Positions 1 to 64,000 of a stretch of 64,000 nt of DNA are shown here, piece after piece. The stretch spans positions 744,001 through 808,000 of the forward strand of contig JAMWBK010000007.1 of NCBI GenBank assembly GCA_029953675.1, in the 5' to 3' direction. The translations under genes were made by a program, and so were the position numbers. The notes under the pieces were generated by a model, which did not search any database, was not told the DNA's origin, and worked only from the letters and a program-made list of their open reading frames with translations. Positions within the stretch are counted from its first letter, which is position 1. Each line of letters begins with the position of its first letter. Source of the DNA: Rhodosorus marinus CCMP1338 (lineage: Eukaryota > Plantae > Rhodophyta).

Positions 1-389
1 ATCTCGCAGCAGAAGATGAAATGGTATTACTATCAAACGAATTGCTTCATTCCTGTGTAAAACATATTCACAAACTAAAAAGAATATGAAACCAATTTTT
101 TTAAGCCGTAGCGCCTACACTTTGTATCCTTCTACCTTACCGAACTTCGCCATCGATCGGAATCCACAACTTTTGACGGCGTTTTGAGCTTGCGAGCGAA
201 CTCAAGGAAACATGTCTTGGCTAATTTTTTTTCGCATGCAACAGTCATTTGCCCTCAACCACGGCCGATGATAGATAATGCTAGCTCGGCACCAAAAGAG
301 ACGCCGCTTCATCCAGCGTCAAAACCGAGCTTTAGCTGATGTACTACAGTGTAAATCCATTCTGAGGAGTCTCACTGGTTCCTTGAAAA

Positions 390-610
390 GGCAAGTTTTG
401 GAGTGGCTTCGCAAAATGTGTTACTGACCATCCTGCCGAGTATCTTGTACTCTTACACCGGTTCAGTAGTCTATTTATAGAGAGCTTCCTGCAGCATTCT
501 AGTGGCATGCTAGCCGATGCTCGCTACCAACGCCTTGGCTTGCACGCTTTTGTTACTCGTCTCCAGTTCGTATTAAGCCCTGCGTAGCGCGTATGGCTAT
601 GCTAGTAGAA
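390..610 (+). mobile_element. Degenerate 3' end of CRE-like non-LTR retrotransposon (family 1)
   Basis: Reads roughly LEWLRK.CVTDHPAEYLVLLHRF, matching WLRKCFTEHPVEYLELLRRL of the copies at 28 and 43 kb. Ends in the family 3' motif gccctgcgtagcgcgtatggctatgctagta. Confidence 0.7.
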
Positions 611-614
611 CGAT

Positions 615-755
615 CAACCACTTTGGGGATGAACGTGAATTGATTCGTATGCTAAGAGAACATCGCTAACATACCTGTAAAAATACAATAAAACCATCAA
701 CCACTTTGGGGATGAACGTGAATTTACCATATGCTAATAGAACATCCCTAACATT
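615..755. repeat. Imperfect ~60 bp direct duplication
   Basis: tcaaccactttggggatgaacgtgaatt...tatgctaa.agaacatc.ctaacat occurs at ~615 and ~698. Confidence 0.8.
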
Positions 756-756
756 C

Positions 757-1005
757 GTGCTTCGGCGCTAGCTCATCGCCTGGTACCTCTGGTCACTGAG
801 TGCTTTGGGTTTATGGATTCCGTTGGTTCTCGTTGGCTTCGGGAATTGTTCCGCGAACGCCCTGATCGTCTGTCCTCGTTGTTTACCCGTTTAAGTTTCT
901 TGCTGTGGCGTGTGAACGCTGCTTTTATGTTGGAGGCGCGATATCTTCGCAGCGCTCAGTCTCTTTTTTTCCCTTCGGGGTTCTTTCTTTCGGTCTCCGA
1001 TTAAA
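757..1005 (+). mobile_element. 3' relic of a second CRE-like retrotransposon family (restriction-like endonuclease C-terminus)
   Basis: Translates AHRLVPLVTECFGFMDSVGSRWLRELFRERPDRLSSLFTRLSFLLWR, which aligns with SHRFQPFIVESFGRVEKSGLEWLRKCF of family 1. A related copy (LFRERPDRLRSL) lies at ~59.9 kb. Confidence 0.6.
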
Positions 1006-2492
1006 CAAATTCATTCATTCAACATGTTGACAACTGTAAAAATATCCGTCAAAATTTCCGAACGTATTCAATCAATGAAAAGGTAATAATGATTAGGTTT
1101 CAGTTTCTACGTCAGCGAACGACAGCTTGTCCCAATCTTTTTGATATCACAACTGTTGGCTTTCCTATCATAAACGCATAGTATCGCTTTAGCGATGCTC
1201 ACTTAGTTTATTTTGTCCGGAAACGCATTTGGTCTCGCCATCGATTTCCCGTGATTCCTCCACCCCCTCCCCCCCCGCCCATGGACTCTCGTCTGTTGCG
1301 GGAAGGCGAGCCCACCAATCTGAATAGAACTGATCTGAACCCAAAAAAACCTTTACAATCCATTTGCAGAACGGGATAAAATAGGCCATATACCATCAGA
1401 CGGTTCGCAACAACGAAAACGCTCCCCTTCATCAACTTGGAGATCGTTGCGTTGTTGTCCCACTCCGTTTCTTGAGGCTCGTTCGCTTACATCCAGCATC
1501 TTTCTCCCTTCTCAACGGTGTTCTTAGCCCTAGAAAATGGTCTCATATCCCGCCTCTCTGCATGTCGGCCAGATTCCTATTTCGATTTCGATGAAACGGA
1601 AATTTTTGAGGACGAGGGCAAATCAATACCAACACGCGTTGATAATAATAATACTTATTTTATCAAAATGATATACGGGGAAGGGGGGGGGGGAGAGGGG
1701 GTGGGAAAGAGGTCGAGGGCTCGACGGCTCCCGCTGAGCAGCTGAGCAGCCCTCGACCCTAACTTTCTTCTTGTTGGCATTCTTTCAAGAGTCTCGCAAA
1801 GGGGTCGATGGGAATCCTACATTGGACGAGAAAAACAGATATGGTGTACGAAATGAATTAGGGCGGTTTCGGGTACGGTGATGAAAAAGATTTTTTCATT
1901 TGTTTTTCTGGTTGACACTCTTGCATCAGGTGTGTGAGATGCGCCATTTGCAATTTGAGGGCAAAGGTGATTAAGTTCTGCAACAGCACACACCTGGGTA
2001 TTGTCTGTGTAGAAGGAAAGCCCCTGAAATGTAGTTTTGTATTGGTCTGTCCTCGATTTTATATCCAAGCATATCCTGATTGTGTTACCTTTGTTTCCTC
2101 AGCCCCGGGGGGGGGGGAAGGGAGAGAACGAGTTTGGTACAGACTAAGTGCGTTCAATTGGATTTGAACTACTACTATTGTGTTAGTAAAAACATTTAGA
2201 CTGATCAGCAGTGAAGGCTCTGCTTTGTTGTCGTTGTAAGAAGATATTCGGCTGGGAGGGATTTCATCTGACTTTGATTGGTGAGGGCGGGTAAGTTGTG
2301 TTTGATAGTCCGGGTTGATTTTTCTGGTTGGTAGGCTGAGCTTTGGCATATATAAAGGCGTTGATTGGGAAGCGAGCAGGTGAGAGGTTCGGGTAGAGGA
2401 GAGGTAAGGTGTGGTGGTTTGAGATTGGAGTCTAGCACGGACGTTTACTAGAGGAGCCTTTTTTTTAAAGAAATTTAACTTTTTGAGTATAT

Positions 2493-4424
2493 ATGTCATT
2501 GCAGTTTGTCGTGAGTCCGTCGCCTCTGGGTTGCTCGCAAAGACGCAGGGCAATGGTGAGCCCGTCGAGAGCATTGACCGTTCCCCGGCGGCGAAATGAG
2601 AACATTTTCTCGCTTGCTTTGGGGGGAGTCGTGGGAGCAGCTGGAAACACGGCTAGGTTCGCGCAAGCCGCGTCGCTCGGGGTTGTGAACATATTTCAGG
2701 GCGCCTTCAACTTTATCTGGAAGCCCACGCCTCAACCGAGTTTGATCGAGTATCCAACGAACTACTCACCAACCAAAATTGTGGATGAGGACACCAGGGA
2801 GCCTGGCAAGTTCAGCATGGAGTTTGCAAAGTTAGCCGTTCGGATGTCTATTTTCGCGTATTTGGAGTCTGGACTTTATTGGAAGTCAGACAAGAGACCC
2901 GTTGAGCATTTCAGCGTGACTCGACCATCAGAGCAATCCCTTGGTATGCTTCTTCTGGAGGACAAGTTCCCTTCACTCTTCCATGGAATTGGGCCTGACT
3001 TCATCGGTCCCGAATACGATCGGAAACTTTCCAAGGGGAGGGGAAAGATCGACTCCGGTCTCATCAAGGAGTATGAAACCGATACGGACCTTGTCGTAAT
3101 GCATGACGTGGCTGCTGAGACCATTTACATCGTATGGCAAGGAACCCAGTCGAAAATCGATATGAAAACTGACATCGCCTTTCTTCCCCGCTACTGGCCT
3201 TACCGCCACCAGGATGGGAAGCGCCTACATGCCTCCCGAGGTTTTGTGAGGAGCCACGAATCGGTGAGCAAGGATATCATCGCTGTGGTGAAGGAGATGT
3301 GGAGTACTGGAAAGTACAAGAAGCTCTTCTGCGCTGGCCACAGTCTGGGTGGTATTCTTGCGCATCTCAATGCGCATGCCCTGTCCTACGCCATGGAGGA
3401 AGAGCTCGAGGCGACGGGCCTTCCACCTGAGGAGCGCCTGGTGTGCTATACTATTGGATCTCCGAAGGGAATGGCCTGGGATCTGAGGAACGACTATTTC
3501 AAAAGAGTTCCGCATACGTACCGGATGAGAAATGACGAAGATATTGTCCCTCGATTGCCGGTTCCAATGCGCCACCACGTTGGGATTCCGATCCTCATGG
3601 ATGAGCTCCACTTTTTGATCAACTTCGATGAGGACAGAACTGTGCTTACAGCGGACAAAGAGAATATCGGCGAGACCATCTCTGACCACAACACTGGCAA
3701 CTACCTCTCCAACTTGCTCGGTCAAAAGAGCCGTCTTCGAGTTAGCAAAGAGCAGTCAGACGCGCTTGAGAGAGCGTATGTCAGCATGGTTCAGCTTGAT
3801 CGGGAATATGCGTGGGAGGTCCTGATGCCCACTGAGAAGTCCAAGGAGATGGAAGTCGCTAGATATGTGAAACCTGGCGTGGATCCAGTCAGTTTAAACA
3901 CTGAAGCCACAGAGATTCTTAAGGTGGCCTTCGGTAGTGCTGTGAGCGCCGACGTCGTGAACTACTTGGTGTACTACGCCAGCAAGCTCGTTGAATCGCA
4001 CGATTTCAATCCCAGGAAGAACGGCTTTGATGCCGAGCCAATCATCGACGTCCAGGAACTTCATATCAACATTTTCCGAATGGCGTTCTCTGAAATCGTT
4101 CTGGACGCAGACAAGGACCAAAACCTGAAGAGGGTTCAGCATCGGCTAGTATTTGATAAACACGACTCGGACAAAGACGGGTTGCTGTCTCCGGGTGAGT
4201 TCCTTCGGATCGCAAAGGGTCTGAACGGAGAACAACTCCCGGCGGGGGTTTCAGATGACGAGTTGGTTGAGGAGCTCCATGGGGAGTTCAGGAAGCTCTA
4301 CCAAATCATGAATGAACCCTACCCAGTGGACCCCGCCATGGAGCTTAGAACGGTCAGCTTTGCTGAGTTTTATGTTTGGGCAGAGCTTAACCGACATGAT
4401 CTCGCAGCTCTTCAAGCCCTGTAG
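2493..4424 (+). CDS. Class 3 lipase (alpha/beta hydrolase) with C-terminal EF-hand; possible plastid transit peptide
   Basis: 643-aa ORF with lipase motif CAGHSLGG, EDIVPRLP (Asp) and SDHNTGNY (His), plus canonical EF loop DSDKDGLLSPGE. N-terminus is Ser/Arg-rich. Confidence 0.85.
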   Translation: MSLQFVVSPSPLGCSQRRRAMVSPSRALTVPRRRNENIFSLALGGVVGAAGNTARFAQAASLGVVNIFQGAFNFIWKPTPQPSLIEYPTNYSPTKIVDEDTREPGKFSMEFAKLAVRMSIFAYLESGLYWKSDKRPVEHFSVTRPSEQSLGMLLLEDKFPSLFHGIGPDFIGPEYDRKLSKGRGKIDSGLIKEYETDTDLVVMHDVAAETIYIVWQGTQSKIDMKTDIAFLPRYWPYRHQDGKRLHASRGFVRSHESVSKDIIAVVKEMWSTGKYKKLFCAGHSLGGILAHLNAHALSYAMEEELEATGLPPEERLVCYTIGSPKGMAWDLRNDYFKRVPHTYRMRNDEDIVPRLPVPMRHHVGIPILMDELHFLINFDEDRTVLTADKENIGETISDHNTGNYLSNLLGQKSRLRVSKEQSDALERAYVSMVQLDREYAWEVLMPTEKSKEMEVARYVKPGVDPVSLNTEATEILKVAFGSAVSADVVNYLVYYASKLVESHDFNPRKNGFDAEPIIDVQELHINIFRMAFSEIVLDADKDQNLKRVQHRLVFDKHDSDKDGLLSPGEFLRIAKGLNGEQLPAGVSDDELVEELHGEFRKLYQIMNEPYPVDPAMELRTVSFAEFYVWAELNRHDLAALQAL

Positions 4425-4776
4425 GGTTCCGAGTCACCGCTCTCCGCTGATAGCGTTTCGCCTGGCTTGTTCCTTCCGACTTTTTCGGGAAACCTCTTTT
4501 CGATACAAGAACTTTATTTTGAGCTCACGTGGAGCGCATTTTTGTCAGTTTTCTTAAAGCTGTAATTGTCAATTGGAATTAAGCTCCGACCCAAACTGAC
4601 GAAGACCTGCGACGCTTCCCCGAATATCGCGGGAAACGAAATCGTCCATTTTCAGACGGCATATTCTCCTTGCCGGATCCTTTTTCCGAGAGAACTCTTT
4701 CAATAGTTGAAACATCGCGGATCGCCTATATACAATACATGGCGGATATGGCCGTGGGTCTAACATCCGCAGCCGT

Positions 4777-6177
4777 TTACGTCTTCTTCTTCTTCGGCAT
4801 GCGGTATCCACTGTGGATGGGGGCAACAAGATTGGAAAGTCGAACACTCAGCAAGAGAGAAAGTCGTCCGCCGTAGCTTATACGTTCAGTTCAACCACTT
4901 ACCCGACCACCACCGCGTGGTCTCGTTCGTAGGGCTCTAGTGTGATCTGTTCAGCGGGCTTGAACTTCTCCTCTTGCAATTTTTTCACCTCCTTGGCGAA
5001 AACCAGAGCAGGTTCAACAGTTGAGTCTATGCAATTTGCTTTGATGGAAATAACAAAATGACCTAGAGCAGGGAAAACCGAAACTTGTTAGGACATCCAA
5101 TGCTCTTGGTGGAGGAACAGATAAGACTTCTTCACTCACCTTCAGTTTTCAGGAAATTGTGAGCGTTTATGGCCACGATTCGTGCTTGATCCGGCTGGGC
5201 AACATCCGCGAAGATGGTGTCCACCATTCCCACGAGCATTCGATACTTCGCAGGGTGGCGGGCATCCTCAATAATTGGGACGATATTAGTCCTCTTCTTC
5301 GCCACATTGACAAGATCCCTTCCACTTCTATGAGAAAACTCGACGGCGTATACTACGCCTTCTGGACCCACGACGTCGGATACATGTGAGACTGTGGTCC
5401 CGGACGCCGCCCCAAGGTATAAGACCTAGTCAGGGCATGGGATTTCAGATGTCACTCGTAAAACTCAAATAACCGTGGCGATCTCAACTCACCTTGTCTC
5501 CTGGACCGATATGAGTGTTGTCTACTCCCCCTAGAATAGCAGCGGCGAGCTTGGATCTGAACGGATTCCAAACACGATATTCAATCTTATTCTTGGTTCC
5601 ATCGGTGTTATCGATCTCCATGGTTATCCTCTTTTCTCCGTACACGCTGTCACCACTGACCATGTTCTTCGTACACAACGCATCCTAAATTCCACACCGT
5701 CCCAAGGAACTAAGATTCGCTGATAGAGCAGAGCCTAATCCAAGTATTAGTTCGAAAGGGCACTCACCTCTTTACCGCGAGCGATGAAGACGCCTGCATG
5801 ACGATGCGGCTCGACAATTACCTTGGATCCACCCTTGAGTCCAGGCCTTCTCGGTGCTCCACGAGCTCCTCCGCGACCCTATTTCCGAAATGAACAAAAT
5901 CGTTACCTGTCAGCGAAGATAAATCCAACCAGCTAGCCTCCAACATGGCCGATCAGCAAACCAAGGGAACCAAAAATAACCAACGACTTACCCCACGACC
6001 ACCTCCACGTCCCCCGAAACCGCCTCCACGTCCTCCAAAACCACCACCACGTCCACCTCCACGTCCCCCAAAACCGCCGCCACGTCCACCACCACGTCCA
6101 CCAAAACCGCCGCCACGTCCACCTCCTCGTCCACCTCTACCAGCACCTCCGCCACCTCCTCCCCCGTACGCCACCAT
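4777..6177 (-). CDS. FBL: Fibrillarin (rRNA 2'-O-methyltransferase, Nop1); exons 6177-5992, 5878-5768, 5684-5493, 5425-5140, 5062-4903, 4810-4777
   Basis: RGG/GAR N-terminus, then [70 protein letters not shown] and LEPYERDHA. Five GT-AG introns (67-113 nt) splice in frame. Confidence 0.96.
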
Positions 6178-6558
6178 CTCGCCCTCCCCTCCGAAAATAT
6201 GTCGACTACTCTTCAACTAAACCATCCGCACACTATGGGTAAAGGAAATTACTCATCCAAAGCAATTCCGTCCCACCTCTTCTTCCCTAATTCCAATCGA
6301 CACCGTCCCCCTCTTCCTCCTCCCTCCCGGCACCGGCCATTATCCCTCCTAAAGCCCTCCAACGTCCTATTCTTTTCACCCCCGTCGCGGTACGATGAAA
6401 GCCTTTGAAATTTGATAAAGTTTTCTAGGCCTCCGAAAGATGGCCTATGATACCCGACCGCTCAGGGACAATGAGGATGACGGGGATGTGGGAGCAGCTC
6501 TTTCGATTGAAACTATCGGGGCAGGAAGAGTTGGCCGATGGCACCTAGTCATGGAGAG

Positions 6559-6905
6559 TTTTTTTTTAAATTCCATTACTTGTACTGGGCCAGAGTGGCC
6601 GATGACACCTCTGATAGCGGACAGATGACGACGGTGGGACAGTGAAGCCGAGACCCTCGGAACTTACCGGGACGCGGAGAATTGGCAGCTGATGCGCAGT
6701 CGTGGATGGTTTTTTTGAAATTCGATTGATTGTACTGGGCCAGAGGATCGCAGGATGACCGATGGTACCCAGCAAATCGAAGATGGAAAGCCAGTGGGAC
6801 AACAGTATCCCTCCATGGAAACAAACGGGACATGCTAAGAGTGTGCCGATGTTGCTATAAGCGGGACGGTTTTTTAAATTTCGGTTTAATCTGCTGGGCC
6901 AACAT
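6559..6905. repeat. Degenerate tandem repeat, period 150/159 nt, units punctuated by T6-9 tracts
   Basis: T-run + aaatt(t)c + ...ctgggcca junction at 6559-6592, 6710-6742 and 6870-6901. Confidence 0.7.
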
Positions 6906-9326
6906 CCGTGGAAGGACGGCCGATGATTCCTGTCGCAGACTACCCGCGGTTTCCTTTCATGTTCCTCGCCAAGTACGTGGACAATGATACTTGTCTTGGT
7001 AGTGGATGGGATGCAGCTCGCAGGCTGGGACCGATAAGGAAGTTGAAACGTTTTTCGACTGGGTTCCGGTTGACTTGGGGAGATCATGCGACGCGGAGAT
7101 CGTGTTGAGGTGAAACCAGACCAGGATTAGGTCAACGACCCAATCTTGTTCTAGAATATGACTTTTCATTGAACAAGATGCTTGGATCCCGCGGAGAGTA
7201 CCCTGGAAGAATTGTAACGGATAGCCTTGAGAGAGAGAAGACTCGTTGCTCACTGGGATGTCGATTAGAAAACCTAGCGAATCACGCGAGACGTCCGTGG
7301 CTGAGTTTCGCTTCTCCTGTTTGCTCTTAAAACCCGCATGCTCGAAGAAAGCTTGTAGTACGAGCCACTCGTCGCTTCGCAAGGACGTTAAGCATGTATG
7401 AGAAGGAAACTTGTACTACTAGTTGTGTACTCCGGAAACGCTGCAAGACGAGCAACGACCGAAGTAGAAAACTTCGGCAGGCATTGGATTAGTGCTCCCC
7501 GCAATTTAGTGCAATATCAATGCGTGGTGATAATGTAGAGAAATGAACCGCAACTCAAGAAGATGCCCATGAATCTGTAGTTGGATCCATCCCTCACCAG
7601 ACAGACAAGCACTATCGGGGCACCCCATTGAAACGTATAAGATCGGTTTCCAACTGCTCCTTCCACAGTAGGGCGAAATCCATGCTTGAAAATAGACTTT
7701 CGAAGAACGATTCCATTGCAAACCATTACAATAAGTGAGAAGTAAGCTCAAGTTCGCTTTTTCGATAAGGCCGGGGAGAGCCAACAAACTCATAAAACAA
7801 GATCAACTAGTGAGACTCAAATGAGACAAGAAAGCACCCAGAAGCTCCAAACTGAATCTATACACTCACAGTCACAAGAAAACAACTCCAATTCTGCCCT
7901 TTTCCCGTCATACCCACTGTCTACCTCAGCTTCAACATCCCCATCACTAAGTGACACCAACCCACATCCTCGATTCGCTCCGATCCCCCGAACTTCCACA
8001 CCTTCGAAAACGAAAAAAAACACGCGCATTATATCGTATTCCCTTTCAAAAACATTTTATCGCAGCTTGGAAGACAACCGCCAATAGCTTCACGCCTTCA
8101 CACTTGTCCGTAGAAAATCCTCTTCCTTCACCAGGAACCAATTTATAAACCAAAACATTTTCTTAGTTTTCAACCAATCATAGCTATGTGAAGTGAAAGG
8201 TATTTTCAAGTAAATACAGAAATTCTCCATTGTGCATTCAAAAAATTTAAAACTTTCCATTCAAAGAAATAGTTACATTCTACCCCCTTCACAACGACAC
8301 CAAGAAAAATTCGCAATTGCATTGTGAGTATTGATTAGCGTTATTATCTTGTTGTCCTGGATCCAGTACCCCTCCGAGCTGCACCTCGTATAAAATCTGG
8401 CAGAAAAACTCCAAAATACAATAAATCACGTCTATGACCTTTTTTTCCAACTTTCTTGAAGCCCGCCAAAAAATGTTTGTTTAGAGAATATCTGGGACGT
8501 ATGTGGACATCAGTATCATTCTTAAGAAGAAAAACATCAACTCTGGACGTAGATTATAAGCCTAGGCCTTCGGAAGATCGTTAATTTAAGATAGATGGTG
8601 TCAGCCGTTTGAAGACAGCTTGTCTTCTACTTTAAGCGGGAAATCTCTCTATTCGCATTGGGGCCAACGTCTCTTAATCTATTCTTCAGTACGAAGGCGA
8701 TTGGTTTTCTCCATATGAGAAAACGACCAAATTGATGTTTTCTGCTGGTGGAAGCGACGGATGCGGTTGAGTGAGAGAGCTGAGCTCTCTGCGGGGGCTT
8801 AATTTCTCAAAAGAAAGAACTTTCCTCAGTCTCAGATTTCGGATATCTTCATCTGCCGCGACTGAAATATGTCTGAAAGGAAAGTTTCTCAGAATTCAAG
8901 TTCATCCAGTGAAAGCCTCTGTACGTTCTGATGATGTCTCTAGTGAGATGACCATCTGAAATGAGCGGAGCGACCAAATGATGATGTGCACTGCATGTTT
9001 TTGTGGGAGTCTGGTCGGAATGCGGTCGAGTCTGGAGAAAATTGGTGCATCTCAGCCCGTGAGTGAAGCATACTGAGCTTGTTAAGGAGAACCTAGCACG
9101 GACCATGGCGCCACGTCTCGAAATACAGCTGATGACAGCGAAGGATAGAGTGACGATCTAGGGTTGAAACTGCCTGTGATGTGACCTTGAGACGGCATTT
9201 TCGACCGGATGAAGCTGCACTCGAGGTTGATGCAAAGTTTGGGGCTAACGTCTTATTAGAGCTCAAGACCAAGATTTGAATACTACGTCTACGAGAATCG
9301 CGACCAGTCCAAAGCCGATCGAAGAG

Positions 9327-9332
9327 TATAAA
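9327..9332 (+). promoter_or_regulatory. TATA-like box of spondin genes (representative copy)
   Basis: TATAAA(A/G)G lies ~115-130 nt upstream of the ATG in A (9327, 15089, 24240, 32571, 41428), B (21591, 38529, 49370) and the divergent C copy (52694). Confidence 0.7.
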
Positions 9333-9444
9333 GGATGACCTGAGACCCGTCAGCTCGGTCCGTGTCATCGGGGCAGACAACAAAGACAACAGCAGAACAG
9401 TGCATCGAGCTAAGAGATAAGGAGTAAGGAATATATACTAGAAA

Positions 9445-10131
9445 ATGGTTTCTAAGATTGTGATTTTGCTTGCCGCAGCCTTCGCGGTTTGCGCCATGGG
9501 ATCTGACGTTGCAATCAACGACGCTGAGAGGGTGTCGAAGAAGTGCAGCGGGAAGGCCATCTATTTGGTTCAGATCGACTATTTGTGGACCGGTGCTACC
9601 CACCCCTTCGCTTATCCGGATAATGGTTACTTCTCGCCTACAACGGTTGCGTCGCACGGAAATGGTTTCCACCTGTGGACTCCTCACGGCTACTCGACCA
9701 GGGGTGTTGAGAACGTCGCCGAGCGAGGCAGGTTGAACTTCCTTCTGGCAGAGTTGGCGGCACAGAAGGGCCGCAATGTGTTCGATTTCGTCTACACCGA
9801 GGAACGCACTGAGGACGGATCTGAGACTGTGAAGCTGCTGATCAAGCTTGACTGCACGCGCACCTACGTTTCTGGCATCTCCATGCTGACACCGAGCCCG
9901 GACTGGTTCACTGGATTCGATGATGCCAACCTGTGTATTGACGGGGAGTGGATTAAGAACTACGAGAGGAACCTGAGTGTCTGGGACGCGGGAACGGACA
10001 AGGGAGAAGACTTTGAATCCCGGAACAGGAACCAGATCCCAAGGGAGCCGATTGTGTCAATCCTTGGATCGCGGTTCAACTCGGTTCCTGTCGGAACCGT
10101 TAAGATCATCCGCAAGCGTGTCTTCCAGTAA
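9445..10131 (+). CDS. Secreted Spondin_N-domain protein, type A (A1)
   Basis: Hydrophobic signal peptide and motifs LW..ATHP..YP..GYFS, SMLTPSPDWFTG, LC, WDAGTDKG and P..PI typical of Spondin_N (PF06468). Confidence 0.9.
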   Translation: MVSKIVILLAAAFAVCAMGSDVAINDAERVSKKCSGKAIYLVQIDYLWTGATHPFAYPDNGYFSPTTVASHGNGFHLWTPHGYSTRGVENVAERGRLNFLLAELAAQKGRNVFDFVYTEERTEDGSETVKLLIKLDCTRTYVSGISMLTPSPDWFTGFDDANLCIDGEWIKNYERNLSVWDAGTDKGEDFESRNRNQIPREPIVSILGSRFNSVPVGTVKIIRKRVFQ

Positions 10132-10471
10132 ATAGTCTTCGATGTTTTGCACCTATGTACTCTAGGAGTGCCGAAGGAAGTCTCTTGACCACAGATTTAC
10201 TCTTGCGAGAAGCACAATTCTCCACACTAAAGAACTTCCCCTTTTTCCATGGAAACTCCTGACAGCTTCTGCCACCACCTGCTATCAACGCGAACTCCGA
10301 CGGAGGCTCAAGCACTGTCAGCATGTTTATGAAGGCTAACTGGACACAGGGACTCTACGAGTTCGGGCCGAACAAGACGGCTGCACAGGCGCATAGAGGA
10401 CGAAGACAGAGACTGTGCTCGAGGAAAACATAGATTAAAGACACAGTACTTGCGGTACTTGGACAACGAAA

Positions 10472-10593
10472 ATGCTCGCCGAGGCGCGCCATCGCCATCG
10501 CCGCCTGGGTTTTGCACGCTTTTCTCCCTAGTTCCTAGTCCCCTTTCACGCCCTGCGTAGCGGCTCAGGCTATGCTAGTAAATCCATCCACCT
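10472..10593 (+). mobile_element. ~120 bp 5'-truncated CRE-like 3' end
   Basis: atgctcgccgaggcgcgcc...ctgggttttgcacgct...gccctgcgtagcggctcaggctatgctagta. Absent from the paralogous spacer Z copies. Confidence 0.75.
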
Positions 10594-11429
10594 ATGAAAT
10601 GAGAGTTTCATAACCGTCCCAATGACGATGATTTGCAAGGGCTCGCAGAGTTTGGCTTGTTACTGGGTGGGAAAAACTCAAGGGCGAGACCGCGAATGCG
10701 GAAACCCAAAGCCAAGAGTTCCAACACATTTTCCCGTTCCGTTCTAAAAACCCGAGATGGCCCACCGAGGCCAAAAGTTTGACGGACAAAACTGTCGCCT
10801 ATTCCCTACTAATTCCTAAAGAAATCCCGCAAAAAGCTACACTATTTCCAGGATTTCCTCATTTAGGGCTGGGGAATACAAAAACCCAACCCCATTTGAC
10901 GGTAAAAGTTGACCCAACCTTAGGTTTAAACACTTTTTAAAAGGAAGGTTCGATGAGCTTGGTTGGTGGGTCTGGTAAAGTTTTCTTGAATAAACTAGAC
11001 CACAGCAAGAGCTTCGTCCGTGATCATTGTAAAAGGGGCTACGGAAATCCGTTAGGAAATGGTCTGGTCAAACTGCACATCGACCACGGTCCGACGACTA
11101 GGCCATGTGGACTACGTACCCAAGACTTGTACGTAACCAAGTCTTGTTATGCTTGCTGACAGACTTGACATCCCAGTGCATGTCCCGGCAAATCTGCGGC
11201 GCACCCCCCCACGCGCCAGACAACGGCTAGCCTGAGGATTTGTGTACTGTCGACCTGAACTGCTAGGGAGGGTGAGGTATGTGAGGACGGTGATTCGAAA
11301 AATGGTTTGTGCACATGTGGGAAGAGTCAGTTTTACTTTTCAAGCGCATGCCTCCAACACGGAGCAGTCAATCAAATAACAGCCTCCCCGGGGCTCCACG
11401 ATGGAGAGATGTTAAACCTCATAGACCAG

Positions 11430-11539
11430 TTAGTTGAAGACTCTGACACGCGTGAACTTTACGGTTCCGACCCGAATTCCGTCGAATCGAGGCGCCAGGA
11501 TCGAAAGAATCCGCTCCTCGGGTTCTGGTTCTTGTTCGC
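11430..11539 (-). pseudogene. 3' stub of type B spondin gene
   Basis: Reverse complement of the last ~36 codons of B plus the B 3' flank. Joined directly to the distal half of spacer Y. Confidence 0.85.
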
Positions 11540-12086
11540 TGGACAGGTTTTGATCAACAATCGTTCACCAGACCAAAAAGGCGGTACTTACTAAAAAAGT
11601 TACCGTAACAGACTGTCCTAAAAACTGTCGGGGCTCTGTACACTTTTACAATCAAACTTTTTTTAAAACAATCGAGAGGAGAGCACACTCATTCCATTTT
11701 CCAATAGAAGCGCGAAAGCTGGATTTTTTTATTTTATGGTAAATCTCAGAACGTTTGTTTTGCGATGAAAAAGAGATGAGAACGTTGGATACCTCTGTTG
11801 ACCAATGTTTTAGCTTTGTTTTTAAAGCATGGAAGACGCTGTGGTTTTGTTTTCCGATTTTTTGAGTTGTTTATTTTCTCCTGGAGAAGGCGATTGAAAA
11901 GAGGCGATGAACAAGGGATTGGGGATGGCTGAGCTTGCTGAGGAAAGTAGAACCTGCCCGAGCTGCTTCGTTCGCTTTCAATGGGATAGTAAGCTGGCTA
12001 CGTCAAGGAATAATTTTTAAGCAATTCCTGTTGATAGGATAGAAGAACGTCAATCGCCGTTCATCGCGTTTGCGACATTTTGAATA

Positions 12087-12183
12087 CTAGCTCGGCTTGC
12101 GTGCCTTGGGCCCTACTCACTAGTTCCCTTTCAGCCCTGCGCAGCGCTTAAGAGTATGTTGTTAAACCACTACCACCACCACT
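12087..12183 (+). mobile_element. Short CRE-like 3' fragment in the B(+) upstream region
   Basis: ctagttccctttcagccctgcgcagcgcttaagagtatg...accaccacc. Same site as the 37.95-38.07 kb copy and absent from the B(-) arms. Confidence 0.6.
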
Positions 12184-12625
12184 GGAGAAGACGGCATCTA
12201 TTCGGAGACTAAAATAGGGGGTCTACCGTACCTTAGTTGGTTCAGTTCACTAGTACTGTCGATTTCCCTCGAGGGATGGGGTGCAAGGCTTCGTATACGT
12301 GTGGACATTTTGAAATAGGAAGCACCATAGCGTAGGATACTGCTGTCCGAGACCCCTGGGGCTAGACATTGTAACCTTCCGCGAATAATTTTCCAGACTA
12401 TGGTATAGGCAGGGACGATGATCCAATCTATCACTTGGGTCAGATCGCGGAGCGTAGGAGGAGGCAGATGTTCATGGATTCGGAAGGACGACTCCGATCA
12501 CAGGTTGTAAAAGGTGGCCGATACTCGGCAAGTTTGACAATTTCTTTGGAGCAAGACAACAAAGACAGCTGAGCAGAGCAGTACAACGAGCTAACAGACA
12601 AGGAGCTACAGATATATACAAGAGA

Positions 12626-13330
12626 ATGGTTTCCAAGATTGTGATTTTGGCCGCCACAGTCCACGCGGTTTGCGCCATGGGATCTGATGTTGCCATCAAC
12701 GACGCTGAGAGGATGTCAAAGAAGTGTAACGGGTCAGCCCTGTACAAGGTGGTGTTCGAATACTTGTGGACCGGTGCGACCCACCCCGACGCGTACCCGG
12801 AGGATGGACACTTCTCCCAGACAGTTGTTGCTTCCCACGGAAATGGATACCACCTGTGGACCCCTTACGCATACTCCACAAGGGGAGTTGAAGAAATTGC
12901 CGAGAGAGGCAAGATCAACACCCTCCTGACCGAGCTGAACCAGCAGAAGGACCGCAACGTCTTCGACTTTGTGTATTCCGACGAACCCACCGAGGACGGA
13001 TCTCAAAAAGTTACCCTCCTTATCAAACTCGACTACACTCGCACCTACGCCCCTGCCATCTCCATGGCTGCACCGAGCCCGGACTGGTTCACTGGATTCG
13101 ATGACGCTAACATGTGTGTTGACGGCAAGTGGGTGAAGGAGTACGAGAGGAACTTGAGCGTGTGGGACGCCGGAATGGACAAGGGGGCTGACTTCTTATC
13201 TGCGAACAAGAACCAGAACCCGAGGGAGCCGATTGTCTCAATCCTGGCAACTCGATTCGACGGAATTCGGGTCGGAAGCGTAAAGATCACTCGTGTTGGA
13301 GTTTTCAACTATCTGGTCTATGAGGTTTAA
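12626..13330 (+). CDS. Spondin_N protein type B (B1), stop-loss C-terminal extension
   Basis: 234 aa ending RVGVFNYLVYEV (TAA to TAT). Upstream TATA position reads TGTAAAA (12506). Confidence 0.85.
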   Translation: MVSKIVILAATVHAVCAMGSDVAINDAERMSKKCNGSALYKVVFEYLWTGATHPDAYPEDGHFSQTVVASHGNGYHLWTPYAYSTRGVEEIAERGKINTLLTELNQQKDRNVFDFVYSDEPTEDGSQKVTLLIKLDYTRTYAPAISMAAPSPDWFTGFDDANMCVDGKWVKEYERNLSVWDAGMDKGADFLSANKNQNPREPIVSILATRFDGIRVGSVKITRVGVFNYLVYEV

Positions 13331-15211
13331 CATCTCCTCATCTGAGAGTCCCTGGGATATTTGTTAGTTTGTGGACTACCTCCTGCGGGAGGCACGAGTT
13401 CGAAATTAAAAATTGAATCTTCCCACATAAGCACAAACGAGTTACGAACTCTCGGCGCTCACATGACCCAGCCCTATTATCCCCGTACAGACGAGCACTA
13501 CCAGAGCGCCTATCGAAGTGTATACGATCGTTTCCAATTTTTTTTTTTTGCTCATTCCACAGTAGGGGGAATTCCATGCTTGCAAACCATCACAATGAGA
13601 GAAGCAAACTCAAGTTGCCTCCTTCGACAAGCCCGGGAACAGCCAACAAACGGGTAGAAACAAGATCGCATAATGAGGCTCAAACGAGCGAAGGACGCAG
13701 CCAGTTGCTCTAAACTGAATGTACAGACTCAAAATCACAAAAATACAATTCCAATTCCGCCCGTTTTCCATCAGACCCACCGCGTACCCAGCTTCCACAC
13801 CTCATCACCAAGTGACACCGGCCCACATCCTCAATTCGCTCAGATGAGCCCTCAACTTCAATTCCTTCGAAAACGCTCAAAGAAAATGGATGACATCGTA
13901 TTTCTGCTCAAAAGCTATTATCGGTACTTAAAAAGCAACCGCCAATAGCTTGACGCCCTCATCCACGTCCGTAGAAAATCCTCTTCCTTCACCATGAACT
14001 CAATTAATAAACCAAAAACATATTCTGGGTGCATCTTTTAACCAATCGCAACTGCGCAGAGAAAAAGTATTCGCAAATAAATGCAAGCATTCTCGAATTT
14101 TGTAACTAAAACAATTGAAAAAAAAGTATTCCAAGAAAAATAGTTTCATTCTACCCCCTGCGTCCAGGACCCTAGGAATCAGATGCAATTGTATTGTGAG
14201 TGTCCATACAGATTTTTCAGTTTTTGTCCTGCGATCATGTACCCCTCCACGGGACGCCGTAGAAAATCTTCTCTAAGAGAAAAACTCCCAAATATAAGAA
14301 ATCACTTATTTGACGTTTTTATTTCTAAATTGCTTGAAGTCCCCTGCTCGTCTATCTCGTTCCAAATAATCTTTGTTTAGAGAATATCTGGGACTCGTCG
14401 ACACGAATACAATAATGAAGATGGAAAACCAACCCTCACATACCTAGATTATAAGCCTAGGCCCTCGTGAAATCGTTAATTTAAGATAGTCGAATGTGTC
14501 AGTGGTTTGAAGACAGCCTGTCGCTATTTTTCTTGGAAAATCTCTCTATGCGCATTGGGGCCAACTTCTATTATTACTTTTCATTACGAAAGCGATTGGT
14601 TTTCTCTATAGGAGGAGAAAACGACCAAATTGATGTTTTCTGCTGGTGGAAGCGATGGATGGGTTGAGTGGGAGAGCTAAGCTCTGCGTGGTCAATTTCT
14701 CAATAGAAAGAGCTTTCGTCCGTTTCATGTCACAGATTTCGCATACCTTCATCTGCTATCGCTGAGGTGAAGTATGGCTGAAAGGAGCCTTTCTCAGAAT
14801 TCAGGTTCATCCGCTGAAAGCCTTTGTACGTTCTGATGTCATCTCTGGTGAGATGACCATCGGAAATGAGTGGGGCAACTAAATGATGATGTATGCTGCA
14901 TGTTTTTGTTTGGGTATGTTCGGAATGATGTCGAGTTTGGAGACAGTTGGTGCATTTTCGACCGGATGAAACCACAACCGAGGTTGACGCAAAGTTTGGG
15001 GCTAACGTCGTCCTATGAGAGCTCAAGACCGAGATCTGAATGCTACGTCGACGAGAATGGAGACGCCTCCAAAATTCGATCGAAAGAGTATAAAGGGTGA
15101 CCCGAGACCCGTCAACTCGGACCGTGTCATCGAGGCAGACAACAAAGACAACAGTAGAACAGAACAGTACATCCAGCCAAGAGATAAGAACTAAAGAATA
15201 CATACTAGAAA

Positions 15212-15898
15212 ATGGTTTCCAAGATTGTGATTTTGCTTGCCGCAGCCTTCGCGGTTTGAGCCATGGGATCTGACGTTGCGATCAACGACGCAGAGAGGGT
15301 GTCGAAGAAGTGCAGCGGGAAGGCCATCTATTTGGTTCAGATCGACTATTTGTGGACCGGTGCTACCCACCCCTTCGCCTACCCGGATGACGGATACTTC
15401 TCGCCTACAACGGTTGCGTCCCACGGAAACGGTTTCCACCTGTGGACTCCTCACGGCTACTCGACCAGGGGTGTTGAGACCGTCGCCGAGCGAGGCAGGT
15501 TGAACTTCCTTCTGGCTGAGTTGGCCGCACAGAAGGGCCGCAATGTGTTCGACTTCGTTTACACCGAGGAACGCACTGAGGACGGATCTGAGACAGTGAA
15601 GCTGCTTGTCAAGCTTGAATACACGCGAACCTACGTTTCTGGCATCTCCATGCTGACACCGAGCCCGGACTGGTTCACTGGATTCGATGATGCCAACCTG
15701 TGTGTTGACGGGGAGTGGATTAAGAACTACGAGAGGAACCTGAGTGTCTGGGACGCGGGAACGGACAAGGGAGAAGACTTTGAGTCTCCGAACAGGAACC
15801 AGTTCCCAAGGAGGCCGATTGTGTCAATCCTTGGATCTCGATTCAACTCGGTTCCTGTCGGAACCGTTAAGATCATCCGCAAGCGTGTCTTCAAGTAA
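15212..15898 (+). pseudogene. Spondin_N type A (A2) with nonsense codon in the signal peptide
   Basis: TGC to TGA at codon 16 (15257-15259). The rest of the frame is open from Met18 (15263). Confidence 0.85.
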
Positions 15899-16039
15899 AT
15901 CGTTTCCGAGATTTTGCACGCATGTACTCTATGAGTTTCGATGGAAGTATATTGAGAAGATGATTGCCTCTTGCGAGAACCACAATTCAAACCACAATAA
16001 AGAACTTCCCCTTTTCCACGGAAATAATTGACTACTCCC

Positions 16040-16633
16040 GCACAAAGATCATTCAAAATAGAGTTGGAGAACCCGGAAGGGTTTCTCCGACACGTAAAGT
16101 TCTTAGCAGACCACCACCACTTCTCTAACCACCTGCTATCAACGCGAACTCCGAAAAGAACGATTCTCAACCCACCCAGCAGCTCAGGGCTACTGGAAGG
16201 ACTGAACAGATTGGAGCATGAAAAGAGACGGAAGATGATAGGTACAATTCCGTGGATTCTTCAAAACAACTACCTTGAAATGAGGGTGCCATTTGTTGGA
16301 ACTGCATGTTCTTTCAGAGCTACAGAGACCCGTGGAGGCACAAAGATCATTCAAAATAGAGTCGGAGAGCAGAGAAGGGTTTCTCCAACAAGTTCTTAGT
16401 ATACCACCACCACTTCTCGAACCACCCGCTATAAGGCGAACTCCGAAAAGAAGAACAGTTCTCACCCCACCCAACTGCTCGGGGCTAGCGGGGGAAGGGA
16501 CAGATTGGAGTTTGAAGAGAGACACAAAATGATAGATACAATACCGGAGATTCTTCAGAACAACTACCTTGAAATGAGGGTGCAATTTGTTGGAACTGGA
16601 TGCTCTTTCAGAGCTATAGAGACCCATGGAGGC
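16040..16633. repeat. 298-bp tandem duplication in spacer Z
   Basis: gcacaaagatcattcaaaatagagt at 16040 and 16338. The junction shares a GCACA microhomology. Confidence 0.85.
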
Positions 16634-17788
16634 ACATACACTGTTAACATTCTGTTAACAGCTAACCGGACGCAGAAAGTCTACGGGTTCGGGCCGAACA
16701 AGGGGGCTGCACAAGCGCATGGAGGAAGAAGACAAAACTGTGCTAGGCGGAATGACGGACCAAATGCATGGTGTGTACGTGCACAATCAAGAAATAAAAA
16801 AATAAGAGTTTTGTATCCGTGACAATAACGATGACTTGAAAAGACTCTCGAGTAGTTAGACTTGCTACGGGGTCGCAAAACTCCAAGGCAGGACCCCGAA
16901 TTCGGAAACCCCAAGCCAGGAGTTCCAATACAATTTCCCGTTCCACACTAAAAACCCGGGACACACTTGAAAACTCCTTCCGTAGTCGCAATTCGTTCAA
17001 TAAGGAAAAGTTGCACGAGCACACTGGAATCGCTTATTCCCGACTACTCCTCAACCAAACCTGCCAAAACGACCCTGGTTTTCCGCATTTCCTCACTTAA
17101 GGCTCCGGAATATCCAAATACGCACCCACCCGAGCTCGGCCAACTCTATGTCTAAATAATTTTAAAACGAAGACTCGATGAGCTGGGACGGGATAGGTTT
17201 AATATTGATTTAATGTGTCTACTATAAAGTTTTCTTGAATAAATTAGACCACAGAAAGCGTTCGGCGTACACCGCGGGCCCACACTGTAGTCTCATCATT
17301 TCAACGGATCCCGAGCGCTGCTGAAGAATCACACTGGTCTCGTTGCGGAGTCTTGACGTCGAAATTCGGTGCGATAGTGACCACAGTAGTTTGTTTCGAA
17401 GACTCAGTGTTCTGCGGTGACCGGAGAGAAAACGTTATGTGGTCGATCGGAAGCGGGCTGAGAGATCAAATATATTTTCGAAATGTAGAGAAGAGGTCAG
17501 GTGAAAGTACAACTTGCAACCAAACCATGAATTTGATGTGCGCTTGAAACGCAATGAGCGATTCATAAGCCGAGGGTAGAAGCGCTTCGATTTACTCTAT
17601 GTGTTAGTGTCGAGCTGAGTTGCTAGGCAGGGTGAGGTATGTGAGCGCCGAGAGTTCGTAAACTCGTTTGTGCTTATGTGGGAAGAGTTAGTTCTTTATT
17701 TTCGAGCGCGTGGCTCTCGCAGGAGGTAGTCGTCTAACTGACAGATATTTCCGGGGCTCTTTGATAGAGGGATGTGAACTCAGACCAG

Positions 17789-18475
17789 TTACTTGAACAC
17801 TCGAACACGAGTGATCTTTACGGTTCCGACCCGAATTCCATCGAAGCGAGTTGCCAGGATTGAGACAATCGGCTCCCTCGGGTTCTGGTTCTTGTTGGCA
17901 GATAAGAAGTCAGCCCCCTTGTCCGTTCCGGCGTCCCACACGCTCAAGTTCCTCTCGTACTCCCTCACCCACTTGCCGTCAACACACATGTTAGCGTCAT
18001 CGAATCCAGTGAACCAGTCCGGGCTCGGTGCAGCCATGGAGATGGCAGAGGCGTAGGTGCGAGTGTAGTCGAGCTTGATGAGTAGGGTAACTTTTTGAGA
18101 TCCGTCCTCGGTGGGTTCGTCGGAATACACAAAGTCGAAGACGTTGCGGCCCTTCTGCTGGTTCAGCTCGGACAGGAGGGTGTTGATCTTGCCTCTCTCA
18201 GCAATTTGCTCAACTCCCCTTGTGGAGTATCCGTGAGGGGTCCACAGGTGGTATCCGTTTCCGTGGGAAGCAACAACTGTCTGGGAGAAGTGTCCATCCT
18301 CCGGGTATGCGTCTGGGTGGGTAGCACCGGTCCACAAGTAGTCGAACACCACCTTGTACAGGGCTGACCCGTTACACTTCTTTGACACCCTCTCAGCGTC
18401 GTTGATGGCAACGTCAGATCCCATGGCGCAGACCGCGAGGACTGCGGCGGCCAAAATCACAATCTTGGAAACCAT
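17789..18475 (-). CDS. Spondin_N protein type B (B2)
   Basis: 228-aa ORF, signal peptide, Spondin_N motifs. Protein identical to B3. Confidence 0.9.
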   Translation of the reverse strand: MVSKIVILAAAVLAVCAMGSDVAINDAERVSKKCNGSALYKVVFDYLWTGATHPDAYPEDGHFSQTVVASHGNGYHLWTPHGYSTRGVEQIAERGKINTLLSELNQQKGRNVFDFVYSDEPTEDGSQKVTLLIKLDYTRTYASAISMAAPSPDWFTGFDDANMCVDGKWVREYERNLSVWDAGTDKGADFLSANKNQNPREPIVSILATRFDGIRVGTVKITRVRVFK

Positions 18476-21400
18476 TCTCTTGTGTATATCTGTAGCTCCT
18501 TGTCTTTTAGCTCGTTGAACTGCTCTGCTCTACTATCTTTGTTGTCGTGTTCCAAAGAAATTGTCAAGCTTGCCAGGTGTCTGTCATATTTTATACGTTC
18601 TGATCAGGGTCATACTTGCAACTCGAAGTCGATACGGTGGAGCTGCAAACTATATTGACGGCGTTAGCCCCAAGAAAATCTTGTGAGGCGATCACTTGCC
18701 TAGAGCTTTCGAAACTGAATCTAGCATCGACATGACCATCTGGTTCCCCCTACGCTAAGCGATTTGAGAATCTATCACTTGGGTCGCCAAGTGATAGATT
18801 GTCGTGCTTTATAAACCATAGTCAGGAAAAATATTCCAGAATGTGCAATCTCTGGCCCCAGAGATCTTGGAAAGTAGTATCCTACGCTACCGTGCTTCTA
18901 TATGAAAAAGTCCAGACCCGATACGAAGCCTCACAGACACCCCATCCGGTGGAGGAAATCGACACTACGGGTGAACTGAGTCAGCTGACTAAACTTGCAG
19001 TAGTCCAAAGCCAACATTCAATATGGGTAAACTCGATGAACGGCGATTAAACACATTGTTGATGAACTGCGATTGACGTTTTCTTCTATCCTATCGGCAG
19101 GAATTGCTCACAAACTATTCCTTGGGTTCCCCAGTTCACCGCGATTGAGCAGGGAAAGGAAGGAGCTAGGGCAGGATCTTTAGATTCGTTACTAATTTCC
19201 TTCCTAACTCAGCTCAGCCATCCTCAGTCCTATTGACATGGCTCTCTCGATGGCTTTCTCCAAGGAGAAATTAAGCCACTAAAAAAATGAGAAGACAAAC
19301 TGCCGCCCCCTCCATGCTTTCAAAAACAATCTAAAACATTGGTCAACGAGGGTGTCCGAGGTTCTCATATCTTTTTCAGTACAAAACAAACGTTTTGAGT
19401 GTTAATAAAAAAACTTGGGTACGGCCTTCCATTGGAAAGCAAATGCTCATTCGGGAGTTGTTGCGAGGGAATCTGAGGGGCTAAAAAAAGCTCTTCTGAC
19501 ACGACACATCGTGCTGCTCCAATCTCAAAACGGCATTTTTGCCACACAAAGGAAAACTCGATTGAGCAAACAACGAATAGAGCCGGTCGAGGCGCTCTGC
19601 GACCAAGTCCGCGGCAACCAGCGGTCCAAGAGTCGGACATACACAACAATAAACAGGACCATTCGATGGCCAAGCCAAGCTCAAATATCTGGAGTATACA
19701 ACTGCCCGCGCGTCCTTGGTTTCATTCCGAAGCCTCATGGTAGCAGCGTATAGAGCCGGTCGAGGCGCTCAGCGAACGATTCACGAAATCCAAGGAACAC
19801 AACCATAGTGGGAGTTTCTATACTGTGACGCGGCTCCCGAGCGAAAAAGTGGGACAAACGCATCAGACTGTGGTCGTAAAACCATCACCAACGTTGAAAG
19901 CTTGTTTCGCATCCTAATCAAAATATTAAAAGAAAATAGATGGTATCGTGAATTGTGGCTGACAAAAGGTTCATCACTAAACTTTAATGGAAAATATAAA
20001 CTCCATCGGGCTCCGCCCCCCCCTTTGATTTTTGTTTCGACGCACAGATATTAATGGGAGAAGTATTTTGATTCATATCTCCCCAGCCGAACTGATTGGT
20101 TATTGCAAGGGAGAGTGTATATTTTTCATATTTTTCTATTCGACTAACGTATAGAGCATTTAATTGGTTGATCCCAGACTATTTTCATTCGGGTTGAACA
20201 CGGACAAGATGATTGGTTGATGGGAAAAGTATTTTGATTCAGGATAACAAGATCGACTCTCGGTGCAACTCGAGAAAACTGAAGTTTGAGGGGTGTTGGA
20301 ATTGGGGCAACACAAAAAAACAGAGGGAAGGTTGAGAGTCAGTTGGGGAGGCGACGGAGGGGTTTTGGGATCAACTGTGTCGAAAACAGCTGGTAGAGAT
20401 TCTGTGAGTTTGAACTCGAGAGGCGAGTTGTGCAATGGATGCTAGTGAAGCGATTGAGGACAGTCATGTTCCGAATTATGTTCGAGGTCTGCCCCGTAGC
20501 TGCCTGCAAGGGCGATATGGGCATTGAGCATTCAGGTTTTCGTGCGATTTGTGTCAGGGTTTTGGATGCTTGTACTAATGAAAGTGAATCTGCTGTTTCA
20601 TAAGTGCAGTGCTCCGCGGAACTCATCGATTGCAGTATGCCCTAATCATCTGGAACGAGCTTGTTCAGCAGCTCCGTTGAAGAGTGCTTGATAAGTCCCC
20701 CCTTACCATATGCCAAGGGTACTTCCTGCGAGGGTGTTCTCCAGTTGCACTGTCATCTGTAAAGACTTTACGAGCGTACTGTCCCCACGACTCAACAAGA
20801 ATCCGTTGGTTTCCTATAAAAAAAAAGCCAGAAGGTTCTGATCAACAATCTCACAGCAAACCAAAGAGCAGGACTTGCCAAAAAAAGGTTAACAGACTGT
20901 CCTAAAAACTGTGCTGGGCAGCAAAAAACAATTTTACCATTAAAAACAATCATGAATAAAGTATAATCTTACAGCATCTTCCAGTAGAAAGAACGAATGG
21001 TTTAATAGAAAGAAGGCGGAAAGCCAGATGTCTATATAAACCGTTGGAAAAGAGGCGATGAATATGGGATTGAGGATGCTGAGTTTGCCTGAGGAAAGTA
21101 GGTCCTGCCCCAGCTGCTTCCTTTGCTTGCAATGTGCATAGTAAGCTGGCCGAATCAAGGAATAATTTCCAGGCAAGTGTTTGTGTTTTTGACAGGATAG
21201 AAGAAACGCGAATGGTCAGCTGCCAGGGTTCACTGGTAGGGTCGATTTTCTGCGATGGATGGGGTGTAAGGCTTGGTACGGGGCGGCGGATCGTTTGAGA
21301 TATGGGAAGCACAGCAACCTAGGCTATTAGTTTCCGAGACCTCTGGGGCGAGACATTGTACATTCTGTGAATATTTTTTCTGACTATGGTTTACACAGGA

Positions 21401-21710
21401 TGACGATCCAATCTATCACTTGGATCAAATTGCGGAGCGTAGGAGGAGGCAGATGTTCATGTTAGATTCAGCTTCGACAGCTCTAGGCCAGTGATCGCCT
21501 CACAAGATTTTCTTGGGGCTAACGCCGTCAATATAGTTTGCAGCTCCACCGTATCGACTTCGAGTTGCAAGTATGACCCTGCTCAGAAGGTATAAAAGAT
21601 GACAGACACCCGGCAAGCTTGACAATTTCTTTGGAACACGACAACAAGGATAGTAGAGCAGAGCAGTTCAACGAGCTAAAAGACAAGGAGCTACAGATAT
21701 ACACAAGAGA

Positions 21711-22397
21711 ATGGTTTCCAAGATTGTGATTTTGGCCGCCGCAGTCCTCGCGGTCTGCGCCATGGGATCTGACGTTGCCATCAACGACGCTGAGAGGGTG
21801 TCAAAGAAGTGTAACGGGTCAGCCCTGTACAAGGTGGTGTTCGACTACTTGTGGACCGGTGCTACCCACCCCGACGCATACCCGGAGGATGGACACTTCT
21901 CCCAGACAGTTGTTGCTTCCCACGGAAACGGATACCACCTGTGGACCCCTCACGGATACTCCACAAGGGGAGTTGAGCAAATTGCTGAGAGAGGCAAGAT
22001 CAACACCCTCCTGTCCGAGCTGAACCAGCAGAAGGGCCGCAACGTCTTCGACTTTGTGTATTCCGACGAACCCACCGAGGACGGATCTCAAAAAGTTACC
22101 CTACTCATCAAGCTCGACTACACTCGCACCTACGCCTCTGCCATCTCCATGGCTGCACCGAGCCCGGACTGGTTCACTGGATTCGATGACGCTAACATGT
22201 GTGTTGACGGCAAGTGGGTGAGGGAGTACGAGAGGAACTTGAGCGTGTGGGACGCCGGAACGGACAAGGGGGCTGACTTCTTATCTGCCAACAAGAACCA
22301 GAACCCGAGGGAGCCGATTGTCTCAATCCTGGCAACTCGCTTCGATGGAATTCGGGTCGGAACCGTAAAGATCACTCGTGTTCGAGTGTTCAAGTAA
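21711..22397 (+). CDS. Spondin_N protein type B (B3)
   Basis: 228-aa ORF. Inverted partner of B2. Confidence 0.9.
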   Translation: MVSKIVILAAAVLAVCAMGSDVAINDAERVSKKCNGSALYKVVFDYLWTGATHPDAYPEDGHFSQTVVASHGNGYHLWTPHGYSTRGVEQIAERGKINTLLSELNQQKGRNVFDFVYSDEPTEDGSQKVTLLIKLDYTRTYASAISMAAPSPDWFTGFDDANMCVDGKWVREYERNLSVWDAGTDKGADFLSANKNQNPREPIVSILATRFDGIRVGTVKITRVRVFK

Positions 22398-24362
22398 CTG
22401 GTCTGAGTTCACATCCCTCTATCAAAGAGCCCCGGAAATATCTGTCAGTTAGACGACTACCTCCTGCGAGAGCCACGCGCTCGAAAATAGAGAACTAACT
22501 CTTCCCACATAAGCACACAAACGAGTTTAAGCACTCTCGGCGCTCGCATGCCTCATCCCTCTTACCCCCAGCAGACGAGCACTATCAGGGCTCCCCATTG
22601 AATGGTATGCGATCGGTTAGGAAATTTGCTCGGTCCATAGTAGGGCGAAATCCATGCTGGAGAATACACTCTTCGCAGAAAAAGTTGCAGTGACACAGCT
22701 ACCACAAAAACCTTACACAAAAACCTTAAGCTCGGTTCTTCGATATAGACCGGGAAGAGCCAACAAAACCCGTAGAAACTAGACCGCATAATGAGGTTCA
22801 AAAGAGAGATGAACGCAAGCGGGTTGCTCTAAACTGAATGTACAGACTCAAATCACAAGAAAACTATTCCAGTTCCGCCCTTTTTTCCATCATACCCACC
22901 GTCTACCACAGTTTCAACAACCTTATTAGAGAGTGAACCAGCCCATATCCTCAATATGCTTTTATCCCACAAAACCTCAATAATAAACAAATTCATTCAG
23001 TATACCTAGAAACATACGAAAACGCTTAAGATAAGCATTGCGCCGTATTTCCCTCCAAATCCTTTTGTGGGTACTTGGAAAGCAACCGCCAATAGTTTGA
23101 CGCTTTCACCCACGTCAGTAGAAAACCCAGTTCCCTCACAATGAGCCAATTAATAAACCGAAAAAATTCTGAACGGCATTTTCAGCCAATCATAACTATT
23201 CAAAGGAAAAGTATTTTCAAATAAATTCATCTCATCTCAATATTGGTCGCCAAATAATCTAAAAAACTCCATTTCAATAATTGGTTTCGTTCTACCCCTT
23301 TCCGTCGCAAAATCAAAAACAGATGCCATGGTATTGCGACTGATCATCGCTTTTTTTGGTTTTGGTGTGGATCCCTGTACCCCTCCACCAGACGCGCACA
23401 ATCTACAAAAAAAGAAAAACTGCCAAATACAATAACTCATTTATTTTTGTCTTTTTTATTTCCAACTTTCTTGAAGCCCGCGCTTAAACTATCTCACACC
23501 AAAAAATCTTTGTTTAGAGAATATCTGGGACGCAAGTTGACATCAATATCATTATCAAGAAGAAATACATCCACTTTCTATCTAGATTATAGGCTTGGGC
23601 CTTCGTGAGATCGTTAATTTAAGATATTCGCAGGTGTCAGCCGTTTGAAGCTTGTCTACCGCGTTTACTCGGAAATCTCTCTATTCGGATTGAATGAATT
23701 TGGATTGGGGCAATCGTCTAGTACTTTTCATTATGAAAGCGACTAGTTTTCTCTCAACGAGGAGAAAACGACCATGTTCATGTTTCCCGCCCGTGGAAAC
23801 GATGGATGCAGTTGACTGAGAGCTGAGCTCTGCATGGGTCAATTTCTCAATAGAAAGCGCTTTCGTCAGTTTCACCTCGCAGATTTCGGATATCTTCATC
23901 TGCTGTCGCTGAGGTGAAGTATAGCTGAAAGGAGTCTTTCTCAGAAGTCAGGTTCATCGGGTGAAAGTCTTTGTACGTTCTGTGTATGTCATCTTTGGTG
24001 AGATGACCCATCTGAAATGAGCGGGGCAACTAAATGATGATGTATACAGCATTTTTTTGTTTCAGTCTGTTCGGAATGACGTCAAGTTTGGAGAAAGTTG
24101 GTGCGTTTTCGACCGGATGAAACCACAACCGAGGTTGACGCAAAGTTTGGGGCTAACGTCGTCCTATGAGAGCTCAAGACCGAGATCTGAACGCTACGTC
24201 GACGAGAATGGAGACGCCTCCAAAATTCGATCGAAAGAGTATAAAGGGTGACCCGAGACCCGTCAACTCGGACCGTGTCATCGAGGCAGACAACAAAGAC
24301 AACAGCAGAACAGAACAGTGCATCGAGCCAAGAGATAAGAACTAAAGAATACATACTAGAAA

Positions 24363-25049
24363 ATGGTTTCCAAGATTGTGATTTTGCTTGCCGCAGCCTT
24401 CGCGGTTTGCGCCATGGGATCTGACGTTACGATCAACGACGCAGAGAGGGTGTCGAAGAAGTGCAGCGGGAAGGCCATCTATTTGGTTCAGATCGACTAT
24501 TTGTGGACCGGTGCTACCCACCCCTTCGCCTACCCGGATGACGGATACTTCTCGCCTACAACGGTTGCGTCCCACGGAAACGGTTTCCACCTGTGGACTC
24601 CTCACGGCTACTCGACCAAGGGTGTTGAGACCGTCGCCGAGCGAGGCAGGTTGAACTTCCTTCTGGCTGAGTTGGCCGCACAGAAGGGCCGCAATGTGTT
24701 CGATTTCGTTTACACCGAGGAACGCACTGAGGACGGATCTGAGACAGTGAAGCTGCTTATCAAGCTTGACTACACGCGAACCTACGTTTCTGGCATCTCC
24801 ATGCTGACACCGAGTCCGGACTGGTTCACTGGATTCGATGATGCCAACCTGTGTGTTGACGGGGAGTGGATTAAGAACTACGAGAGGAACCTGAGTGTCT
24901 GGGACGCGGGAACGGACAAGGGAGAAGACTTTGAGTCTCCGAACAGGAACCAGTTCCCAAGGAGGCCGATTGTGTCAATCCTTGGATCTCGATTCAACTC
25001 GGTTCCTGTCGGAACCGTTAAGATCATCCGCAAGCGTGTCTTCAAGTAA
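24363..25049 (+). CDS. Spondin_N protein type A (A3)
   Basis: 228-aa ORF with the same motifs as A1. Confidence 0.9.
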   Translation: MVSKIVILLAAAFAVCAMGSDVTINDAERVSKKCSGKAIYLVQIDYLWTGATHPFAYPDDGYFSPTTVASHGNGFHLWTPHGYSTKGVETVAERGRLNFLLAELAAQKGRNVFDFVYTEERTEDGSETVKLLIKLDYTRTYVSGISMLTPSPDWFTGFDDANLCVDGEWIKNYERNLSVWDAGTDKGEDFESPNRNQFPRRPIVSILGSRFNSVPVGTVKIIRKRVFK

Positions 25050-26006
25050 ATCGTTTCCGAGATTTTGCACGCATGTACTCTATGAGTTTCGATGGAAGTA
25101 TATTGAGAAGATGATTGCCTCTTGCGAGAAGCACAATTCAAACCACAATAAAGAACTTCCCTTTTCCGCGGAAACAATTGACTCCTCCTGCTCAAAGATC
25201 ATTCTAAATAGAGTTGGAGAACCCGGAAGGGTTACTCCGACACGTTCTTAGTAGACCACCACCACTTCTTTAACCACCTGCTATCAACGCGAACTCCGAA
25301 AAGAATGGTTCTCAACCCTTTCGCCGCTCGGTTTATAAACCATGCTCTCCTCCCGAATAAAGTCCCTAGTCTATTCCAGTGAAACCACCCCCCAACAGCT
25401 CACTGCTAGAGTAAGGACTGGACAGATTGGAGTATGAAAAGAGGCGGAAGATGATAGGTACAATTCTGTAGATTCTGCAGAACAACTACCTTGAGATGAG
25501 GTTGCCATTTTGTTGGAACTGGATGTTCTTTCAGAGCTATAGAGACCCATGGAGGCACATACACCGGACGCAGAGAGTCTGCGAGTTGGGGCCGAACAAG
25601 GCGGTTGCAAGGCTCAGGGAGAAAGAAGACAAAGACTATGTAGGCGGAATCATGTACCAAATATATATTACCTGGACAATGAAAATAAGAGTTTTGTATC
25701 CGTGACAATAACCATGAATTGCAAGGGCTCGGGTGTAGTTGGTCTTGCTACTGGGTCGAAAAACTCCAGGGCAAGACCCCGAGTTCGGAAACCCCGAGAC
25801 AAAAGTTCCAAACACAATTTCCTGTCAGTCTTGAGCTGAGTTGATAGGGAGGGTGAGGTATGTGATGGGCGGTGGAAAACTGGTTTGTGCTTATGTGGGA
25901 AGAGTCAAGTTCTTTATTTTCGAGCGCGTGGCTCTCGCAGGAGGTAGTCGTCTAACTGACAGATATTTCCGGGGCTCTTTGATAGAGGGATGTGAACTCA
26001 GACCAG

Positions 26007-26692
26007 TTACTTGAACACTCGAACACGAGTGATCTAAACGGTTCCGACCCGAATTCCGTCGAATCGAGTTGCCAGGATTGAGACAATCGGCTCCCTCGGG
26101 TTCTGGTTCTTGTTGGCAGATAAGAAGTCAGCCCCCTTGTCCGTTCCGGCGTCCCACACGCTCAAGTTCCTCTCGTACTCCCTCACCTACTTGTCGTCAA
26201 CACACATGTTAGCGTCATCGAATCCAGTGAACCAGTCCGGGCTCGGTGCAGCCATGGAGATGGCAGAGGCGTAGGTGCGAGTGTAGTCTAGCTTGATGAG
26301 TAGGGTAACCTTTTGACATCCGTCCTCGGTGGGTTCGTCGGAATACACAAAGTCGAAGACGTTGCGGCCCTTCTGCTGGTTCAGCTCGGACAGGAGGGTG
26401 TTGATCTTGACTCTCTCGGATATTGACTCTACTCCCCTTGTGGAGTATGCGTACGGGGTCCACAAGTGGTATCCGTTTCCATGGGAAGCAACAACTGTCT
26501 GGGAGAAGTGTCCATCCTCCGGGTATGCGTCTGGGTGGGTAGCACCGGTCCACAAGTATTCGAACACCACCTTGTACAGGGCTGACCCGGTACACTTCTT
26601 TGACGTCCTCTCAGCGTCGTTGATGGCAACATCAAATCCCATGGCGCAGACCGCGAGGACTGCGGCGGCCAAATCACAATCTTGGAAACCAT
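26007..26692 (-). pseudogene. Spondin_N type B pseudogene (B4)
   Basis: 1-nt deletion at codon 7-8 (MVSKIVIW...) and TGG to TAG at 26187-26189. 686 nt against 687 nt in intact copies. Confidence 0.9.
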
Positions 26693-27689
26693 TCTCTTGT
26701 ATGTGCCTGTAACTCCTTGTCTATTAGCTCGTTGTACTGCTCTGCTCTGCTCTGCTCTGTTTGTTGTCTTGCTCCAAAGAAAATATCAAACTTGCCGAGT
26801 GTCGACCAGCTTTTATAACCTGTGATCGGATCGTCCGAAGCCAAGTCGACACGGGTTGAGCTGCACACTATGTTGACGGCGTTAACCGGACGAATATCTG
26901 GTGAGTCGATCAGTGGCCTCGAGCTGTCGAAACTAAATATAACACGGATATGAACATCTGCCTCCTTACGCTCAGCGATTTGACCCAAGTGATAGATTGG
27001 ATCGTCATCCTGTCTAAAACATAATCAGAAAACATATTCACAGAATGTACAATGTCTCGCCGCAGATGTCTCGGAAAGTAGTATCCTACGCTACTGTGCC
27101 TGTTCTATATGAAAAGGTCCAAACCCTATACGAAGCCTTACACCCCATCCATTGGTGAAAATCGACCCTCTAGTAAACTATGCTAATAAAGGCAGTAAAC
27201 TGAGCCAGCTGACTAAGCTTACAGTTCCAAAGCCAACATTCAATATGGATCAACTCGATGAACGGCGATCAACACATGCGTTCATGGACTGCAATCGACG
27301 TTTTCTTCTATCCTAGCGCCAGGAATTGAACACGAACTATTCCTCGGCGTTCCGCAGTTTACCGCGACTGAGCAGCTGAAATGAAGCAGCTAGGGCGAGG
27401 TCTTTAGTTTCGTTATCTACTTTCCCAAGCCAGCTTAGTCATCCTCAATCCTGTTGACATAGCCTCTCTCCATTGCTTTCTCCAAGGAGAGACTAGGTCA
27501 CTCAAAAAAAAGAAAAAACAAACAAAAAAAAACTGCCTTACCTTCCGTGGTTTCAAAAAACAGCCGAGAACGTTGGCAAAAGGGTAGCCCAGTGTTCTCA
27601 TATATTTTTCAGTACAAAACAAACGTTTTGAGTGTTAATAAACAACTTGCTTGCGGCGTTGCTTGGAATCATCAATTTATGGGTTTTTA

Positions 27690-28249
27690 CTATTCTACTG
27701 GCTTTATTTTACTGGTTTTATAAGCATAGCCTAAAGCGCTACGCAAACTGTGAAAAGCAACTAAGAACTAGGTAGGGAAGCGTCCAAACCCAGGTGCCGA
27801 TGGCGCGCCTCGGGCAAGCATGCTGCTCGAACATCGCCACAGAGAGACACTTAAACGCCGAAAAGTTCCAAGTATTCAACAACAGTCCATTCAACAGGAT
27901 GCTCAGTGAAACATTTCCGCAACCATTCCAAACCCGACTTCTCCACGTGACTAAAGCTTTCCACAATGAAAGGCTGGAACCGGTGGGAGCGATCCTCAGC
28001 GCGAGGCAGACTGGCCATACTCTCAGCATACCGTCGTTCCTTCACGCGGCGAAGGGCCGAAGCAGCTGCTCCCCGGCGGGGGGCGGCAGCCGTGAGATGG
28101 GCGCTTGCCACAGGGCATGTAATCGCGAGGTCAACATATGTTGAGCGTCTGGCGGCAGCATCGGAGACGAGGAGATCTGCGATACAGCGGGGCGGTGCCC
28201 TATCCGAGACCGATCTGGGTAGTTCCGATTCCAGCTCAACCGTATGCCC
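27690..28249 (-). mobile_element. 5'-truncated CRE-like non-LTR retrotransposon
   Basis: Endonuclease-region text (AYVDLAITCPVASAHL, HRFQPFIVESF, GLEWLRKCF) followed by the 3' UTR and a short-repeat tail. Confidence 0.85.
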
Positions 28250-28532
28250 CTCTTTTTTTTGGCTTTATTAGCATAGCCTAAAGCGCTACGCAAACCGTAA
28301 AAAGCAACTAAAAACTAGGTAGGGAAGCGTGCAAACCCAGGTGCCGCTGGCGCGCCTCGGCAAGCATGCTGCTCGAATATCGCCACAGAGAGACCCTTAA
28401 ACGCCGCAAAAGTTCCAAGTATTCAACAGGATGCTCAGTGAAACATTTCTGCAACCACTCCAAACCCGACTTCTCCACGTGACCAAAGCTTTCCACAATG
28501 ACAGGCTGGAACCGGTGGGAGCGACCCAGCAT
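28250..28532 (-). mobile_element. Second 5'-truncated CRE-like copy, head-to-tail with the first
   Basis: RSHRFQPVIVESFGHVEKSGLEWLQKCF...LGLHASLPSF, then the 3' UTR tttgcgtagcgctttaggctatgctaataaagcc. Confidence 0.85.
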
Positions 28533-28912
28533 AGGAATGCCCTCACAGTCCCCTCGCTAGGTCAACACGAAGCAGGAATATCTGGAATGGGCAAAGGACG
28601 CGCGTCCTTGGTTTCATTCGCAGCCTCATAGTAGCAAGGATCAGAGCCGATCGAGACCCTCAGCGAACGATTTTCGAAGTCCACAGCAGACAACCACAGT
28701 GGCAGTTTCAACTCTGAGACGGCTCCTGAACGAAAAAGTGGGACAAATGTTGATTATTTCACATCCTAATCAAAATAGTAAAAGAAAATAGATGGTTTTC
28801 TTTAACTTTGGCTGACAAAAGATTCCTCATTAAACTTTAATGGAAAATATGAACTCTCCCCTCGATCAGGGGCCCCTTGATTTTTGGTTGAAAAAGTTGT
28901 TTCGACGCGCAT

Positions 28913-28986
28913 TCAATCCTGGCAACTCGATTCGCGGAATTCGGGTCGGAACCGTAAAGATCAAGCGTGTTCGAGTTTTCAACTAA
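28913..28986 (+). pseudogene. 3' stub of type B spondin gene (B5)
   Basis: SILATRF/GIRVGTVKIKRVRVFN* followed by the B 3' flank. Fused to the middle of spacer Y. Confidence 0.85.
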
Positions 28987-30110
28987 CTGGTCTATAAGGT
29001 TTAACATCTCTCCATCTGAAAGTCCCGGGGATATTTGTTAGTTTGTGGACTACCTCCTGTGGTGAGGCACGCGCTCGAAAATTAAAAATTGAATCTTCCC
29101 TACATAAGCACAAACGAGTTTACGAACTCTCGGCGCTCGCATGCGTCATCCCTCTTACCCCCCGACAGACGAGCTACTATCGAGCTCCCCATTGAATTGT
29201 CTGCGATCGCGTTCCAATCGTTCACTCCACAATAGGGCGAAATCCATGCTCGAAAACAGACTTTCGGAAAACCAATTTCCAAGGGAAACCGTCACAAGGA
29301 AAAGGCGAAGCAACCTGAAGTTGGCTCCTTTGATTAAAGCCGGGAAAAGCCAACACATACGTAGAAACAAGACCGCATAATGAGGCTCAAAAGAGAGAAG
29401 AAAGAGCCAGCTGCTCTAAACTGAATGGACAGACTCGAAATCACAAGAAAACAATTCCAATTTCGACCATTTTCCATCAAACCCCCGCCTACCTCACCAT
29501 CAACTTTCTCATCAAAAAGTGCCACCAGCCCACGCCCTCAATTTGCTCTAATCGCTCAAAACCACGATACCGTCGAAAACGCAAGAAAAAACATGCTTGA
29601 AGTTGTATTTCCTTTCAGTAGCTTTTTTCGGTACTGTCAGGCAACCGCCAATAGCTTGACGCCTTTATCCACGTCCGTAGAAAATCCTCTTCCTTCACCA
29701 TGACATGAGCCAATTAATAAACAAAACAATTTCTGAACTTCACTTTCAACCAGTCAAAACTGTTCAAGGGAAAACTATTTTCAAATAAATTCAAAGCATC
29801 TCGATATTGGGAAACAATCTAAAAAAACTCCATTCCAAGAAATAGTTTCGTTCTACCCCCTACCTCCGCGATATTAAAAAAACAGATGCTATAGTATTGG
29901 GTGACCAGTCATAGCTTTTTTTTGGTTTTGTTGTGGTACCCCTCAAACCGCAGGTCGTAGACAATCTGCAGTAAGAGAAAAAACTCCCAAATACACCATT
30001 TGTTTGATCTGTTTATTTCTAGCTTTCTTGAAAACCTCTTTCTCCAAATCACGCCCAAAAATCTTTGTTTAGAGAATATCTGAGAAGTAAATTGACACAA
30101 GTATCATTAT

Positions 30111-31892
30111 TAGGGTTGTCAAGTGCCGTCCGACCAACGTTTATCGGAATGGTACCGATATTTTTTGAAGTGGATAGACTATTGCAAAACAGTATGAAAC
30201 GAAGGGGTTACCGCCGATTTAAATTCTTCGAAAAACAGGTCCGACTTACACTCCGATAAACAGCGCTGCTAAATCGTTGATATTCAATCAACGATAGTCT
30301 CATAATCAATCATCTTCTGTCCAAATATTGAATCATGATTACTTCTTGGCATGGCTCATATGTCATGAATCATCATTACTTCTCTGTCCGACTAGCTGCC
30401 ACTGCTATCTAATGAATCATGATTATTGCAGGACTCGACAGCCTGTCGAACATTGGTTGAAGATTGCTAAGGTGGCAAGGACTTGGAGAGAACACTCGCA
30501 TTCCGATGGGAGTTTTCTCGTGTCCTCTGGTAGCGTGAGTATTTTGGGGATCGACCGTATGGTTGGTCGCGTTTCAGTGCTTTTTTGGGTTAACCCAGTG
30601 GCGGAGTTCAACCGCCGTTATTCTCGAGGCGAGTTCTTTGTCCCGCTCGTATTCCTTAACCCCTGGGGGACTTGCTCTCGGAGCAAGCCAACTGGACTGG
30701 TTCTTCGAGTCTCATGACCAGGAGCTTCAGTAGTTCGGTAACCATGAGTTCTGCCCGCATCGCAGACATGGCATTTTGTCGCCCGCTCTCATCTATGAAA
30801 TCCCCAAACCCCTCCCAGACCACACTCTTCTTCTTCCCCATCTTTTACTACTAGGAATTTCAACTACAGTTCCCGAACGAAGGCTTCCCCTGCCTCCCTA
30901 GTGCTCGTAAAACCATCCTAGTAGACCTCAGGAAATAGTAGGACCCCTATGTCCTCGGAATTTGCTAGCCTTTGTAAGTGGATTATCAACCGCAAGTCCT
31001 TGGAATCTGCTAACCCTTGTATGTTGATTGGTACCGTTGGAAATGCAGGCAGCAAATGATCACATCGTTTATTCATCAACGGAAAAACCACCTTAGGGCA
31101 ACAAACCTCGCAAAACCCACCTTTACTATCCCATCGAAAAAGGTAAGAAGTCCTCGCATGTTGATGAAAATCAAACCTTAGTAGAGACAGCAAACTCTGA
31201 GAAAGAAGAAATCCGAGATAAAGGTAGGCGGGAGGGGCGGACCTCCACAAAGAGGAGCAACAATGCTGTCCCAGATAACAAACCCTGAGCTCCTCCAGCA
31301 ACTTCAGTAGCCCCGCTGGTTCGAGAAGACTTCCTTCATTCACACAGCGGCGTAACCAAAACGATTTCCTAAACAGGCGATGAGAAAAGAAGAGGCCATC
31401 AGCCCAGGTGGGGTCGGCAGGCACTGAAGCCCTTGGATACTCCGCAGGAGATAATCCTTCTTGGCACTAGCTCATACTCTCACGCCCTATCACAAGATAG
31501 TTGGCCACCGCTTTATCTCCTCTTTCTACCCCTTGCCCTATTCCTTCCGCGACGGCTACTAGGACGTTCCAATATGTTCTGAGCAGGTCAACAGCCTGCT
31601 GCTTTTTGCAGGTGACTAGCAAGGAAAGGACCCAAAGCCAGGGCACGACCATGCACCGAAAAAAAAGCATTGAAAACTATCGGACGGCAATCGGTCGTTA
31701 TCAGACCATTTATCGGACGAAGCTTATTTTTTATTTTATATTCAGGTCCGCTAAACTCGTATCGGACGGGGTTCAACAGAATACACTCACTATTATTACT
31801 TAATACAGATCTGATAAACGGTTATCGGACCGTCCGATATTTATCGGCGGACGCAATCAAACGTTTTTTTATCGGACGGAGATTACAACCCT
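30111..31892. mobile_element. Non-autonomous/deleted hAT-type DNA transposon (1.78 kb)
   Basis: TIRs tagggttgtcaagtgccgtccga / tcggacggagattacaaccct(a) and 8-bp TSD atcattat / atcaatat. Many subterminal TATCGGAC repeats. Possible BED-finger relic (SVVWEGF...CxxC) on the minus strand at ~30750-30830. Confidence 0.85.
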
Positions 31893-32692
31893 ATCAATAT
31901 TAAGAAAAAGACTTCCAATATGTTCGTAGATTATAAGCGTAGGCCTTCGTGATATCGTTAATTTAAGATATTCGAGGTGTCAGCCGGTTGAGGACAGCCT
32001 GTCTGCTACTTTTGGACTTGGAAATCTCGCTATTCGCATTGGGGCCAACGACAGCTATTATTTTTCATTATGAAAGCGATTGGTTTTCTCTCTATGAGGA
32101 GAAAACGACCATATTCATGTTTTCTGTGGCGGAAGCGATGGATGCTGTTGACTACGAGCTGAGCTCTGCGCAGGTCAACTTCTCAGTAGAAAGAGCTTTC
32201 GTTAGTTCATGTCACATATTTCGCATATCTTCATCTGCTGCCGCTGAGGTGAAGTATGACTGAAAGGAAGCTTTCTCAGAGTTCACGTCCATCTGGTGAA
32301 AGCCTTTGTACGTTCTGATGTCATCTTTAGTGAGATGACCATCTGGAGTGAGCGGGGCAACTAAACGATGACGTATGCTGCATGTTTTTGTTTGAGTCTG
32401 TTCGGAATGACGTCGAGTTTGGAGAAAGTTGGTGCATTTTCGACCGTATGAAGCCACACTCGAAGTTGGCGCAAAGTTTGGGGCTAATGTCTTCTTATGA
32501 GAGCTCAAGACCGATCTCTGAATGCTACGTCGACTAAACATCGAGGCGACTCCAAAGTCGATCGAAAGAGTATAAAGGGTGACCTTGGACCCGTCAATTT
32601 GGATCATGTCATCAGGCAGACACCAAAGACAACAGCAGAACAGACCAGTGCATCGAGCTAAGAGATAAGAACTAAGGAATACATACTAGAAA

Positions 32693-33379
32693 ATGGTTTC
32701 TAAGATTGTGATTTTGCTTGCCGCAGCCTTCGCGGTTTGCGCCATGGGATCTGACGTTGCGATCAACGACGCAGAGAGGGTGTCGAAGAAGTGCAGCGGG
32801 AAGGCCATCTATTTGGTTCAGATCGACTATTTGTGGACCGGTGCTACCCACCCCTTCGCCTACCCGGATAACGGGTACTTCTCGCCTACAACGGTTGCGT
32901 CCCACGGAAACGGTTTCCACCTGTGGACTCCTCACGGCTACTCGACCAAGGGTGTTGAGACCGTCGCCGAGCGAGGCAGGTTGAACTTCCTTCTGGCTGA
33001 GTTGGCCGCGCAGAAGGGCCGCAATGTGTTCGACTTCGTTTACACCGAGGAACGCACTGAGGACGGATCTGAGACTGTGAAGCTGTTGATCAAGCTTGAC
33101 TACACGCGCACCTACGTTTCTGGCATCTCCATGCTGACACCGAGCCCGGACTGGTTCACTGGATTCGATGATGCCAACCTGTGTGTTGACGGGGAGTGGA
33201 TTAAGAACTACGAGAGGAACCTAAGTGTCTGGGACGCGGGAACGGACAAGGGAGAAGACTTTGAGTCACCGAACAGGAACCAGTTCCCAAGGAGGCCGAT
33301 TGTGTCAATTCTTGGATCTCGATTCAACTCGGTTCCTGTTGGAACCGTAAAGATCATCCGCAAGCGTGTCTTCAAGTAA
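32693..33379 (+). CDS. Spondin_N protein type A (A4)
   Basis: 228-aa ORF with the same motifs as A1. Confidence 0.9.
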   Translation: MVSKIVILLAAAFAVCAMGSDVAINDAERVSKKCSGKAIYLVQIDYLWTGATHPFAYPDNGYFSPTTVASHGNGFHLWTPHGYSTKGVETVAERGRLNFLLAELAAQKGRNVFDFVYTEERTEDGSETVKLLIKLDYTRTYVSGISMLTPSPDWFTGFDDANLCVDGEWIKNYERNLSVWDAGTDKGEDFESPNRNQFPRRPIVSILGSRFNSVPVGTVKIIRKRVFK

Positions 33380-34363
33380 ATCGTTTCCGAGATTTTGCAC
33401 GCATGTACTCTAGCAGTTTCGACGGAAGTCTATTGAGAACATGATTGGCTCTTGTTTGAGAAGCACAATTCAAACCACATTAAAGAACTGCCCCTTTTCC
33501 ACGGAAACACTTGGCTACTCCTGTGCAAAGATCATTCACAATAGAGTCGGAAAGCCAGGAAGAGTTCTTTCGACGCAAACTTAGTAAACCACTACCACTT
33601 CTGCAACCACCTGCTATCAACGCGAACTCCAAAAAGAACGTTTCGCAACCCACGAACAACCTCAGGACTGGACAAATTGGAGAAGGAAAAGATCTGGAAG
33701 ATGATAGATACAGTAGATTGTTCAGAACAACAACCTTGAAACCAGGGTGCAAAAGTTTTCGGAACTGGAAATGGTTTCGGAGCTATATAGACCCATGGAT
33801 GCGCATATACCGCTATCATGCTGCTGACAGCTAACCGGACAGTCCACGGGTCCGGGCCGAAGAAGGCGGCTGAACAGTCGATGAACTGGTACAGGATAGA
33901 AATATATTGTCCTATTGGTCTAGTAACTTTTTTTTGAATCAGGTAGACGCAGAAAGTGTTTTCTTCTCGATCATCGCAAACGATTGAGAGATTAAATATT
34001 GCTTTTCGAAATGTAGAGAAGAGATCGGATGGGCTGAGAGATGAAATACTACTCCTTCAACTGTAGAGAAGAGATCAGGTGAGAACAAGCTTTCAGCTGA
34101 ACCATGAAGTTGATATGCACTTGAAGCGTATGAGCAAATCACGAACCGAGGGTTGAACTGCTTCGATCCCCTTTTGTGTTAGTGTCGACCTGAGCTGCTA
34201 GGAAGGGTGAGGTATCTGAGGGACGGTCGAAAACTGGTTTCTGCTTAGGTGGGAAGATTCAGTTTTACTTAAAGTGCATGCCTCCAAATACAACAGGGGG
34301 CAGTCGAATAACTAACAGATATCCCCCGGCTCTCAGATGGAGAGATGTGAACGCATAGGCCAG

Positions 34364-35050
34364 TTAGTTGAAGACTCGAACACGCGTGATCTTCACGGTT
34401 CCGACCCTAATTCCGTCGAATCGAGTTGCCAGGATTGAAACAATCGGCTTCCTCGGGTTCTGGTTCTTGTTCGCAGATAAGAAGTCAGCCCCCTTGTCCG
34501 TTCCGGCGTCCCACACGCTCAGGTTCCTCTCGTACTCCCGCACCCACTTGCCATCAACACACATATTAGCGTCATCGAATCCAGTGAACCAGTCCGGGCT
34601 CGGTGCAGCCATGGAGATGGCAGACGCGTAGGTGCGAGTGTAGTCGAGTTTGATAAGCAGGGTAACCTTTTGAGATCCGTCCTCGGTGGGTTCTTCGGAA
34701 TACACAAAGTCGAAGACGTTGCGGCCCTTCTGCTGGTTCAGCTCGGACAGGAGGGTGTTGATCTTGCCTCTCTCGGCAATTTGCTCAACTCCCCTTGTCG
34801 AGTAGCCGTGAGGGGTCCACAGGTGGTATCCATTTCCGTGGGAAGCAACAACTGTCTGGGAGAAGTGTCCATCCTCCGGGTATGCGTCTGGGTGGGTCGC
34901 ACCGGTCCACAAGTAGTCGAACACCACCTTGTACAGGGCTGACCCGTTACACTTCTTTGACATCCTCTCAGCGTCGTTGATGGCAACATCAGATCCCATG
35001 GCGCAGACCGCGAGGATCGCGGCGGCGAAAATCACAATCTTGGAAACCAT
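34364..35050 (-). CDS. Spondin_N protein type B (B6)
   Basis: 228-aa ORF. Inverted partner of B7. Confidence 0.9.
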   Translation of the reverse strand: MVSKIVIFAAAILAVCAMGSDVAINDAERMSKKCNGSALYKVVFDYLWTGATHPDAYPEDGHFSQTVVASHGNGYHLWTPHGYSTRGVEQIAERGKINTLLSELNQQKGRNVFDFVYSEEPTEDGSQKVTLLIKLDYTRTYASAISMAAPSPDWFTGFDDANMCVDGKWVREYERNLSVWDAGTDKGADFLSANKNQNPRKPIVSILATRFDGIRVGTVKITRVRVFN

Positions 35051-37310
35051 TCTCTTGTATATGTCTGTAACTCCTTGTTTATTAGCTCGTTGTACTGCTC
35101 TGCTCTGCTCTGCTCTGTTTGTTGTCTTGCTCCAAAGAAAATATCAAACTTGCCGGGAGTCAGTCAGGGGCTTTTATAACCTGTGATCGGAGTGGTACTT
35201 CCGAATCGACGTTGAGACAATCGGGCTGCAGACTGTGTTGACGGCGGTGGCCGGCGAATATCTGGTGAGTCGAGCATTGACCTCGATCTGTCGAAACTGA
35301 ATATAGCAACAACATGAACATCGGCCTCCTACGCTTCGCGCTTTGACCAAGTGATAGAATGGATCATCATCCTGTTTAACCACAGTCAGGAAAATTATTC
35401 AAAGCAGGTTACGCTGTCTAGCCCCAGAGGTCTCGGAATAGTAGCCTAGGCGGCTATGTTTCTTTCTATCTCAAAAGATCTGCCGACGTTGCCAAGTCTT
35501 ACACTCAACCCGTGAGACAAAAACGACGAACCACCAGTGAACTTAGGCAGCTGACTAAACTTGCGGAGTCCCAAGCCAACGTTCAATATGGCTCAACTCG
35601 ATGTACGGCGATTAAACACATTCGTTCATGCACTGCGATTGACGTTTTCTTCTATCCTATCGACGGGAATTGCCCACAAACTATTCCCTGAGTTACCCAG
35701 TTTACCGAGCTTGAGCAGGGAAAGGAAGGAAAATAAGCCAGGCTCTTTAGGTCATTATCTACTTTCATAAGCCAGTACGGTCGTCCTCAATCCCAATGAC
35801 ATCGCCTCTTTCTGATTTCTTTCTCCAACGAGAAATTAGGTCACTCAAAAAATCAGAAAACAAACTCGCTTGCTTGCGTACGGCCTTCTATTGGAGTATG
35901 GGAAATGCTGGTTCAGGAGTTGCTGAAGGAGAATCTGGGGGGGAAAAAAGGAGCGCTTACTGACCGCGCACATCCTGTCCCTCCAATGTGAAACAGCCAA
36001 TTTACAGCACAAACGTAAACTCGCTGAGCAAAATTCGAATAGAGCCTGTCGAGGCGGTCAGGGAACGATTCTCGAAGTCTACAACAACAAACAGTCCAAG
36101 ACTCGGAAACACACGACAACAAACAGGGCTATTCGAAAACCAAAGGTGAAGTTCAAATGCCTGGAAGGGACAACGACCTGCACGTCCTTGGTCTCATTAC
36201 GAAGCCCTATAGTAAAACCAAACAGCCATAGCGATAGTTTGAACGTCGGGGACGGCTGTTGGGAGAACGAAGACCAGAGTGGGACAAATCTTGGGACTTG
36301 TTTCACATCCCAATCAAACTTTTAAAAGAAAAAATGATGATTTACCTCAAGTTTGGTTTGCAAAAGCACCCTTCATTAAATTGTAATGGAAAATATAAAC
36401 TCTACTGGAGCCCTTCTGATTTTTTGTTGAAAATACTTTTTCGCAAGAGATATTAATGGGAGAAGTATTTTGATTCATATCTCTACAGCCCACATGATTG
36501 GTTATTACGATGACTGATTTTTATCTCACTATTCAAGTAATTGATACGGCATTTTATTGGTTAACATAAGACCATTTTGATTTGGGTTGAATACGGACAA
36601 GATGGTTGGTTGATGGGAAAACTATTTTGATTCAAGACAACAAGATCGACTCTCGGTCTAAAATCGAGAAAACTGAAGTTTGAGGGGTTGTTGGAATTGG
36701 GGCGGGAGGAGAAATGGAGGGGGTTTGGGATCAAACTGTGTCGAAAGTAGCTAGTGGAGATTGTGTGAGTTTGCACTCGAGAGGGCCAATTTTTTGTGCA
36801 ATGGGGGCCACTGGAGCGATTGAGGACAGGCATAGTTCAGATGAGCTGCGCTAAGTATACTCCTAGTACGCTCACGTGCTTTGCAGGGCGATCTGGACGT
36901 TGAGCTTTCAATTTTTTCTGTGTTGTGTACAGGTTCTTGTATTGGACGCTGGTACGAACGAAAGTGATCCGCTGTTTCATAATTGCAGTGTTCGCCCCAA
37001 TTCACAGAATGTTGTACGAGCTGATCATCTGGAGCGAGCGTGTTCAGGAGGACTGTTGAAGAGTCCTTACTAGATTCTCCCCTGCCATATGCCAAGCGCA
37101 CTTCCCTCGAGCCGGTGTTCTCTTAATTTCGCTCTCATCAGTAATTGCTTTACGAGCGTGCGGTCCCCGCTAGCTCGACGAGAACTGCCATACTCGGCTA
37201 GATCTTCCGGTTGTCGAAGTCTCCCAGCCGAAATTCGGAAGCGAACCCAATGTCGAGATGCTCTCGACGATCACAGTACTTTCATCCAGTGCCTCCCTAG
37301 TAAAAGCACC

Positions 37311-37390
37311 TGGGGTTGCATACTTCCCTCCCTAGTTATTAGTTCATCTTCACGCCTTGCGTAGCGCTTCAGGCAATGCTAGTAAAGTCC
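37311..37390 (+). mobile_element. 80-bp CRE-like 3' end with 12-bp target-site duplication
   Basis: AGTAAAAGCACC at 37299-37310 and 37391-37402 flanks ...cacgccttgcgtagcgcttcaggcaatgctagtaaagtcc. Confidence 0.8.
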
Positions 37391-37973
37391 AGTAAAAGCA
37401 CCATTAAACTGTTAATTCAATAGTGATCTTTCGGTTTCCTGTAAAAAAAATTAGGTTTTGATTAACAATCCCCCACCGTGCCAAAACGCAGTATTCACCC
37501 CAAAAAAACAAGTTGACACGCTGTCCTAGAGAAGCTCTCATGAATAATCGTTTTTACCACCGACTTTGTTTTGTTTAAAAAACCAACCGATAAAGCAAAA
37601 TCCTCCATCTTCCTATAGAAGGCGGCAAGTCAGATTTCTTAATAAAAACTCAAAGTGTTTGTTTTCCACGAAAACATTGGACACCTCGGTTGGGCCTAAT
37701 TTTTAGATTGTTTTTGGAGCGTGGAAGATGCTTCAGGTTTTTTTTTCTGATTTTTTGAGTTGATGGAATTTCTCCTCGGAGAAGGCGATGTGAATATGGG
37801 ATTGAGGATGGCTGAGTTTATGCCTTGAGGAAAGTACGTCCTTCCCTCCCGGTAAGCTGGCCACGTTCAGGGATAACTTTTAGGCAATTCCTGTTTGATA
37901 GGATAGAAGAACGTCAATCGCCGTTCATTGCGAGAGTGGCGCATTTGAATACTGGCTGGGCTTGCATGCTTTT

Positions 37974-38053
37974 GGCCCTAGTAGCTAGTTCTCTTTCCGC
38001 CCCGCGTAGGCTTAAGGGTACGCGGGGCGGAAAGAGAGCTAGGTACCAGGGCC
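37974..38053. repeat. Hairpin/inverted repeat, 35-bp arms (32/35 match), 10-nt loop
   Basis: ggccctagtagctagttctctttccgccccgcgta - ggcttaaggg - tacgcggggcggaaagagagctaggtaccagggcc. Confidence 0.9.
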
Positions 38054-38653
38054 CCCCCCCGTTAGTAAACCACCACCACCACCACTGAAGAAGAAGGTAT
38101 ATATTCAGAGACTAAAACAAGGGTTCCAAGGGGTCTACTGTAAGTTTGATCAAATGGTTCAGTTCACTGGTAGCGCCATTTTTCTCTCACGGGTTGAGTG
38201 TAAGGCTGGCAACGTCGGTAGATCTGTTGAGATAGAAAGAAGCATAGCAGCCTAGGCTACTATTGTCCGAGACCTCTGGGCGTAGACAGCTGTAACCTTC
38301 TTTGAATATTTTTCCTGACTATGGTTTAAACGGGATGATGATCCATTCTATCACTTGGTCAAAAGCGCGAAGCGTAGGAGGCCGATGCTCATGTCGTTGC
38401 TATATTCAGTTTCGACAGATCGAGGTCAATGCTCGATTCACCAGATATTCGCCGGGCTAGCGCCGTCAACATAGTTTGCAGCCCGATTGTCTCAACGTCG
38501 ATTCGGAAGTACCACTCCGATCACAGGTTATAAAAGGTGGCTGACTCCCGGCAACTTTGATATTTTCTTTGGAGCAAGACAACAAACAGAGCAGAGCAGA
38601 GCAGAGCAGTACAACGAGCTAATAAACAAGGAGTTACAGACATATACAAGAGA

Positions 38654-39340
38654 ATGGTTTCCAAGATTGTGATTTTCGCCGCCGCGATCCTCGCGGTCTG
38701 CGCCATGGGATCTGATGTTGCCATCAACGACGCTGAGAGGATGTCAAAGAAGTGTAACGGGTCAGCCCTGTACAAGGTGGTGTTCGACTACTTGTGGACC
38801 GGTGCGACCCACCCAGACGCATACCCGGAGGATGGACACTTCTCCCAGACAGTTGTTGCTTCCCACGGAAATGGATACCACCTGTGGACCCCTCACGGCT
38901 ACTCGACAAGGGGAGTTGAGCAAATTGCCGAGAGAGGCAAGATCAACACCCTCCTGTCCGAGCTGAACCAGCAGAAGGGCCGCAACGTCTTCGACTTTGT
39001 GTATTCCGAAGAACCCACCGAGGACGGATCTCAAAAGGTTACCCTGCTTATCAAACTCGACTACACTCGCACCTACGCGTCTGCCATCTCCATGGCTGCA
39101 CCGAGCCCGGACTGGTTCACTGGATTTGATGACGCTAATATGTGTGTTGACGGCAAGTGGGTGAGGGAGTACAAGAGGAACCTGAGCGTGTGGGACGCCG
39201 GAACGGACAAGGGGGCTGACTTCTTATCTGCGAACAAGAACCAGAACCCGAGGAAGTCGATTGTTTCAATCCTGGCAACTCGATTCGACGGAATTAGGGT
39301 CGGAACCGTGAAGATCACTCGTGTTCGAGTCTTCAACTAA
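38654..39340 (+). CDS. Spondin_N protein type B (B7)
   Basis: 228-aa ORF. Differs from B6 at 2 residues. Confidence 0.9.
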   Translation: MVSKIVIFAAAILAVCAMGSDVAINDAERMSKKCNGSALYKVVFDYLWTGATHPDAYPEDGHFSQTVVASHGNGYHLWTPHGYSTRGVEQIAERGKINTLLSELNQQKGRNVFDFVYSEEPTEDGSQKVTLLIKLDYTRTYASAISMAAPSPDWFTGFDDANMCVDGKWVREYKRNLSVWDAGTDKGADFLSANKNQNPRKSIVSILATRFDGIRVGTVKITRVRVFN

Positions 39341-39785
39341 CTGGCCTATGCGTTCACATCTCTCCATCTGAGAGCCGGGTGGATATCTGTTAGTTATTCG
39401 ACTGCCCCCTGTTGGATTTGGAGGCATGCACTTAAAAAGTAAAACTGAATCTTCCCACCCAAGCAGAAACCAGTTTACGAACCCTTGGCGCTCACATGCC
39501 TCATTCCTCTTAAACCCCAACAGACGAGCACCATCAGCGCCCCCCATTGAATTGTACGCGATCGGGTTCCAATTGTTCATTCCACAGTAGGGCGACATCC
39601 ATGCTTGAAAACAGACTTTCGCACAAAAATTTCCATTGGAAGCCATCACAAAAGAAGAGAAGCAACCTCAAGCTCGCTTCTTGGATAAGAAAAGTAGAAC
39701 ACGTAGAAACTAGACCCTATAACGAGGCTCAAAAGAGAGGAGAACGAAAGCCAGTTCCTCTAAACTGAATGTACACACTTCAAAA

Positions 39786-39875
39786 TCACAAGAAAACAAT
39801 TCATGATCATGGGAGCCACAAGTATCGGGAGATAATGCTTGTGGAGGTGCTGACCACGTCACAAGAAAACAATTC
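39786..39875. other. 56-nt insertion flanked by a 17-bp direct repeat
   Basis: tcacaagaaaacaattc at 39786-39802 and 39859-39875. Single-copy at the paralogous sites. Confidence 0.8.
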
Positions 39876-41544
39876 CTTTGCTTTTTTTTTTTCGCCCGTT
39901 TTCCGTCGTACGCACTCTCTACGTCAGCTTCAACATCCACATCCCCAAGTGACACCCGCCTACATCCTCAATTCGCTCCTGATCCCTCAAAACTCAGTAC
40001 CTTCGAAAACGATAGCAAAAACATCGAGGACATAGTATTCCCTTCTCTACAAAAGCCAACCGCCAATAGCTTGACGCCTTCACGCTCGTCCGTAGAAAAT
40101 CCTCTTCCTTCACCATGAACCAATTTCTAAACCAAAAAAAAATTCTAAGTACTTTTTTCAACCAATCACAACTGTTTGAATCAAAAGTATTTTCAAGTAA
40201 ACGGAAACGCTCGCCATTTTTGTAACAATAAATCTAAAAAATTTCCATTTCAAAGAATAGTTTCATTCTACCCCTTTCCTCCACGTGGCCAACAACAATT
40301 TTATTGTGAAATCTACCCCCCTCCAACCTGCTGAGGGTAGAAAATCTACCTTGGCGAAAAACTTCCAAATACAATAAATCATTCTTATGACCTGCTTACT
40401 TCTAAATTCCTTGAAGCCCGCTCGTAGTCCATCTGAGACCTAAAAAAATGGTTTAGAGAGAACTCTGGAACGTACGTTGAAGCAAATATCATTATGAAGA
40501 AAAAAACATGCGATCGTCTATCTAGATTACAGATCTCCGCCATCACGAGATCGTTAATTTAGGATGGACGATGATGTCAAGCGTTTAAAGACAGACTGTC
40601 TACTGCTTGGCTTCGAAAATCCCTCTATCTGTCGGGTTTGCCATCTCCGTCCAATGCAGAACGTGCGATTGCGTTCTCAGGCCAAAAAAAAAGTGCTTAG
40701 AGAATATCTGGGACGAGATTGACGCAAATATTATTATTAAGAAGAAAACGTCCCTATGTATCTAGATTATAGACCTCGACCATCACGAGATCGTTAATTT
40801 AAGATAGTCCATGGTGTCAGCCGTATGAAAACAGGCTGTCTACTAAAGTCGAGCAAATAGTATTTGCTGAAAGAAAAACCCCGAGGAAAGAAGGAATCAC
40901 GGGGCCAACGTGAACTTCATTTTGCTGGATTCGTTTCTCTATGTGGGGAGATAAACCACCATGTTAATGATTTCTGCCGGTGGAAAGGGACGGATGCGGT
41001 TGAGTGAGAGAACTGTGAGCACTGCGTTGGTCAATTTCTCAATCAAAAAGAACTTTCGTCAGTTTCATGTCATAGATTTCGAATATCCTCAGCTGCTGTG
41101 ACTGAGCTGAAGTGTGGGTGAAAGGAAACTTTCTCGAAATTCACGTCCGTATGGCGAAACACTTTGTACGTGCTGATGTCATCTTTAGTGCAATGGCCAT
41201 CTGAAATGAGTGGGGCAACTAAATGATGATGTATGCTGCATGTTTTTGTTTGAGTCTGTTCAGAATGATGTCGAGTTTGGAGAAAGTTGGTTCATTTTCG
41301 ACCGGATGAAGCCACACTCGAAGTTAGTGCAAAGTTTGGGGCGAAGTCTTCCTATGAGAGCTCAAGACCGAGATATGACTGCTACGTCGACAAGACTTCG
41401 GGGCGACTCCAAAGTCGATCGAAAGAGTATAAAGGGTGACCCGAGACCGGTCAATTTGGACCATGTCATCGGGGTAGACACCAAAGACAACAGCAGAACA
41501 GTGCATCGAGTAAGAGATAAGAACTACGGAATACATACTAGAAA

Positions 41545-42231
41545 ATGGTTTCTAAGATTGTGATTTTGCTTGCCGCAGCCTTCGCGGTCTGCGCCATGGG
41601 ATCTGACGTTGCGATCAACGACGCAGAGAGGGTGTCGAAGAAGTGCAGCGGGAAGGCCATCTATTTGGTTCAGATCGACTATTTGTGGACCGGTGCTACC
41701 CACCCCTTCGCCTACCCGGATAACGGGTACTTCTCACCTACAACGGTTGCGTCCCACGGAAACGGTTTCCACCTGTGGACTCCTCACGGCTACTCGACCA
41801 AGGGTGTTGAGACCGTCGCCGAGCGAGGCAGGTTGAACTTCCTTCTGGCTGAGTTGGCCGCACAGAAGGGCCGCAATGTGTTCGACTTCGTTTACACCGA
41901 GGAACGCACTGAGGACGGATCTGAGACTGTGAAGCTGCTGATCAAGCTTGACTACACGCGCACCTACGTTTCTGGCATCTCCATGCTGACACCGAGCCCG
42001 GACTGGTTCACTGGATTCGATGATGCCAACCTGTGTATTGACGGGGAGTGGATTAAGAACTACGAGAGGAACCTGAGTGTCTGGGACGCGGGAACGGATA
42101 AGGGAGAAGACTTTGAGTCACCGAACAGGAACCAGTTCCCAAGGAGGCCGATTATGTCAATTCTTGGATCTCGATTCAACTCGGTTCCTGTTGGAACCGT
42201 CAAGATCATCCGCAAGCGTGTCTTCAAGTAA
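41545..42231 (+). CDS. Spondin_N protein type A (A5)
   Basis: 228-aa ORF with the same motifs as A1. Confidence 0.9.
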   Translation: MVSKIVILLAAAFAVCAMGSDVAINDAERVSKKCSGKAIYLVQIDYLWTGATHPFAYPDNGYFSPTTVASHGNGFHLWTPHGYSTKGVETVAERGRLNFLLAELAAQKGRNVFDFVYTEERTEDGSETVKLLIKLDYTRTYVSGISMLTPSPDWFTGFDDANLCIDGEWIKNYERNLSVWDAGTDKGEDFESPNRNQFPRRPIMSILGSRFNSVPVGTVKIIRKRVFK

Positions 42232-43019
42232 ATCGTTTCCGAGATTTTGCACGCATGTACTCTAAGAGTTTCGATGGAAGTCTGTTGAGCACAAGATTGG
42301 CTCTTGCGAGATGCACAATTCAAACCACAATAAAAAACTTCCCTTTTTTCCATGGACACTCCTGACAACTTCTGCAACCACCTGTTATCGACACGAGCTC
42401 CTTAAACATCGGCTCTCAACCCACCCAGCAGTTCAGGGCTAGCGTCAGGACTGGACATATGGAAACAGAAAGAAACGGAAGATGATAGATATTATTCAGT
42501 AGGCTGATCCTTTCCAGAAACAACGTTGAAACCCGGGTGCAGTTAGTTGGCACTGGATGTTCGATCAGAGCGATAGAGATCCATGGAGGTGCATACACCG
42601 TCAGCATGTTGCTGACAGCTCACTGGACGCAGGGAATCTAAGAGTTTGGGCGTAACAAAAGGGGTGCACAGACGAATGGCGGAAGAATACAAAGTCTGTG
42701 CCGAGCGAAAACAGACCAAAGAGATGCTACTTGGACAATGAAAAGAGAGTTTTGTAGCCGTCACAATGAAGATGACTGGGAAGGGTTCGTGCAGTTCGAC
42801 TGCACGAGCCCTGGCACTAGGTCGTAAAAAACTCCAGAGCAAGACCCCCGATTTTGGAAACCCCAAGCCAAGAGCTCCAACACATTTTCCCGTTCCACTC
42901 TAAAAACATGTGATAGCCAAGAAATTTAATACCCTGAATCGTGTTGAATCGCCAATTCCCACTTGGAAGAGAAGGTGTATTAGCATACAACGTATAGTAC
43001 TCTTTTATTTAGTGGTCGG

Positions 43020-45103
43020 TTTACTGGCTTTATTGGCTATGGCTTTATTAGCATAGCCTGAAGCGCTACGCAAACTGGCTTTATTGGCTATGGCTTTATT
43101 AGCATAGCCTGAAGCGCTACGCAAACCGTGAAAAGGAACTAAGAACTAGGTAGAGGAGCGTGCAAACCCAGGCGCCTATGGCCCGCTTCGGCAAGCATGC
43201 TACTCGAATATCGCCACAGAGAGACACTTAAACGCCGCCAAAGTAACCCCTCAACAGAATGCTCAGTAAAACATTTCCGCAACCACTCCAAACCCGACTT
43301 CTCCACGCGACCAAAGCTTTCCACAATGAAGGGCTGGAACCGGTGGGAGCGACCAGCCGCCGGGGAGCAGCGGCTTCGGCCGCGTGAAGGAACAAGGGTA
43401 TGCTGAGAGTATGGCCAGTCTGCTTCGCGCTGACTGGCCATACTCTAGCCGTGAGATGGGCGCTTGCCACAGGGCATGTAATCGCGAGGTCAACATATGC
43501 TGAGCGTCTGGCGGCTGCATCGGAGACGAGTAGATCTGCGATACAGTGGGGCGGTGCCGTATCCGAGACCGATCTGGGTAGTTTCGATTCCACCTCAACC
43601 GTATGCCCTAACCGAGTCTAATATTCGGTGAGAATGTACTTGAAGCGAGTGTGACGCCTCGTACGAAGACCTCTCAACAGTCCGCATGAACCTAAGAAGT
43701 GGCAACCACAAGCATCGATCTGACTCTCACATCCCTAACAGAAAGACGGTCGATTAGAGTGAAACAGAGCTTGTGTCAAACCCAGATAGATCCGTGCAGC
43801 AGAGCGGAACTGAAAGGCATCGAGACGGTGACCCAGTGAGGAAGGCAGCGTGGTCAACCACAAGTGCGATAGGTTGCCTCCCATGCCGCGGAGGCGAGCG
43901 GCAGTGACCCCCCGGGGCTGCCTTCCCCCTCTTCTGCAAGGACTCTGTCGATGGGAGAGTCCTCGATCGCCTCAGTACGTCCCCATAACAGCTCTCTCCA
44001 GGAGCGGAACTTGGATCGATTCTCGTCCGGCACGGTGTTGCACTTGCTGAACGCCTGTTGCAGAGCATCATGGATACTCAAAAGCGGTGGCGGAAGGGTC
44101 GGGGGGTCTTCGCTAGTCAGTGCTCTAGCCAAAAGGCAAACACTTCGCATCCGAAAACTCACCAAGGCGCGAAGCGCGGTAGCCCAGGAGACGCCCGCCG
44201 CAGGCGAGCACACGAGTCCACGGTCGGCCACTCCAAATCCACCTAATCGCAACGGTAGCGAAATCTGGGCACGAATTAGGTCCCTGTCAGGAGCCGCTTC
44301 ATCATCCAGGGGTTCATCCAAGAGCGTTCCCCAGTGCTTTGGCATCGCCTCGTCCGCCTTGGCTGCCATCCACGAGCCCCAATGTGGTGGAAGGCGTAGC
44401 AGCCAGTAATTCAGCCGGGGGCCGGCACAAAAGCGCGGAAGCAGGCTTGCATATTGTAGCATGCTGTCCGGTAGGCGCTCAATGGCGTCAGTGAGCTGCT
44501 TATGGCGTGCTAAAACTCGTTCGCAGAAGAGTCTTGCACGAAGTTGTCACTCCCGAAATCGACGCCATGGTGCTCGAGCCCCTCACGTTCACCAAAGACT
44601 CGGAGACAAGATGGCAGGGAGCCCGTCGAAACTTCACGCGGGGCGAGAAAACGGAATTTTTCGGGTTCCACGGTCAGACCTACTCCACGTGCTATCGCTT
44701 CGATCTGGGTCAATCCCCGAGCGAAGGTCTCAGGGGTGCCCAGCAACGTCACGTCGTCGTGGTAGGCACAGATTCGAAGATCTGGCACCTCAGCCGCCAG
44801 TCGCAAGAGCACGAGCTGCAAAGCACAGGCGTGAAGTACAGGCCCACAAGGATCACCCTGTTGAACGCCAGTACGTGCTGTAAAAACAGGGCCCTGCCCC
44901 CCCCTCCGTAAATGCCGGATAGGAACGGCCACGCCTCCGGGAATACCCTTCGAATCACCTCCAAAGCATGCGTCCGCGAGACGCTGTTGAACGCGTTACG
45001 GAAGTCAACCATGAAAACGCCCTAATCCGGCCTACTGGCTCGCTCGAGCTCGATCGCATGAGTGATCAGCTCGCAACCCCCGGAAAATCCCACCCCTACA
45101 TGG
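43020..45103 (-). mobile_element. 5'-truncated, degenerate CRE-clade non-LTR retrotransposon (RT + zinc knuckle + restriction-like endonuclease)
   Basis: GVGFSGGCELITHAI, VDFRNAFNSVSR, GVQQGDPCGP, AYHDDV, LPLRLGGFG, C.GC..D..G.HF..C, IADLL..AYVDLAIT and FQPFIVESFG. Interrupted by frameshifts and stops. Confidence 0.9.
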
Positions 45104-45507
45104 GTTGAGAAAAGTCTTGTTGAATAAATTAGGAAACGCAAAAGTTGTGTCCTCGATCATCGCAAGCCGGCTTAGAGATCTAATACTGCTTTTTCAAGTG
45201 CTACGAAGAGATTGTGTGAACAAAGCTAACTTCCAACAATACCATGAAATTCATATGCACTTGGGGTGCAATGAACGATTCACGAACCCAGGGTTAACCT
45301 GCTTCACTTTCCTTATGTGCTAGTGTCGACCTGAACTGCTTGATAGGATGAGGTATGTGAGGGATGGTGGTTCAAAAACTCGTTTGTATTTGTGTGGGAA
45401 GAGTCAGTTTTAAGTTTCGAACGCGTGCCTCCCGCAGGGGGCAGTGGAATAACTAACAGATATCCCCCCGGCTCTCAGATGGAGATTTGCGAACGCTAAT
45501 AGGCCAG

Positions 45508-46194
45508 CTAGTTGAAGACTCGAACACGCGTGACCTTTACGGTTCCGACCCGAATTCCGTCGAATCGAGTTGACAAGATCGAAACAATCGGCTTCCTCGG
45601 GTTCTGGTTCTTGTTCGCAGATAAGAAGTCAGCTCCCTTGTCCGTTCCGGCGTCCCACACGCTCAGGTTCCTCTCATACTCCCTCACCCACTTGCCTTCA
45701 ACACACATGTTAGCGTCATCGAATCCAGTGAACCAGTCCGGGCTCGGTGCAGCCATGGAGATGGCAGACGCGTAGGTGCGAGTGTAGTCGAGCTTGATAA
45801 GCAGGGTAACCTTTTGAGATCCGTTCTCGGTGGGTTCGTCGGAATACACAAAGTCGAAGACGTTGCGGCCCTTCTGCTGGTTCAGCTCGGACAGGAGGGT
45901 GTTGATCTTGCCTCTCTCGGCAATTTGTTCAACTCCCCTTGTCGAGTAGCCGTGAGGGGTCCACAGGTGGTATCCGTTTCCGTGGGAAGCAACAACTGTC
46001 TGGGAGAAGTGTCCATCCTCCGGGTATGCGTCTGGGTGGGTCGCACCGGTCCACAAGTAGTCGAAAACCACCTTGTACAGGGCTGACCCGTTACACTTCT
46101 TTGACATCCTCTCAGCGTCGTTGATGGCAACATCAGATCCCATGGCGCAGACCGCGAGGACTGCGGCGGCCAAAATCACCATCTTGGAAACCAT
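45508..46194 (-). CDS. Spondin_N protein type B (B8)
   Basis: 228-aa ORF with B-type motifs. Confidence 0.9.
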   Translation of the reverse strand: MVSKMVILAAAVLAVCAMGSDVAINDAERMSKKCNGSALYKVVFDYLWTGATHPDAYPEDGHFSQTVVASHGNGYHLWTPHGYSTRGVEQIAERGKINTLLSELNQQKGRNVFDFVYSDEPTENGSQKVTLLIKLDYTRTYASAISMAAPSPDWFTGFDDANMCVEGKWVREYERNLSVWDAGTDKGADFLSANKNQNPRKPIVSILSTRFDGIRVGTVKVTRVRVFN

Positions 46195-49100
46195 TCTCTT
46201 GTATGTGTCTGTAACTCCTTGTCTATTAGCTCGTTGTACTGCTCTGCTCTGCTCTGCTCTGTTTGTTGTCTTGCTCCAAAGAAAATATCAAACTTGCCGG
46301 GAGTCGGTCATCTTTTATAACCTGTGATCGGAGTCGTACTTCCGAATCGATGCGGGTGGAGCTGCAAACTATGCTGATGGTGCTAGCCCCAGAAATGGGT
46401 AGTGAGTCGATCACTGGCCTCGATCTGTCGAAACTAAATCTAACTTCGACAAAAACATCCGCCGCGTACGCTCCTCGATTTGACCCAAGTGTAGAGTGGA
46501 TCATCGCCCCGTTTAAACTACAGTCAGGAAATTATTCACAGAAGGTTAGTCTGTCTCGGCCCAGTGCTCTCGGAAAATATGGTAGCCTAGGCTGATGTGC
46601 TTCAATAGGTCCACCGGCGTTACCCAGCCTTACACCCCATTCATCGGAGAAAATCAACGCTACCCGTGGACTGTGCCAGCTGAGCAAACCTACAGTACTC
46701 AAAAGCCAACGTTCAATATGGGTCAACTCGATGAACGGGCATTAAAACATTCGGCATGAAGTGCGATTGACGTTTCTTCTATCCTACCGCAGGATTTGTG
46801 CACGGACTATTCCTTGAGTTACCCAGTTTACCACGCTTGAGATGGAAAGGAAGGAGGTAGGGCAGGATCTCTACGCCCATTATCTACTTTCCTAAGCCAG
46901 CTCGCCATCCTCAATCCTGTTGACATTGCCTCTTTCCTGCTTTCCCCGAGGAGAAATAATATCGCTCAAAAGATCAGAAAACAAACTTTCCGTGCTACAA
47001 AAAAAGTCCAAAACATTGGCCAACGGAGGTGTCCAATGTTCCGATCTCTTTTTCCGTACAAAAGAAACGTTTAAAAATATTAGCACTCAAAACGTTTCTG
47101 TAAAAAAAGTGGCTTGCGAGCTTCCATTGGAATATGGCAAATGCTCAATCGGGAGTTGTTAAAGGAATCTCAGGGGGAAGAAAAGCGCTATCGACGGTGC
47201 ACATTTGCGCCTTCAATATCAAAACAGCATATTTACGCGGCACAAGGGACAACTCGACTGAGCAAACAACGAATAGAGCCGGTTAGTAAGACGCTCAGCG
47301 AACGGTCCTCAAATTCCATGGCAATCAACAGTCCAAGATTCGGAAACGCGCAACAACAAACAGGACAATTCGATAGGCCAAAAGCCGAAGCTCGGATATC
47401 TTGAGTGAACACCGGGGGCGTCGTCGGTTACATTCCGAAGTCTCATACAAAACCACCACAACCTAACAACTCCGGTGCTGCCCGTGAACTAAGTCCCAGT
47501 TCTTAAAGTGGGACAATTTGCTGGAGATCGATTCATGTCCAATCAAAATATTAAAACAAATGATGGTTTACGTCAAGTTTTGGCTTACAAAAAGTTTCCT
47601 GGATAAATTGTAATGGAAAATATTTACCACAATGGAGCCCTTCTGATTTTTTTGAATGAAAATCCTTTTTCGACGCACAAGATATTAATGGGAGAAGTAT
47701 TTTGATTCATATCTCCACAGTCCAAATGATTGGTTTTTGCAATGCCCATTTTCTTTCACTATTCAAGTAGTGTTTAGAGCGTTTTAATTGGTTAACACAG
47801 ATTCATTTTGATTTGAGTTGAATACGGACCAGATGGTTGGTTGTTGGGAGAAGTCTTTTGATTCACGACATCAAGATCGACTCTGTGAAAATAGAGAAAA
47901 CTGAAGTTTGACTGGTTGTTGGAAATTGGGGCGAGGGAGGTCTGTTCCTCGAGTCAGTTAGGGAGGAAATCGAGCGGGTTTGGGGTCAAACTGTGTCGAG
48001 AGCAGCCGGTGGAGGTTGTGTGAGTTTGCACTCGAGCGGGCAAACTTTGTGCGATGGACGATTGAGGACAGCCATCTTTCAGATGAACTGCGAAGTATGC
48101 TCCAACTATGCTCCCATGCTTGGCGGGGCGATACGGACGTTGAGCATTTAGTTTTTCGTGTTTTGTGTACTTGCTCCGGTATTGGACGCTGGTACTAACG
48201 AAAGTGATCCGGCTGTTTCATAATTGTAGCGTTCGCCCCAATTCATCGAATGTTGTACGAGTTGATCATCTGGACCGAGCGTGTTCTCTAGCTCGACAAG
48301 AACTGGCGTACGCGGCTAGATCTTCGGGTTATCGAAGTCTCCTAAAAGAAGTTCGGAAGCGAACCCATTGTCGAGATGCTTTGGGCAATCACAAAAACCT
48401 CATCCTTCTTGTCCCAACCAAACTGCGAATTCAACAAGTAATGTTTCGGTTTCCCCTAAAAAAGACGTCTTGATCAACAATCTCCCACCAGACCGAAAAG
48501 CAGTATTTGTAAAAAACAAAATAGGTGTCAGACTGTCGTGACTCATAGATAGCAAGTCGGCGATATGGGCAGGGAGGAAGCATTTTTCATTTCAACCTAT
48601 TTTCTTTTTTAAACGAAATAGCGTGATCTTCCATCTTCCAATAGAAGGCCGATTTTGAAAGCCAGATTTCTTGCTTTAATTTCTCCTTGGAGAAAGCAAC
48701 AGGACAAGAGGCGATGTCAATGGGATTGAGGATGATGGCTGAGCTGGCTCAGGAAGAAGGCCGAAGCCAATGATCCTGCTCCAGTTCCGTCCTTTCCCTG
48801 CTCAAGCACGGTAAACTAGGCAACTCAAGGAATAGTTTGCGGGAAACCTTCCTGTTGATAGGTTAGAAGAAATATCAATCGTCGTTCATTGCTGAGCCAT
48901 TTACACTGGTGACTCTGAACTGAATAAGTAGATCAGTATTCGGAGACTGGAAAAAACACCTCTTAGGGTCTGTTGTAAGCTGGGTAGTCTGGCTCAGTTC
49001 CCTGGTAGCGTCGATCTTCTCTAATGGATGAGGTTTAAGTTTTGGTAACGCCCGTGGATCTATTCAAATAAAAGAAAAAGGAAACCCAGTGGTCAACCAA

Positions 49101-49494
49101 GCACAGCAGCCTAAACCACTGGGGTAGACAGACTAGCCTTCTGTGAATAATTTCCTGACTATAGTTTAGACAGTACGATGATCCAATCTATCACTCGGGT
49201 CAAATCGAGGGGCGTACGAGGCAGATGTTTCTGTCGATGTCAGATTTAGTTTCGACAGATCGAGGCCAGTGATCTACTTACGTCCTCTTTCTGGGGCTAA
49301 CACCATCAGCATAGTTTGCAGCTCCACCCATCTCGACATCGATTCGGAAGTACGACTCCGATCACAGGTTATAAAAGGTGGCCGATATCTGGCAAGTTTG
49401 ACATTTTCTTTGGAGCAAGACAACGAAGAGAGCAGAGCAGAGCAGAGCAGTACAACGAGCTAATAGACAAGGAGTTACAGATATATACAAGAGA

Positions 49495-50181
49495 ATGGTT
49501 TCCAAGATTGTGATTTTCGCCGCCGCGATCCTCGCGGTCTCCGTCATGGGTTCTGATGTTGCCATCAACGACGCTGAGAGGATGTCAAAGAAGTGTAACG
49601 GGTCAGCCCTGTACAAGGTGGTGTTCGACTACTTGTGGACCGGTGCGACCCACCCAGACGCATACCCTGAGGATGGACACTTCTCCCAGACAGTTGTTGC
49701 TTCCCACGGAAATGGATACCACCTGTGGACCCCTCACGGATACTCCACAAGGGGAGTAGAGTCAATTGCCGAGAGAGGCAAGATCAGCACCCTCCTGTCC
49801 GAGCTGAACCAGCAGAAGGGCCGCAACGTCTTCGACTTTGTGTATTCCGACGATCCCACCGAGGCCGGATCTCAAAAGGTTACCCTGCTCATCAAGCTCG
49901 ACTACACTCGCACCTACGCCTCTGCCATCTCCATGGCTGCACCGAGCCCGGACTGGTTCACTGGATTTGATGACGCTAACATGTGTGTTGACGGCAAGTG
50001 GGTGAGGGAGTACAAGAGGAACCTGAGCGTTTGGGACGCCGGAACGGACAAGGGGGCTGACTTCTTGTCTGCGAACAAGAACCAGATCCCAAGGAAGCCG
50101 ATTGTTTCGATCCTGGCAACTCGTTTCGACGGAATTCGGGTCGGAACCGTAAAGGTCACGCGTGTTCGAGTCTTCAACTAA
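49495..50181 (+). CDS. Spondin_N protein type B (B9)
   Basis: 228-aa ORF. Inverted partner of B8. Confidence 0.9.
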   Translation: MVSKIVIFAAAILAVSVMGSDVAINDAERMSKKCNGSALYKVVFDYLWTGATHPDAYPEDGHFSQTVVASHGNGYHLWTPHGYSTRGVESIAERGKISTLLSELNQQKGRNVFDFVYSDDPTEAGSQKVTLLIKLDYTRTYASAISMAAPSPDWFTGFDDANMCVDGKWVREYKRNLSVWDAGTDKGADFLSANKNQIPRKPIVSILATRFDGIRVGTVKVTRVRVFN

Positions 50182-50929
50182 CTTGTGCATGCGGTTTAAC
50201 ATCTCTCCCTCGGAGAGCCCCGGGGATGTCTGTTGGTTTGTGGACTACCTCCTGCGGGGGGTACGAGCTCGACAATTAAAACTGAATTTTCCCACACAAG
50301 TACAAACAGGTTGTTGAGCCACCATCCCTCACATACCCCAACCTATCGAGCAGCTCAGGTCGACACTAACACACAAGGAAGTGAAAGTTTTGGCTAAGCA
50401 AGTAGAAGGAGTTCAAGCTCCAGTTCGTGACTCGTTAATTCTTCAGGAACATACTAATTTCATGGTTCAGTTGAAAGCTGTGGTTTCACTCGAACTCTGT
50501 GCTAAATCTCAGCAAAGCAATAGTTGTTTTCTCAGACCCTGTGTCGATGATTCTGCACGGAACTTTTCCTTGTAGTATAACCACCAATCTATTCAGCAAT
50601 ACTCTGCTACGTCTGGTGGTTTTACTAACATAGCCTGATGGGATACGTCTGGCAACGAATAATAATCCTAAATCCCCTCGCTCATCGAATCTTCCCTTTT
50701 TAAAGTGCTTTGACTATCAAAAGAATAATGACTCAATCCATCGTCCTGCCGGCGGCAAAAAGAACGAACCAACATAGAGGCAAGAAGCGACAGCCCGACA
50801 GAATCGTGGAAACAGCAGCTCCACGTCATTTCCGCGCCGCTGACGGATAACAGCTAGCTGGGGGCGGCTGGCTTCGTGACCTCCCTAGTCTGGAATCTGA
50901 GCTCCTTTCGGCGGAACAAATTCGATACA

Positions 50930-51345
50930 GATAACGCCTTCTTTTGGGGCTACCGATAGCTGGTCTCGCACCGCCTGAATGCACGGTCTGTGCGAAACCT
51001 CATGCTGCGTATGGGATTCAAAGCGTATTCCACTCCTCAACCTCGGCCGGGAATTAAATTTTGAGACTAAATAGTATTCGTGATGAACTTCCGCGTCCAC
51101 TGCGGCGGTGGCACGTTCATGAGGTTCAAGCTGAGCACCACAAGTTTTGAGGGTAGCCGTCTACGACCACGCATTGCTGTTCGTCATCATCGTACATGTA
51201 AGCAATATGCTCTTTATGTCAAACTAGACTTCCCAGTAAGAGCCCATCTTAGTCGCTCGTGCCGCCTGTCAAACCGGCTATGCTGCAGTCAACGCGGAAG
51301 CACGGAAACGAGTCAAATATCGCGATGAGGGAATATGGTGAGGAA
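50930..51345 (+). mobile_element. Old CRE-like relic (zinc knuckle/endonuclease region)
   Basis: Broken frames RLLLGLPIAGLAPPECTVC, YVKLDFPVRAHL and GYAAVNAEARKRVKY resemble the corresponding motifs of the 43-kb element and this clade. Confidence 0.45.
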
Positions 51346-52822
51346 TCGGCGATTCCAGTGCGTAAGTAAAACATGACTGTTCTGCTTTTGATGTCTATTC
51401 TGGGTTTTTAGCGGTGAACCGGAAAAGGTTAAAATACACTTTTTCTCTAGGGGTTCTGGAGGGAAATCGTTAGTCTGGGGTTACTCGGGTTACATCGAAA
51501 ACAGAGTGTTTTCGCGGATTCTATTTGTTTCAGGATCGGACATGGTTCCGGTGGAGAGCATCGCATCGATCGGGAAGTTCGGGGAATTGATTGCAAGTGA
51601 AATCCCCCACGAATTCCCTCGATCAGGGTTGGAGTGGATCCGCTTACCGAGCGTTTCTGAGAGTTGCCGAGACTCCCGTCTCCATCCATTCCCGATGGAT
51701 TTGACTGGGGGAAAATGAGATGGTAGAAAATCTTGATCAACTCTGTTGCTCTTAGTTTAGGCGAAATCGATTTTCCAGGTTATCAAATATTATAGAAACA
51801 CAAATATCTAGCCACTGGGTTTAGATGCTTTTGACTCGTATTGTCCGTAATTATGAAGAATCGTCCTAGGATGTTTCTACTGTCAGCCTGTCAGCCGTTA
51901 AGCTGGATGGTTTTTATTCGGAATTGAATTATGTGTATCGAGTTCTCATTGTCGAGTGGGGCGATGTTTGATTTTTTCAGTTTGTCTCTGCTTGATGATG
52001 TGAGAAGTCATGAGATTGTGCTAATACGATGGTGTGCTGACCGATAGTCTTTGTTTTGTATGAATGGGGCCCTTCTATCGGTAGTCTTAAGGCTCTTGTG
52101 AAGTTTGTGGTCGCTTTTTTTTTGCTTTAGCCGGTTGTCTGGAAGTGCACCTTTTGGGGCGATATCAGATGCTCCTGTTCACAGTCGACTGTCAATTTAT
52201 CCTAGGTTATTGCATAACTGCAACTACCTAGATTCAACTTCTGGTTGTAGATGAGATTGTCTTCCGCCATCACCTCGCTTGGGGCAAATGGACACCTCTT
52301 CCCGTGGAGAGAATTATACAATTATCTGACCAAATTTACCTGAATTCAAGAGCAGGTCAGGTGGATGCATCGTTTTCCAAGGTCAGATATTCAACATCAT
52401 GTAAGATGTGAGAGTGCGGAGATGCCCATGACGTCCTTGGAGAGATCAACTATTGCGACCGATCTTCACGTTCGGGGGTAAATGATCTCGCGCTGCACGG
52501 TGAGGAAGGGAAACCTGGGCCAACCCAGTTTTCCGAGAATCCCAGTTCATGCTATAAACGGCCAGGAGAAGCTAGTAGTGATGTTTTCATGCGCTTCAAT
52601 TCTTTGGACGAATAGCAATCGCGACGAGAGAACCTGATTCGATTTGCATGACGTTTAACCTCGTAGACGGAATCTCTCATGTCTTCCGAAGGATATAAAA
52701 GACAGCCAGAACCTGAAAAGAGTCCGGGCTATCTCGTTCACTATTCAACCAAGGTCTCAAGCAGCAAAGCAAAGAGAAAGGAGCGGCAACCCGATCGACG
52801 GGTTTCAAGGTTTGTTCGCAGG

Positions 52823-53518
52823 ATGTTTTCCAGGATGATGCTGCTTATCGCTGCCGCGGCGCTCGAGATCAGTGCTCTTGCCAGTCCAGTGCGGATCGAC
52901 GCCGTCGCCAGGCCTGGGCACTTCCCATGCAAGGGATCGGCTATCTACAAGATCGTTATCAAGTATTTGTGGACCGAGGCTACCCACCCTGACGCATACC
53001 AGCCCAGCGGGTACTTCTCGCCAACTGTCGTGGCTTCCCATGGAATCGGACTGTACGTATGGTCCCCTCACGGTTACTCGAGCAAAGGAGTTGAAGTTGT
53101 CGCGGAGAAAGGCAACCCAGCCACGCTCTTGAAGGAGCTCAAGGCGCAGAAGGGTCGCAACGTCTACGACATTAATTACACTGAGGAACGAACGGAAGAT
53201 GGATCCGAGAAGGTTAAGCTGCTGCTCAAGCTCGACTATACCAGGACCTACGCCTCCGGAATCTCCATGCTCATCCCCAGCCCGGACTGGTTCACTGGAT
53301 TCGACAACGTCAACCTCTGCGATGAGGAGAAGGGCAAGTGGGTCAAGGGGTGACAGAACCTCAGCGTGTGGGACGCCGGAACGGACAAGGGCATAGACTT
53401 CAAGTCCGCAAACAAGGATCAGAGTCCCAAGGAGCCCATCTAATCCATCCTCGGCTCTCGCTTCAATTCCATCCCCGTGAGTACCGTCAAGATGATCCTG
53501 GTCAGCAAAAAGAAGTAG
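52823..53518 (+). pseudogene. Divergent Spondin_N gene (type C) with two in-frame stops
   Basis: Signal peptide MFSRMMLLIAAAAL and motifs THPDAY, SPDWFTG and WDAGTDKG. TGA at 53351 and TAA at 53441; the frame otherwise continues to TAG at 53516. Confidence 0.85.
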
Positions 53519-54227
53519 ATCTATATCGGGCTCTAGTCATGAGCGTGTTGTGGACGGATACATCTACAGGAAAGCTGTCAGATACAGTAGCTTTCCTCAG
53601 CTCAGCAGAATAAAATAAGAAAAAGCTCCGCCGGGCTATCCGGGCAGAAACAAAACTGTTGGAGAATCACAAGGTCATAGGTAGGCTCATCGGCAGATAT
53701 ATCTTCGTATCACTTGTATTCAGCAAAACGGATGCATGGGCATCTATTCACCGACAGTATATCGGATTTGCAGGGCAACAGCTGCCAAAGCCGTTGCTCG
53801 CATATGAGCATATTCGCTGGGTCTAGGAGTGTTCCTTCGTCTGTTGTCATGCGGGGTGACGGCCTCGATGAATAGGTACAGTCTTGTCTTTCTACCCACT
53901 CGTTGCTGACTATCTTCGTATTTGCCCGCCGTGGGAGCATACTCCGCCAGGAGTTTCACTGCTTCAGAGGGTTTCTGTCCAAAGCACTCCGGCCTGCGCA
54001 CGTGACAGCTCAATTTTAACCTAGTTATTCCACCGTATCTACACCGTTCTCATGACATTAACAAGAAGGGTCGCGGAACACGTTCGACTTATTTCTACAG
54101 CAAAAGAGCAGGCAATCGGTCTGCGCTCCACTGGCCAGCTGAACGTTCAGATTGCCTCCTGAAGGTCATGCCCGCATTGCCCTCCCTCTGACTACTATGT
54201 ACATCCAGTATCTGCCTACAGCCTGCT

Positions 54228-55343
54228 TCAATCGCCATTGAGGGGTGCCTTTATCGGCTCAAGGAGTCCTATAGCTGATTCAAGGGCGTGGTCTGGCGAT
54301 ATTTGGAGCGCATTCAGAGTAACTTTTCTCGCAAAACCTCCAAACGCGACGCCAGCGGCCTTCCCGTAGATCGCGTTCTTCTGCATGAGTTCTACTGTCG
54401 CGTCATTGGTCCCTCCGGCGAGCTGAACAAAGCCAGGAATGGACAGACTTTCTCCAAGTTGAAGTACCTTCTTGGCTAGCCTCACTGACTTGGCAGCCAT
54501 GCCCCGACCAACGTCGCCGCTCATCGGCTGGCCATCCGTCTGCCAAACGACGTCAGCCTGGTCACCTACGTTCAGCACCTCAGAACGTACCTGAATCTCC
54601 TCCTCCAGATGATCGGAGTCCGGAAAGCTCACCGCAACGAGCTTTAACTCCTCGAGAACCCAGCTGCCAATACTGCTCCAAAGCGCGGTGAACTCATCCA
54701 TGTGCGACGGCAACGTATGAATCTCGATGGCGTCTATCGGGTAGTTTCGAAGAAGTTCAATCATGTCCTCTGGGCTTCGGACATAAGTGTCTGCAATAAT
54801 CAATCCGAGAGGGCAAGTGCGGAGGCATCTCCCGCATCCATAGCAAAGACGTTCAGACACTCCCATCGTGCTGATCGCGTTGGTTGGGCACACCCTCTCA
54901 CACGGCCTGGGACAATCCGAAGGGCACTTGAGAGGATCAAATACGGCTTTTCTAAAATGAGGATCCTCTCCATCGTTGACGGAGACCATAACAAAGGGCC
55001 TCGTCGGCGCCAATTTGTGAGCCGCTCGGACCCCGTTCGCTGATTCAATTCCCGCAAGCACAGCCCCGACGACAGCTGGATCGGCTGCACAATCGATACA
55101 GTCGACTCCAGCCAGCGTGTAAAGCTCAGATAGAGTTTCGACAAAGGGCACATCGTCCATACTCGCTCCACATATCAGCTTCACCCAGCGCCCTTCCAGC
55201 AACGCATCTCTCGGACTCGCAGATACCAGTCCGGCGCCCTTCTCCACAAGAGCCGATGAATAGTGACAGACCGCCTTCGGATGCCCAGAATTTCGGAAGC
55301 CAGGAGGACTAATTCCAAAGCAGAATCCTGTCAAGCCCATCAT
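54228..55343 (-). CDS. ldpA: LdpA-like iron-sulfur protein (light-dependent period A), likely plastid-targeted
   Basis: WVKLICGAS, YTLAGVDCIDCAAD, DGEDPHFRKA, two 4Fe-4S motifs (CPSDCPRPCERVCP, CYGCGRCLRTCP), AIEIHT, WQTDGQPMSGD and VQLAGGTN. Likely ATG at 55343. Confidence 0.9.
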   Translation of the reverse strand: MMGLTGFCFGISPPGFRNSGHPKAVCHYSSALVEKGAGLVSASPRDALLEGRWVKLICGASMDDVPFVETLSELYTLAGVDCIDCAADPAVVGAVLAGIESANGVRAAHKLAPTRPFVMVSVNDGEDPHFRKAVFDPLKCPSDCPRPCERVCPTNAISTMGVSERLCYGCGRCLRTCPLGLIIADTYVRSPEDMIELLRNYPIDAIEIHTLPSHMDEFTALWSSIGSWVLEELKLVAVSFPDSDHLEEEIQVRSEVLNVGDQADVVWQTDGQPMSGDVGRGMAAKSVRLAKKVLQLGESLSIPGFVQLAGGTNDATVELMQKNAIYGKAAGVAFGGFARKVTLNALQISPDHALESAIGLLEPIKAPLNGD

Positions 55344-56159
55344 CAGCTTACGAGTCTTCAAACGCAACCGCCGTGGTCACCCCTCATGAGGACATCACCA
55401 TGACGTCGAGAAGACCGTACATATCTCCGAATCGGTGTCTGGGATTGGCGGACGCTCGACAGGTAATAGCTACGTTCTAGTTCCCCACAACTGGTAAGAA
55501 AGGAGGCTTGGTCGTTGGAGTTCATGCTATAAAACAGGCTCGTCCAGATGGAAGCATATTTCAACAGTGTCGAGCACAAAACACTATCAGCGGGAAAGAG
55601 AGATGACTGTTTTGAAGAGGGAGGGGAGTTTCTCTAGTCTTAAACCATCAGTAAGAACGCGAATGGACCGCGTTCAAAAGGGTACTGCAATGCGCCGATG
55701 TTTAGCTCGCTTGCTTTTCCTCGTTGGAGCTAAACGCGAACCTGTCCCAGCCACGCCTGGATGGGCACGCCGGATTTGGGGGGGGGGGAAGTGAAGTGGA
55801 AGGGGATCTGCCCTCACCGATAATAAAGTTTTGTAGCTCAACTTGTTTCACGAATTTCTACAGATGATAATCAGGTTTAACAACAACCTTCTTCTCAGAA
55901 GCCTACAGCCTGTAAAGCCCAAACTCTCCCCAGCACCAACCCTCAAAAACAAGGACACGCGGAGATCAACAATTCGCCCAATTAAGAACTTTTAGACACG
56001 TGGTGAATTATAATTTGCTAAAAGTTCAACCAAAAAAAAATCTCTCCGACGGGGTAAAATAAGATTTTATAATCCATCCTAAATTTTCCAAAACACAAAT
56101 AATCTTCACTTTTATACCCTTTCACCTAGCGGGTGCAAAAACGAGAAACCTAATAGATT

Positions 56160-56600
56160 TCACCGGATCCAAACCAATTAGATTGAAGGCAATCCAAATA
56201 GAACAAATAGATTGATGGAACGAAAATTATGAATATGTGAACTCTAAATAAAGGAGTAAAGCTCCCGTTTGCGTCAGGAGGAGTTTTTACGTTCTTAGAA
56301 AGCGGAATAAAAACTAAATAAGTTGATAAAAGTCAAATTATGAAGACTGTGTTTCTACAAAAAGGAACTATGCTCAAATTTGTGCCAAAAACAGGATGAG
56401 TTTTTACGCGAAAAAAAAACCAAACCAAAAATTAGATTGATATAAACAGAAAATATGGATATTTATTTTCTAAAAAAAAGAAATTATTTTCAAACTTGAG
56501 CGTCAGGGGTAGTTTTTACGATCTCAAAAAGTACAGATAAACTAAAATAAATTGATAGAATGTTAATTATGGAGATTTTGCTTCTAAAATATGAAAATTA
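56160..56600. repeat. AT-rich degenerate tandem repeat, ~112-117 nt period
   Basis: agtttttacg at 56282, 56399 and 56511, each followed by aaa(c)taaataa(g/a)ttgata...ttatg-like text. Confidence 0.7.
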
Positions 56601-56847
56601 TCTCATCCTCTTCCTAAATCGATGAAGAAGACGATGAGGACGTAGTTCTGTGGATGTGTGGAGTTACTATTGATTACCGTTTGGATGGTATGGGAGGAGA
56701 GGGAGAGGAGGGAGGAGACGGAGGGTAATGGTAGTGGATCTCTTCACTATTGTTGTGAAGTAGTCTTACGATTTTAGCAAGTAAGAGAATAGAAAGAAGG
56801 AAAATCTGGATACTTGTTACTTTGGAGGGGCTTGGGTAGGTTGAAGT

Positions 56848-57270
56848 ATGCATCCGCCTGAGAAGTATCATCTTCCGAGGCAACCGCTGAAGTTCTTCAA
56901 GAAGATGACGCGGGCTGCGAGACCTTGTCAGGATGAGATGATGAGGTTTCTTGCGTGTTTGAAGGAGTCTGGGTTCTCTAGGGATGGTTTTTGCGCGAAG
57001 AAACAGGCTGATATGTTGTTGTGTTTGAAAACTTCCAAGGTAAGTGATGAACGGATCGCGAGATGTGATCAACTTGGAAAAAGATAATAGCGTTCTGAAT
57101 GGACTTGCTCTTCTTGGTCTGCTTTTGTCCAGGGCAAAAAGGCGTCGTCAGTGCTTGGAACCAAGGAAATGCCTTGGGGCGTCTACCTCAAGGACTTGAG
57201 ATCGCTGTACAAGCAAAGACGGCCAGTCCAGTGGCCCGAGAGGAAGACTGATCCAAACAGGATCGTGTGA
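56848..57270 (+). CDS. Twin CX9C (CHCH) mitochondrial protein, resembles mS37/Mrp10; intron 57040-57132
   Basis: C-QDEMMRFLA-C and C-AKKQADMLL-C after a basic, Pro-rich N-terminus. A GTAAGT...CAG intron removes the in-frame stop and gives a 46-codon exon 2. Confidence 0.65.
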
Positions 57271-58105
57271 ATGGAATGCCAGACGAATTTTACAACAACT
57301 AAGACAGAACTAACACTAAAGGAAATCCTAAAGCCTCGCTCTCAAAAGTCTAAGGTTCTTCAAAGCCCGGCGTCCGTTGATGCTGAGCTGTCGGTACCAA
57401 AGAATGCGGTCATAATCGCATAGAGATACGATGGCTAACTCTTCAGCTCCGCAGACTTTCACAATAATCCCAGACTTGAACTCAAGACCAAGCGGACTCG
57501 CGGCGCACGCGCTCCCAGGTTTCGTAATACGTGACTATCTTCACCGTCTATCCATCCTATTGATCCACGGGTTGCCTAGGGTTGTTGTGGCTCCAAGAGC
57601 TCTTAAATCCACTGAACAGATTGCGACAAATGATGAGGATTGCATATACCAATCTCCAAGCTAAGAACGGCTCCCAGCTCGATGAGAGCACAGCTTCATC
57701 GACGATTTTTGAGAGGTAATGCCCAATCCTTACGCTACTCTCTCTGTAGCTCATAGCAAAGCATGGCTACATTAGAGCTAAGCTACCCTGCGTCCTGGGC
57801 GAATCCAACAAGTCAGGGCTCCGCTTTGCTAGAAGAGGAACAAGTCACTGCCACCAAGTCCACGAAGCAGAGCAGGTTGGTTCTAAAAGCAGCAGCACCA
57901 AATTTCAGCATTGGTGACAGTCTCAGTGTAAATAGTCTCGATGTAGCGACGCATGCTAAGGTCAAGGAAGCTTCGCGGAGACACCCCCCCCCCCTTGGGC
58001 GGATTGGGCCTCCCCAACTTCAACTTCTCTCGGGCGAATTTCGCCAGCTACCGGTACACATGACACATGGATATGCCATGTGACAAAAACGAAGCACCGC
58101 TAGTG

Positions 58106-58157
58106 GACTTACTCGCTGTAGAACGAAGTCCTCGCTTCGTTCTACAGCGAGTAAGTC
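58106..58157. repeat. Perfect 23-bp stem, 6-nt loop hairpin
   Basis: gacttactcgctgtagaacgaag-tcctcg-cttcgttctacagcgagtaagtc. Confidence 0.95.
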
Positions 58158-58806
58158 AACGAACGGCTCTCCTTTGTAATGTCCCCCATCCCCAATCAAT
58201 CCAAAAGCAGTAACGGCCATATCTCCTGGTGTGCGGAAGAAAACGTGCCGCTTCCGGCAGTTCAATGTAGACCTGTGGATGCCTCCGACAGCTCGATGAA
58301 GTAGTAGTTATCAATTGGAAGCAGCGAAGACACACCTCCCGAAAACTGCCCCACGGGATCTCCAATCACTGACCAAGGCCCAAAATCACCGGTAGAGATT
58401 TTGAGATGAGAACAGGGTTCAATGCAGACTTTGAGAGACTTTTATCAACCTTGACAGACGTACTGGTTACTACTTGGAGCAAACTATGATTCAGTTGTCA
58501 TCGCCCTAACTTGAATACTTGATCGACCAGTTCCCCTCCGACCTCCAACTCGACCGAATCGGCTGAGGAAGGTGATAAGATCGGGTTTGGGGAAGATGAA
58601 GGAAGGCCTGTTGGAAAAGCTTGAAGTTTCTCACAACTGCAATGAAAAGGTGACGTTAGAAAAGAATAAGAACGGACGCGAAATATAGAATCAACTGATG
58701 ATTGCGTGAGGTGAGGAAGCCCACCACTGTCACCGTGGGTTTAGGTCTTTGTTTGTTGTGGGAGAGGGGGGGGTATCTTTGATTGTACTTTGTTTGGATG
58801 ACTGAG

Positions 58807-59523
58807 ATGGGAAACCGAGCTTCCATGGTGAGGACGGTTAGCTCACATCTCTTTGAGGAGAGTCACAAGACGCTCTGTGTTATTCTTCTCAACCACGAGC
58901 TTCCGTCGTGGACGCCGGCCGTGTGGGAGCGGGCTCAGGTTCGATTGTGTGCAGATGGAGGTGCGAATCGGCTCAGTGACCAGTTTCCAAGTTCGCCTCC
59001 ACCGATGACGATCATTGGGGACCTCGACTCCATCAGGAAAGACGTTCTGGATAAGTACTGCAAGCAGGGCGCGACGGTTGTGAACCTATCTCACGATCAG
59101 GATTCGACGGACATGCAGAAGTGCGTTCGGCATTTTGTGGATTCGTACGTGACAGAGTCTCTCCACGTCATCGCTCTAGGCGGATTGGGAGGTCGGATTG
59201 ACCACACTATCAGCAACCTGTCCAACCTTCTGGCGTTCTCTCAGATCCCAATCGTCCTCGTCGGGGATGGAAACGCGGCGTTCCTCCTTCGCGCTAAGGA
59301 GAAATCCAGAATCGAAGTCGATGTGGAGAACGAAGGTCCAGGATGTGGAATCATCCCCTTCGGAGGACCCGCCACAGTAACCTCCAATGGACTAAAATGG
59401 AACCTGAGCAACGATGAAATGAAACTCGGAGCTCTCATAAGCACCTCAAACGAAATCCTTAGTCCGGTCGTCGAAGTCGACACGGACGGCAACCTCCTCT
59501 GGATATTTGAAGTAGAAAAGTAA
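58807..59523 (+). CDS. TPK1: Thiamine pyrophosphokinase
   Basis: LCADGGANRL, IGDLDSI, DQDSTDMQKC, GGLGGRIDH, GLKWNL and LISTSN. Start codon is uncertain. Confidence 0.93.
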   Translation: MGNRASMVRTVSSHLFEESHKTLCVILLNHELPSWTPAVWERAQVRLCADGGANRLSDQFPSSPPPMTIIGDLDSIRKDVLDKYCKQGATVVNLSHDQDSTDMQKCVRHFVDSYVTESLHVIALGGLGGRIDHTISNLSNLLAFSQIPIVLVGDGNAAFLLRAKEKSRIEVDVENEGPGCGIIPFGGPATVTSNGLKWNLSNDEMKLGALISTSNEILSPVVEVDTDGNLLWIFEVEK

Positions 59524-59869
59524 CAATGGAACTAAGAGCGTAGGCAAATACGGAAATGCCAACGTCTAGGGTTAATGTTCTTGGAACAGTGAAGCTGTCA
59601 ACTGAAGCGAGAAACAAGACATGTAGTTTTCGATCGCCTGAGAGATTGATTTGAGCGATCTATTGGTCAGAATGGTCATAAATTTGCTCGACGCCAGTTC
59701 CCGGTTGTCATGTCGCCGCACCTGTTAGTTATCTGATCAGGACGGCTCGCTTGATCTACCGGGTCTCCCGCGAGAAGTTTATGCTGAGGCTCTCACCAAT
59801 AATGTTTTTGTCGCATTGCAACGTCGCGAGAGGTTGGGTAACGAGTGCTTTGACTGACTGACCGAAGTG

Positions 59870-60495
59870 AACCCCAGACGATTCTGAAGTTGTTCCGTGA
59901 ACGCCCAGATCGGCTCCGTTCTCTTTCTCCTCGTCTGAATTTCCTCATGCAGTCTGTCTTGGCGTTGGGAGGCAATATTTACGCGTTCAGGAGTCTCTTG
60001 GCCCCCACTTTTTTGTTAGCCTCCGAAAAGACGCATGAATTCAGTCACGAAGTTGGAGATTGTAAGAGTAGCATCGCGAAGACCTCGCGACCTTACTTTG
60101 TGAGTTTTTTCTTCCCCCCATAAGCTCATTAAACTATTGACTTGGTTTACGTACAGACCAACACGCGAAGCCAACAAGCGCGGACGAACCTGGAGGAGCT
60201 CAGAGCGGAGACTAAGCGGCATGAGCTGCAAGCCACAGGCGTGCAAAAAGAAGGCCTAACCTCTGACACTCTCGGTGCTTCCTCACACTCCTTTGAGGCG
60301 CGGACGGTGGTCCAGCTGGGTGACCCGTCGGCCCCATTTTTTGCACACCTGTGGTCTTGTGTTCCTAAATATCGGCTCTGAGTCCCCAGGTTCTTACGCT
60401 GCTGTACCATGACGACCTGGGTCTCCTTTGAGAGCCAGACGCTCTTCTGGCATCGTGTAGTTAGGCTGCGCTTGTTGGTTTCGCGTGTTGATCTG
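59870..60495. mobile_element. Rearranged relics of a CRE-like element (family 2 C-terminus plus RT pieces in both orientations)
   Basis: Plus strand: FRERPDRL, RTVVQLGDPSAPF and YHDDLGLL. Minus strand: LHACGLQL...LASRVGLYVN. Confidence 0.6.
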
Positions 60496-61151
60496 CAAAC
60501 GAATCTTGCAAGTCATTCTACAATGGAAAAGTTTACTGCTAAAGAGAAATTAAATCAAACATTCACGCGCAAAGCGCTGTAGCGAGGGTACCGAGCGCCG
60601 CCATTCGCTACGCTCTCGACACGCCCTTTTGTTGGTGTTACCACGAGCACGGATTTGATGTTGGAGGCGCGGTCTGTTGCAGTCGTCTTTTCTTGGATTT
60701 CCCTTGGATTTTTTCTTCAGTTTCCGAATAATCATCATCATCGCCAGCCTTGGGCAGCTAGCGGTAACCACCGCTATTTCGCCGTCTGAAATGGCATATA
60801 AGGAGGTGATAAACAAGCGTCTGTTGCTAATGGCTTGTGTTGGAATAGGAATTTCTGACAGAGCTATAGAGACCCGTGGAGGCGCACCGTTGCCTTTTAC
60901 TCGACTTTTCCCGATCCAAGCGGGTTCAAATTCGAGCACAAGCCTCCTGCGCTTTAGTCTGAATCCGGATGACTAGAACGATGGTCAGCCTCCATCGCTT
61001 GCGAAACGATAGGGTTTTGTCTTTGTGTGTTTTTTTTTAATTAGAAAGAATATTGTTATTCAAAGTTGTAGGGTTTTCGTTGCTAACGTTGTTATGGATC
61101 AGTCAGTCTGTTAGGGTACTCCTCTAAACGAGAACAGGACTGAACGAGAGA

Positions 61152-63461
61152 TTACGCGCTCAATTGTTCTGATACTGCTTCTTGCGCTTCTGCGTCGACG
61201 GTCTCCTCCTTGCCTTTTTCGGGGTCTTCCTCAAGAGTAGTCTTCCCGTTGCAAGTAAAGCAGCCCTTCCAAGTGGAGAGCTTCCAGAAATTTGGCCTCA
61301 GGATATCAACAAACTCCTCATCGGTCTGAGCATCGTACTCCCAGAGGTTGATTGTCTTGGGCACCTCAACGTCCTCATCGGTTTTCCCACAGCAGTTGCT
61401 CATCTTTCGTCCGGCGAGGGTTAGGACGTCCAGCCTTCTCTTCGGATGATCCACACGGACGCCAAGGAAGATTACTAAGACTACAGAAGCCAGCGCACAG
61501 ATCCCGAGCCCAGCGAAGCTCTCATACGCACTGTAGCCACAGGGAAGGTACCCAAAGAGGATCGAGATGACGGCGACAACCAATGCGTAGGGGAGCTGGG
61601 TTATGGTGTGATGCATCAGGTCACACCTGCTCGAGATTGCGGACAGGATTGTCGTATCCGAAATCGGGGTGCAGTGGTCTCCGAACACGGAACCAGCGAG
61701 GATGGCGGAGATCGTCAAGGTGAAGATTTCCGCATCATGAGAAGCGTACCACGACGTGGGAACGATGAGCGGGAAGAGGATGCTCATGGTTCCCCAGCTG
61801 GTGCCAGTACAGAAGCTGATGACCGCAGCAATGAGGAACGTCAAGACTGGCAGCGCTCGTGGGTCCAAGTTTCCGGTGAGGGCGCTGGAGAAGAAAATAT
61901 CGGCTCCGCTGTCGGCGATCGCAGCCCCAATCGCCCAGGCGAGGATGAGGACGAGGATAGGCTGGAAGATGCCTCTGATGCCGTCCATGAACGCATCCAG
62001 ATTCTGCTGCATTGTCAGGAGCGGTCGTCCAGGGCAGGCCTTGAACCTCAGCCAGTACATAAACGGGTGTACCAATCTGTCCTGTACGACGTACTGGAAT
62101 CGGTACATGAACCAGGCAACAACCGTAGTGGTGAAGGATCCGTACAAAAGCGCTGCATTCGCATCAGCGTGCCCGAATATGTTCTCCGGTGTCAGCGGCA
62201 GACCCAAGGCGAGCGATGTCGTCCTCCCGGTGAGCATGACCGCGAGAAGCACGATGAAGATGACCAGAACGATCGGGACGACTCCATTCCACCACTTCAG
62301 CGGCGTACTCTCGTCTGGCATCATGGCTTCGTCTTCTTTTTTTCCGTCAACCTTCGCATCATCACGTACGAGCTTGTGTTCGTCCATGGATCGCCTCTCA
62401 GCAACAAGCATCGGTCCAAACTCGCGTTTGGCGATGATCATGAAGAACTGGAAGAACAGCATAATGATCGGGTAAAAACGCGAGGGAATGGTCGCCAGGA
62501 AAACCATATAGCCGTTCGTGCTCACGCCCTCTAGATCCTCTCCTTGTTCGAGGAGCAGATCAATCTGGTCCTGGATCAGCCCAACCTCGAAACCAATCCA
62601 CGACGATATCGGAGCGATCGATGCAACGGGAGATGTTGTGGCGTCTACGAGGAAAGACAGCTTCTCACGACTCACCCACATAGCATCTGAGACGAATCTC
62701 ATCGTGTTGCCTAAGATCAACGTGTTGGCGTAGCTGTCAAAGAAGATGACGAATCCAATGAAGAAGATAACCAGCTGAACGGTCATTCGAGTCTTGGCAA
62801 ACTTTTTGAAGATCTCAGCAATGCCAAAGCTCCCACCGGACCTGGAGATGCACGCAATCAGGCCGCTGAGGAACCATGTGAAGAGGATGACAAATGCATG
62901 ATCAACATCGCCCAAAGATTCCACCAAGTAAGTGTCCAGCACACGGAGGAACGCCTGGAACGGATCATAGTGTGAAACAATGAACGCTGCCGTGAAGATG
63001 CCAATGTACAGAGCGTATAGAACCTCTCTCGTCCAGACCGCAACAATAATGACCAAGATTGGGGAGAGGAGGGTGACCGCACCCGGGATGAACCAGAGCG
63101 AAGCCGTGGCAGACTCTACGGTTGAAAAGTCGGAGCTCAAAGAGTTCTCAACGGTCACGTCCTGCGCGTCCAGGCCCGTAACCAGCAGCTCCTTGATATA
63201 GATCGTTGACCGCAGCAATCCATATTCGTCGTAGAGAGCCACAGCGTGGTTTCCGATAATTTCATTGTTCCAAAGCACCCTCGAGTATAGCGTGCTGCTG
63301 GCATCGTACGTTGTCTCATTTGAATATTCCAGGGACACGGTCAAACTGAACTCGACGTTATCCACGTACACAGGCCGAAGGTTGTCAAAAACAATTGCAG
63401 GAGGACTGGTCACAGCCAGCCCTACCGCCAGAGAAAATAGTACCAGATAACCAGACTTCAT
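61152..63461 (-). CDS. NhaC-family Na+/H+ antiporter-like membrane protein with signal peptide and ~105-aa N-terminal extension
   Basis: 769-aa intronless ORF with FFDSYAN, VSREKLSFLVDATTSPVAS, GTSWGTM and GSVFGDHCTPISDTTILS, plus many hydrophobic helices. Confidence 0.88.
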   Translation of the reverse strand: MKSGYLVLFSLAVGLAVTSPPAIVFDNLRPVYVDNVEFSLTVSLEYSNETTYDASSTLYSRVLWNNEIIGNHAVALYDEYGLLRSTIYIKELLVTGLDAQDVTVENSLSSDFSTVESATASLWFIPGAVTLLSPILVIIVAVWTREVLYALYIGIFTAAFIVSHYDPFQAFLRVLDTYLVESLGDVDHAFVILFTWFLSGLIACISRSGGSFGIAEIFKKFAKTRMTVQLVIFFIGFVIFFDSYANTLILGNTMRFVSDAMWVSREKLSFLVDATTSPVASIAPISSWIGFEVGLIQDQIDLLLEQGEDLEGVSTNGYMVFLATIPSRFYPIIMLFFQFFMIIAKREFGPMLVAERRSMDEHKLVRDDAKVDGKKEDEAMMPDESTPLKWWNGVVPIVLVIFIVLLAVMLTGRTTSLALGLPLTPENIFGHADANAALLYGSFTTTVVAWFMYRFQYVVQDRLVHPFMYWLRFKACPGRPLLTMQQNLDAFMDGIRGIFQPILVLILAWAIGAAIADSGADIFFSSALTGNLDPRALPVLTFLIAAVISFCTGTSWGTMSILFPLIVPTSWYASHDAEIFTLTISAILAGSVFGDHCTPISDTTILSAISSRCDLMHHTITQLPYALVVAVISILFGYLPCGYSAYESFAGLGICALASVVLVIFLGVRVDHPKRRLDVLTLAGRKMSNCCGKTDEDVEVPKTINLWEYDAQTDEEFVDILRPNFWKLSTWKGCFTCNGKTTLEEDPEKGKEETVDAEAQEAVSEQLSA

Positions 63462-64000
63462 CTTTGCGTTTGTTCTCTAACATCAGATGAACTGGTTTGA
63501 TATCTTGTTGTAGCCTTCCCTGCGGATGTCTGTTGTCATCGCATTCGACAGGGTGCTTTTATGCCAGTCTATTCCAGCAGGAAATCGACTTGATCTTGAT
63601 CGGTATTTCATCTCAGATGAAATCGTGGAGGTCTCTGCTCTCAACGGCAGGGACTTTCAGTAAATCGAAAATACAAAATTTGACCCATTTCAGGCGATAG
63701 TTTCTTATCACACTATCCGTAAAAACTTCGTTACAGCTTTTCATTTCGCCAAAACAAAGACTTTGATGGGCACAAGAGCTTGCAGATCGAAAACCAGCAG
63801 ACGACAAGAGGGAAAACCGCTGTGCGCATCTTCTCTTCGAAACCCCAATGGGATCTCCTCTCTATCGCCCCTTCGTCCAATGGATCGCTTCATCAGCCTG
63901 TGAGAAAACTCAGGCTTCAGAAAAACTCATTAGAAACGCATCATCGCAGAGAGCTCCCCCCTACGGGCTAGGCCCACGCGCGAGGTCTCATAAAAATCCT

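Follow-up and report, generated by a model that had tools for sequence, protein, structure and literature searches.

A tandem array of single-domain spondin genes with nested palindromes in the red alga Rhodosorus marinus

Studies of the FS (Spondin_N) domain have been confined to the matricellular proteins of animals. Yet the domain comprises about 2,700 sequence clusters, mostly from marine bacteria and algae, and no experimentally tested function was found among them. In F-spondin, the PSPDW and DAGTD motifs provide three aspartate ligands for Ca2+ (PMC3117680). In shrimp mindin, both the full-length protein and a construct of the TSP domain are reported to bind LPS and PGN strongly; the authors assigned microbe recognition to the TSP domain, while the FS domain bears integrin motifs (PMC11872611). 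The bacterial relatives classified under NF038123 are proteins of ~215-310 aa with a leader peptide and one FS domain. Elsewhere in the family, T9SS tails, Ig-like domains, TSP1 and multiple FS domains are found, which is an extracellular context. FS-only spondin-like (SPL) genes were reported in macroalgae, NySPL1-4 in Neopyropia yezoensis and SjSPL1-4 in Saccharina japonica, and are described as putative extracellular matrix proteins induced during reproduction (PMC11333212, PMC8991923). The family is thus already known from algae, and the sequence-only reading, which knew of no such array there, is only partly right: no published 16-locus spondin array in algae was found. The paper on the R. 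marinus genome makes no mention of spondin, and the literature searched on Spondin_N/PF06468, or on red-algal palindromes under gene conversion, yielded nothing relevant to algal arrays.

The window analyzed here is the whole 64-kb stretch of DNA. Its algal origin, proposed earlier from the sequence, was confirmed by an LdpA protein with 89% identity to that of Rhodosorus marinus and by spondins of class A and class C (C6) with 92% and 86% identity, respectively, to R. marinus transcripts, the latter to the intact protein P0002. Search by tblastn with two consensus proteins revealed 15 spondin loci and blastn added a 16th, which is a remnant. Of the 16 Spondin_N loci, 11 are intact ORFs and 5 are defective, exactly as counted previously, and all of them including C6 are situated inside one 46-kb block. 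With a cut-off of 24 bits, Pfam Spond_N (PF06468) scored the intact A and B proteins at 132-147 bits and C at 94 bits; NCBIfam NF038123, with a cut-off of 40, gave 71-74 bits. By phmmer, the structures 3Q13 (F-spondin) and 3D34 (mindin) were matched with E=5e-20 and E=3e-18. No exact-sequence match to a window spondin was present in the searched contig collection.

Self-similarity analysis resolved a tandem array at 7597..50307, in which an 8-9 kb unit, [A(+), B(-), B(+)], occurs five times. The five-unit array is 43 kb long and is followed by one diverged C pseudogene. At the left edge, self-similarity begins sharply at 7597, corresponding to +157 to +180 nt past the B(+) stops of other units, and at the right edge the homology downstream of B(+) stops at 50307, ~+126 nt past the B6p stop. 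Projected onto the unit, the two edges lie downstream of B(+) and at most ~50 nt apart, so that a single head-to-tail junction accounts for all five units. The order of genes in the B(-)/B(+)/A(+) triplets described earlier is real; as to phasing, junction mapping gives [A+, B-, B+] x5 plus a single C gene as the cleaner arrangement. The units carry private insertions and deletions, namely an insert with a reverse transcriptase (RT) fragment, a 1.8-kb unique segment and two independent deletions. The first of these is a GC-rich (0.548) unique insert recognized by self-comparison between A5 and B6m (43609..45139, minus strand), a degenerate retroelement with a reverse-transcriptase fragment (RVT_1 E=1.5e-8 for the ORF 44510-44932 on the minus strand). 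A Pfam scan of array spacer ORFs of at least 90 aa matched only this fragment and a sub-threshold DUF2616 (E=0.023), hence no partner gene is located within the array. Across the whole window, scans for tRNA genes and Rfam families gave no matches, and the tandem-repeat scan showed four small arrays and no more.

From left to right, the array starts with A1 (9445..10131, plus strand), an intact class A gene of 228 aa with Spond_N E=2.9e-38 and TATAAA at -118. It is followed by the remnant B2m (11436..11539, minus strand), the last ~35 codons of a B(-) gene (tblastn match aa 203-227), and by B2p (12626..13330, plus strand; ORF, tblastn), a class B gene of 234 aa with a stop-loss extension and an altered TATA box, TGTAAAA. 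The dN of B2p is the highest among B copies, and this gene may be in decay. A2 (15212..15898, plus strand) is a pseudogene with one nonsense change, TGC>TGA, at codon 16 in the leader. Apart from this codon its CDS is 99.0% identical to A3 at the DNA level, and a leaderless functional isoform started from an internal ATG (ORF 15263-15898) was considered unparsimonious as the sole change is one nonsense codon in an otherwise A3-like copy. If the R. marinus assembly (PMC10250338) is Nanopore-based, the single-base lesions which define some of the pseudogenes could be polishing errors. The intact class B genes B3m (17789..18475, minus strand; ORF, Pfam) and B3p (21711..22397, plus strand; ORF, tblastn) differ by one synonymous site and lie in an inverted repeat with arms 17629-18989 / 21215-22560 of 92.9% identity.

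The intact gene A3 (24363..25049, plus strand; ORF, tblastn) is followed by the pseudogene B4m (26007..26692, minus strand), which has a frameshift in the leader and two in-frame stops, and by the remnant B4p (28912..28990, plus strand), the last ~25 codons of the gene, detected by blastn of 28912-29457 against 39265-39802. A common deletion breakpoint for B2m and B4p was ruled out, because local alignment placed the former at codon 193 and the latter is at codon 204; hence the deletions are independent. Next are the intact class A gene A4 (32693..33379, plus strand; ORF) and the intact class B pair B5m (34364..35050, minus strand) and B5p (38654..39340, plus strand), both found as ORFs and by blastn, in an inverted repeat with arms 34227-35543 / 38161-39480 of 96.2% identity. 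A5 (41545..42231, plus strand; ORF, tblastn), B6m (45508..46194, minus strand; ORF, blastn) and B6p (49495..50181, plus strand; ORF, tblastn) are also intact, and the last two are carried by an inverted repeat with arms 45303-46566 / 49117-50385 of 90.5% identity. Outside the repeated unit, C6 (52823..53518, plus strand) is a pseudogene of a third, diverged class with two in-frame stops and TATAAA at -129. Self-comparison showed that its likeness to A and B is confined to the coding part.

Divergence between copies differs strongly between coding and non-coding parts. The flanks share 71-96% identity while the coding regions within a class share 93-99.9%. Flank differences of 4-29% along with the private indels show that the array is not a collapsed assembly. 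The dN/dS among copies is 0.06-0.31, and each copy is under purifying selection; selection is required to keep 11 ORFs open at such values amid this flank divergence. As 5 of the 16 loci are in decay, copy number is not under strict selection for its maximum. Between units dS is 0.05-0.18, and between A and B it is ~0.7. The B(-) and B(+) partners inside a unit are far closer, with dS of 0.006 for B3m/B3p and 0.026 for B5m/B5p compared to 0.09-0.18 between units, and as a result the B copies cluster by unit and not by orientation. Such homogenised partners point to gene conversion, as does the 99.0% CDS identity of A2 and A3. The dosage amplification proposed earlier fits these data, as paralogues are homogenised and not diversified.

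Full-length copies are intronless, being collinear with transcript-derived R. marinus proteins, and start with a signal-peptide-like leader. Judged from its sequence only, the leader has the n-region MVSK, a 13-residue h-region of mean Kyte-Doolittle 3.0 and the site CAMG|SD, so the products are putatively secreted. In 13 of 14 loci a TATAAA precedes the ATG by 117-129 nt, the exception being B2p; the whole window has 35 TATAAA on both strands. This position is kept across classes A, B and C though the upstream regions otherwise barely align. These three gene features had been read from the sequence before and they stand. Spondin ORFs have an ENC of 44.5-47.6 and GC3 of 0.70 compared to an ENC of 52-60 and GC3 of 0.56-0.67 in flanking genes, a contrast based on four reference genes and short ORFs. 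Each gene would form a self-contained, intronless, TATA-driven unit encoding a preprotein of 228 aa. This would be composed of a leader of ~19 aa, a short linker and one FS domain with one Ca2+ site and one disulfide (C34-C164).

The window spondins are predicted to adopt the C2-like 8-stranded beta-sandwich of FS domains. An AF2 model of A4 had pLDDT 89.3 and pTM 0.82, and in Foldseek it matched 3D34 with TM 0.79/0.85 and 3Q13 with TM 0.79/0.77. The E values for the mindin and F-spondin FS domains were 1e-16 to 1e-18 and those of the next matches were >0.01. The motifs P150-S-P-D153-W and D181-A-G-T-D185 occur in A, B and C and are invariant or nearly so in 67 homologues, and the putative Ca2+ site is formed by D153, D181 and D185, with the ligands conserved. 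C34 and C164 align with the C(1)-C(4) disulfide common to mindin and F-spondin. Fold, motifs and cysteine pair are thus shared with the animal domains. Unlike mindin and F-spondin, the window proteins have no thrombospondin type 1 repeat (TSR) and no reelin-N match in the profile search, which detected Spond_N alone, and they end ~20 residues past the FS match. The F-spondin-specific extra disulfides and N214 glycan site are absent as well. The arginine pair R226/R227, which holds sulfate in F-spondin, is replaced by acidic or polar residues, and one obvious route to sulfated polysaccharide binding is therefore lost. Profile, motif and model evidence agree with the earlier description of single-domain products behind a leader with a conserved, predicted Ca2+ site.

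Orthologues of A and C are present in R. marinus MMETSP transcriptomes and are therefore expressed there. No B-class orthologue was found in the searched data sets; the best match to B was the A orthologue at 74%. After Rhodosorus, the nearest named clade is that of the Bangiales proteins (Porphyra, Pyropia, Neopyropia), with 38-43% identity to the class A consensus in tblastn. Red-algal SPL-type proteins were nearer than bacterial sequences in a NJ tree of small sample. Origin by bacterial horizontal transfer was also considered; in this small, thinly sampled tree the algal sequences group together. Bacterial NF038123 proteins carry the same invariant motifs at 30-37% identity and many possess a T9SS sorting tail. 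Their genes were single-copy in both neighbourhoods examined, and some relatives multiply the domain in one polypeptide (up to 7-8 FS domains) and not the gene. The closest likeness is with NySPL and SjSPL, which are described as having a leader and a single FS/Spondin_N domain with neither TSR nor reelin-N (PMC11333212, PMC8991923). Unlike Rhodosorus, a unicellular alga with 16 loci in 46 kb, the macroalgae are reported to have four genes per genome, dispersed where located. For the published link of SPL to reproduction (ACC treatment, sorus formation), Rhodosorus offers no obvious counterpart.

The locus is a genuine, fairly old nuclear tandem array that rather probably arose as a dosage amplification of a secreted, Ca2+-dependent matrix or adhesion module. 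From its anatomy, an ancestral cluster would have held three FS-only paralogue classes, A, B and C. Head-to-head duplication of B would have formed the palindrome, and unequal crossing-over may have amplified the block [A+, B-, B+] to five tandem copies. Purifying selection on each copy and gene conversion between neighbouring copies and palindrome arms have since maintained ~11 intact copies as the spacers drifted. Amplification was probably for dosage: the array would supply, at high expression, two isoforms at ~1 A : 2 B of a soluble secreted binding module with a matrix ligand. Its site of action is probably the cell covering or mucilage, where it would organise the matrix or serve adhesion, the same role that is proposed for FS-only proteins of Neopyropia and Saccharina.

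The earlier reading had named microbe recognition among the possible roles, by analogy with mindin. Here the proteins would form a secreted recognition or agglutination system, a mindin-like PRR, whose copies give breadth or quantity against phycosphere bacteria. The FS domains are of secreted type, animal mindin acts as an opsonin-like PRR, lectin-like recognition typically involves Ca2+-dependent binding surfaces, and marine bacteria and algae have abundant homologues. The analogy is not supported, since LPS and PGN binding maps to the TSP/TSR part of mindin (PMC11872611), which the algal proteins do not possess. Moreover, conversion-homogenised copies with dN/dS well below 1 are the opposite of a diversifying repertoire, making such a system unlikely. 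Integrins are not known from red algae, so the function of the mindin FS domain is not directly transferable either.

Quite improbable is a role in cell-surface ion or nutrient handling, in which the Ca2+ site buffers Ca2+ or captures anionic nutrients or phospho-compounds and copy number reflects demand under scarcity. The conserved predicted site would allow it, one bacterial homologue adjoins a phosphodiesterase gene (PF01663) and C2-like folds bind anionic head groups in other proteins (PMC3117680), but this is a single neighbourhood, the remaining bacterial and algal contexts have nothing in common with one another, and neither a transporter nor a partner enzyme is located within the array. 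The five broken loci, the difficulty of assembling repeats and the B class unseen in transcriptomes might hint at an assembly artefact, or at a neutral amplification that is largely dead and serves no function today. Either is very improbable, as mis-assembled identical repeats would not show such flank differences and private indels and the 11 open ORFs need selection.

On the preferred reading of a dosage-amplified matrix module, ~11 functional copies of a 23-kDa single-domain protein in a unicellular alga that can be cultured and has a chromosome-level genome should make the protein abundant and easily purified, a good entry to the ancestral ligand of the FS domain. If the proteins are ordinary matrix components, the result is a useful annotation with no conceptual advance.

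Five of the six Bangiales spondin loci examined are head-to-head, near-identical palindromes with arms 98-100% identical. Recurrence of spondin palindromes in two red-algal classes suggests selection on the gene arrangement. From these loci and all five units here, it may tentatively be proposed, with a rather small chance of being right, that the head-to-head palindrome is an ancient or repeatedly selected red-algal arrangement in which arm conversion preserves a co-regulated double dose, and that Rhodosorus amplified it jointly with a partner isoform, the gene ratio being fixed at 1 A : 2 B. Such a ratio hints at an assembly of A and B, in defined stoichiometry, into an extracellular lattice or coat that depends on Ca2+. 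Tandem gene families and gene-bearing palindromes kept by gene conversion are known, for example the palindromes of ampliconic genes on sex chromosomes. Like them, the present array has a shared head-to-tail junction, arms closer within than between units, and CDS far better conserved than spacers. Unlike them, it is a small autosomal-type array in an algal genome of the 31-Mb class. It represents a compact natural palindrome nested in a higher-order tandem repeat, where gene conversion can be measured, and its arm identity is 90-96% compared to >99.9% in sex-chromosome palindromes.

The open reading frames (ORFs) listed by translation of the window included ten of 228 aa and one of 234 aa, which divide into classes A and B (~76% protein identity between the two). 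The consensus proteins of both classes matched 15 loci in the window by tblastn, and a 16th, the remnant at 28912-28990, was added by blastn. The 16 loci and 11 intact genes counted in the sequence-only reading were therefore reproduced. Against the Pfam Spond_N model, A and B score 132-147 bits and C scores 94 bits (cut-off 24). The genes were also correctly described as intronless, since their ORFs align collinearly both to Rhodosorus proteins derived from transcripts and to F-spondin/Spondin_N (FS) domains of solved structure. Among the defective loci, A2 (15212-15898) has a single nonsense change, TGC>TGA in codon 16, and B4m (26007-26692, minus strand) has a leader frameshift and two in-frame stops. 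B2m (11436-11539) and B4p (28912-28990) are 3' remnants, mostly removed by two independent deletions. C6 (52823-53518), which represents a third, diverged class, contains two in-frame stops. Its transcript-derived R. marinus orthologue from MMETSP (P0002, 86% identical) is intact and transcribed, and the C6 lesions are either sequencing errors or a loss specific to this strain or species. The published R. marinus CCMP1338 assembly is Nanopore-based, with 31.2 Mb in total and 13 contigs >1 Mb (PMC10250338); if the same holds for the assembly underlying the window, the single-base pseudogene lesions are provisional at read level.

Self-comparison of the window showed that the repeated DNA starts abruptly at 7597 and ends at ~50307-50498. 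The left edge corresponds to +157 to +180 nt past the B(+) stop codons of other units, and at the right edge the similarity to sequence downstream of B(+) in other units stops +126 nt past the B6p stop codon. Thus one head-to-tail junction accounts for the whole array. It is composed of five tandem 8-9 kb units, each in the order A(+), B(-), B(+); beyond them lie unique sequence and the only C gene. The triplet order reported from sequence alone is real, but its phase is shifted to this arrangement, which leaves no truncated unit. B(-) and B(+) of each unit form a head-to-head inverted repeat, whose arms of ~1.3 kb share 90.5-96.2% identity and lie 2.2-2.6 kb apart. The fifth unit is longer because of a unique, GC-rich (0.548) insert of ~1.5 kb between A5 and B6m (43609-45139), private to one unit. 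The insert contains a degenerate reverse-transcriptase ORF on the minus strand (44510-44932; RVT_1, E=1.5e-8) and is probably a dead non-LTR retroelement. A 51-nt tandem repeat is situated at 43023-43126. The spacer upstream of A4 holds a unique segment of 1.8 kb (30113-31891), in which ORFs of 129 and 168 aa have no Pfam match. No further gene, tRNA or Rfam family was found in the array spacers by Pfam searches of spacer ORFs and by tRNA and Rfam scans. Just 3' of the A2 pseudogene, a 294-bp unit occurs twice in tandem with 84% match (16040-16636).

The conserved TATA element noticed earlier was borne out. TATAAA is located 117-129 nt 5' of the ATG in 13 of the 14 full-length loci, the remaining one, B2p, having TGTAAAA in its place. 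It is retained in all three classes despite upstream regions which are otherwise barely alignable, and the whole window has only 35 TATAAA on both strands. The N-terminus of the proteins consists of MVSK, 13 hydrophobic residues and then CAMG|SD, and residues 1-30 are disordered in the AF2 model. The claimed signal peptide is thus supported by its n/h/c layout, while secretion itself is predicted from the sequence. Codon usage was compared with four flanking genes. The spondin genes have an ENC of 44.5-47.6 and a GC3 of 0.70, against 52-60 and 0.56-0.67 in the flanking genes; this stronger codon bias weakly suggests high expression.

In phmmer searches the only PDB matches were F-spondin 3Q13 (E=5e-20) and mindin 3D34 (E=3e-18), and the AF2 model (pLDDT 89.3, built on 67 homologues) resembles only these two structures, with TM 0.77-0.85. 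In F-spondin, Ca2+ is bound by D325 in PSPDW and by D354/D358 in DAGTD (PMC3117680). Their counterparts D153, D181 and D185 vary little or not at all within the family, and the alignment shows that the Ca2+ site is intact, at the level of sequence, in these single FS domains. The mature protein has just two cysteines, C34 and C164, and these match in the alignment the C(1)-C(4) disulfide that mindin and F-spondin have in common. The R226/R227 pair, by which sulfate is held in the crystal of F-spondin, has not been retained in the window proteins. Translation and Pfam searches found no thrombospondin repeat (TSR), reelin-N, transmembrane or anchor segment in the window spondins. As several animal features are absent, the window proteins fall outside the F-spondin/mindin family proper. 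The mature products are ~23.5 kDa with pI 6.0-6.4, and both A and B possess the N-glycosylation sequon N176, with an extra N35 in B.

The exhaustive scan placed these proteins in a family of 2,718 clusters at 50% identity (E<=1e-3). It includes many single-domain proteins from bacteria, some of which carry a T9SS tail, and other members with 2-8 FS domains per chain or with Ig-like or TSP1 partners. The overall picture of the FS domain is that of an extracellular binding module. In two environmental proteins, P0253 (3704 aa) and P0254 (1526 aa), a single chain contains 7-8 FS domains in tandem, which suggests that FS multivalency has been selected repeatedly, by domain repetition elsewhere and by gene repetition in the window. 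FS-only spondin-like genes in algae, NySPL1-4 of Neopyropia yezoensis and SjSPL1-4 of Saccharina japonica, are described as putative matrix proteins induced in gametogenesis or sorus formation (PMC11333212, PMC8991923). The kind of protein is therefore known, and the window genes are members of it.

The genes are TATA-driven and intronless, each encoding a single FS domain, and we propose that their products are secreted and abundant. The array would then provide dosage of two isoforms at a gene ratio of ~1 A to 2 B, and in the cell covering or mucilage the FS proteins could serve as binding modules that depend on Ca2+. The earlier idea of dosage-amplified secreted FS proteins is supported in this form, but a mindin-like immune role is not. 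Microbe recognition, suggested by analogy with mindin, is unlikely. In mindin of shrimp, it is the TSP (thrombospondin repeat) domain, absent here, to which LPS/PGN binding is assigned, and the FS domain holds the integrin site (PMC11872611), which makes the analogy weak; a recognition repertoire would also be expected to diversify, the opposite of these homogenised copies under purifying selection. A role of the proteins in nutrient or ion handling appears somewhat less probable still. The array offers an experimentally tractable route to the function of non-animal FS domains.

Identity between copies is 71-96% in the flanks and 93-99.9% in the coding regions. By the Nei-Gojobori method, dN/dS is 0.06-0.31 throughout, and dS is 0.05-0.18 between units and ~0.7 between A and B. 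The B copies group by unit, not by orientation, because dS of the B(-)/B(+) partners (0.006 in unit 3, 0.026 in unit 5) is lower than that between units (0.09-0.18). A2 and A3 are 99.0% identical in their CDS. The likeness of the B partners and that of A2 and A3 are signatures of gene conversion, i.e. concerted evolution. An assembly artefact or a dead array, the former named in the sequence-only reading as what would undo its claim, is highly improbable, as collapse or expansion of identical repeats is incompatible with the diverged flanks and private indels of the units and ORFs still open at such flank divergence require purifying selection on most copies. These comparisons show that the array is real and is kept up by purifying selection and gene conversion.

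Comparison loci from other genomes were analysed for similar arrangements. Spondin is single-copy within +/-10 kb in two bacterial loci, in Bryopsis and in one Porphyra umbilicalis locus. In each of the other examined Bangiales loci, spondin genes form a head-to-head pair whose arms are almost identical. Three such loci, each on its own contig, are from Pyropia vietnamensis (arms 0.9-1.6 kb, 98-100% identity), one is from N. yezoensis (1.17 kb, 99%) and one further locus is from P. umbilicalis. The pairs are located at L010 6625-10914, L011 6576-10911, L013 6650-10974, L014 7605-10714, L015 4966-10911 and L017 152-3498, and no other inverted repeat >=300 nt occurs in these 20-kb loci. At L015 the palindrome lacks a spacer; since the spacing is different on the NCBI scaffold (L017), assembly may be partly responsible. 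The Bangiales pairs indicate that the B(-)/B(+) palindrome is a recurrent red-algal spondin architecture; what sets Rhodosorus apart is that the palindrome, along with an A gene, has been amplified five-fold in tandem. The palindrome is either ancestral or recurrent; in protein trees the paralogues group by lineage, a pattern which conversion would yield too. As to whether such arrays are routine in related algae, none was found among the loci examined, but head-to-head pairs are present in Bangiales. Spondin is absent from the text of the R. marinus CCMP1338 genome paper (PMC10250338). Here a known gene family and a known kind of genome feature, the large palindrome-based array, take a new organisational form. 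The array is of value for this tractability, and the cross-lineage palindrome pattern is a second source of its value.

Flanking LdpA is 89% identical to that of R. marinus MMETSP0011, and class A is 92% identical to the transcript-derived R. marinus orthologue P0001. Classes A and C already existed when the MMETSP strain split off, and that strain expresses both. No B-class orthologue was found in any searched data set, the best match being the A orthologue (74%). In the tree, however, A and B separate earlier than the lineage diverges from the MMETSP strain; B is either lost or silent in that strain, or its evolution is unusual. The MMETSP contig of the A orthologue (L001) includes ~700 nt of sequence 5' of the ATG and reaches beyond the position of the TATA. 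This stretch (42-745) aligns with the A1 upstream spacer (window 8756-9444; 79.5% over the whole match including CDS), which implies that the same A1-type spacer is present in the MMETSP strain; it could stem from transcriptional read-through or from carry-over of genomic DNA. The flanking genes, encoding a class 3 lipase with EF-hand (2493-4424), LdpA (54228-55367), thiamin pyrophosphokinase (58783-59523) and a Na+/H+ antiporter (61152-63461), are long uninterrupted ORFs, in contrast to the published R. marinus genome average of ~three introns per gene (PMC10250338).

Follow-up and report, generated by a model that had tools for sequence, protein, structure and literature searches.

The head-to-head B genes of a spondin array in the red alga Rhodosorus marinus CCMP1338 have very probably undergone repeated short-tract (0.6–1.1 kb), apparently non-crossover conversion from arm to arm within old and decaying palindromes, with the array evolving in concert. 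Intra-palindrome gene conversion had been proposed in a first-pass annotation of this DNA, and it is supported here by mosaic tracts, homogenised non-coding flanks and a low synonymous divergence (dS) within pairs. The mosaicism, the limits of the tracts and, for some events, the direction of copying are observed directly. The sequence analysed was a window of 64,000 nucleotides from the nuclear contig JAMWBK010000007.1 (assembly GCA_029953675.1), in which all the positions below are counted. The array consists of five ~9-kb tandem units (U1 to U5) spanning 45 kb, each in the order A(+) – B(−) – spacer – B(+), and its intronless genes encode Spondin_N proteins of 228 aa. B3 and A3 matched the Pfam family PF06468 (Spondin_N) with 147 bits (E = 8e-43) and 134 bits, respectively, at a cut-off of 24, and the relatives in PDB were Spondin-1 (3q13, E = 8e-24) and Spondin-2 (3d34). 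The B products are secreted Spondin_N proteins of a unicellular red alga. The public annotation of the CCMP1338 genome appears to be without these spondin genes. The A-type paralogues lie on the plus strand at 9445–10131 (A1), 15212–15898 (A2, with TGA at codon 16), 24363–25049 (A3), 32693–33379 (A4) and 41545–42231 (A5), and the array ends with a C-type Spondin_N copy (52823–53503, plus strand) that is interrupted by in-frame stops at 53351 and 53441. Scanning the window for tRNAs and Rfam families gave zero matches, so the conserved flanks and spacers are not explained by an RNA gene.

The head-to-head B genes are separated by 3.2–3.6 kb from ATG to ATG in three units. Across U1 to U5, two palindromes appear recently converted, one converted long ago, and two units are minus an arm; both arms are nonetheless kept, intact or as remnants, in all five. 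The spacers are 2.2–2.6 kb long (1.7 kb in U5), those of U2, U4 and U5 are mutually homologous and colinear (65–74%), and residual inverted homology is present outside the arms. The arms detectable by BLAST range from 1.4 kb (U2 and U4) to 1.9 kb (U5), with whole-arm identity of 92% in U2, 94.7% in U4 and 80% in U5, whereas identity of at least 99% is confined to 0.57–1.07 kb and the distal parts of the arms stand at 64–80%. The earlier description as multi-kb palindromes thus holds for the arm–spacer–arm structure (~5 kb) and not for the homogenised part (0.57–1.07 kb).

The U2 palindrome has its left arm at 17602–18989 (minus strand), which aligned by BLAST with 22587–21215 at 92% over 1404 columns, and its right arm at 21215–22587 (plus strand). 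The differences between them follow a step profile, the identity falling from 99.8% through ~95% to ~80%. The homogenised core forms an inverted repeat of 1065 nt that is 99% complementary (17669–18733 on the minus strand and 21453–22517 in the right arm). Its 869 nt at 17669–18537 carry two differences in total from the partner, and the adjoining 18538–18733 is ~95% identical, a shoulder with 8 SNPs and one 6-bp indel that reaches to about −260 upstream of the gene. The B2 (17789–18475, minus strand) and B3 (21711–22397, plus strand) CDS encode the same 228-aa Spondin_N protein and differ at 1 of 687 nt, a synonymous site at CDS position 162 (18314 in B2 and 21872 in B3); the recount agrees with what had been noticed by eye. 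Near the gene, one difference was found within 120 nt past the stop and none within 62 nt before the ATG, and the near-identity claimed for ~220 bp upstream and ~130 bp downstream matches the measured tract together with its ~95% shoulder. The spacer at 18990–21214 is non-palindromic save for weak inverted homology (64%), and is colinear with the spacers of U4 and U5.

In U4, the left arm at 34199–35572 (minus strand) holds B6 (CDS 34364–35050) and the right arm at 38131–39512 (plus strand) holds B7 (CDS 38654–39340), with an inverted repeat of 842 nt at 99% (34325–35166 and 38538–39379). A tract of 571 nt at 34578–35148 is identical to 38556–39126. The B6 and B7 CDS differ at 6 sites, and the two residue differences reported before were confirmed as E174K and P202S. 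The CDS of this unit is a mosaic, with its 5' part common with B9(+) and its middle common with B8(−). Among the states thought private to this pair, SEEP is found in the pair only and IFAAAI occurs in B9 too, while the 3' flank ascribed to the pair is partly common to B8(−) (86–87%).

The U5 palindrome is the most diverged of the three. Its left arm at 45108–46957 (minus strand; B8, CDS 45508–46194) has no recent identical tract and a CDS with 2–9 mismatches per 100 nt, and its right arm at 48679–50608 (plus strand; B9, CDS 49495–50181) includes an outer arm to about +430, longer than that of the B(+) copies in other units. The inverted repeat (45309–46352 and 49337–50380) covers 1044 nt at 91%. 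The CDS of B8 and B9 differ at 35 nt, and their likeness is no greater than that of many non-partner pairs; the 13 residue differences and the shared KVTRVRVFN, which is the C-terminal end, had been raised as a caveat and were found as stated. The two remaining units hold damaged or altered copies. In U1, the partnerless B1 (12626–13330, plus strand) has lost its stop codon and gained 6 aa, and a remnant of the lost B(−) with the last ~27 codons and 3' flank lies at 11239–11539 (minus strand). In U3, B4 (26007–26692, minus strand) is a pseudogene in which the T-run after codon 8 is shorter by 1 nt, with TAG stops at 26189 and 26036, and a remnant of the lost B(+) ("B5"; 3' end and flank) lies at 28912–29157 (plus strand).

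Partners resemble each other above the copies of other units, as the first-pass annotation had held. The CDS differences are 1 in B2/B3 and 6 in B6/B7 versus 22–38 between units, and dS is 0.006 and 0.026, respectively, versus 0.09–0.18 between units, that is, 6–25 times lower. In B2/B3 and B6/B7, and weakly so in B8/B9, partners are thus closer to each other than to copies whose separation postdates the inverted duplication. The likeness extends into the flanks: at −260 to −1 the partners are 96.4–96.5% identical, versus 78–89% for the U2 and U4 copies with non-partners, and at +688 to +806 B2/B3 and B6/B7 are 99.1% and 95.5% identical, with most other pairs at 72–87%. The neighbour-joining (NJ) trees in windows made partners sisters in the CDS, in the flank 3' of it and in the proximal part of the 5' flank; outside two windows the bootstrap support, taken as split frequencies from a purpose-written NJ program, was mostly 85–100% for B2/B3 and 92–100% for B6/B7. 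Between −560 and −1050 the minus copies scored 137–229 with each other in local alignment versus 23–94 between partners, a grouping by orientation. The sliding-window trees therefore gave the pattern that had been put forward as a check, with partners together in the CDS and proximal flanks and distal minus copies grouped by orientation. In the inner arm (−560 to −300), B2(−) joins B1(+) and B4(−) and not B3(+), so the history includes exchanges between non-partners. A Sawyer-type permutation of concordant-site runs, simplified and distinct from GENECONV itself, gave p = 0.0002 for B2/B3 and p = 0.0004 for B6/B7 among the 28 pairs tested. The private derived states shared within a pair numbered 19 in U2, 12 in U4 and 7 in U5, and no signal of GC-biased conversion was seen in them (10 W>S versus 17 S>W among the pair-private fixed states of U2 and U4; 34 versus 41 among singletons).

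The 3' flanks gave the direction of transfer in places. A plus-type flank is common to B1(+) and B9(+), and the flank of B3(+) is of the B2(−)/B4(−) type and that of B7(+) of the B6(−)/B8(−) type, that is, minus-type sequence on plus copies. At +825 to +848, plus-type sequence is found on B2(−). The unconverted 3' flanks of B8(−) and B9(+) are 71% alike. The direct repeats A2 and A3 are homogenised too, and so is the 3' end of B4, which is of the same type as in B2 and B3; conversion is therefore not exclusive to palindromes.

The same likeness could in principle come from the assembly, if arms that had truly diverged like B8/B9 were equalised in B2/B3 and B6/B7 by consensus or short-read polishing. 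The assembly was made from ONT reads (6-kb size selection) with NextDenovo and polished in three Pilon rounds, with bowtie2 mapping the 100-bp Illumina reads (PMC10250338), and short reads do multi-map in near-identical paralogues. However, 100-bp reads with ~5% mismatches find their own copy, so polishing blurs only copies that are ~99% identical. The 19 and 12 private derived states, the pair-specific non-coding flanks that are 20–28% off other copies, the graded shoulders into diverged arms, the asymmetric spacers of 2.2–2.6 kb, the mid-contig location (2.2 Mb) and the identical tracts free of homopolymer indels all speak against such an origin, which we consider quite improbable; Pilon might have removed a small number of real differences between arms already near-identical. 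A fold-back ONT artefact was rejected because the spacers are asymmetric, the arms decay by degrees and the structure lies mid-contig. Independent recent duplications, by which U2 and U4 would each have received a new inverted B segment of ~1 kb, were given an equally small chance. Young duplicates are likewise highly identical over ~1 kb, but the identical cores here are embedded in older arms that are 5–20% diverged, and they occupy the homologous place in each unit. The units also have colinear, homologous spacers, and remnants of both arms are present in 5 of 5 units. Moreover, in-place replacement of an existing homologous segment is gene conversion by definition.

Constraint on protein, codons and promoter might keep partners alike without any exchange, and the array does show the marks of purifying selection: the CDS is the best-conserved portion in every comparison, with dN/dS of 0.06–0.3 and GC3 of ~70% versus a GC of 44% in the spacers. 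Selection, however, bears on every intact copy alike and gives no partner-specific likeness, and it is contradicted by the 6–25-fold lower synonymous divergence within pairs, by the derived states private to a pair and by the minus-type 3' flank on B3(+) and B7(+); as a sole cause it has the least credit of all. A template of cDNA is hardly more credible. The tracts roughly coincide with the presumed transcription unit, from about −100/−300 to +110 past the stop, in U2, U4 and A2/A3 their limits fall near those of the gene, and an RVT_1 fragment is located in the array (44510–44932). Against this, the shoulders reach 260–500 nt upstream into likely promoter sequence, and the RVT_1 fragment is a degraded reverse-transcriptase relic. 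DNA–DNA conversion limited by homology accounts for the same limits more simply.

Arm-to-arm conversion would fit the following history. An old inverted duplication would have produced B(−) – spacer – B(+) beside an A(+) paralogue, and this unit would then have been amplified in tandem to five copies. That the palindrome predates the amplification is indicated by the colinear spacers, the arm remnants in all units, the distal grouping of minus copies and the residual inverted homology. The arms would have decayed distally to 64–80%, while the gene and its proximal flanks were repeatedly overwritten by the partner arm through non-reciprocal, intrachromosomal ectopic copying in both directions, apparently without crossover. 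The latest events would be those of U2 (869 nt, 2 differences) and U4 (571 nt identical), the conversion in U5 being presumably older. Weaker exchange would have taken place among other near copies of the same type (A2/A3, A4/A5, B4 with B2/B3, and U4 with U5), so that the whole array evolves in concert and head-to-head partners exchange most often. The likely route is repair of double-strand breaks or stalled forks on the partner arm with non-crossover resolution, and purifying selection on the CDS may keep up the homology that confines tracts to the gene.

The mechanism is not new; it is the familiar concerted evolution between neighbouring inverted copies. By analogy, the closest systems seem to be the inverted pairs Hsp70 and Amy of Drosophila and hsp16 of C. 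elegans, rather than the Y palindromes. Hsp70Aa/Ab, Hsp70Ba/Bb and Amy-p/Amy-d are palindromic pairs with ectopic gene conversion (review PMC3924832, citing Bettencourt & Feder 2002), and non-crossover resolution is favoured in them; concerted evolution in Amy mostly leaves out the flanks, which have diverged, and affects the coding regions (PMC3924832). They share with the present array linked mirror-image paralogues with within-pair likeness above that expected from age, whereas the Rhodosorus pair is nested in a five-fold tandem unit, has paralogous units and not other species as its outgroup, and consists of genes for secreted Spondin_N proteins of a unicellular red alga. For hsp16-1/hsp16-48 and other adjacent inverted paralogues of C. 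elegans, conversion has been invoked with short tracts that are often ORF-restricted (PMC3966223, citing Russnak & Candido 1985). These too are head-to-head genes within a kb-scale inverted repeat, but hsp16 pairs fully identical modules (100% over 1.9 kb) across a spacer of 416 bp, versus spacers of 2.2–2.6 kb (U5 1.7 kb) and three palindromes at differing stages of homogenisation in Rhodosorus. Arm-to-arm conversion is also known in mammalian sex-chromosome palindromes (Rozen et al. 2003, cited in PMC3924832; PMC8600007; PMC8327919; PMC3403216), defined by arms of ≥8–10 kb with >99% identity over the whole arm (10.1101/800185, PMC8327919). The Rhodosorus arms likewise surround a unique spacer, exchange non-reciprocally, protein-coding genes included, and have a possible safeguard against decay, although they measure 1.4–1.9 kb with ≥99% identity over 571–1065 nt, and the mammalian arms run from ~8–10 kb up to Mb on sex chromosomes with testis-expressed genes. 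The parallel with Y palindromes drawn at first thus stands for conversion between arms and fails for its extent, the tracts being short and gene-centred instead of giving whole-arm identity.

Outside the window, exact-sequence look-ups with B3 and nine other array proteins gave no match, leaving no independent assembly for comparison, and exact look-ups, homologue contigs and a metagenome scan, the last without any B relative, yielded no second genomic locus from Rhodosorus. The transcriptomes of other Rhodosorus strains contain A and C orthologues and no B orthologue. The contigs of the best homologue (P0001) are short and transcript-like (≤1.6 kb) with no genomic context. The antiporter's best homologue, tried as an orthologous locus, was a paralogue that lies elsewhere in this genome, on a different contig, with 10-kb flanks free of spondin genes.

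If the conversion reading is true, the array is an internally controlled example of conversion between inverted paralogues in which tract length, direction and background decay are readable from one sequence. Gene trees of this family would mislead on the order of duplication, and such arrays would need care with short-read polishing or mapping. We met no report of such conversion in red-algal nuclear genomes, in literature not searched specifically for one, and to our knowledge no sexual cycle has been reported for this unicellular red alga. That conversion helps to preserve a secreted gene family amplified for dosage, like the "self-repair" proposed for Y palindromes but on an ordinary algal chromosome, is a speculative and rather unlikely extension. 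On this view the five units, being at different stages, would form a time series of how a palindrome arises, is converted and decays. All six B copies with a partner are intact, and both without one are damaged or altered (the B4 pseudogene and B1 with its lost stop).

The array spans 9.4–53.5 kb of the window and contains intronless 687-nt ORFs encoding 228-aa proteins with a Spondin_N domain (Pfam PF06468, E = 8e-43), for which the nearest solved structures are Spondin-1 (3q13) and Spondin-2 (3d34), and the hydrophobic N-terminus, as read by eye, would be a signal peptide. Types A and B share ~76% protein identity (dS around 0.7) and are arranged as A(+) – B(−) – spacer – B(+) in a repeat unit of ~9 kb present in five copies (U1–U5). 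The type A genes, all on the plus strand, start at 9445 and, for A2 to A5, occupy 15212–15898, 24363–25049, 32693–33379 and 41545–42231. B2(−) (17789–18475) and B3(+) (21711–22397) in U2, B6(−) (34364–35050) and B7(+) (38654–39340) in U4, and B8(−) (45508–46194) and B9(+) (49495–50181) in U5 are head-to-head partners. B1(+) of U1 (start 12626) and B4(−) of U3 (26007–26692) are partnerless; most of the U1 B(−) is gone, leaving a 3′ remnant at 11239–11539, and most of the U3 B(+) is gone, with a remnant at 28912–29157 that is presumably the B5 of the first-pass annotation. A divergent C-type copy on the plus strand (52823–53503) lies at the array's end.

The head-to-head B pairs form inverted repeats of 1065 nt (99%), 842 nt (99%) and 1044 nt (91%). 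A more permissive alignment gave wider left and right arms at 17602–18989 and 21215–22587 in U2 (92% identity), 34199–35572 and 38131–39512 in U4 (94.7%), and 45108–46957 and 48679–50608 in U5 (80%). Their earlier description as “multi-kb palindromes” holds for the inverted arrangement but overstates the homogenised extent, as only 0.6–1.1 kb per arm is near-identical. The differences between the U2 arms are stepped, with two within 17669–18537 (869 nt), ~5% divergence including one 6-bp indel in 18538–18735, and about 17–20% with several indels in the inner 18736–18989 and outer 17602–17668. In U4, 571 nt (34578–35148; 98 nt of 5′ flank and CDS positions 1–473) are identical to the partner arm, beside which divergence is 1–2% on the 3′ side and 4–7% in the inner arm, rising steeply at 35550. 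U5 has no identical tract, and its mismatches per 100 nt are 2–9 in the CDS and 10–35 in the flanks. Outside the arms there is weak yet significant inverted homology (64–74%, well above shuffled controls), indicating that the ancestral arms were longer and decayed from their distal ends.

B2 and B3 code for the same protein, with a single synonymous site between them; B6/B7 differ by 2 residues (6 nt, every one within the 3′ third of the coding sequence) and B8/B9 by 13 residues (35 nt), which agrees with the residue counts of the first-pass annotation; its IFAAAI motif, taken as private to B6/B7, occurs in B9 too. Over the U2 core interval, the near-identical part of the arms, B2/B3 are 98.9% identical, as against 88.6–92.1% for either with any other copy; B6/B7 reach 98.1% over these columns and 98.9% over their own core. 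The same was observed in non-coding DNA, both at −260 to −1 (B2/B3 96.4%, B6/B7 96.5%, U2 and U4 copies versus non-partners 78–89%) and at +688 to +806 (99.1%, 95.5% and 72–87% for others, apart from B4(−) with B2/B3 at 96–97%). Synonymous divergence is 0.006 and 0.026 within these two pairs versus 0.09–0.18 between units. When neighbour-joining split frequencies (1000 bootstraps) were computed per window, partners grouped together in most core windows, across the CDS and proximal flanks. In the proximal 5′ flank the B2/B3 split was recovered at 100% and that of B6/B7 at 99%; the CDS thirds gave 85–100% for B2/B3, and B6/B7 support was 97% for the middle third and 98% for the 3′ flank. When the order of polymorphic sites was permuted in a Sawyer-type test, the values were p = 0.0002 (B2/B3) and p = 0.0004 (B6/B7), and both withstood correction for 28 pairs. 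Derived states that the two arms of a pair share and every other copy lacks numbered 19 in U2, 12 in U4 and 7 in U5. This outcome is the one that the first-pass annotation had named as support for conversion. No GC bias was visible among the fixed conversions.

The palindrome itself predates the amplification of the units. The U2, U4 and U5 spacers are homologous and colinear (65–74%), and both arms or their remnants are found in all five units. Upstream of the ATG, from −560 to −1050, local alignment scores among the four minus copies are 137–229 (73–80% identity), and those of partners 23, 55 and 94. At +688 to +806, the unconverted B8(−)/B9(+) are only 71% identical, no pair of the array being more diverged. 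Given an older palindrome, simple unit duplication predicts that B(−) groups with B(−) and B(+) with B(+). Independent recent inverted duplications, as another source of near-identical pairs, conflict with the older, diverged sequence of the arms around every core, with the homologous spacers and with the arm remnants in all units. Purifying selection cannot produce a likeness that is specific to partners, and it leaves the homogenised non-coding flanks and private shared states unexplained.

The near-identity is also unlikely to be an assembly or polishing artefact. The CCMP1338 nuclear assembly was made with NextDenovo from ONT reads with 6-kb size selection and polished in three Pilon rounds with 100-bp Illumina reads (PMC10250338). 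Because 100-bp reads from copies ~5% apart map correctly, polishing blurs only copies already near-identical, and the real core identity may be slightly below the assembled value; the pair-specific flanks, 20–28% different from other copies, the mid-contig position on a contig of 2.2 Mb, the asymmetric spacers and the graded decay argue against an artefact. Transcript-templated conversion, with which the rough match of tracts to gene and a degraded RT fragment in the array would agree, is given a low probability. The earlier observation is confirmed, and its reading as arm-to-arm conversion supported. The B pairs behave as in classical ectopic gene conversion between inverted paralogues in close linkage, an ordinary mechanism. 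They resemble the Drosophila Hsp70Aa/Ab, Hsp70Ba/Bb and Amy-p/Amy-d inverted pairs, homogenisation in Amy being mostly confined to coding regions (PMC3924832), and the inverted hsp16 modules of C. elegans (PMC3966223). Palindromes of the mammalian Y and X work likewise by arm-to-arm conversion, but the B palindromes fall short of the size and identity by which those are defined (arms above ~8–10 kb, >99% identical throughout; 10.1101/800185, PMC8327919).

The conversion tracts carry signs of direction. In the 3′ flank, a “plus-type” sequence is common to B1(+) and B9(+), whereas B3(+) has the B2(−)/B4(−) type and B7(+) the B6(−)/B8(−) type, indicating copying from minus to plus; at +825 to +848, B2(−) has the B1(+)/B3(+)/B7(+) type (B1/B2 run, p = 0.004), indicating copying in the opposite direction too. 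The U4 pair shares the first ~60 nt of its CDS with B9(+) (split B6,B7,B9, 98%) and positions 231–460 with B8(−) (split B6,B7,B8, 92%), a mosaic as expected if different tracts had different donors. Of the six sites at which B6 and B7 still differ, B7(+) has the B9(+) state at three (CDS 474, 498 and 520), and at 474 and 520 B6(−) also has that of B8(−); we read these as probable relics of orientation-specific ancestry. The common orientation of the U2, U4 and U5 spacers suggests non-crossover outcomes.

Judged by the sequence pattern, conversion, again centred on the gene, also occurs between direct repeats 9 kb apart: A2/A3 are 97–100% identical from −319 to +780 and 62–92% farther out (dS = 0.013), and A4/A5 differ by 9 nt. 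B4(−) shares a 56-site run with B2/B3 (CDS 660 to +789), and B2(−) clusters with B1(+)/B4(−), not with B3(+), in the inner part of the arm. These patterns together indicate array-wide ectopic conversion, most frequent between nearest same-type copies, which for B genes are the head-to-head partners, ~3 kb apart.

All six partnered B copies are intact, and both partnerless ones are damaged or altered. B1 has lost its stop codon. In the pseudogene B4(−), the T-run that follows codon 8 is shorter by 1 nt and TAG stops occur at 26189 and 26036, yet identity to B2/B3 is 96–97% over the final ~30 codons and the 3′ flank. The intact partnered and impaired partnerless copies would fit a maintenance role for conversion, although so few copies cannot demonstrate it. 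Codon 16 of A2 (15257–15259) is TGA, TGC in A3, with A2 otherwise 7 nt from A3; the TGA marks a pseudogene of very recent origin, or else it is a base error. A ~300-bp local tandem duplication lies 3′ of A2 (16040–16342 versus 16338–16636, 84%). Between A5 and B8 there is a degraded retroelement (43074–45012; RVT_1 fragment at 44510–44932, minus strand), and a related 0.5–0.8 kb repeat in U3 (27697–28527) sits exactly where the right spacer half and most of B5(+) are absent; TE activity probably destroyed this arm.

Stops interrupt the reading frame of the C-type copy at 53351 (TGA) and 53441 (TAA), and its orthologue in other Rhodosorus strains is intact, transcribed and 86% identical. In the transcriptomes of those strains, labelled Rhodosorus marinus, an A orthologue (91% protein identity) was found and a B orthologue was not; this points either to considerable divergence among the strains or to a B type that is lineage-specific or silent. 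None of ten products (A1, A3–A5, B1, B3, B6–B9) was found by exact sequence in a collection of 15 billion proteins, in which the flanking antiporter of the same contig is present; the public gene set of GCA_029953675.1 thus seems to lack the spondin array. The single-copy flanking genes encode a class-3 lipase with a weak EF-hand match (2493–4424), an LdpA-like Fe-S protein (54228–55367), a thiamin pyrophosphokinase (58783–59523) and the NhaC-type Na+/H+ antiporter (61152–63461), for which a tandem pair of 68%-identical paralogues lies on contig JAMWBK010000001.1.
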